Positions 1 through 27,108 of a stretch of DNA of 27,108 nt are shown in pieces. The DNA comes from Pyrinomonadaceae bacterium (GTDB lineage: Bacteria; Acidobacteriota; Blastocatellia; Pyrinomonadales; Pyrinomonadaceae): contig DASPKR010000545.1 in NCBI GenBank assembly GCA_035627975.1, positions 1-27,108 on the forward strand. The letters run 5' to 3'. Every line of letters begins with the position of its first letter. Positions within the stretch are counted from its first letter, which is position 1. The translations under genes and the position numbers were made by a program. The notes beneath the pieces were generated by a model. It did no database searches. It was not told where the DNA came from and saw only the letters and a program-made list of their open reading frames with translations.

Positions 1-189
1 GGCGAAGAGGTGATGCGCGTCTTGCTCGACCTCAACGCCTCGGGGCAGACCGTCTTCATGGTCACGCACAACCCCTCGAACGCCGCGCTCGCGCACAGGG
101 TTCTGAACATACGGGACGGGAGGCTCTGCGGCGAGGGAATCGCGCCGGCCGAGACGGCGGAGGCGGCGCCCGAGTTGCTCACCGCCTGA
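1..189 (+). CDS. ABC transporter ATP-binding protein, C-terminal fragment (LolD/MacB-like), truncated at window edge
   Basis: Frame 1 reads GEEVMRVLLDLNASGQTVFMVTHNPSNAALAHRVLNIRDGRL...LTA*, stop TGA 187-189. The VTH switch motif followed by the R(V)xxxRDG tail is typical of LolD/MacB-type ATPases. Not in the ORF track because the start is outside the window. Confidence 0.85.
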   Translation, partial: GEEVMRVLLDLNASGQTVFMVTHNPSNAALAHRVLNIRDGRLCGEGIAPAETAEAAPELLTA

Positions 190-204
190 CGAACAGGGGG
201 AATC

Positions 205-2373
205 GTGAGGCTTATAATTTTATCTTTCATCATCCTGCTCGCGGGGCCGGCCGCGTCGGGGCAGAGCGTCTTCAGTGTGACCGTCAAAGACCAGGAGACG
301 CGCGAGCCCGTGCCCGGCGCGACCGTCTCGGTGAAGGGGACGGAGATTTCGGCGACGACCGACGCGCGGGGCGTCGCGCGGCTCGAAGGCGTCCCCGACG
401 GCGAGCAGACCGTCGAGATTTTCTCGGCCGGCTACGAGACCAAAGAGCTTAAGCTCACCTTCCCGGCGGCGGCGGCCGACGGCGAGGTCTTCATCAAGGT
501 CAACAACGACCTCGGCGAGGTGACGGTCGTCGAGACTACACGCACGGGGCGCGAGATAGACGACGTGCCCACGCGCGTCGAGGCCATAGACGAGGAAGAG
601 ATCGGCGAGAAGATGAGCATGCGCCCGGCCAACGTCTCGATGGTCTTGAACGAGAGCACCGGGATAAAAGTGCAGCAGACCAGCGCGACCACGCAGACGC
701 AGAGCGTGCGCATACAGGGCCTCGACGGCCGCTACACGCAGATTCTCAAGGACGGCTTCCCCGCCTTCGGCGGCTTCTCCGGCAGCCTCGGCGTGCTAGA
801 CATCCCGCCGCTCGACTTGAAGCAGGTCGAGATAGTCAAAGGCCCGGCGGCGACCTTCTACGGCGGAGGGGCGATTGCGGGCGTCATCAACTTCATCAGC
901 CGGCAGCCGGAGGAGGAGCCCGTCACGAACATGATCTTCAACGCGACCTCGGCCGGGGGCCTCGACTTCTCCGTCTTCGACGCCCGCCGCCTCGGCCGCC
1001 ACGGCTACACGCTGCTCGGCTCCGTCAACCTACAGCGCGAGTACGACGCTGACTCCGACGACTTCACGGAACTGCCCCGCGCCCGCTCGTTCAACGTCGC
1101 GCCGCGCCTCTTCTTCTCGCTCGGTGGGAGGGCGCGCCTGACAATCGGGAACTCGACCTCCTACCAGAGCCGCGAGGGCGGCGACGTGCAAGTCATACGC
1201 GGCCGCGCGGACGAGCAACACCGCTACTCGGAGCGCAACGACTCGCTGCGCAACATCACGACCTTGCAGCTCGACCGCGAGCTGTCCGCCGGCCGCAGGC
1301 TCGTCGCGCGCCAGAGCCTCGCCCTCTTCACGCGCGAGATAGAAATCCCCGGCTACCGATTCGACGGCCGACAGTTCAACTCCTACACCGACATCTCCTA
1401 CTTCCACCCCGTCGGGGGCCACGCCCTCGTCTTCGGCTTCAACGCCGCGCACGACGGCTTCTCCGAGCGCGGCGCCGTCGCCGGCACGGGCGCGCGCGAC
1501 GAGAGCCGCACGACCTTCGGCGGCTACGCGCAGGACAGCTTCGCCGTCACCGAGAAGTTATCGCTCGAAGCCGGCTTCCGCCTCGACCACGTCCGCGGCT
1601 ACGGCGCCTTCGCGCTGCCGCGCGTCTCCGCGCTCTACCGCTTCACCGGCCGCTTGAGCAGCCGCTTCACCGTCGGTTTCGGCTACAAGGCGCCGAGCAT
1701 CTTCACAGAAGAGGCGGAGACTTTGCTCTTCCGCGGCGTCCTGCCCGTCGGGAACTCTCTGAAAGCTGAGCGCAGCCGCGGCGGCACCTTCGACGTGAAC
1801 TACCGAGGCACGGCCGGCGAGAAGTTCTCCTACTCACTTAACCAGATGTTCTTCTACACCGAAATTGAAGACCCGCTCGTCCTGACGGCCGGGCCGGGCG
1901 GCACGTTCCGTTTCATCAACGCCGCGCGCCCCGTCGCGAGCGCCGGCTTCGAGTCGAACGCGCGCCTCTCATACGACTTCGTAAAGCTCTTCGCCGGCTT
2001 CACCTTCACCAGCGCGAAGGCGAAGTACCTAGCGGGCGACCGGACACTCGCGCTCACGCCGAAGGGCAGGCTCAACTCCGCCCTGCTCTTCGAGCGCGAG
2101 GAGAATTTCAAGGCGGGCGTCGAGGCTTACTACACGAGCGGCCAGCTCCTCACAGACCGCTCCCGCGCGCGCGCCTTCTGGGTCGTGGGCCTCTTCGGCG
2201 AAAAGACTTTCGGCAAGTACAGCCTCTTCTTCAACGCCGAGAACGTCACGGATACGCGGCAGGGCCGCTTCGGCACGGTCGTCTTCCCGCCGCGACAGAA
2301 CCCGACCTTCGCGGAGATTTACACCCACACCGAGGGGCGCGTCTTCAACGGCGGTGTCAAGGTGAGGCTCTGA
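205..2373 (+). CDS. TonB-dependent outer-membrane receptor with N-terminal carboxypeptidase-regulatory-like domain
   Basis: 722 aa. Signal peptide; N-terminal VTVKDQETREPVPGATVSVKGT...TTDARG domain; plug motifs (VRIQGLDGRYTQILKDG, QVEIVKGPAATFYGGGAIAGVINFIS); beta-strand-rich barrel; C-terminal GRVFNGGVKVRL. Confidence 0.92.
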   Translation: MRLIILSFIILLAGPAASGQSVFSVTVKDQETREPVPGATVSVKGTEISATTDARGVARLEGVPDGEQTVEIFSAGYETKELKLTFPAAAADGEVFIKVNNDLGEVTVVETTRTGREIDDVPTRVEAIDEEEIGEKMSMRPANVSMVLNESTGIKVQQTSATTQTQSVRIQGLDGRYTQILKDGFPAFGGFSGSLGVLDIPPLDLKQVEIVKGPAATFYGGGAIAGVINFISRQPEEEPVTNMIFNATSAGGLDFSVFDARRLGRHGYTLLGSVNLQREYDADSDDFTELPRARSFNVAPRLFFSLGGRARLTIGNSTSYQSREGGDVQVIRGRADEQHRYSERNDSLRNITTLQLDRELSAGRRLVARQSLALFTREIEIPGYRFDGRQFNSYTDISYFHPVGGHALVFGFNAAHDGFSERGAVAGTGARDESRTTFGGYAQDSFAVTEKLSLEAGFRLDHVRGYGAFALPRVSALYRFTGRLSSRFTVGFGYKAPSIFTEEAETLLFRGVLPVGNSLKAERSRGGTFDVNYRGTAGEKFSYSLNQMFFYTEIEDPLVLTAGPGGTFRFINAARPVASAGFESNARLSYDFVKLFAGFTFTSAKAKYLAGDRTLALTPKGRLNSALLFEREENFKAGVEAYYTSGQLLTDRSRARAFWVVGLFGEKTFGKYSLFFNAENVTDTRQGRFGTVVFPPRQNPTFAEIYTHTEGRVFNGGVKVRL

Positions 2374-2428
2374 CAAGGGGCAGTCAGGGAGGCCCGTGCC
2401 ACATCCACGAACTATTTTCAACTTCCGC

Positions 2429-2460
2429 TTGACACTGTACTCGTCTCCAGGGTCTAGACT
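2429..2460 (+). promoter_or_regulatory. MerR-family (ZntR/CadR-like) promoter-operator P1: TTGACA-20 bp-TAGACT
   Basis: TTGACA 2429-2434, spacer CTGTACTCGTCTCCAGGGTC (20 nt, imperfect dyad CTG..CAG), TAGACT 2455-2460. RBS GGAGGG 2497-2502 precedes ATG 2508. Identical to P2 at 21 of 32 positions. Confidence 0.75.
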
Positions 2461-2507
2461 CTCATTCGTGGGCCGGCAATGCCCGAAAATTTCTACGGAG
2501 GGCGGTC

Positions 2508-4016
2508 ATGAGAATCTTAATTTTCGGCACTTGGCGCTTGCGCGTGCTCCTGCTGGCATCGGCAATTCTATACGCCGCCGCGCCGGAGGCGGCGGGGCAG
2601 CATCACCACGACCCACCCGTCGCGCGGCCGACCCCAACCGCGACACCGAAACCAACTCCCGCGCCGAAGCCCACGCCCGCGGAGGCCGTCGTAGCACCCG
2701 GCCGCCCCGCGCAGGCGACCACGGGCGGCGCGGCGCATGATCATAGTGCCCACGGCCAGGGTGCGGAGGTCACGAAATCCGCCGAGGGCGACAGCCCGCA
2801 CGGTGGGCACAGCGCCGGTGACGTGCCGATGACGAGCCGCGACGGCTCCGGCACTTCATGGCAGCCCGCCTCTACGCCCGCCTACATGCTCCACAAGCGC
2901 GCGGGGGGATGGCTGCTGATGCTGCACGGCGAGGCGAAAGTGGGCGTCAACTCGCAGGGCGGGCCGCGCGGCGTCACGAAGTTCGAGTCTCAGAACTGGC
3001 TCATGCCGATGGCGACGAGGGAGGCCGGGCGCGGCACGCTCGAACTGCGCGGCATGTTCAGCCTGGAACCTCTTACCTACTCGGGCGCCGGCTCGCCGCA
3101 ACTCTTCCAGTCGGGCGAGGTCTATCAGGGGCGGCCCATAGTGGACGCACAGCACCCGCACGACCTGCTGATGGAGCTGTCGGCGCGCTACACGCTGCCG
3201 GTCGGTGACCGCGGCTCCTGGTTCGCCTACTTCGGCTACCCGGGCGAGCCCGCCCTGGGTCCCGTCGCCTTCATGCACCGCGCGTCGGCCGCGGAGAACC
3301 CGTCGGCGCCGCTCGCACACCACCTTCAGGACTCGACGCACATCTCGTTCGGCGTCTTCACGACCGGCTTCACCTACCGCTGGCTGAAGGTGGAGGGCTC
3401 GGTCTTCAACGGGCGCGAGCCGGACGAAGAGAGGTACGGCTTCGAGGCCGGGCCTTGGAACTCGCGCTCGGTTCGCGTCTCCGTGGCGCCGAACAAGAAC
3501 TGGGCCCTCCAGTACTCCTATGGGTTCCTGAAGAACCCGGAGCTGCTGCACGAGGGCGACACTCACCGCCAGACGGCGTCAATTCAGTACAACAGGCCGC
3601 TCGCGCGCGGGAACTGGGCGACGAGCCTGGTCTGGGGGCGCAACCGCGAGGGCGACGAGGGCCACACCTTCAGGCTCAACAGCTACACGCTGGAATCCAC
3701 GCTCAACTTCGCGGGCAAGAACTACATCTACACGCGCCTGGAGCTGGTGGATAAGAAGGACATCCTCCGGCCCGAGGACCTGCCTAAGCTGGGGCTCGGG
3801 GAGCACGCGCACCCCCAGTTCCGCATAGGTGCCTACAGCTTCGGCTACGTGCGCGACCTCTACGCGGGCGACAAGTACTCCCTGGGCCTGGGCGGCGACA
3901 CGACCTTCTACTCGAAGCCGGAAGCCCTCGACGTGCTCTACGGCAAGAGCCCGGTCTCGTGGAAGGGGTTCCTCCGAATACGGCTCGGGGGCAGGGGCGC
4001 GGGCCACGGGATGTGA
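2508..4016 (+). CDS. Uncharacterised exported His-rich protein, probable outer-membrane beta-barrel
   Basis: 502 aa. Signal peptide ending AAG-Q; His clusters (QHHHD, AHDHSAHG, PHGGHS) around a Pro/Thr linker; SRDGSGTSWQP motif; then alternating amphipathic strands (WALQYSYG, TASIQYN, ATSLVWG, YTLESTLNF, YSFGYVRD). Barrel assignment is inferred from the pattern. Confidence 0.7.
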   Translation: MRILIFGTWRLRVLLLASAILYAAAPEAAGQHHHDPPVARPTPTATPKPTPAPKPTPAEAVVAPGRPAQATTGGAAHDHSAHGQGAEVTKSAEGDSPHGGHSAGDVPMTSRDGSGTSWQPASTPAYMLHKRAGGWLLMLHGEAKVGVNSQGGPRGVTKFESQNWLMPMATREAGRGTLELRGMFSLEPLTYSGAGSPQLFQSGEVYQGRPIVDAQHPHDLLMELSARYTLPVGDRGSWFAYFGYPGEPALGPVAFMHRASAAENPSAPLAHHLQDSTHISFGVFTTGFTYRWLKVEGSVFNGREPDEERYGFEAGPWNSRSVRVSVAPNKNWALQYSYGFLKNPELLHEGDTHRQTASIQYNRPLARGNWATSLVWGRNREGDEGHTFRLNSYTLESTLNFAGKNYIYTRLELVDKKDILRPEDLPKLGLGEHAHPQFRIGAYSFGYVRDLYAGDKYSLGLGGDTTFYSKPEALDVLYGKSPVSWKGFLRIRLGGRGAGHGM

Positions 4017-4064
4017 GGGGCGAAAATTCGCCCCGCAAATTTTTAAGGGCTCGAAAAATACCTG

Positions 4065-4096
4065 TTGACTCTGTAGTGCAGTACAGACTTTATACT
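4065..4096 (+). promoter_or_regulatory. MerR-family promoter-operator P2: TTGACT-20 bp-TATACT with dyad TCTGTA-gTGCAg-TACAGA
   Basis: TTGACT 4065-4070; perfect half-sites TCTGTA 4070-4075 and TACAGA 4082-4087; TATACT 4091-4096. An elongated spacer containing a dyad is the established MerR-activated promoter architecture, and merR lies directly downstream. Confidence 0.88.
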
Positions 4097-4183
4097 GGGA
4101 ACAGCTTGTGACGGGAGGTTGGCTAAGTGATGCGTGATACGAGCCGAGGCGCGAGGACGGTAGGCGAGGAGGAGGGGCGGCGG

Positions 4184-4636
4184 ATGCTCAAGATCGGCGA
4201 CGTCTCCAAACGGAGCGGCATCGGCGTCGAGGCGCTCAGGTTCTACGAGAAGAGCGGGCTGCTGGATAAGCCGTCGCGCACCTACAGCGGCTACCGCGTT
4301 TACGGCGAGGAGGTGCTGGAGCGGCTGGCCTTCATCAAGCGGGCGCAGGCGCTCGGCTTCTCCCTCGAGGAGATAAGGCAGATTGTGGACGACGCCCGGA
4401 GGGGTGAGAGCCCCTGCGAGGAGGTGCGCGAGATAGTCCGGCGCCGCATGGAGGAGCTCGACGAGCGGCTGCGCGAGCTGCACCGCTACAGGAAGGAACT
4501 CAAGCACACGCTAGAAGAGTGGGACAAGGTGGGGCGCGCGCCCGGCCACATCTGCGGGCTCATCGAGGGCTCGGAGGTCAGGCACGCCGCACACCACAAG
4601 GGGGAAGGGCTGAAGCGAGGGAAGCGCGGGGCCTGA
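4184..4636 (+). CDS. MerR-family heavy-metal-responsive transcriptional regulator
   Basis: 150 aa from ATG 4184 (strong SD GAGGAGGAGG upstream). wHTH MLKIGDVSKRSGIGVEALRFYEKSGLL...SGYRVY; LAFIKRAQALGFSLEEI; coiled-coil helix; C78, H122, C124 and a His-containing tail. Confidence 0.93.
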   Translation: MLKIGDVSKRSGIGVEALRFYEKSGLLDKPSRTYSGYRVYGEEVLERLAFIKRAQALGFSLEEIRQIVDDARRGESPCEEVREIVRRRMEELDERLRELHRYRKELKHTLEEWDKVGRAPGHICGLIEGSEVRHAAHHKGEGLKRGKRGA

Positions 4637-4687
4637 AAGCCCCGCGGCGGGCGGGGCTCCCCGGCGACGGGGGAAGGGAGTCCGAAG

Positions 4688-6982
4688 ATGCAAGCAACAT
4701 CTGCGACGAAAGAAGAGTCAGTTGACCCGGTGTGCGGGATGACGGTCGTCCCGGCGAAGGCCGCCGGGACGAGCGAGCGCGACGGCGTGCGTCACTACTT
4801 CTGCTCGCGAGGGTGTAAGGAGAGGTTCGACTCGGCGGGCGCCGGCGCCGCGCACGAGGGTCACGGTCACCGCGGCCACGTCATGAACGAGCCGGAGCAG
4901 GCCCGCCAAGCTCCGCGCGGCGGCGATGCCCGGGAGGCGCAGGCCGAGAGCTATCGCACGATGATGCGGAAGTTCTGGTTCGCGGCCGCCGTCGGCGCCC
5001 CGCTGCTACTGCTGATGTTCGCGGAGTTCGTCCCCGCGTGGCAGCACGCGCTGATGCCGTACCACCGCCTGATAGGTATGGCCTCCGCCGCGCTGACTCT
5101 GCCGGTGCTCGCGTGGTCGGGCCGGCAGTTCTTCGAGAGCGCGTGGAACGGCCTGCTCAACCACAACACGAACATGGACACGCTGGTCGCGCTCGGCACG
5201 GGCGCGGCCTGGGCATACTCGGCCGCGGCCGTCGCGGCGCCGGGCCTCTTTCCCGAAGGCACCGGGGGGATGTACTTCGAGGTGGCGGTCATCGTCATCG
5301 CGCTCATACTGCTCGGGCAGGCGCTCGAGATGAGGGCGAAGAGCCGTTCGAGCGCGGCGCTCAGGAAGCTGCTCGAGCTACAGGCGAAGACCGCGCGCGT
5401 CGTCCGCGGCGGCCGCGAGGTTGACGTGCCCATAGAGGAGGTGGTGGTCGGCGACACGGTGCTCGTCCGCCCCGGCGAGAAGGTGCCGGTGGACGGCGTC
5501 ATCATTGACGGCGAATCGGCGGTTGACGAGTCAATAGTGACCGGCGAGTCCGTCCCCGTGGATAAGAAGCGGGGCGACGGGGTCATCGGCTCGAGCGTCA
5601 ACAAGACGGGCGCGTTCACCTTCCGCGCGACGAAGGTCGGGGCCGATACGGCGCTCGCGCGCATTGTCGAGATGGTCGAGCGCGCGCAGAGCTCCAAGCC
5701 TCCGATTGGAAGACTGGTGGACAAGGTCAGCTCCTACTTCGTGCCGACGGTGATGATACTCGCCGTGCTGACGTTCCTGGCCTGGTTCAACTTCGGCCCC
5801 GAGCCCGCCGTCAACCACGCCGTCGTGACGATGGTCGCGGTGCTCGTCATCGCCTGCCCGTGCGCGCTCGGCCTGGCGACGCCCATCAGCTTGATGGTGG
5901 GCGTGGGGAAGGCGGCCGAGCACGGCGTGCTCATACGCAACGGCGAGGCGCTCGAGACCGCCTCCAGGCTCACGACCGTGGTGCTCGACAAGACGGGCAC
6001 TATTACGAAGGGCAAGCCGGAGCTGACCGACGTGCTGCCGCTCGAAGGCTTCGCGGAGGGCGAGCTGCTCCGCCTCGCCGCGACCGCGGATCGGCGGAGC
6101 GAGCACCCGCTCGCGGAGGCAATCGTGAGCGGCGCGCGCTCGCGCGGCGTCACGCTCGGCGAGCCGGAGGAGTTCGAGGCGGTGCCGGGCCACGGCGTCG
6201 AGGCGACGGTCGAAGGCATGAGCGTGGCCGTCGGCAACCGGAAGCTGATGGAGAGGGCGGGCGTTGACGCCTCGGCCTTCGAGCCGGCGGCGGCCGGGCT
6301 AGCAGACGAGGGCAAGACGCCGATGTTCGTCGCCGTCGGGGGCCAGCCGGCCGGCGTCGTGGGCGTCGCCGACACGCTAAAGGAAGACTCCGTGGAGGCC
6401 GTGCGCGCCCTGCGCTCGATGGGCATTGACGTGGTGATGATAACCGGCGACAACGAGCGCACGGCGCGCGCCATCGCGCGCCAGGCCGGCATCGAGCAGG
6501 TGCTGGCCGAGGTGCTGCCCGAGGAGAAAGCGCGGCAGGTCGAGAGGTTGCAGGCCGAAGGCCCGCCGCGCGGGGGGCGCAGGGCCCGCGGCGCGCGCCT
6601 CGTCGGGATGGTGGGAGACGGCATCAACGACGCGCCGGCGCTCGCGCAGGCCGACGTGGGCTTCGCCGTAGGGACGGGGACGGACGTCGCCATAGAGGCG
6701 GCTGACGTGACGCTCGTCGGCGGGAGTTTGAGGGGCGTCGTCACGGCGATAGAGGTCTCGCGGGCGACGCTGCGCAACATAAAGCAGAACCTGTTCGGCG
6801 CCTTCATCTACAACGTGCTCGGCATCCCCGTGGCGGCGGGCGTCTTCTACCCGCTCTTCGGGGTGCTGCTCTCGCCCATCATCGCGGGGGCGGCGATGGC
6901 CGCGTCTTCCATAACGGTCGTGACGAACGCGAACCGCCTTCGGCTCTTCGGGCCGCGGCGCGCGGGGGAGGTGAGAGGATGA
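4688..6982 (+). CDS. copA: Copper/silver-translocating P1B-1 ATPase with N-terminal YHS-type metal-binding domain
   Basis: 764 aa. DPVCGM...YFCSRGC (YHS/TRASH), His-rich linker, [38 protein letters not shown] (FIYNVLGIP) and MAASS. The CPC/YN/MxxSS set is the established Cu(I)/Ag(I) signature. Confidence 0.95.
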
Positions 6983-7356
6983 CTGCCACGCAGATAGTCG
7001 TGACGCTCTTAGGGTTCGGCCTCATCGGCTGGGTGGTCTGGTACTTCTGGCTCTGGGAGGGCGAGTCGGTCGAGGCGCGCGCCGGGGCCGGGGGCTTGCA
7101 GGTCGTTGACGTGACGGTGAAGGGCGGCTACCAGCCGGCCGCGATTGTCGCTAAAGCCGGCCGGCCGCTGCGACTGAACTTCACGCGCCGCGAGTCAACG
7201 CCGTGCGGCGAGGAGGTCGTGCTGCCTGGCTTCGGCCGACGCGCGCACCTGCCCGAGGGGGAGACGGTCGCCGTCGAGATGACGCCCGCGGAGCCGGGCG
7301 AGTACGAGTTCACGTGCGGCATGAACATGTATAAGGGGAAGATAATCGTCAGGTGA
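6979..7356 (+). CDS. cupA: Membrane-anchored cupredoxin-fold copper chaperone, CupA-like
   Basis: 125 aa. N-terminal TM helix; V.V.GGY.P; STPC; [17 protein letters not shown]. This matches the Cys plus CGMNM ligand set of streptococcal CupA as I recall it. The ATGA overlap with the copA stop implies translational coupling. Confidence 0.85.
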
Positions 7357-7392
7357 CGGGCGCGCGTGACAGCGGTCGCCGGGATGGGCTAT

Positions 7393-7425
7393 GCTTGGGC
7401 GCGTAGCTCTTAGCCGCGCCCAAGC
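7393..7425. other. 11-bp stem hairpin after the cop operon (possible weak terminator or processing site)
   Basis: GCTTGGGCGCG (7393-7403) / CGCGCCCAAGC (7415-7425), 11-nt loop. No U-tract, so a terminator role is uncertain. Confidence 0.45.
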
Positions 7426-7445
7426 TAAGGGCTAATGGTTTCTTG

Positions 7446-7535
<90 letters not shown>

Positions 7536-7559
7536 TTCAGTTCTGAGTCGGCGCGCCAG

Positions 7560-8072
7560 ATGAGAAGACTGCTGTTGACAATCTCGGCCCTCGGCCTGCT
7601 GTGCGCCGTCGCGGCGGCGGCCGGCGACGCTTCGGCGCAGAGGCGCGGCAGGGCTCGTCCCCGCCCCGTCTGCGGCGACCCGACCGTGAGGTGCCGCACG
7701 ACCGCAGTGTTCCAGCCGCACCAGTTGCCCTTCGAGGTCTCGGCCAGCGACGTTATAGTCGAGAGCGAGCCGTTCTACATGGTCATACTCAAGAGCGTGC
7801 GCGACACGGCGCAGGACGGCACGGTCTTCGTCCCCGAGGACGAGCGCCTTGAGGCGCAGAAGCTCTTCCCGCGCCACAAGGTCTTCGCCTCGCGCGGCTA
7901 CGAGCCCGACGAGCTCTACTACGAGGGTACGGCCGAGGGGCAGCAGTTCATGGCCGTCTTCGCGGGACGCACGCGCGCCGAGGCCGGGCGCGTGCTCGCC
8001 AGGGTGCGGGCCACGGGCAAGTTCCCCGGCGCGAACCTGCGGCGCACGCGCACTGGCTTTAACGGCACGTAA
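7560..8072 (+). CDS. Secreted hypothetical protein, possible SPOR-like C-terminus
   Basis: 170 aa from ATG 7560. Signal peptide MRRLLLTISALGLLCAVAAAAGDASA-Q; Cys pair CGDPTVRC; C-terminal strand-helix-strand (FMAVFAGRTRAEAGRVLARVRATGKFPGANLRR) resembles SPOR, which is inference. Confidence 0.7.
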   Translation: MRRLLLTISALGLLCAVAAAAGDASAQRRGRARPRPVCGDPTVRCRTTAVFQPHQLPFEVSASDVIVESEPFYMVILKSVRDTAQDGTVFVPEDERLEAQKLFPRHKVFASRGYEPDELYYEGTAEGQQFMAVFAGRTRAEAGRVLARVRATGKFPGANLRRTRTGFNGT

Positions 8073-8146
8073 GGGTTAAACTCCCTACCCGGCGCGTGCA
8101 TCGCGCGCGGCGGCGCGGCGCATCAAAAGGGTTCTTGACAATTTAT

Positions 8147-8250
8147 CTGACTTCGGGCTCCGCACAACGCCAGCCCCGCGAACCCCGCCAGGCCGGGAAC
8201 GGAGCAACGGTAGCGGCGGCGGCGTGTGTTGCGGGTTAGTCCGGAGTCAG
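8147..8250 (+). ncRNA. ffs: Signal recognition particle RNA (small 4.5S type)
   Basis: Domain IV core GCGAAC...CAGG-CCG-GGAA-CGG-AGCA-ACGGTAGC at 8178-8214. Terminal helix CTGACTTCGGGCT (8147-8159) pairs with AGTCCGGAGTCAG (8238-8250) with two G-U pairs. Position upstream of dnaX is the common context. Ends are approximate. Confidence 0.93.
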
Positions 8251-8259
8251 GCCAGATCG

Positions 8260-8339
8260 AAAGGAGTTGCCGCCGTCTCGGGCGGGGCTTGCCGGCCGCG
8301 TGCCAACGGCAACAGCCCCGCCCCGGCGTCAACTCCTTT
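8260..8339. other. Long imperfect hairpin (about 30 bp stem) between ffs and the VOC gene
   Basis: AAAGGAGTTG/CAACTCCTTT (10 bp), CGCCG/CGGCG (5 bp), TCTC bulge, GGGCGGGGCT/AGCCCCGCCC (10 bp), TGCCG/CGGCA (5 bp), 12-nt loop. Confidence 0.75.
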
Positions 8340-8352
8340 TCCCGTTTCGGCG

Positions 8353-8727
8353 ATGAAGATAAACATTCTGCGGCTCGACCACGTGCAGGTCTGCGTCCCG
8401 CCGGGCGCCGAAGAGCGTGCGCGGGATTTCTACGGCGGGGTGCTCGGCCTCGAAGAAATAGAGAAGCCGGAGGCGCTTAAGAAGAGCGGCGGCCTCTGGT
8501 ACAACGTCGCGGACGTGCAGCTACACATCGGCGTCGAGCCGGAGGTCGCCCCGTCGAAGCGCCACCCCGCCTTCGAGGTCGAGGACGCGGCGGGCGTGCG
8601 CGCCTACCTCGAAGGGCGCGGCGTCCGCACTAAGGACGAGGTGACCATCCCCGGCGTCGCCGGGCGCTTCTCCTTCTTCGACCCCTTCGGCAACCGCATC
8701 GAGCTTATCGAGAAGGCGAAAAGCTGA
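8353..8727 (+). CDS. VOC/glyoxalase-family protein
   Basis: 124 aa from ATG 8353. RLDHVQV, ARDFYGGVLGL, QLHIG, HPAFEV, FSFFDPFGNRIELIE. Confidence 0.92.
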   Translation: MKINILRLDHVQVCVPPGAEERARDFYGGVLGLEEIEKPEALKKSGGLWYNVADVQLHIGVEPEVAPSKRHPAFEVEDAAGVRAYLEGRGVRTKDEVTIPGVAGRFSFFDPFGNRIELIEKAKS

Positions 8728-8744
8728 AAGCCGGGCGCTCCCCT

Positions 8745-10832
8745 ATGTCCTACCAAGTCATCGCGCGCAAGTGGCGGCCGCAGACCTTCGAGGAGGTCAC
8801 GGGGCAGGAGCACATCACGCGGACGCTGCGCAACGCCGTCGAGCACGAGCGCCTCCACCACGCCTACCTATTCTCGGGCGCCCGCGGCGTCGGGAAGACC
8901 ACCACGGCGCGGCTGCTGGCGAAGGCCGTCAACTGCCACAAGTCCGACAGGCCGACCCCTACGCCCTGCCGCTCGTCTGACCCGGCGGCTTGCCCGTCCT
9001 GCCGCGAGATAGCCGAGGGCCGTTCGATAGACGTGCTCGAGATTGACGCCGCGTCGAACACCGGCGTTGACAACGTGCGCGACGCCATCATCAACACCAT
9101 CGGCGTGCGCGCCGCCCGCGACCGCTACAAGGTCTTCATCATTGACGAAGTCCACATGCTCTCGACGCCGGCCTTCAACGCGCTCTTGAAGACTCTGGAA
9201 GAGCCGCCGCCCCGCGTGCTCTTCATCATGGCGACGACGCACGCGCACAAAGTCCCCGAGACCATCCTCTCGCGCAGCCAGCAGTTCGAGTTCCGCACCA
9301 TCGCCGCCTCGAAGATAGCCGAGCGCCTCCGCCTCATCGCCGACGCCGAGAAGATTGACGTGAGCGACGACGCGCTGCGCGAGGTGGCGCGCGCCGGCGA
9401 GGGCTCGATGCGCGACGCGCAGTCGGCCTTCGACCAGGTCATCAGCTTCAGCGAGGGCCGGATAGAGGCGGCCGACGTCGAGGCCGCGCTCGGCCTCGCG
9501 GGAACGGAGCTTCTCTCGCGCGTGATGCGCGCCGTCGCCGACGCTAAGCCGGCCGAAGCCCTCGCGGTAGTTGATGACCTCGTGGCTCGCGGCCACGACC
9601 TTAGGAACTTCTGCCGCGACCTGCTCGCGCACCTGCGCGGCCTGCTGGTCGTCAAGGTCGCGGGCGACTCGTCGCCGCTCGCCGACATCACCGAGGCCGA
9701 GCGCAGGGAACTCTCCGCGGAGGCGCGCGACTTCTCCGAGTCCGACATCGTCCGCTTCTTCCACAGCCTTACAGAGACGGAGGCGCGCCTGCGCGAGAGC
9801 GCGCACCCGCGCTACCAGTTAGAGATCGGGCTGGTGAAGCTCATCGAGATGCGCCGGCTCGCGCCGCTCTCGCAGATAGTCGAGCGTCTGGGCGCGCTCG
9901 AAGCCGCCCTCCGCAACGGGGGAGGCACAGGAAGCCCCGGCGCGCAGACGCCGCCCGCCAGCGCCCCCGCCGCCGGCACTCCCTCGCGCGCGGGCGGTCG
10001 TGGCGGCGGCGCGGCCTCTTTCTCCGCCGCCGAGCCCGGGCCGCAGCCGCAAGCCCCGAGCGCCTCGGCGCCCGCCCGCACTTCGGCCGAGACCTTTAAC
10101 GCGCCGCCGTCAATCGCCGCCGCGCCGCCGAGCGCGACGGCGCCCGCCCCCTCGAACTTCGGCGCGGGCCGCGCCGCGACCGCCTCGACGCCGAACCTGA
10201 AGCTCGTCCCGCCGTCGAGCGGCGGCGCGCGCACGTCGGACGTACCCTTCCCCGTCGCCGGCCCCGAAGGCCCCCCCGAGCCGCTCTCGTTCTTCGAGGA
10301 GGTGCGCGCGGGCGAAGACCGCGTGGGCCAGCCCGTCTCGCTAAGGCCCGCGAGCGCGCCTTCGCCGGCCGGCGCGACCGCCTCCGGGCCTGCGCGGGGG
10401 GGGGCGCGCGAGGCGCAGGCCGACGACGCCGCGAGCCGCATCAAGCGGGGACTGGAAGAGCGCTCGAAGCCTTTACTCGCGGCCGCCGTGGACGGCGCGC
10501 GCCGCGTGCTCACAGAAGGCGAAGAGGTTTACGTCGAGTTCGCGCCCGACACGAAACACCTGCGCGACACGCTCTCGCGGCCGGAGAACATGAGGCTGCT
10601 GCGCGAGGCCTGCTGCCAGGCGCTCGGCCGGCAGGTCGGCGTGCGCGTCGAGGTTCGTGTGCCGGGCGAGTCGGACGACGTGCCGCTCACGCGGCAGGAC
10701 GAGGAGCGGCTCGAGCAGCAGCGCCTCCGCGAGTTCGCCGAGAACCACCCTCTCGTGCAGAAGGTCTTAAAGACGTTCCGCGCCGAGATAATCGAGGTCA
10801 AGCGCATAGACGGCGGCCAGCAGCAGCAGTAG
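8745..10832 (+). CDS. dnaX: DNA polymerase III subunit gamma/tau
   Basis: 695 aa. ARKWRPQTFEEVTGQEH, Walker A GARGVGKTT, EIDAASN, IIDEVHMLS..AFNALLKTLEEPP, GSMRDA; long Pro/Ala linker; C-terminal tau-type helical domain. Confidence 0.98.
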   Translation: MSYQVIARKWRPQTFEEVTGQEHITRTLRNAVEHERLHHAYLFSGARGVGKTTTARLLAKAVNCHKSDRPTPTPCRSSDPAACPSCREIAEGRSIDVLEIDAASNTGVDNVRDAIINTIGVRAARDRYKVFIIDEVHMLSTPAFNALLKTLEEPPPRVLFIMATTHAHKVPETILSRSQQFEFRTIAASKIAERLRLIADAEKIDVSDDALREVARAGEGSMRDAQSAFDQVISFSEGRIEAADVEAALGLAGTELLSRVMRAVADAKPAEALAVVDDLVARGHDLRNFCRDLLAHLRGLLVVKVAGDSSPLADITEAERRELSAEARDFSESDIVRFFHSLTETEARLRESAHPRYQLEIGLVKLIEMRRLAPLSQIVERLGALEAALRNGGGTGSPGAQTPPASAPAAGTPSRAGGRGGGAASFSAAEPGPQPQAPSASAPARTSAETFNAPPSIAAAPPSATAPAPSNFGAGRAATASTPNLKLVPPSSGGARTSDVPFPVAGPEGPPEPLSFFEEVRAGEDRVGQPVSLRPASAPSPAGATASGPARGGAREAQADDAASRIKRGLEERSKPLLAAAVDGARRVLTEGEEVYVEFAPDTKHLRDTLSRPENMRLLREACCQALGRQVGVRVEVRVPGESDDVPLTRQDEERLEQQRLREFAENHPLVQKVLKTFRAEIIEVKRIDGGQQQQ

Positions 10833-10887
10833 CCTGAACAAACTCGGCGGCGGGGGCGTATAGCCTTCGCGGAGGTGATTTGTAAAG

Positions 10888-11094
10888 ATGCGTGATCCGG
10901 TTCTGGCTGGCCTGCTTAGCTTCATAATCCCGGGCGTCGGGCAGCTCTACAACGGGCAGATTCTGTGGGGCATTCTGTGGCTGATATTCACGCCCGGCTT
11001 TTGGATAGGCACGGGCGGCCTGCTCGGCTGGCTCTGCCACATCATCGCCGCCTACCTCGCCTACTCCTACGCCAAAGACCACCCCGTCCGCTAG
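10888..11094 (+). CDS. Small membrane protein (TM2-like LS..IPG.GQ.Y.G motif)
   Basis: 68 aa, hydrophobic, LAGLLSFIIPGVGQLYNGQ. SD GGAGGTGA at 10871-10878; followed by a terminator. Confidence 0.8.
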   Translation: MRDPVLAGLLSFIIPGVGQLYNGQILWGILWLIFTPGFWIGTGGLLGWLCHIIAAYLAYSYAKDHPVR

Positions 11095-11118
11095 GAAGTC
11101 GAAGACGGTAGGGCCGCG

Positions 11119-11164
11119 AAAAAGGTGAAGGCGGAGGGCGCCGCTGCCCTCCGCCTTCCTTTTT
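11119..11164. terminator. Bidirectional intrinsic terminator
   Basis: GAAGGCGGAGGGC (11127-11139) / GCCCTCCGCCTTC (11146-11158), A5 on the left and T5 on the right, between convergent genes. Confidence 0.88.
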
Positions 11165-11182
11165 GCCTAGCGGCGCCCCGCG

Positions 11183-13183
11183 TCAGGGCTTCTGCGCCTC
11201 TTTGGGCGGCGCGGCGCGCGGGATGTCGTCGTCGAGAACGGGCGCGAGCAGCTCGGCCTCGGGCGACTCCGTCTTCATGCGCGGCGGGCCGCGGCGCAGC
11301 ACGGGCGGCACCTTCGGGCGCGGGATTTTGACGGTCGCGACCGAGTCGGTGCGCTTCAGGATAGTGCCGCCCCGGCCCGCGACCCAGGCGGCCGTGCCGC
11401 CGAGGTAGGAGGCGCCGAAGAGCGACGCGCTCGTCACCGTCGGCTGCAACATCCACTCCTCGCCGCCGTCCGAAGTCTGAAGCACGCGCCCCTGCTCGCC
11501 CACCACCATCACGTCGTCGCGCCCCGCGACGGCCACCGAGTAGAGGTTAATCTTTAAGCCCGACTCCTGATCCTTCCACGTCTTCCCGCCGTCGTCGGTG
11601 CGGAGTATGAGGCCGCGCTCGCCGACCATGTAGCCGCGCTGCGCGTCGGCGAACGCCAGCCCGTAGAGCCACTCTTTGGCGTTAACGTTCACCGTGTCCC
11701 AACTCTCGCCGCCGTCCGTGCTGCGAAGCACCGTGCCGTTCGAGCCGACGGCCACGGCCGTCGCGGGGTCGGCGAAGGCCACGGCCTCGATCCAGTTCTG
11801 CGTGAACGAGGAGCGAAGGCGCCAGGTCTTCCCGCCGTCGTCCGTCTTCAAAATCCTCCCGCGCGCGCCGACGGCGACGCCGCGCGAGGCGTCAACGAAG
11901 TGGACGCCGAAGAGGTCGTCTTCGATTTCGGAGGCGGCCTGCTCCCACGAGATGCCGCCCGTCGGCGAGCGCAGTATGGTGCCGCGCTCGCCGACGGCCC
12001 AGCCCCGCAACTCGTCGGCGAAGAAGACCGCGTGCAGCCGCGCCGTCGTCCCCGAGGGCCGGAGCGTCCAGCGCTTACCGCCAGAAGAGGTGTAGAGAAT
12101 GCGACCGCGCGAGCCGACGGCCCAGCCGCGGTCGTCGTCCAAGAAGAAGATGTCAGCGAGGTCGTCGCGCCCGCCGTCCGTCAGACGGCGCCACTGTATG
12201 CCGCCGTCGTCGGTGCGAAGTATCAGCCCGTCCCGGCCGGCGGCCCATCCCGTGCTCTCGTCGGCGAAGTGAATGGCCGCGAGGCGCGGGCGCGTCTTTA
12301 CGCTCACGGGGAACCATGTCAGCCCGCCGTTGCCTGTCGTGAGCACCTGCCCCTCGTCGCCGGTCGCCCAGCCGTGCTCGGAGTCGGAGAAGAAGACCGA
12401 GAGCAGGTCGGCGCGCGTAAGCGCGTCCGCGACCGCCCACGTCTCGCCGCCGTCCTCCGTGCGGGCCATCAGCCCGCCCATGCCGACGGCGACTGCGCGG
12501 CCCGTCGGGCCGGCGAAGGCGACGCTCGTGAAGGGAAGCTCAGTCTCGACGGGGCGCGCGACCCACGTCTGGCCGCCGTCGCGAGTGACGACGAGCGTGC
12601 CGTCCTCGCCGGCCGCCACGCCGTTCTTCACGCCCGAGAAGGAGACGGAGTAGAGGTGCGCCCTCACGCCCGACTTCTGCGCCGCCCAGGTCTTCCCGCC
12701 GTCCGAGGTCTTAACTATCTGCCCGTAGCTGCCCACTGCCCAGCCGTGCAGCGCGTCGGGCGCGAACGCGACCGAGTAGAGGTGGTCGCGCACGCCGGTC
12801 TGTCGTATCAGCCAGGTCTTGCCGGCGTTCGCGGTCATGAGCACCTGCCCGCGCGAGCCGACGGCTACGGCCGTCCGCGCGTCCTTGACGAAGAGGCCGT
12901 AGAGCGGGACGGGCGTCCCCGAGCGCTGCTCCTTCCAGCGGAAGCCGCCGTCCTCCGTGCGGAGTATCACGCCGGCGGCGCCGACGGCCCATCCCGTCCG
13001 CTTGTCCGCGGCGAAGCGCACTGCGTAGATGGCGTTGCCCTGCGGCAGTGGGTTCTGCCACAGCCACGGCTGCTGCGCCTGCCGCGCGAGGGCCGCCGGC
13101 GGCGCCGCGCAAGCGAGGGCGAGCGCCGCGAGGCACAGGAGCGCCGCGCGCTTCGTCGTCGTAGCTGGAACGTATGCGGCCAT
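11183..13183 (-). CDS. Secreted YCF48-like / BNR-repeat beta-propeller protein (14 blades)
   Basis: 666 aa. Signal peptide; 14 repeats of L..V.F.D...GWAVG..G.IL.T.DGG.TW counted by eye; short Pro/Arg-rich tail. Confidence 0.88.
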   Translation of the reverse strand: MAAYVPATTTKRAALLCLAALALACAAPPAALARQAQQPWLWQNPLPQGNAIYAVRFAADKRTGWAVGAAGVILRTEDGGFRWKEQRSGTPVPLYGLFVKDARTAVAVGSRGQVLMTANAGKTWLIRQTGVRDHLYSVAFAPDALHGWAVGSYGQIVKTSDGGKTWAAQKSGVRAHLYSVSFSGVKNGVAAGEDGTLVVTRDGGQTWVARPVETELPFTSVAFAGPTGRAVAVGMGGLMARTEDGGETWAVADALTRADLLSVFFSDSEHGWATGDEGQVLTTGNGGLTWFPVSVKTRPRLAAIHFADESTGWAAGRDGLILRTDDGGIQWRRLTDGGRDDLADIFFLDDDRGWAVGSRGRILYTSSGGKRWTLRPSGTTARLHAVFFADELRGWAVGERGTILRSPTGGISWEQAASEIEDDLFGVHFVDASRGVAVGARGRILKTDDGGKTWRLRSSFTQNWIEAVAFADPATAVAVGSNGTVLRSTDGGESWDTVNVNAKEWLYGLAFADAQRGYMVGERGLILRTDDGGKTWKDQESGLKINLYSVAVAGRDDVMVVGEQGRVLQTSDGGEEWMLQPTVTSASLFGASYLGGTAAWVAGRGGTILKRTDSVATVKIPRPKVPPVLRRGPPRMKTESPEAELLAPVLDDDIPRAAPPKEAQKP

Positions 13184-13252
13184 AAAAAGGCGTGCGGTCG
13201 GGAGGGAGATTTTAGCCCGAACGGGGCGCCGGGCCTAGCGCCCAGGGAGATC

Positions 13253-13322
13253 GCCATAAAGGCACAGAGGCACAGAGATCAAACAATTCTGAGTTCCCTC
13301 TGTGCCTCTGTGCCTTTATGGC
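13253..13322. repeat. Perfect 25-bp inverted repeat built on an 8-nt tandem unit (GCACAGAG / CTCTGTGC)
   Basis: GCCATAAAGGCACAGAGGCACAGAG (13253-13277) and CTCTGTGCCTCTGTGCCTTTATGGC (13298-13322); 20-nt AT-rich loop. Confidence 0.95.
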
Positions 13323-13327
13323 TAATT

Positions 13328-13795
13328 CTACCGGCCGCCGGTGGCGCTCCCCGCGACCGCTTCGGCGGCCTCGCTCAGGACTTCGCGGTCGGCGCGGCCG
13401 AGGCCGGCTACCTTACGGGCGGCGCGGTCAACGGCCTCCTGCGCGACGTGGCCGGCGTGGCCCTTGACCCACTCCCACGAGACGCTGTGCGGCCCCGCGG
13501 CCTTGTCGAGCCGCTCCCACCACTCGTGGTTGGACTTGCGCCGGAAGCGCCCGCTCATCGTCTCTACGACGTAGCGCGAATCTGTCATCAGGCGCACGCG
13601 GCACGGCTCGCGCAATTGTTCGAGCCCGAGCGCCGCGGCCGCTATCTCCGCCTGCTGGTTCGTAGCCTCGCCCAGGTAGAGCCCGAACGCGCGCCAAGTC
13701 CCCATGTAGCCCAAAAGCGCCACGGCCGCCGCGCGCGCCGCCCCCTGCCCGTTCCCCAGGCTCGACCCGTCGCAATAGATAAGGACTTCCTTCAT
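13328..13795 (-). CDS. rnhA: Ribonuclease HI
   Basis: 155 aa from ATG 13795. YCDGS (D9), TNQQAE (E50), MTDSRYV (D72), WEWVKGHAGH, EAVD (D123): the full acidic catalytic set. Confidence 0.93.
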   Translation of the reverse strand: MKEVLIYCDGSSLGNGQGAARAAAVALLGYMGTWRAFGLYLGEATNQQAEIAAAALGLEQLREPCRVRLMTDSRYVVETMSGRFRRKSNHEWWERLDKAAGPHSVSWEWVKGHAGHVAQEAVDRAARKVAGLGRADREVLSEAAEAVAGSATGGR

Positions 13796-13817
13796 AAGCG
13801 CGCGGGCGGGCGGTTTC

Positions 13818-16800
13818 TCACGCGACCTCCTGGGCCTCGCGCGTGACGGCGACGACGTGGTCAACGGACTGCTCGAAGGTGTCGTCGTGGGAGATGACGA
13901 AGAGCTGGTCGAAGTCGCGCACCTGGCCTATCTGCTGCGCGAGGCGCTCGCGCCGCTCGGCGTCCATGTTGACGGTCGGCTCGTCGAAGAAGGCGACGCG
14001 TATGTCGGAGAGCTGCTTGAGGAGGGCGAGGCGGACGGAGAGGGCCGCGACCATCTGCTCGCCGCCCGAGAGGTTCACGAAGGGGCGCTCGTGGCCGCCC
14101 TCTTCGAGCATTATCTCGTAGTCGCGCGTCCAACGCAGCGCCCTCCCGCCCTCGCCCGTTATCTCTCGGAAGAGGTGGTTGGCCTCAATAGAGATGTTGT
14201 AGAGGTAGCTTTCGGTGACGAGCGGGCCTGCCTTCCTGAGCGTGTCGCGTATGAACTCGGTCGTCTGCGAAAGCTCTTCGAGCCGCTCTCGCTCCCTGAG
14301 CTCCTCGCGCATCGTCTCGCGAACCTCTTCGAGGCGCGCGAGCTCGGCCCGGAGCGCTCCCTCGCGCTCGCGCGCGGCTTCGAGCTGCGCCGAGGTCTTC
14401 GCGGCCTCCTCGCGTGCGAGCGCCAGCGCCGCGGCCTCAGAGGCGTGGCGGTCGCGGTCGTATGCGGCGGCGGCGCGCTCGTGCTCTTCGCGTGCGCGCG
14501 CGGCCGCGCGGGCCGCGCGCGCGGCCTCCTCCTCGGCGTCTCGGGCGGCCGCCTGGCGCGCCGGCAGAGTCGAGGCGAGCGAGGCGCACTCGAGGTGCTC
14601 GCGGTAGGCGTCGGCCGACGAGTCGCGCAGCGAGGCGGCCCCGGCCCATTCGGCGTCGAGTCGCGCGAAGCGCGCGAGCCGGGCGTCGAGCGCGGCCGAC
14701 TGCTCGCGCAGGGCGGCGACAGCCTTGAGTGCCTCCTCAGACTCAAGCCGAAGCTCTTCGGCGCGCCCGGCCTCCGTGCGCAGCGCCGCGGCGCGGCCGC
14801 GCGGGTCGCCCAGCTCTCGCAAGCGGCGCTCGACGGCCTCCGCGTCCGCGGCGAGCGACTCCTCGCCGCCGGCAATCGCCGCGACCTGCTCGCGCTCGTC
14901 ACGGCGCGCCCTGCCCTCTTCGGTTATCTCTTCGAGCCGCGCGCGAAGGGGCTCAAGCTCGGCGTAGCGGAGCGCGCCCTCGCGCGCGCGCCTGAGCAGG
15001 TCGTCAATGCCGATGATCTGTGACTGTAGCTCGTCCTGCAACTTCTCGTCCGCGTCCGCCGAGAGCGCTGCCATCTCTTCGTCTATGGCGGCGAGCGCGG
15101 CCTCGCGCTCGCGCAGAAGCTCGCGGTCGTGCGCGAGGCGTGCGCGCGTCGTCTCGAAGCGCGCGGCCGTCTTCTCGGCGTCGCGCGCCTGCCGCAGCTC
15201 GCGCGCGGCCGCCGTCTGCTCGCGCTCGACCTGCGACAGGCTCGCGCGGCCCGCTTTTATCTGCTCGCCGAAGTGATCCTCGAAGGTGCGGCCCTCCTCG
15301 GCGAGGTTCTTGCAGGTCTCGTGGAGGATGGGGCAGACGCCGCCGCGGGCGCGCTCGCTGGCGCGCTCGTCGCGCGCGATGGCCTCGCGCAGGCGCGCGG
15401 CCCTGTCAGAGAGCTCGCGCTCGCGCGATTCTAGCTCGGCCAGATGGCCGGCCCGCGCGGCGGCCTGCTCGTACTCGCGCGCCTCCCTTTCGAGCGACGC
15501 GAGCCCGCGCCGCAGCCTCTCGATTTCGCGCTCGGCCTCGCGCCTCTCGCGCGTGAGGTGTTTGCGCGACGTGAGCGCCTTCTCCACTTTGCTCAGGCGC
15601 GTCTCGACGCCCATGCGCTCGCTCTCGAGGCGCTCGGCCTCGCCTTGCGCGCCCGCAAGGGCCTCGGCCGCGCGCACTCGCTCGCGCGTCTCCGTGTGCT
15701 GGCGGCGCAGGCTCTCGAGCTCGCGGTCGAGGCGCGTGAGGCGCTCTCGGGCGGCGCGCGCCTCGGCGAGCAGGTCGCGCAGGCGCTCGCGCTCGCGCTC
15801 CGACTCCTCCTGCGCGGCGAGGTCGCCTTCGAGCCCGGCCAGCGCCTCGCGCGCCGACTCGGCGCGTGCGAGCGCGTCGCCCAGGCGGCGTGCGTCGGCC
15901 TCGGCCGCGGCCAGTGTGCGCGCGACCTCGGCGGCCTCCGCGCGCAGGAGCTCGCGCTCGGCGCGCTCGGCTTCGAGGGAGCGCAGGCGCTCGGTCGCCT
16001 CAATGAACTTCTCGTAGCCGTCGCGCGTGGTGCGCTGGCGCTCGCCCGCCGCGCGCGCGGCCTCGAGCTCGGCGCTGAGGTCGCCCAGGCGGCGCTCGGC
16101 CGACTCGCGCTCGACTTCGAGCCGGACGGCGCGGGCGTGCGCCTCGGCCGCGCGCCGCTCCGCCTCTTCGAGCGCGGCGACGACGAGCAAACGCGACTCG
16201 GCCTCGGCGCGGAGCGAGCCGAGCGCGGCGGTCAGCTCCTCAACGCGCCGCGCGGCCGACTCGTGCTCGGCCGCAGCGTCGTCGTAGCGGGCGAGTTGGG
16301 CCTCGGCGCCGCCGATGCGGACGCGCGCTTCCGTGATGCGCTCGTTGATGAGGGAGACGGTGTCGCGCAGTCGCTCGGCCGACTCGCGGTACTCCTCGAC
16401 CTTGAGCAGGCGGTCGAAAGACTTCTTGCGGTCGGTCGGGGTCTGTAGGAAGTCCGAGGTGAAGAGCCCCTGCGGGACGCCTATGGCGGAGCGGAAGAGA
16501 GCCTTCAGATCGGTGCCGGGCTCGATGCCGAGGTGCAGGTCGAGCCACTTGCGCACGTCGGCCTTGCCCGAAGCGAGCTTCATCTTCAGCTCCGGGTCAT
16601 AGACGTAGTAGCCCGTCCCCGTGTCGCGATAGACGACGTAGAGGCGCTCGTCCAGGTCGTTCTGGAAGGTGACGCGCACGGTGCCGCGCTTGGCGCCGCG
16701 CCGCAGGAAGTCATCCTTGCTGTAGTCGAGCACGTCGAAGAGCGCCCAGGCGACGGCCTCCAGTATCGTCGTCTTGCCGGCGCCGTTCGGCCCGACAATA

Positions 16801-16880
16801 GCCGTCGTCCCGCGCTCGAACGCGAACGCGCCGCGCTCGTACGACTTGATGTTCTCAAGCTCTACCCTTGTGACGTGCAT
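13818..16880 (-). CDS. sbcC: SbcC/Rad50-like SMC-family ATPase
   Basis: 1020 aa. Walker A GPNGAGKTT, Q-loop GVPQG, long coiled coils, central CPILHETC at about residues 516-523, signature LSGGEQ, Walker B FFDEP, D-loop NMD, H-loop ISH. No hinge domain. Confidence 0.85.
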   Translation of the reverse strand: MHVTRVELENIKSYERGAFAFERGTTAIVGPNGAGKTTILEAVAWALFDVLDYSKDDFLRRGAKRGTVRVTFQNDLDERLYVVYRDTGTGYYVYDPELKMKLASGKADVRKWLDLHLGIEPGTDLKALFRSAIGVPQGLFTSDFLQTPTDRKKSFDRLLKVEEYRESAERLRDTVSLINERITEARVRIGGAEAQLARYDDAAAEHESAARRVEELTAALGSLRAEAESRLLVVAALEEAERRAAEAHARAVRLEVERESAERRLGDLSAELEAARAAGERQRTTRDGYEKFIEATERLRSLEAERAERELLRAEAAEVARTLAAAEADARRLGDALARAESAREALAGLEGDLAAQEESERERERLRDLLAEARAARERLTRLDRELESLRRQHTETRERVRAAEALAGAQGEAERLESERMGVETRLSKVEKALTSRKHLTRERREAEREIERLRRGLASLEREAREYEQAAARAGHLAELESRERELSDRAARLREAIARDERASERARGGVCPILHETCKNLAEEGRTFEDHFGEQIKAGRASLSQVEREQTAAARELRQARDAEKTAARFETTRARLAHDRELLREREAALAAIDEEMAALSADADEKLQDELQSQIIGIDDLLRRAREGALRYAELEPLRARLEEITEEGRARRDEREQVAAIAGGEESLAADAEAVERRLRELGDPRGRAAALRTEAGRAEELRLESEEALKAVAALREQSAALDARLARFARLDAEWAGAASLRDSSADAYREHLECASLASTLPARQAAARDAEEEAARAARAAARAREEHERAAAAYDRDRHASEAAALALAREEAAKTSAQLEAAREREGALRAELARLEEVRETMREELRERERLEELSQTTEFIRDTLRKAGPLVTESYLYNISIEANHLFREITGEGGRALRWTRDYEIMLEEGGHERPFVNLSGGEQMVAALSVRLALLKQLSDIRVAFFDEPTVNMDAERRERLAQQIGQVRDFDQLFVISHDDTFEQSVDHVVAVTREAQEVA

Positions 16881-16886
16881 GGGAAA

Positions 16887-16980
16887 AGTAGCCGGTAGTC
16901 AGTAGCCGGCAGGAAGACGGCGGCCGCACCGCGGAGCCCGCCATCTGCTGACTACCGGCTACTGTCTCCTGACTACTGCT
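16887..16980. repeat. Heptamer-tandem inverted-repeat element upstream of sbcC
   Basis: AGTAGCCGGTAGTCAG (16887-16902) / CTGACTACCGGCTACT (16948-16963) is a perfect 16-bp IR within degenerate 7-nt units (CTACTGA, CTACCGG), with an inner hairpin GACGGCGG/CCGCCATC. Fills the 16881-16986 intergenic region. Confidence 0.85.
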
Positions 16981-16986
16981 TTCTTG

Positions 16987-18630
16987 TCAAAGGTCTTCGA
17001 TTTTTAGCTGGGTGTCTGCGCCCTTCCATGCGCGCTCGAACTCGCGGCGGACGAGGTCTGCTTCCCGCGCTTTACCTTGAGCCTTGAGGCTCTCCGAGAG
17101 GCCGAAGAGCGAGCGGCCGTTGCGGCGGTTGCGCCGGAGGTCTTCGCGGAAGACGGCCTCGGCCTCGGCGAACTGCTTGTCGAGCATGAGCGCGCCGCCC
17201 AGGCTTTCGCGCGAGAGCGGGTGATACCAGCCGGGCGGCTCGTCGTAGGCGAGCGCGTCCTCGGCGGCGACGGCCTGGCGCAGGAAGTTGATGGCAGCCT
17301 TCCGGTCGCCGCGCGCGGAGGCGATGCGCGCGTTCAGGAAGTGCTCGGCGATCTTCAGCACGTCTCTCGTCCTGTTCTGCCCGTAGGAGTCCTCGGGCGG
17401 GACGGCCTGCGCTTTCGCGACCAAGTTCCTGAGGTCGGCTTCGGCCTCGGCGGTCTTGCCCGTGGCGACGTGCGCCATGCCGCGCGCCCAGTGCCAGAGG
17501 GCGTTGGTGGCCTGCATCGTGGCCGGCGGCTCCGTCGTCTTCAGAATCTCGTCCCACCGGCCGAAGCGCGCCGCGATGAGAGAGCGCGTCGGCATGAAGC
17601 TCTCGAAGAAGGGCATCTCCTTCAGGTACGGCTCGACGTTCTGTTCGAGCCTACGGGCGGCGGCGACCGCGGCGGCGTAGCGCCCCCGCATGCTCTCGGC
17701 GGCGGCGAGGAAGTGCAGGTTGTGGCTGTAGTACGCGGCCGAGTATATGCCGCGAAGGCCGCCCCGCGACAGATATTCCTCGTCAACCTTCGCCGCCCAC
17801 TCGTTGCTCTTGGCGGCGCGCTCGTAGTCGCCCGTGCGCATGTATATGTGCGCGGGCATGTGGACGAGATGACCGGAGGCGGGCGAGAGCGCCGTGAGGC
17901 GGTCGGCGCTCAGGAGCGCGCGCTCGGGCGCGTGCGAAGCCTCGACGGCGTGGATGTAGAGGTGGTGCGCGCCTATGTGCTCGGGGTCGCGACGGAGGAC
18001 TGATTCGAGGGTGGCGATGACCTCCTCGGTGCCTTCGGCGGCCGAGCCGTCGGGCTTAAAGAGCCGCCACGCGTTCAGGATCATCGCCGCGTCGGCGTAG
18101 AGCGTCGCGGCCTCCGTGTCGTCCGGGTAGCGGCGCGCGAGCTCGCCCATCGCGTCCCTGTAGGCGACCCAGAGCTTCCTCTGGTCGGCACCCGCGTCGG
18201 CGGAGAATCGCTTCGAGAGGGCCTCGAGGTAGGCGCGCTCGTGCTCGGGGCCGCCGGCGGCGAGCGCTAATCCTTTTTGCACGGCTTCGTGCGCGGCCTT
18301 CAGGCGCTCGGGCGGGATCGAAGTCTGGTTGTAGTTCGGCCCGAGCGCGAGGGCCAGGCCCCAGTGCGCCATCGCCATGCGCGGGTCTAGCTCGGCGGCT
18401 CGCCGGAAGGCGCGCGCGGCCTCCGCGTGGTTGAAGCCGTAAACGAGTATCAGGCCCTGGTCGAAGAACTTCTGCGCCTCGGCGCTCGAAGTCCTGACCG
18501 GCAGGTGGAAGCTGCCCAAGTCCGGCATGAGCGCGGCGGGCGCTTCCGGGCTGCGCGCCGGCGCGTGGTGCTGCGCCGAGGCCGAGGCCGTGCATAGAAG
18601 CAGAGCGAGGGCGAGCAGGGGAACTCTCAT
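16987..18630 (-). CDS. Secreted tetratricopeptide-repeat protein
   Basis: About 547 aa. Signal peptide; TPR-like helices ([29 protein letters not shown]; [19 protein letters not shown]; [21 protein letters not shown]). SD AAGGAGG at 18638-18644 favours ATG 18630 over GTG 18633. Confidence 0.82.
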
Positions 18631-18696
18631 CACAAACCCTCCTTTAAGAATTTAGACTTTCGCGTTGCGTCGTCCGCAGCGAGGCGCGGCCCGAGC

Positions 18697-19344
18697 TCAC
18701 GCCAGCTCTTCGTGCTCGAACAGCGCGAAGTCCGTGACGAGGCTCATGACGGCGCCGCTGTCGTCGCGGCCGAGGTAAGAAGCGTAGAGGCCGTCGCCCA
18801 TGCCGGTCGAGAACACGATCATGTTAAGGCCCGTCGCCGGGTCGAATTCGACGCTCGCCCAAGACCACGTGTCAACGTAAGTCTCGTCGAGCAGGTCGCC
18901 GACGCGGTCGAAGAACTCCTCGTCGGCTTCGATCGCGTCGAGGTAGCGCGCTGCGGCCTCCTCGTCCGCGAAGCAGCCCGTCGCGGAGTCCACCGCGTAG
19001 CCGAAGACTTCGCCCTCGCCAAGCTCCGACACGTCCTGCCCCGGCAGCAGCGCCATCTCCCACTTTGTCGCCGCCCCCTCGCCAACCTTCAGCATCGCGC
19101 CCGCGACCCTCTGGTCGCCGTCCTCGAAGTGCGCGACGCTCAGGACGACCGGGTATCTCCCCGGCGGCAGCGCCTCCGCGAAGGCTTCCGTCTCCGGCGA
19201 GGTGGCCGGGTCGAACGCCGCCACGCGCCCCGTAGTCAACACCAACTCGCCCGCCGCGTGAACCTTCAGCGTCACCCTCCCGAAGTCGGCCGACTCCACG
19301 ACCCTTCCGTCCTCAAACAGCTTCGAGAAATCCGGGGGCGACAT
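18697..19344 (-). CDS. DUF4241-like acidic protein
   Basis: 215 aa. [46 protein letters not shown] resemble DUF4241 as I recall the family; not verified by a search. Confidence 0.7.
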
Positions 19345-19350
19345 GGGGCG

Positions 19351-21150
19351 CTACTCGTTGACCTTCAGCACCGCGAGGAAGGCTTCCTGCGGAATTTCGA
19401 CGCGGCCGACGCGCTTCATGCGGCGCTTGCCCTCCTTCTGCTTCTCCAGGAGCTTGCGCTTGCGCGTGATGTCGCCGCCGTAGCACTTGGCGAGGACGTT
19501 CTTGCCCAGGGCCTTCACGGTCTCGCGGGCGATGACCTTGTTGCCGATGGCGGCCTGTATCGGCACCTCGAAGAGCTGGCGGGGGATTAGCTGCCGCATC
19601 TTCTCCGCCAGCTGCCGGCCGCGCGCCTGCGATGCCTGCCGGTGGACGATAATGGAGAGCGCGTCAACGGGCTCGCCCGCGACCATGAGGTCTAACTTGA
19701 CGAGGTCGCTCTCACGATACCCGGCGAGGTGGTAATCGAGCGACGCGTAGCCGCGCGAGACCGATTTAAGGCGGTCGTAGAAGTCGAGCACTATCTCGTT
19801 TAAGGGCAGGTCATAGACGAGCATCACGCGCTTCTCGGCGATGTACTCGAACTTCTTCTGCACGCCGCGCTTCTCTTCGAGCAAGGGGAGTATGCCGCCG
19901 AGGAATTCGTCGGTGGTGAGGATGGTCGCCTCGATTATCGGCTCCTCTATCTTCGAGATGCGCACCGCGTCGGGCATCTTAGCGGGCGAGTCAACCTCTA
20001 TCGTCTCGCCGTCGGTGGTCGTCACGCGGTAGCGGACGCCCGGCGCCGTCGTTATTAAGTCCAGGTCGAACTCGCGCTCCAGCCTCTCCTGCACTATCTC
20101 CATGTGGAGCAGGCCGAGGAAGCCGCAGCGGAAGCCGAAGCCGAGCGCGGCCGAAGACTCCGGCTCGTAGAAGAAGGAGGCGTCGTTGAGGCGCAGCTTG
20201 TCTAAGGCGTCTCTCAGCTCCTCGTACTGGTTGGCCTCGACGGGGTAGAGCCCCGCGAAGACCATCGGCTTGATCTCCTGGAAGCCGGGGAAGGGCTCCT
20301 TCGTGGGGCGCGCGGCCTCTGTGATGGTGTCGCCTATCTGCACGTCCGCGACGGTCTTGATGGACGCCGTGAGGAAGCCGACCTCGCCGACCGAGAGAGA
20401 GTCAAGCGGCGTCGGGCGCGGGCGGTTCACGCCGACGGACTCGACCTGGTAGTCGCGCCCCGTGTTGAAGAAACGAATCTTCATGCCGGGCTTGATCGAG
20501 CCGTCAATGATGCGGAATAGGACGATGACGCCGCGGTAGGAGTCGTACCACGAGTCGAATATGAGCGCCTTCAGGGGCGCGTCCGCGGAGCCATTCGGCG
20601 CGGGGATGTCGCGCACGACCGCTTCGAGTATCTCGGGGACGCCCTCGCCCGTCTTGGCCGATGCGAGCACGGCGTTGTGTGTGTCGAGCCCGATGACGTG
20701 CTCAATCTGCTCCTTCACCTTGTCGGGCTCGGCGCCGGGCAGGTCAATCTTATTTATGACTGGGATTAGCTCAAGGTTCTCGCCGATGGCGAGGTAGGTG
20801 TTCGCGAGCGTCTGCGCCTCGACGCCCTGCGAGGCGTCAACTATTAGGAGCGCGCCCTCGCAGGCCGACAGGCTTCGCGAGACTTCGTAGGAGAAGTCAA
20901 CGTGGCCGGGCGTGTCTATGAGGTTCAGGACGTACTGCCTGCCGTCGCGCGCCTGGTAGTCGAGCCGGACGGCGTGCGCCTTGATGGTTATGCCGCGCTC
21001 GCGCTCCAAGTCCATGTCGTCGAGGACTTGGGCCTCCATCTCGCGCTCCGACAGAGCCCCGGTCAACTCCAGCAGCCGGTCGGCTAGCGTGGACTTGCCG
21101 TGGTCAATGTGCGCGATGATCGAAAAATTTCTAATTAGCTCGGGCTTCAT
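19351..21150 (-). CDS. lepA: Translation elongation factor 4 (LepA)
   Basis: 599 aa. [80 protein letters not shown]. Confidence 0.99.
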
Positions 21151-21228
21151 TTTTAAGCTATCAGCGGTCGGCTTTCAGCTTTTTGTCTCTAGCTGACTGC
21201 CGACCGCTTTATTGCTGAAAGCTTAAAA
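21151..21228. repeat. Heptamer-tandem inverted-repeat element abutting the lepA start codon
   Basis: TTTTAAGCT-ATCAGC-GGTCGGC-TT-TCAGCT ... AGCTGA-CT-GCCGACC-GCT...GCTGA-A-AGCTTAAAA; 7-nt units GCTATCA/GCGGTCG/GCTTTCA. Confidence 0.8.
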
Positions 21229-21266
21229 TAACAAAACGGGCGGGAAACCGCACGCTGCCGCCGATT

Positions 21267-22445
21267 TCACTTGCCGAGGGCGGGCTGGTAGCTGCCCTCT
21301 GGGCGGGCGGCGGCGCGGGGTGTCGTCTGGGCGGGCTGCCCGGCGGCGCGCAGGGGGATTTCGATTGTGACGAGGGTGCCGCCGCGCGGGTCGTCGGCCA
21401 TCTCGAAGTTGTAGTCGGCGCCGTAAAGCTGTTCGAGCCGCGCGCGCGTGTTCGCGAGGCCGACGCCCGTCTGCGAAGCCTTGCCGGCCCGCGCGCCCGC
21501 CGTCAGGCCCGGCCCGTCGTCCCTCACCTGAAGGCTTAAGACTGCGCCGCGCCGCTCGGCCTTTATCTCCACGCGGCCGGGCGCGGAGCGCGTGGCGATG
21601 CCGTGGCGTATCGCGTTCTCGACGATGGGCTGGAGGATGAGGTTGGGGACGCGGCAGTTAAGCGCGAGCGGGTCAACGTCTATGCTTGTGGTCAGCCTAT
21701 CGCAGAAGCGTATGCGCTCGATGCCGAGGTAACATTCGAGGAACTCGAGTTCCTGCCTGAGCGGCACCTCCTGCGCGGCGGCCGTATCGAGCGTCAGGCG
21801 CAGGAAGTCACCGAGCCGCGCGATCATTCGGTCGGCCGCACCGGGGTCTTTGTGCACCAGGGCCGAGATGGAGTGCAGCGCGTTGAAGAGGAAGTGCGGG
21901 TGTAGCTGCATCTTCAGGGCCTGCAACTGCGCCTGCGACGCGCGCAGCTCGCCCTCTCGGTAGCGCTGGTGGTAGTCGAGGGCGTGGCTCACGAGGACGA
22001 CGATGCAATAGACAAGGAGCTGCTTGTCGAAGTTAGCGAACACCAGCCGCGCGAGGTTCGACGGCGTGAGCGTGCTCAGGTTCCCCGAGAACCACAGGTC
22101 GAGCGTGACGTGGCACGCGGCCCACGCGGCCGCGATGGTTGTGCCGGCGGCGAAGTGGACGAGCAGCCGCCGCCGCCAGTTGTTGCGCTCGACGCGGAAG
22201 CGGCGCGCGAGCCACAGCACCAGCGGGGTGCCGGCCGCGAACACCCACGAGGCCAGAACCTGCCACGCTATCGCGCGCGTGAGAGGCACGGGCTTCTGCG
22301 TGCGTATGAAGTAGAAGTAAATCTGGCTCGAGAAGAAGAGCCCCACGAGCGTCCACAGGCCCCAGATGAAACCGAGCCGTGCCGCCCCGTGCCGCCAGTC
22401 CCCGCCGCCGCTTCTTACGGCGGCCCTTTCGTCGAGCTCGAACAT
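21267..22445 (-). CDS. LytS/YehU-family membrane sensor histidine kinase
   Basis: 392 aa. N-terminal TM helices; LQALKMQLHPHFLFNALHSI; VPLRQELEFLECYL.IE.IRF; N-box QPIVENAIRHG; DDGPG; GVGLANTRARL. Confidence 0.93.
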   Translation of the reverse strand: MFELDERAAVRSGGGDWRHGAARLGFIWGLWTLVGLFFSSQIYFYFIRTQKPVPLTRAIAWQVLASWVFAAGTPLVLWLARRFRVERNNWRRRLLVHFAAGTTIAAAWAACHVTLDLWFSGNLSTLTPSNLARLVFANFDKQLLVYCIVVLVSHALDYHQRYREGELRASQAQLQALKMQLHPHFLFNALHSISALVHKDPGAADRMIARLGDFLRLTLDTAAAQEVPLRQELEFLECYLGIERIRFCDRLTTSIDVDPLALNCRVPNLILQPIVENAIRHGIATRSAPGRVEIKAERRGAVLSLQVRDDGPGLTAGARAGKASQTGVGLANTRARLEQLYGADYNFEMADDPRGGTLVTIEIPLRAAGQPAQTTPRAAARPEGSYQPALGK

Positions 22446-22596
22446 AGCGGCCCAATAATCTCAACAACGCACGCCTAAGACAAGGCGCGCCACGGCCGCA
22501 CGTAAAAAACAGGGCGGCGCCGTGGATTAACGTACTTCTTTTTGGAATTCTGCGCGATTACGGGGTGTCGGAGGGGCGATTTGGTGCGCTGCTCGC

Positions 22597-22821
22597 TCAC
22601 ATGCCGAGCACGCTGCTCAGGGCCTCCCAGACGCGGCGGGCCTCTTCGCCGTGTACGACCACTTCATTCGTGCCGGGGCGCCCCTGCGCGGGAGGGTTCG
22701 TGTCGAAGATGATGCTCAAGACCTCATGCCCCTCCGCGTCCTGGTAGGCCACGTACTGAATCCTGTCTATGTTGACCAGCAGCGTAGCCCCGTCCTCTCG
22801 CGTCGCGGTGATGAAAGGCAT
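22597..22821 (-). CDS. Small hypothetical protein (74 aa)
   Basis: Natural-looking composition; 19 nt downstream of the ROK gene on the same strand; fills the gap. Confidence 0.7.
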   Translation of the reverse strand: MPFITATREDGATLLVNIDRIQYVAYQDAEGHEVLSIIFDTNPPAQGRPGTNEVVVHGEEARRVWEALSSVLGM

Positions 22822-22840
22822 CGGGCTACTCCGTGGGCGC

Positions 22841-23794
22841 TCAGCGCGCGTCGCGGGCGAGGAGGGCGGCGCCGATGGGGACGGCGTCGGCGCCGAGGGA
22901 GGCGGCGAGTATCTGCGTGGACTCGAAGCAGGGCTGGAAGGAGCGGCGGCCCGCCTCGCGTATGATGGGGTTCAGGATAAGCTCGCCGGCGTCCATGACG
23001 CCGCCGCCGAGGACTACGCGCTCGATGTTGAGGAGGTTGATGACGGCGGCGACGGCCGTGCCGATGTAGCGGCCCGTGCGCTCAATCATCAGTAGCGCGA
23101 AGTCGTCGCCGCCCCTCGCCTCGTGCGCGATGTCGGCGGCGGTGAAGTTCTTCGTCAGGCCGAGGCGCGAGAGCGAAGAGGTCGAGTCGCGCAGCAGCCG
23201 CTCGTGCGTGCGTCGGACGATGTTCGGCGCCGACGCGACCGTTTCCAGACACCCGACGTTGCCGCACGCGCACTCGACGCCTTCGGGGTCAATCGTGATG
23301 TGGCCGAACTCGCCCGCGAAGCCGGAGGCGCCGCGCCACAGCCGCCCGTCGAGAATGATTGCGCCCCCTATCCCCGTCCCGATTGTGACGTAGAACATGT
23401 CGCGGCTGCCGCGCCCGGCGCCGACGGCGTGCTCGCCCACGGCGCCCGCGTTCGCGTCGTTGTCGAGCACGACGGGGAGGCCGGTCGCCTGCCTCAGCTC
23501 CTCGCGGAAGTCGCCGCGCACGACCGAGGGCAGGTCGGACGAGATGATGACGCGCCCCGTGCGCGGGTTGACGAGGCCGGGCAGGCCGACGCCCACGGCG
23601 GCCACGCCCGAGGGGGAAGCGTCGCGGAGCTGCGCGGCGGCGCGGGCGACCTGCTGCGAGACTTCGGATTCGGAGAGCGCGGCCTCGAAGCGCTCGAGGA
23701 CGCGGCCCGAGGCCGAGACGAGCGCGGCGCGCAGGGCCGTCCCCGAAAGCTCTACGCCGACGTAATGCTCTTCGTTTGGCGGCGCGGCGGTCAT
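22841..23794 (-). CDS. ROK-family sugar kinase (glucokinase-like), no HTH
   Basis: 317 aa. DNDANAGAVGE, GTGIGG, AGEFGH, Zn motif CACGNVGCLE, VLGGGV. The N-terminal motif is ELSGT rather than DxGGT. Confidence 0.92.
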   Translation of the reverse strand: MTAAPPNEEHYVGVELSGTALRAALVSASGRVLERFEAALSESEVSQQVARAAAQLRDASPSGVAAVGVGLPGLVNPRTGRVIISSDLPSVVRGDFREELRQATGLPVVLDNDANAGAVGEHAVGAGRGSRDMFYVTIGTGIGGAIILDGRLWRGASGFAGEFGHITIDPEGVECACGNVGCLETVASAPNIVRRTHERLLRDSTSSLSRLGLTKNFTAADIAHEARGGDDFALLMIERTGRYIGTAVAAVINLLNIERVVLGGGVMDAGELILNPIIREAGRRSFQPCFESTQILAASLGADAVPIGAALLARDAR

Positions 23795-23858
23795 CCGAGA
23801 AGCCCTTCCCTTGTCGAGTGATTTAAACGGTTAAGACGGCCGGCGAGAATTCGGCGCG

Positions 23859-23911
23859 ATGGTAACAAGAGGTTCGGGGGGCTGTCAAACAACACCCTCT
23901 GCGTGTAGAAT
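23859..23911. promoter_or_regulatory. Overlapping divergent sigma70-type promoters (ROK operon on -, USP operon on +)
   Basis: Minus: TTGACA (23888-23883), 18 nt, extended -10 TG-T-TACCAT (23867-23859). Plus: CTGTCA (23882-23887), 18 nt, TAGAAT (23906-23911). Confidence 0.6.
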
Positions 23912-23957
23912 GCAGCGCGGGGCGTTCGTCATCCCGCGCCCGTCCCCGCGGTCGCCT

Positions 23958-24419
23958 ATGCGAATCAGCACGATACTCCTGCCGACGGACTTCAGCGAGT
24001 GCGCGCGCCACGCCGTCCCGGCCGCGGCGCACCTCGCGCGGCTGCAGGGCGCGCGCGTCATCTGCCTGCACGTCGTCGAGCCCGTCGTGCCTTCGGTCGG
24101 GTGGACGCCGATAGCCGAGCCGCTCCCCGTCGCGGACATAAGCGAGCAGTTGGAGACTTCGGCGGCGAGCGAGCTGCCGAAGTTCGCCGGCTGCGAGGAG
24201 TTCGAGGGGCTCGACGTGGAAGACCTGATAGTGCACGGCGAGGCGTCGGCCGAGATAGTCAACGTCGCGCGCGCGCGCGGCGCCGACCTCATCGTCATCT
24301 CTTCGCACGGGCGCACGGGCCTGGGCCGCATAATCTTCGGCTCGACGGCAGAGTCGGTGGTCCGCCACGCGCCCTGCCCCGTGCTCGTCGTCAAGCCGCC
24401 GCACGGAAGTGATGAGTGA
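23958..24419 (+). CDS. Universal stress protein (single USP domain)
   Basis: 153 aa from ATG 23958. ILLPTDFSECA, LHVVEP, ADLIVISSHGRTGLGRIIFGSTAESVVRHAPCPVLVVK. Confidence 0.95.
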   Translation: MRISTILLPTDFSECARHAVPAAAHLARLQGARVICLHVVEPVVPSVGWTPIAEPLPVADISEQLETSAASELPKFAGCEEFEGLDVEDLIVHGEASAEIVNVARARGADLIVISSHGRTGLGRIIFGSTAESVVRHAPCPVLVVKPPHGSDE

Positions 24420-24489
24420 CGGGCGAAGGGTGACGAGTTAAAGCAAACTGCCTTGACCCGTCGCCCGTCGCCCCTCACTCATCACTCAT
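24408..24489. repeat. Heptamer-tandem inverted-repeat element between usp and dedA
   Basis: Left arm AGTGATG-AGTGACG-GGCGAAG-GGTGACG-AGT (24408-24438) matches right arm 24456-24486 at 27 of 31 positions; 17-nt loop. The left arm includes the USP stop codon. Confidence 0.88.
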
Positions 24490-24492
24490 TTT

Positions 24493-25218
24493 ATGGACTT
24501 ACAGTACGTCAACAACATTCTGGCGTCGTTCGGGCTGCCGGCCATCTTCGTTCTGACGATGCTGGAGGGCGACATAACGCTTCTGCTCGCGGGGGTTCTG
24601 GCGCACGGGCAGGCGTTCGGCGACTACAGCTTCGCGCAGGTGCTCGCGACGGGGACGCTCGGCGGCGTGGTGAGCGACAACGTCGCCTACTTCCTCGGCC
24701 GCGGCGCCCGCTCGGGCGTCAAGAAGTACCGCTTCTACTGCATGGCGCGCCCGCGCATCGAGCGGCTGACGGACAAGTTCGGGCCGCTCTCCATCTTCGT
24801 CTCGAAGTACACATACGGCCTGCGCTGGGGCGCGTGCGCCTTCTACGGCGTGGCGAAGATGCCCTACGGGCGCTTCCTGCTGCTCTCCTTCGCGAGCTGC
24901 TTCGTGTGGGTGCTGAGCCTGGCGGGCGTCGGCTACGTCTTCCACAGCGCCATCTACAACCTCATCGGCGACTTCAAGCACGTCGGCGTCGTGCTGCTCG
25001 TTATCATCGCCCTGGGCATAGCCGGCTTCTACTTCGCCGAGCGCTACTGGCTCTCGAAGAAGGTCGAGGAGGCAGACCCGGAGCGCATACACAAGCTCGA
25101 GCAGGCCGCCGGGGACAAACTCAACGAGATCAAAGAGGAGATACAGGAGATATTCCCCCACCCGCTCTCGCGCCACAAGGAGCCGCCCAAGCGCAAGGGC
25201 AAGGCGGAGGGGGACTAG
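24493..25218 (+). CDS. DedA-family (VTT domain) membrane protein
   Basis: 241 aa. LEGDITLLLAGVLA, GGVVSDNVAYFLGR, SIFVSKYTYGLR, YGRFLLLSFASCFVW; charged C-terminal tail. Confidence 0.93.
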   Translation: MDLQYVNNILASFGLPAIFVLTMLEGDITLLLAGVLAHGQAFGDYSFAQVLATGTLGGVVSDNVAYFLGRGARSGVKKYRFYCMARPRIERLTDKFGPLSIFVSKYTYGLRWGACAFYGVAKMPYGRFLLLSFASCFVWVLSLAGVGYVFHSAIYNLIGDFKHVGVVLLVIIALGIAGFYFAERYWLSKKVEEADPERIHKLEQAAGDKLNEIKEEIQEIFPHPLSRHKEPPKRKGKAEGD

Positions 25219-25222
25219 GAGA

Positions 25223-25296
25223 GGCGACGAGTGACGAGTGACGGGCGGCGAGCCGGCATAGCTCGTCACTCGTCACTCGTCACTCGTCACTCGTCA
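25223..25296. repeat. Heptamer-tandem inverted-repeat element between dedA and the GHMP kinase; five perfect CTCGTCA copies
   Basis: Left GGCGACG-AGTGACG-AGTGACG-GGCGGCG-AGC (25223-25253); 7-nt loop; right (CTCGTCA)x5 at 25262-25296. Confidence 0.93.
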
Positions 25297-25304
25297 CTTT
25301 CTTT

Positions 25305-26312
25305 ATGATTATCGAATCCACAGCACCGACCCGCGTTGACCTCGCCGGGGGGACTATAGACATCTGGCCGCTGTACCTTTTCCACCCCGGCGCGAGCACC
25401 GTCAACTTCGGCATCACACTGAACGCGCGCGTCCGCATAGAGACGCGCGACGACGACCAGGTCATACTCGAATCCAGGGATCGCGCCGTCTCCTTCGAGA
25501 CGAGCCTCTCGGAGATCGAGAGCCTCGCGCGCGAGGAGCGACTTGAGCTCATCTCCAAGCTTGTGCACTTCTTCAAACCGGAGACCGGCTTCAACTTGAT
25601 CGCGGAGTCTGCCGCGCCCGCGGGCGCCGGCCTCGGCGGCTCCAGCTCGCTCGCAATAGCCTGCATCGGCGCGCTCAACCGCCTGTGCGGCGACCGCTAC
25701 CCCGAGCGGAAATTCATCATCATCGCAGCCAACGTCGAGACGACCGTGATACGCGTCCCCGCGGGGTTCCAGGACTACTACGGCGCCTTCTACGGCGGCG
25801 CCAACTGCGTAGAGTTCAGCGCCGAGGGCATCAGGCGCGAGCCCGTCAACCTGGACGCGGCGGAGTTGGAGCGGCGCCTGGTCATAATCTACACGGGCGA
25901 GCCGAGGCTTTCGGGGACGAACAACTGGGAGATTTTCAAGAAGCACATAGACGGCGACCGCGAGCTGTTCGGCCTCTTCGAGGGGATACGCGACTCGGCC
26001 CGGCTGATGAGGGTCGCGCTCGCCGCGAACGACTGGCGGAGGGTGGGCGAGATAATGCGCGAGGCTTACCCGAACCGTAAGCGGCTCGCCCCGAACGTGA
26101 CGACGCCGCACATGGACGCGCTGGTGGGGCGAGCGCTCGCTAACGGCGCCGTGGCCGCGAAGGTCTGCGGCGCGGGCGGCGGCGGCTGCATCGCTTTCCT
26201 CTGCGAGGAGGGCGCGAAGGAGTCTGTCGAGTCGGCGCTCGCCGCCGAGGGCGGCGCGGAGGTCTTGCGCTGGAGCTTCTCCCGCGACGGCCTCGTCGTC
26301 CGCGAGCTTTAG
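25305..26312 (+). CDS. GHMP-family sugar kinase (HddA / fucokinase-like)
   Basis: 335 aa. APTRVDLAGGTIDI, PAGAGLGGSS, GFQDYY, KVCGAGGGGC. Substrate not determinable from sequence by eye. Confidence 0.9.
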   Translation: MIIESTAPTRVDLAGGTIDIWPLYLFHPGASTVNFGITLNARVRIETRDDDQVILESRDRAVSFETSLSEIESLAREERLELISKLVHFFKPETGFNLIAESAAPAGAGLGGSSSLAIACIGALNRLCGDRYPERKFIIIAANVETTVIRVPAGFQDYYGAFYGGANCVEFSAEGIRREPVNLDAAELERRLVIIYTGEPRLSGTNNWEIFKKHIDGDRELFGLFEGIRDSARLMRVALAANDWRRVGEIMREAYPNRKRLAPNVTTPHMDALVGRALANGAVAAKVCGAGGGGCIAFLCEEGAKESVESALAAEGGAEVLRWSFSRDGLVVREL

Positions 26313-26335
26313 ACGGCAGCCGGCCGCAAAAGGCT

Positions 26336-26378
26336 AGAGGGTTGACGACAGCTCGACTGTCGTCAACCCTCTTTCTTC
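26336..26378. terminator. Intrinsic terminator between convergent genes
   Basis: AGAGGGTTGACGACAG (26336-26351) / CTGTCGTCAACCCTCT (26357-26372) is a perfect 16-bp stem, followed by TTCTTC. Confidence 0.85.
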
Positions 26379-26397
26379 ATCCCGAAATCTCCGGCGC

Positions 26398-27108
26398 TTA
26401 GAGTTTGCCGGAGGCGCGCTTGGCCTCTTCGGCGATGCGCTTGAGGCGCGCTATCTTCTGCTCGGGCGTCTCGCCCGGCGGGGCCTTGAGCAACTCGGGC
26501 GGGATTTTGAAGCCGGCGCCGGAAGCCTTCTTGGGCTTGGCCTCGGCGGGCTTCGCCTCCGCCGTCGCGGGCCTCTCGTCCTTCGGCGCGCCGGGCGTCA
26601 GTTCCGTCGAGGCTTCGGGCGCGAGGTCTGAGACGGTCTCCGCGCCCGCGGCGGGCGAGGCGGTCGCGGCGGCCGGGCTCATCGGCGCGGCCGAAGCCCG
26701 GCCCGTCGCCGCCTGAGCCTCCGCGGCCGGGCGGTGTTTGTCGGCCGAGGGGGAAGAGTCTGCCGGGGACGCGGCGGCCGGGGCCTTCGCCGCGGGCGCG
26801 GGCTTGACTGCTTTAACAGGTTTCGGCTTGGGCTCGCCGCGCCACGCGGGCGTGGGGTAGTCGTATGCGGGGAGCGTGCCGCCCGCGGCCTGTAGAATAG
26901 CCGCGAGGTCGCGCTCGACGTAGCGCCGCTGCTTGCGCGGGTCGCGCACGTGGCCCATCGGCGGCCCCATGTAGAGCGCGCCGCAGGTCTGGCACTGGTA
27001 GAGCACGTCGTCGCCGCGCAGGTAAGCCGCCGAAGGGTGGCGCGTATCTTTCTGCTTGAGGTGGCCGATGCAGAGCTTGCCCTTCTCGTTCTTCTCGTTG
27101 CAGACGGT
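26398..27108 (-). CDS. Hypothetical protein with putative zinc-binding module and Ala/Pro-rich linker, 5' end outside the window
   Basis: The frame stays open past the ORF-track start to the window edge: TVCNEKNEKGKLCIGHLKQ...DDVLYQCQTCGALY..., then a PKPKP/APAAKAP low-complexity linker and a short helical C-terminus. Confidence 0.75.
   Translation of the reverse strand, partial: TVCNEKNEKGKLCIGHLKQKDTRHPSAAYLRGDDVLYQCQTCGALYMGPPMGHVRDPRKQRRYVERDLAAILQAAGGTLPAYDYPTPAWRGEPKPKPVKAVKPAPAAKAPAAASPADSSPSADKHRPAAEAQAATGRASAAPMSPAAATASPAAGAETVSDLAPEASTELTPGAPKDERPATAEAKPAEAKPKKASGAGFKIPPELLKAPPGETPEQKIARLKRIAEEAKRASGKL

Follow-up and report, generated by a model that had tools for sequence, protein, structure and literature searches.

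Genome-wide avoidance of the degenerate palindrome RTCGAY in a Pyrinomonadaceae bacterium and a candidate AccI-family restriction-modification cassette

Introduction

Avoidance of palindromic restriction sites in prokaryotic genomes was reportedly described by Gelfand and Koonin in 1997. Such avoidance is documented for prokaryotic genomes and for mobile elements (Rusinov et al. 2018, PMC6286503; Shaw et al. 2023, PMC10359461). The degenerate palindrome RTCGAY is the bisulfite-confirmed specificity of the m5C methyltransferase M.Bbr28III (bioRxiv 10.1101/2024.07.15.603628) and also appears among the restriction sites given for Bifidobacterium breve UCC2003 (PMC12592239); the main text of Bottacini 2018 does not spell out the motif. 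A second group of described enzymes is the family of AccI (PF09545), together with gamma-class methylases such as M.TaqI and M.Eco57I (PF07669). AccI recognizes GTMKAC, which overlaps RTCGAY at GTCGAC. On restriction-modification (R-M) systems or the avoidance of palindromes in Chloracidobacterium or Acidobacteria, a literature search found nothing relevant.

The DNA analyzed here is a stretch of 27,108 nucleotides, called the window, from a Pyrinomonadaceae bacterium. An initial annotation had read its lack of RTCGAY as the footprint of an R-M or methylation motif, possibly uncatalogued. The footprint proved to be genome-wide, to act at the DNA level and to be patchy among relatives. The motif, however, is already in use by M.Bbr28III and B. 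breve UCC2003, whose recognition word is identical. Compared by described specificity, M.Bbr28III differs in being an actinobacterial m5C enzyme, whereas the single m5C methylase of the present genome resembles SacI-type enzymes and the agent proposed here pairs an AccI-family nuclease with an N6-adenine methylase. As in known palindrome avoidance, short Type II palindromes are under-represented independently of reading frame, and the pattern among relatives tracks the R-M systems of the lineage. The differences lie in the extent of the depletion, which at 23- to 30-fold relative to the codon-shuffled and Markov expectations is unusual among chromosomes, in the degenerate motif, and in the absence of the cognate genes from the assembly. 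This is a known phenomenon in an extreme form; the assignment of a candidate enzyme is new, and no new kind of biology is involved.

Genomes and Null Models

The source is the 4.34-Mb MAG of a soil acidobacterium, 81% complete and in 780 contigs, labeled G000 in the genome comparisons. The window (1..27108) is part of its contig C545. The other G labels denote genomes of the comparison set (Blastocatellia, including congeners of G000), and the class-wide sample comprised 301 Blastocatellia species genomes. Relatives were scored by the densities per Mb of GTCGAC and of ATCGAC/GTCGAT, in place of RTCGAY itself. The codon-aware null shuffled synonymous codons within genes, with 1000 shuffles for the window, and the composition null was an order-4 Markov model of hexamers over the whole genome. 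Flank tests of loci covered 17-21 kb per genome.

Depletion of RTCGAY at the DNA Level

By exact count, the window contains 223 TCGA and no RTCGAY, as had been noted by eye. The accompanying estimate that about a quarter of the TCGA sites should be RTCGAY was slightly high, since the codon-aware null gives about 16%. In the genes of the window, 0 sites were observed and 33.0 +/- 3.9 expected, the minimum among the shuffles being 21. The depletion extends to the whole MAG, where RTCGAY accounts for 242 of 32,554 TCGA and is absent from 630 of the 780 contigs; the contigs with no site amount to 3.3 Mb. All called genes together hold 197 sites against 4577 +/- 49 expected from codon shuffling. 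Strong depletion is seen in both window and genome under the codon-aware null, and in the genome under the Markov model.

Under the Markov model, the hexamers with the strongest depletion in the genome are GTCGAC and ATCGAT, at observed/expected ratios of 0.028 and 0.068; the ratio of the non-palindromic members ATCGAC/GTCGAT is 0.128. YTCGAR, the other non-palindromic class, is undepleted (1.32). The loss of ATCGAC/GTCGAT with retention of YTCGAR fits one degenerate specificity. Sites are missing in frame 0 (167 observed, 3349 expected), frame 1 (4 and 29) and frame 2 (26 and 1124), and outside called genes only 44 of 4364 TCGA are RTCGAY. Since the loss affects all three frames as well as DNA outside genes, it acts on DNA and not on codon pairs. 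At orthologous positions, the window retains none of 47 RTCGAY sites found in non-depleted congeners, whereas it retains other TCGA contexts in 42/96 and 63/174 cases.

The purge extends to more than 15 restriction-type words, among them RTCGAY, GTMKAC, CAGCTG, CTGCAG and GGWCC, and nearly all 6-bp palindromes are somewhat depleted under the Markov model. The separate AccI-like (GTMKAC) purge overlaps RTCGAY at GTCGAC.

Replacement Codons

The five substitute hexamers named in the initial annotation all lie at the positions it gave (Table 1). Genome-wide, GTT-GAC is observed 2749 times against 298 expected and GTC-GAC 61 times against 2047; ATT-GAC is found 1317 times against 322 and ATC-GAC 84 times against 1277. 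GTG-GAC is not raised (797 observed, 1141 expected), and ATAGAC has an observed/expected ratio of 2.13. As a result, 74% of Val-Asp pairs are written GTT-GAC, compared with about 5% GTT elsewhere in the genome. Serine in the R-TCG-AY context is replaced by TCC (20%) and AGC (52%) as much as by TCA (22%).

Table 1. Features of the window that bear on RTCGAY avoidance
Feature	Position	Strand	Description
Whole window	1..27108		No GTCGAC, ATCGAC, GTCGAT or ATCGAT
ATAGAC	556..561	+	Ile-Asp as ATA-GAC, TonB-dependent receptor gene
ATAGAC	586..591	+	Second Ile-Asp as ATA-GAC, same TonB-dependent receptor gene
GTTGAC	4721..4726	+	Val-Asp as GTT-GAC in copA; usual substitute for GTC-GAC
ATTGAC	9141..9146	+	Ile-Asp as ATT-GAC in dnaX, replacing avoided ATC-GAC
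GTTGAC	25335..25340	+	Second Val-Asp as GTT-GAC, GHMP-kinase gene

Distribution among Relatives

About 30% of the 301 sampled Blastocatellia species share the depletion, and its distribution is bimodal. Among congeners, GTCGAC ranges from 4 to 906 per Mb and ATCGAC+GTCGAT from 12 to 914 per Mb. Congeners with the same codon usage hold thousands of sites, and closed genomes of relatives carry the same depletion as the MAG. Comparison with sister genomes therefore gives a patchy pattern among close relatives, as expected for a mobile determinant. Intermediate densities of 170-400 per Mb are found in the congeners G002, G004, G005, G008 and G017. G000 itself has 17 GTCGAC and 37 ATCGAC+GTCGAT per Mb, equal to the genomes that carry the gene pair described below.

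Across the class, depletions of RTCGAY, of GTCGAC only and of GTMKAC vary independently. Many congeners, such as G003, G015, G022 and G024, are depleted of GTCGAC only. G018, G027 and G028 show a joint depletion of the four RTCGAY words and a normal level of GTAGAC. GTMKAC is genuinely and independently avoided in G000, G016 and G035. In a lepA tree, the depleted taxa stand at the base of the genus, which suggests that depletion is its ancestral state. Congeners classed as non-depleted have GTCGAC at about half of expectation and a surplus of GTTGAC.

A Candidate Cassette in Depleted Genomes

A two-gene cassette accompanies the depletion in relatives. Its first gene codes for an AccI-family endonuclease of about 320-350 aa and its second for a gamma-class N6-adenine methyltransferase that has an NPPY motif. 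The nuclease matches PF09545 above the cut-off, with 62.7 bits, and it adjoins a PF07669/PF02384 methylase with NPPY in G018, G094 and six loci of other phyla. In both respects it resembles the AccI family with its gamma-class methylases. The nuclease and methyltransferase are orthologous (60-65% and 50-60% identity, respectively) in G018, G027, G035 and G039, all of which are depleted of RTCGAY; the pair lies at 5929-8494 of contig C47 in G018 and at 368.5-370.9 kb of C1 in G035. The cassette is 62-77% identical across Acidobacteriota, Chlorobi, Chloroflexi, Clostridia and Proteobacteria.

The pair is present in 19 of the 301 class genomes and all 19 are depleted, absolutely or relative to congeners, although these counts are not independent, as whole genera are depleted. 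In eighteen of the carriers, ATCGAC+GTCGAT does not exceed 93 per Mb. G094, the remaining one, stands at 314 per Mb; its congeners, where computed, have roughly 940-1800. In the six pair-carrying loci of other phyla, 14 of 520 TCGA are RTCGAY; the four control loci have 134 of 475 (Fisher 2e-32). When hexamers were ranked without bias in the first four pair loci pooled, GTCGAC and ATCGAC/GTCGAT were among the most depleted. Judged from this avoidance, the cassette is reasonably likely to be specific for RTCGAY. The carriers G018 and G027 avoid RTCGAY and not GTAGAC or GTATAC; the predicted specificity therefore differs from that of AccI.

Neither the cassette nor any AccI-family or gamma-class methyltransferase gene was found in the 81%-complete MAG. 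Furthermore, about 71 of the 282 cassette-negative class genomes are depleted too, some of them 97-99% complete (G016, G028, G031 and G038), so that about 80% of depleted class genomes are without the candidate. Either, therefore, the cassette does not act alone, or its footprint persists long after the gene is gone. This MAG would carry such a system, or would have carried one recently; for the cassette as the agent in this particular genome, the odds are close to even and lean slightly against.

Methyltransferases of the MAG

No methyltransferase is encoded in the window, as had been stated in the initial annotation (Pfam scan of 19 ORFs). In the MAG, the search that the annotation proposed yielded a single DNA methyltransferase, a vsr-linked m5C enzyme (one PF00145 gene, contig C668). 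PF01555, PF02384, PF07669, PF02086 and PF09545 had no match in this 81%-complete assembly, and a cognate R-M system for RTCGAY was not found in it. PF01555 methylases are present in 24 of 24 congeners and missing from the MAG, which indicates that accessory genes are under-assembled.

The m5C enzyme belongs to a family of about 620 aa paired with SacI-like nucleases. As in SacI-type (GAGCTC) R-M with vsr, the homologous loci consist of vsr, an m5C methylase and a nuclease of about 380 aa with a weak RE_SacI match; this partner nuclease had no NCBIfam match. The MAG differs in three ways: it lacks the nuclease gene, its methylase is followed by a gene for a fatty-acid desaturase, and GAGCTC is only about 2-fold depleted. 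We considered the enzyme as the RTCGAY methylase and rejected it, for its homologues adjoin the SacI-like nuclease and their flanks are without GAGCTC. These flanks often keep RTCGAY (24/108, 20/94, 36/100 and 54/173). The first two loci without any RTCGAY, L118 and L119, proved to belong to a genome in which many palindromes are avoided. By these comparisons, the enzyme is probably specific for GAGCTC and not for RTCGAY. A common m5C methylase behind the depletion was likewise rejected; none was found to be shared by the depleted relatives, whose m5C genes are non-orthologous, and PF00145 had no match in the depleted genomes G016, G019, G027, G028, G035 and G039.

Origin of the Depletion

Restriction avoidance by selection is very likely the cause. 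Codon-pair or translational bias could have been suspected, as most sites would be Val-Asp or Ile-Asp pairs in frame 0. However, frame 2 and the DNA outside genes are depleted just as strongly, and the congeners of like codon usage retain their sites. An assembly or library artefact conflicts with the orthologous positions, which show substitutions and no contig breaks, and with the closed genomes of relatives. Frame-independence and the comparison with relatives refute both, leaving them practically no probability. A further rival is mutation pressure. If RTCGAY carried m5C, as M.Bbr28III would place it, deamination would turn it into RTTGAY/RTCAAY. The only characterized RTCGAY methylase is an m5C enzyme, the MAG encodes a vsr and m5C methylase pair, and half of the single-base differences at orthologous sites (14 of 28) are CpG transitions, whereas the control contexts give 1/26 and 3/46. 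The transition products named in the initial annotation are indeed the main replacements (GTT-GAC and ATT-GAC rise, GTG-GAC does not), but the evidence speaks against deamination as their source. In frame 0, the third base offers the only synonymous escape. The direction of GTCGAC change is ambiguous because the ancestor of the genus was probably already depleted, and the CpG-transition excess was for these two reasons rejected as proof. The ordinary bacterial mutation spectrum has a general excess of C-to-T, which would give the observed gain ratios of at least 6:1 for T:G and 4.3:1 for T:A. Moreover, TCC and AGC rose as much as TCA in the serine frame, and the loss is 7- to 43-fold in every frame, including frames in which a C-to-T change alters the amino acid or introduces a stop. 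The m5C enzyme of the MAG has its family pairing with SacI-like nucleases in GAGCTC-free genomes, depleted relatives without any m5C methylase include closed genomes, and the linked Vsr would repair deamination products. The best candidate system, in addition, has an N6-adenine methylase. Deamination is thus very improbable.

It is also highly doubtful that no single RTCGAY enzyme exists and that SalI-like (GTCGAC), ClaI-like (ATCGAT) and AccI-like (GTMKAC) avoidance add up to the pattern. The congeners depleted of GTCGAC only, the independent GTMKAC avoidance and the partial depletion of almost every 6-bp palindrome in the MAG would agree with such a sum. However, ATCGAC/GTCGAT lies outside all three specificities and is still 8-fold depleted (Markov), with ATC-GAC falling as described above; G018, G027 and G028 lose all four words with GTAGAC normal, and YTCGAR is undepleted. 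A relic deserves more weight and is nevertheless unlikely. On this reading, an RTCGAY system would have been lost some time ago and the sites would not yet have regrown, with no present maintenance. The missing cognate gene, the basal position of depleted taxa, the many cassette-free depleted genomes, and the half-expected GTCGAC with surplus GTTGAC in non-depleted congeners, which would indicate slow recovery, are in its favor. Against it, the site density of G000 is as low as that of carriers, whereas values that would mark recovery (170-400 per Mb) are seen in other congeners, and the incomplete MAG has lost accessory genes in assembly. Taken as a whole, the explanation that we consider probable is a restriction-avoidance footprint of RTCGAY, with the AccI-family/gamma-methyltransferase cassette as its most likely agent. 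Selection on the DNA itself would remove nearly all targets of a Type IIP enzyme recognizing RTCGAY. Sites would have disappeared chiefly by a C-to-T change in the third position of RTC-GAY, where it is the one synonymous change open, and by a switch to other serine codons in the TCG frame. The agent would be the two-gene cassette circulating in Blastocatellia and many other phyla, which is predicted to cut unmethylated RTCGAY and to methylate its adenine.

Implications

The case illustrates how thoroughly a chromosome may be rewritten to evade a single restriction specificity, with a visible effect on its codon choice. Blastocatellia, including the cultivable Chloracidobacterium, are a lineage rich in R-M footprints. 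In transformation of these bacteria, DNA with RTCGAY, GTMKAC, CAGCTG or CTGCAG sites would probably be cut. Tentatively, and as something we hold somewhat short of probable, the cassette may be an uncharacterized Type IIP system for RTCGAY (probably RTCGm6AY), and the avoidance may be a lasting trait at the level of clades, present in about a third of Blastocatellia species and persisting in many genomes that no longer have detectable genes for it. If so, this persistence would imply sustained or community-level restriction pressure and not a resident system in each genome. The comparison with relatives, for its part, offers RTCGAY as a specificity that can be tested for an extensive branch of the AccI nuclease family that lacks annotation.

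Depletion of RTCGAY in the window and the genome

RTCGAY is absent from the window despite plentiful TCGA, as the initial annotation had seen by eye. An exact count gives 223 TCGA and none of GTCGAC, ATCGAC, GTCGAT or ATCGAT, and the substitute codon pairs for Val-Asp and Ile-Asp are found where the annotation had placed them. The window corresponds to contig C545 of a metagenome-assembled genome, G000 (4.34 Mb in 780 contigs, 81% complete, 68% G+C), which its DnaX relatives assign to the family Pyrinomonadaceae in class Blastocatellia of the Acidobacteriota. G000 contains 242 RTCGAY among 32,554 TCGA, and 630 of the 780 contigs, totalling 3.28 Mb, are free of the motif. When synonymous codons were shuffled inside each gene, 33.0 ± 3.9 sites were expected in the window genes (never fewer than 21 in 1000 shuffles, against 0 observed) and 4577 ± 49 in the 3,133 genes called by GC3 frame signal (197 observed). 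By order-4 Markov ratio, GTCGAC (0.028) and ATCGAT (0.068) rank lowest among all hexamers in the genome, and ATCGAC/GTCGAT has a ratio of 0.128. The scarcity is real and extreme.

The depletion acts on DNA and not on translation. Called genes contain 167 sites in frame 0, 4 in frame 1 and 26 in frame 2, where the codon shuffle predicts 3349, 29 and 1124, and outside called genes the motif accounts for 44 of 4364 TCGA. Loss in all three frames and outside genes removes codon-pair bias, the explanation that the initial annotation had set against its own claim. The other non-palindromic class, YTCGAR, is not depleted (ratio 1.32), which narrows the signal to the degenerate palindrome RTCGAY rather than TCGA palindromes generally.

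Routes of site loss

Before GAY, Val is encoded by GTC in 2% of cases (57-78% elsewhere) and instead by GTT in 74% (5% elsewhere) and GTG in 23%. For Ile in the same position, ATC falls to 3.5% and is replaced by ATT (55%; 10% elsewhere) and ATA (42%). Ser in R-TCG-AY uses TCG in 1.4%, with TCA at 22%, TCC at 20% and AGC at 52%. Five non-depleted congeners have RTCGAY at 47 positions of orthologous DNA, and the window retains none of them; for other TCGA contexts the retained fractions are 42/96 and 63/174. ATA makes up 33% of all Ile codons in G000, three times ATT, which is unusual for a high-GC bacterium.

C to T is the chief route of loss, as the initial annotation had noticed, and CpG transitions make up 14/28 of the single-base differences at RTCGAY versus 1/26 and 3/46 in controls. 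Its proposed cause, m5C deamination, would account for this route but is very unlikely. In frame 0 the third base offers the only silent change, and the gain ratios (T:G at least 6:1, T:A 4.3:1) are what bacterial mutation would ordinarily be expected to give. The gains in the Ser frame are equally large in non-transition codons, and depletion is equal where C to T alters the protein. The direction of change is ambiguous for GTCGAC. Furthermore, some depleted relatives, closed genomes included, have no m5C methylase, and the enzymes of those that do have one share no orthologue. Stated most cautiously, RTCGAY was in all likelihood removed because selection acted against a restriction target. 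At GACGTC, by contrast, most of the lost share is taken by the preferred GTG; the far-from-equilibrium GTT excess suggests that transversion re-equilibration is slow on the timescale of the genus.

An AccI-family cassette as the candidate enzyme

RTCGAY is not an uncatalogued motif, as had been thought possible. It is the specificity of M.Bbr28III of Bifidobacterium breve, confirmed by bisulfite sequencing and hence m5C (bioRxiv 10.1101/2024.07.15.603628), and is among the restriction sites listed for B. breve UCC2003 (PMC12592239). The phenomenon and the motif are known; the new assignment is the likely enzyme family.

A Pfam RE_AccI search gave matches in 5 of 41 genomes. Four of these (G018, G027, G035 and G039, from three genera and two families) are all RTCGAY-depleted and encode a nuclease of 326-353 aa, 60-65% identical between genomes. 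Immediately after it, on the same strand, comes a gene for a gamma-class methylase of about 500-547 aa, again conserved between genomes (50-60% identical). In G018 this methylase has matches to PF07669, PF02384 and PF22837; together with its motifs FDPAVGEGAF and IVANPPY, these identify it by sequence as an N6-adenine enzyme. The fifth genome, G024, is depleted in GTCGAC only; its paralogue shares 26-29% identity and is arranged convergently.

The nuclease family, annotated as 'AccI family restriction endonuclease', extends at 62-77% identity to Acidobacteria, Rubrivivax, Rhodocyclaceae, Clostridia, Chlorobi, Chloroflexi, Lentisphaerae and others. All six loci from other phyla have the nuclease-then-methylase order. 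In their 17-21-kb neighbourhoods RTCGAY makes up 14 of 520 TCGA (2.7%), versus 134 of 475 (28%) at four proteobacterial control loci (Fisher 2e-32). With the first four loci pooled, an unbiased ranking of every hexamer places GTCGAC (3 vs 25.5 expected) and ATCGAC/GTCGAT (6 vs 40) with those most strongly depleted. Counts of GTAGAC and GTATAC near the six loci are small; GTAGAC counts in G018 (64 observed, 63 expected) and G027 (24 and 19) are direct evidence that carriers of the nuclease do not avoid GTMKAC, the AccI site.

In a class-wide survey of 301 genomes (E ≤ 1e-30; the unpublished G154 and G223 count only among the many non-depleted non-carriers, and no conclusion depends on them), the nuclease was found in 19, from 11 genera. 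In eighteen of these carriers ATCGAC+GTCGAT occurs at 5-93 per Mb; the remaining one, G094, has 314 versus roughly 940-1800 in the congeners worked out. G094 (40% G+C) is the sole carrier in its 46-species genus and has a 3- to 6-fold lower ATCGAC density than the congeners checked; it is possibly a snapshot of an ongoing purge. In genus g56, three carriers have 10-37 per Mb; one non-carrier has 737 and two have about 20. By our own tally, about 71 of the 282 non-carriers also fall under 100 per Mb, so that roughly 30% of the species sampled in the class are depleted, with the cassette in about a fifth of those; these genome counts are not independent because whole genera are depleted.

Methyltransferases of G000

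Searches of G000 with PF01555, PF02384, PF07669 and PF02086 gave no match, and PF00145 found one gene, on contig C668. Its 594-aa product combines a C5-methylase domain with about 250 C-terminal residues without family assignment. Immediately upstream is a gene for a vsr mismatch endonuclease, which overlaps the start of the methylase gene, and a fatty-acid desaturase gene follows downstream. The methylase belongs to a large family (about 620 aa, 57-66% identity full-length, many phyla). At five homologous loci it is followed by a conserved protein of 333-387 aa (43-73% identical between loci) with weak matches to SacI endonuclease (one member matches PF09566 at E = 0.0018; a second has a precomputed match). 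GAGCTC occurs 0, 1, 0 and 0 times in the flanks versus 5.4-7.6 expected, and RTCGAY is kept at 22-36% of TCGA around four of the loci; the family is therefore probably GAGCTC-specific, and this vsr-linked methylase was rejected as the cause of the RTCGAY purge. A tblastn search of G000 found no trace of the SacI-like partner, which makes the vsr-methylase pair an orphan.

PF01555 genes number 1-12 in each of 24 sampled congeners and zero in G000, which suggests that accessory regions are missing from the fragmented assembly. A cognate system is therefore either not assembled or not present.

Distribution among relatives

GTCGAC and ATCGAC were counted in 40 relatives, with 37-200 kb samples examined for six. 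Depletions of RTCGAY, of GTCGAC only and of GTMKAC are three independent traits. RTCGAY depletion is full in G016, G018, G019, G021, G027, G028, G031, G035, G038 and G039, and partial in G004 and G011. GTCGAC alone is depleted in G003, G006, G007, G013-G015, G022, G024 and G029, and GTMKAC in G000, G016 and G035 only. G035 and G039 are closed genomes of two replicons and 3.7 Mb, which is consistent with Chloracidobacterium.

Congeners G001, G009, G012, G020 and G023 have thousands of sites. In a lepA DNA tree (a quick search of a single gene), G000 is sister to G021 and depleted species are basal in the genus; ATCGAC is regained in a 15-species clade and GTCGAC is being regained in a sub-clade. 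In the 'non-depleted' congeners GTCGAC is at about half expectation, with GTTGAC in surplus. This and the basal position of depleted species make a depleted genus ancestor probable.

Other purged words and local exceptions

RTCGAY is one among many restriction-type words purged from G000. Observed/expected ratios are 0.083 for GTAGAC/GTCTAC, 0.105 for CAGCTG, 0.116 for GGWCC, 0.13 for GTATAC and TGGCCA, 0.14 for CTGCAG, 0.15 for TTCGAA, 0.18 for AGGCCT and 0.21 for GACGTC. All components of GTMKAC (GTAGAC/GTCTAC, GTATAC and GTCGAC) are depleted, and the lowest value of all, that of GTCGAC, fits double targeting by the RTCGAY and GTMKAC purges. The GTMKAC purge is independent of RTCGAY (GTA-GAC, 15 observed vs 134 expected); G000 yielded no gene of AccI type that could account for it. 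Among Leu-Glu codon pairs, CTG-GAG occurs 745 times vs 1657 expected and CTC-GAA is 4.6-fold above expectation, hinting at CTGGAG-type avoidance.

The ORF on C132 holds about 5% of the RTCGAY remaining in G000 and looks like a recent import that is still unrecoded. One of the three window ORFs without a Pfam family encodes a His-rich exported protein adjoining a MerR-CopA-cupredoxin cluster.

Coordinates of features in G000 and in the carrier G094
Feature	Location	Description
ORF	C132:12019-15348 (L310)	1109 aa, no Pfam match, 11 in-frame ATC-GAC
Smaller RTCGAY cluster	C571 (14-18.5 kb)	
Smaller RTCGAY clusters	C499, C35, C401	
ORFs	Window 2508-4016, 7443-8072, 26398-27108	No Pfam family
C5-methylase gene	C668:5550-7334	PF00145
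vsr and methylase pair	C668:4900-7334 (L002)	
G094 cassette	G094:C1:155349-157867 (L307:7350-9868)	AccI-family nuclease and methylase

Implications

The AccI-family cassette is absent from the 81%-complete G000 assembly. RTCGAY density in G000 equals that of carriers, and apparently recovering congeners have 170-400 per Mb. We therefore favour a cassette in the missing ~19%, or one lost very recently, over an old relic. As the candidate RTCGAY enzyme, the cassette is well supported by association, and the assignment of this enzyme family is worth a methylome check in Chloracidobacterium.

Follow-up and report, generated by a model that had tools for sequence, protein, structure and literature searches.

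Two related MerR-type promoters, conserved among relatives, lie in a 27,108-nucleotide stretch of DNA from a soil acidobacterium of the Pyrinomonadaceae (the whole stretch analysed, hereafter the window), one before the gene of an outer-membrane-type barrel protein and the other before merR, copA, and a cupA homologue. This conserved two-promoter MerR wiring is the new element at the locus. We read it, with a probability of roughly 55%, as a copper (Cu(I)/Ag(I)) stress regulon in which one MerR activator would serve two promoters with a common operator, and a pump would be paired with a porin-type barrel acting as a PcoB/CopB-like analogue. In silico analysis showed the paired operators to be conserved, identified the genes, assigned the barrel its fold, and revealed copper-related fusions and neighbours within the barrel family. 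An earlier note on this DNA had proposed a hybrid CupA-CopA-barrel pathway for metal export; as a whole, that interpretation is partly supported.

The first promoter, P1 (predicted, positions 2429 to 2460, forward strand), consists of TTGACA, a 20-bp spacer with a CTGTA-N6-TCCAG dyad, and TAGACT; P2 (predicted, 4065 to 4096, forward strand) consists of TTGACT, a 20-bp spacer with a TCTGTA-N6-TACAGA dyad, and TATACT. Both 32-mers lie where the earlier note had placed them and fit its consensus, and by direct reading they are identical at 21 of 32 positions. TTGAC(A/T) forms the −35 and TA(G/T)ACT the −10 element of each, the spacers have the excess length typical of MerR-type promoters (19 to 20 bp), and they enclose a dyad-symmetric operator, CTGTA(G)-N4-6-(C)TACAG, that is kept in relatives with a merR orthologue. 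The shared pattern occurred at 2 sites in the window, against 0 in 100 shuffles, and at 2 sites in the whole 4.34-Mb, 81%-complete genome; since the two sites themselves served to define the pattern, this test of uniqueness is circular.

Independent support for the predicted pair is comparative, and comes from conservation among relatives. The P1 box was found at the same place before the orthologue of the barrel gene in 10 Pyrinomonadaceae relatives, usually as a better palindrome than here (CTGTAG-N4-CTACAG with TAGACT), and as a degenerate copy in an eleventh (L004); the P2 box of the relatives, with TATACT, precedes merR. Across these 10 to 11 genomes, both boxes are near-invariant islands in intergenic DNA that is otherwise unalignable. 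With one mismatch allowed, the pattern was present in 19 of 61 genomes of the same family (1 to 3 sites each), with 0 occurrences of a reversed control pattern in the same set. No MerR-like box precedes the barrel homologues at 40 phylum-wide loci, so the box belongs to a single subclade and does not characterise the barrel family.

P1 lies 47 nt upstream of the ATG at 2508 of the barrel gene, and P2 lies upstream of merR at a distance of about 33 nt from the conserved start (ATG at 4130). The two units are kept apart by an intrinsic terminator-like hairpin and T-run (4017 to 4044, forward strand) that ends the barrel transcription unit. The P1 unit is monocistronic (the 502-aa gene, then the terminator), and the P2 unit comprises merR, copA (of P1B-1 type, with YHS at the N-terminus), and the gene of the CupA homologue. 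The sequencing runs that contain the locus are soil and air DNA metagenomes only, with no RNA run among them.

The MerR-family metal regulator (4130 to 4636, forward strand) is encoded by an open reading frame that opens with a GTG at 4127, with the ATG at 4130 being the start conserved in relatives. A search of this genome turned up no other MerR-family gene. This one lies behind P2, and the idea of two MerR-type promoters with a shared operator is supported in silico. No NCBIfam metal-MerR model was passed; the protein scored 91.8 bits against the CueR model TIGR02044 (equivalog cut-off, 147.4) and was also under the cut-offs for ZntR, MerR, and CadR-PbrR. The best PDB matches were Hg-MerR and PbrR. 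CueR has a Ser at the helix-start position (S77) and two loop Cys residues (C112 and C120), whereas this regulator has C78 and a single loop Cys, C124, with H122 (numbered from MLKIG), all three kept in 14 orthologues. The metal-binding residues are MerR/PbrR-like and not CueR-like. We infer that copper is probably the inducing metal of the regulon and that this regulator would bind at P1.

CopA (4688 to 6982, forward strand) is a P1B-1 Cu(I)/Ag(I) ATPase, as the earlier note had held. It scored 618 bits against TIGR01511 (cut-off, 397), and the P1B-1 transmembrane motifs (CPC, N-x6-YN-x4-P, and M-xx-SS-x5-N) can be read directly in the translation. An N-terminal HMA (CxxC) domain is missing, and in its place are a YHS domain (PF04945; E value, 2.9e-9) and a His-rich stretch; this N-terminus is a variant of P1B-1 CopA and does not exclude membership. 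No other P1B ATPase was found in the genome. The start of the 125-aa CupA homologue (6979 to 7356, forward strand) overlaps the copA stop (ATGA). This protein has an N-terminal transmembrane helix (a hydrophobic N-terminus read from the translation), a Cupredoxin_1 domain (PF13473; E value, 1e-22), and the residues C76 and C113-G-M-N-M. It matched pneumococcal CupA (4F2E/2MRY) at an E value of 4.8e-23 with the PC and CGMNM ligands aligned, and by its fold, ligands, and anchor it is a true CupA homologue. Pneumococcal CupA, reportedly placed by Fu et al. 2013 on the cytoplasmic side, is said to be a chaperone there; CupA would therefore feed CopA and would not bridge CopA to the barrel.

The gene behind P1 (2508 to 4016, forward strand) encodes a predicted secreted porin-type barrel protein of 502 aa, with a signal peptide, a disordered His-rich tail (residues ~30 to 106), and a beta-barrel (~110 to 495). 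The model had a pLDDT of >90 over residues 110 to 495 and of <50 over much of 30 to 106, where the tail is 9% His. In fold searches, the whole barrel resembled trimeric porins of the OprP/OmpF type (OprP, Z score of 23.7 with 305 residues aligned; Omp32, OmpF, PorB, and OmpU, Z scores of 20 to 22, with about 22 for porins of the Omp32/OmpF class; Foldseek E value, 1e-10). The earlier assignment to the outer membrane agrees with this model, which presents the protein with high confidence as an outer-membrane-type, porin-like barrel. Conserved motifs are QHPHD (215 to 219), FMHR (255 to 258), and HHxQDSTH (271 to 278), and six His residues that are invariant or nearly so (216, 218, 257, 271, 272, and 278) fall in two long barrel loops; their loop-side placement and the strand count (16 or 18) were deduced from the DSSP string of the model.

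Pfam and NCBIfam searches assigned the protein to no family (Pfam E value of 0.01 or better), no Pfam porin model matched it, and a profile search against PDB sequences returned nothing; one distant family member gave a faint Porin_4 match only. Several known classes were rejected. For PcoB/CopB, there was no PF05275 match in the protein and no PF05275 gene in the genome, and CusC was set aside on Pfam and fold searches. A TonB-dependent copper receptor (OprC/NosA) would have a Plug domain and a 22-strand barrel; no Plug/TonB_dep_Rec match was obtained, and the Z score for OprC was only 10.4. The TonB-dependent receptor encoded upstream (205 to 2373) was rejected as a part of the system, being kept beside the barrel in no relative.

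The barrel family is very large (>3,300 clusters at 50% identity). It has no Pfam or NCBIfam model, and literature searches on it and on PCYCGC proteins found nothing, in line with the earlier view of an unknown protein. Its N-terminal tails have median contents of 6.2% His and 6.7% Met, with His plus Met reaching at least 12% in 130 of 199. Fusion partners of the long members are cytochrome c (5), SCO1 (3), YtkA (2), and also YHS, Cupredoxin_1, plastocyanin-like, and FixH domains; SCO1, the cupredoxins, YHS, and cytochrome c are fused at the N-terminus. A 39%-identical member closes a Cupredoxin_1-CopA-CsoR-barrel operon (L062), and a second, unrelated copper sensor is therefore predicted to induce the barrel with copper. 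Other members adjoin a P-type ATPase with HMA, CusB/OEP, or CopC/CopD, and redoxin/TlpA-like and Cys-rich secreted neighbours occur at distant members. The His/Met tails, the N-terminal fusions, the L062 operon, and the conserved MerR box before the orthologues point to an involvement of the barrel in copper handling.

The earlier note had expected homologues of the barrel to be linked to metal genes. Linkage to copA, cupredoxin, merR, or csoR is indeed far above chance, and CopA is encoded within 6 kb at 21 of 55 barrel-homologue loci, but the linkage is not family-wide: copA lies within 8 kb at only 5 of 40 phylum-wide loci, and the neighbours at the others are unrelated. No neighbour family recurs across these 40 loci, and throughout the phylum most members stand alone, with no metal genes beside them. 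With few phylum-wide loci carrying copA and none a MerR-like box, the family, taken overall, may consist of porins of a more general kind.

In the copper regulon that we propose, metal-loaded MerR would remodel both 20-bp-spacer promoters. P2 would drive the regulator, the inner-membrane P1B-1 pump, and the membrane-anchored CupA-type Cu(I) chaperone, and P1 the lone gene of the outer-membrane porin-type barrel. CopA would move Cu(I) into the periplasm, where the His-rich disordered tail of the barrel may capture copper, and the His-lined pore could be a passive route, or a sink, for copper at the outer membrane. The barrel would then be analogous in function to PcoB/CopB but built on another type of scaffold, like that of OprP/OmpF. 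Copper binding by the tail and, above all, the direction of transport are what we infer here. Against the mechanism, when copper is in excess outside the cell, a passive pore could produce net efflux only if it were selective for Cu(I); Cys78 of the regulator and the 20-bp spacer of its promoters are also, by analogy, as in divalent-metal sensors.

PcoB/CopB (Pfam PF05275; compared through E. coli pco and Caulobacter PcoB) is the closest analogue of the barrel, though the barrel is not a member. Each has an outer-membrane barrel after a poorly conserved, disordered His/Met-rich N-terminal region and is encoded in a copper-resistance locus (predicted in our case). PcoB/CopB is controlled by the CopRS/PcoRS two-component system, whereas the barrel is predicted to be controlled by a MerR or CsoR sensor. 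The ~390-residue barrel resembles 16-strand trimeric porins (OprP, Omp32, and OmpF), PcoB is not among the 50 matches listed in either fold search, and no PcoA-type oxidase adjoins the barrel gene. The direction of transport is disputed for PcoB, with import (PMC9210255) and efflux (PMC12509749) both put forward, and is conjectural for the 502-aa barrel. OprP and the general trimeric porins, the best structural matches (Z scores of 21 to 24 over about 280 to 305 aligned residues), have only 6 to 12% sequence identity to the barrel and lack its His-rich conserved loops and its putative metal-binding tail.

In its predicted layout, the locus resembles the E. coli CueR regulon (copA and cueO), with one MerR-family sensor and two promoters with a long spacer and internal dyad, one for a P1B-1 pump and the other for an envelope copper-defence protein. 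It differs in its second target (an outer-membrane barrel in place of a multicopper oxidase), in its spacer (20 bp against 19), and in having the regulator behind its own, presumably activatable, promoter. With the CupA-CopA system of Streptococcus pneumoniae, it shares a membrane-anchored cupredoxin-fold Cu(I) chaperone (Cys...C-x-M-x-M) beside a P1B-1 pump; here, the host is a diderm, YHS replaces the cupredoxin-type N-terminal domain of CopA (4F2F), and the regulator is MerR-type, whereas that of S. pneumoniae is CopY.

Other readings of the barrel and its control were weighed. The barrel might be an outer-membrane copper-binding sink or an uptake-for-sequestration channel and not an efflux route, which we consider unlikely. 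Copper would be let into the periplasm or held on the tail and His cluster under copper stress, as proposed for E. coli PcoB, and in other lineages the barrel would feed periplasmic chaperones for cuproenzyme assembly. PcoB on its own sensitises E. coli to copper and conducts Cu inward in vitro (PMC9210255), the fused SCO1, FixH, YtkA, and cytochrome c domains are biogenesis-type modules, and the redoxin-like and Cys-rich neighbours of distant members fit the same picture. However, two independent sensors of copper excess (MerR here and CsoR in L062) are predicted to switch the barrel on together with the exporter, and the cluster has neither a multicopper oxidase nor a periplasmic binding partner, the only Cu-oxidase_3 match of the genome being weak and on another contig. 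The earlier statement that the usual envelope partners are missing from the cluster calls for one qualification: a CzcA-family RND pump is present elsewhere in the genome.

That the family is a general or other-solute porin, merely put under copper control in this Pyrinomonadaceae subclade (for example, to remodel outer-membrane permeability), seems to us quite unlikely. The OprP-like fold would then indicate an anion or small-solute channel, and the His/Met tails would be incidental or anchors. In structure, the protein comes closest to phosphate and general diffusion porins, and the solitary setting of most phylum-wide members agrees with such a role; a substrate is not deducible from a fold match to porins, however, and tails enriched in His/Met occur throughout the family, the great majority of fused domains are of copper-handling types, and the six loop His residues are conserved. 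It is improbable that the regulon and barrel serve another thiophilic metal (Zn, Cd, Pb, Hg, or Au) instead of copper. Cys78 at the start of the dimer helix is as in MerR, ZntR, and PbrR and unlike the Ser of CueR, Hg-MerR and PbrR head the PDB matches, the 20-bp spacer is that of the zntA promoter, and the operator may resemble the CT-TAG type of CadR, PbrR, and ZntR. Yet the pump has every P1B-1 signature and passes the copper-ATPase model and not ZntA/CadA, the third gene encodes a CupA Cu(I) chaperone with intact ligands, and the regulator is without the second loop Cys of MerR, PbrR, and CadR.

Of the ways in which P1B-pumped periplasmic copper leaves diderms, only Cus and, in part, Pco are well understood. 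Few soil bacteria are as abundant as the Acidobacteria, yet hardly any work has dealt with their metal biology. Two different sensors, domain fusions, and tail chemistry, three kinds of evidence independent of one another, tie the barrel family to copper, and the family is for that reason a specific candidate, open to testing, for the outer-membrane step that is missing. If true, such a role would alter the way in which soil metagenomes are surveyed for copper-resistance genes and the counts obtained. With its two promoters and one regulator, the conserved pair of operators lends itself to experiments in a surrogate host.

A broader reading, possible but on balance doubtful, is that these porin-fold channels form the chief route for copper through the outer membrane in Acidobacteriota and other soil phyla, with conserved His-lined loops and an exchangeable copper-handling periplasmic head. 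The family would perform the post-CopA step in diderms that have no PcoB and do not use Cus for it, and its direct regulator in Pyrinomonadaceae would be a MerR of a new subtype, with Cys-His-Cys ligands. The exchangeable heads would be the His/Met tail, SCO1, cupredoxin, YHS, and cytochrome c.

The contig comes from a soil Pyrinomonadaceae-type acidobacterial metagenome-assembled genome (MAG; 4.34 Mb, 81% complete), and the nearest loci to the window are all from Pyrinomonadaceae MAGs. On the forward strand, promoter/operator box P1 (2429 to 2460) precedes the gene for a 502-amino-acid (aa) porin-type protein (2508 to 4016; here, the barrel) and a hairpin with a T-run (4017 to 4044), and box P2 (4065 to 4096) precedes merR (opening at 4127, conserved start ATG at 4130, to 4636), copA (4688 to 6982), and a 125-aa cupA homologue (6979 to 7356) whose ATG overlaps the copA stop. 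This order therefore predicts two transcription units, P1-barrel-terminator and P2-merR-copA-cupA. A TonB-dependent receptor (205 to 2373, forward; N-terminal CarboxypepD_reg domain) ends 55 nt 5′ of P1 and was set aside, its adjacency to the barrel gene being kept in no relative. Directly 3′ of the operon lies tRNA-Ser(GGA) (7446 to 7535, forward), followed by a glyoxalase-fold protein gene and dnaX, both unrelated to the operon. A 209-aa open reading frame listed at 7443 to 8072 overlaps the tRNA, so the true gene probably starts near 7561; its product is small, secreted, and without a Pfam match.

P1 and P2 had been proposed as related MerR-type boxes, and this was borne out: the consensus matched at both (TTGAC(A/T), 20-bp spacer, TA(G/T)ACT, with the dyad CTGTA-N6-T(C/A)CAG inside the spacer), and the pair is conserved in relatives. 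They are the sole matches to the pattern in the window and the whole genome, a circular test because the pattern was derived from P1 and P2 themselves; independent evidence for these predicted boxes is the comparison with relatives, drawn from 55 loci encoding proteins related to the 502-aa protein. Within the closest subclade (about 72 to 85% identity), the order barrel-merR-copA-cupA is retained. In 10 of these relatives the barrel gene is preceded by a P1 box, typically TTGACTCTGTAG-N4-CTACAG-N4-TAGACT, and merR by a P2 box (with TATACT); the remainder of both intergenic regions is unalignable. The P1 copy of an eleventh relative, locus L004, is degenerate. In a 61-genome sample of the same taxonomic family, 19 genomes contained the pattern (1 to 3 sites each) and none contained a reversed control pattern; the 19 include two flagged as unpublished (G315 and G328), on which alone no claim rests. 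In L004 (region 1955 to 2340), a close relative, a degenerate P2-like box (TTGACCCAGTAG...) also stands before a small stand-alone YHS-domain protein rather than merR-copA.

CopA scored 618 bits against copper-ATPase model TIGR01511 (cut-off, 397) and did not pass the NCBIfam ZntA/CadA models. Its translation contains CPC, N-x6-YN-x4-P, and M-xx-SS-x5-N, which we take to be the P1B-1 signatures of the published classification, and its N terminus has a YHS domain and a His-rich stretch in place of HMA (Pfam). The 125-aa protein matches Cupredoxin_1 (Pfam). In its alignment to pneumococcal CupA (4F2E/2MRY; E value, 4.8e-23) the Cys and CGMNM ligands coincide, in agreement with its proposed CupA type. 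The regulator (4130 to 4636) has MerR helix-turn-helix (HTH) and dimerisation domains (Pfam) but reached the cut-off of no NCBIfam metal-MerR equivalog. Among solved structures, Hg-MerR (4UA1 and 5CRL) and PbrR (5GPE) matched it best, with CueR behind; unlike MerR/PbrR/CadR it is without the first loop Cys, and unlike CueR it is without the Ser77/C112/C120 set. Cys78, His122, and Cys124 are its only conserved candidate ligands (14/14 aligned orthologues), and a conserved 18-residue extension (MRExxRGxxVVxEEEGRR) precedes the HTH; the regulator possibly represents a separate subtype of metal sensor. As the genome encodes one MerR-family gene (E ≤ 1e-5) and one P1B ATPase, no candidate other than this regulator is apparent for P1 and P2.

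The 502-aa protein had no match in Pfam, NCBIfam, or PDB sequences. Its family comprises at least 7,998 clusters at 90% identity (word-based search), all hypothetical where named; an exhaustive search of 50%-identity clusters gave 3,308 with E ≤ 1e-3 and 722 with E ≤ 1e-30. The core (residues about 105 to 495) is conserved, the N-terminal part is variable, and (near-)invariant residues include Q215-H216-P217-H218-D219, H257-R258, H271-H272, D275, and H278. An AlphaFold2 model (100 homologues; pLDDT >90 across the core, <50 across most of residues 30 to 106) predicts an antiparallel barrel of 16 or 18 strands by strand pattern, which supports the outer-membrane type suggested in the earlier note. 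VIA-align against 48,161 chains placed OprP top (Z, 23.7), then Omp32, Omp-Pst1, PorB, and OmpU (Z, 20 to 22), with OprC at only 10.4 and PcoB absent among the 50 matches listed; Foldseek agreed. Connections are very short on one side and long on the other (216 to 220, 244 to 282, 301 to 318, 418 to 436, and 470 to 482). Assuming usual porin topology, the His motifs would sit in the long loops that face outward or fold into the lumen, with the His-rich tail in the periplasm. The C terminus of the protein (window 3995 to 4016) is without a terminal aromatic at the last strand and has a short Gly/His/Met tail (..RLGGRGAGHGM) in its place.

Four lines tie the family to copper: tails, fusions, neighbours, and regulation. 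The region before the barrel in 199 members has median contents of 6.2% His and 6.7% Met, with many MxxM/HxxM runs. Extra N-terminal domains in 40 long members were cytochrome c (5), SCO1/SenC (3), YtkA (2), YHS, Cupredoxin_1, plastocyanin-like, and FixH, and cytochrome c-barrel fusions likewise occur in AlphaFold DB clusters. CopA lies within 6 kb of the barrel gene in 21 of the 55 mostly Pyrinomonadaceae loci. The more distant loci have a PCYCGC lipoprotein bearing a His-rich linker 3′ of the barrel gene (13 of 70 neighbouring proteins scanned) and, 5′, small secreted Cys/Met/His-rich proteins, a redoxin, CusB/OEP (once), and CopC/CopD (once). Further family members neighbour either an HMA-containing P-type ATPase or a CDF transporter accompanied by an AraC regulator. 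In locus L062 (2414 to 7049), the operon is Cupredoxin_1-CopA(HMA)-CsoR-barrel, with the 39%-identical barrel last and its start overlapping the csoR stop; by gene content, these are the window's three structural genes under a different copper sensor. MerR and CsoR, unrelated copper-excess sensors, are thus so placed that barrel and exporter are predicted to switch on together.

The locus is best read as a regulon for Cu(I)/Ag(I) stress. Metal-loaded MerR would activate P1 and P2 together, CupA would feed CopA, CopA would load the periplasm with copper, and the barrel's tail and His-lined loops would give that copper either a passive way out or a sink at the outer membrane. A regulon answering to a different metal is the rival on the regulator's side: its below-cut-off scores, Hg-MerR/PbrR relatives, and Cys78/His122/Cys124 set mean that the inducing metal is not readable from it, and pump and chaperone point to Cu(I)/Ag(I). 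The barrel could instead be a copper sink or importer. Its closest functional analogue, PcoB/CopB, has a disputed transport direction (an import model was proposed for Escherichia coli PcoB [PMC9210255]), and the same ambiguity applies here; we therefore weight efflux below the broader proposal that the barrel is copper-induced and handles copper at the outer membrane.

The barrel could also be a general porin that has been brought under copper control. The family occurs in 55 of 301 genomes of an even Acidobacteriota sample (one, G024, unpublished), usually as a single copy, and CopA lies within 8 kb in only 5 of 40 such loci, the rest having unrelated neighbours and no MerR-like box. Neighbourhood linkage thus held among the mostly Pyrinomonadaceae loci but not Acidobacteriota-wide, which counts against a family-wide copper claim; 12% nonetheless exceeds a chance adjacency that we estimate at about 1% (one to few copA genes per 5-Mb genome), so linkage is still enriched, though related genomes are not independent. 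The earlier note's absence of usual envelope partners stood for the cluster and not strictly for the genome, since this incomplete (81%) assembly encodes a CzcA-family RND pump on another contig and one weak multicopper-oxidase match; a PF05275 (PcoB/CopB) gene was not found in it.

Pump, chaperone, and promoter type are of known kinds; new are the regulon's second target, a porin-fold barrel of an unnamed family for which a literature search found no paper, and the putative regulator subtype. Small secreted protein families without Pfam matches flank distant barrel homologues in L013 to L049 (e.g., L024:4674-5195, L024:5281-5643, L013:4973-5623, and L035:3299-3787), with the His-rich PCYCGC lipoprotein downstream. 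One family is very Cys/Met/His-rich (SCCAM...CCCC...GDSCxM), and two share a conserved C-terminal VFLI (..LRCCVFLI/..SVFLI).
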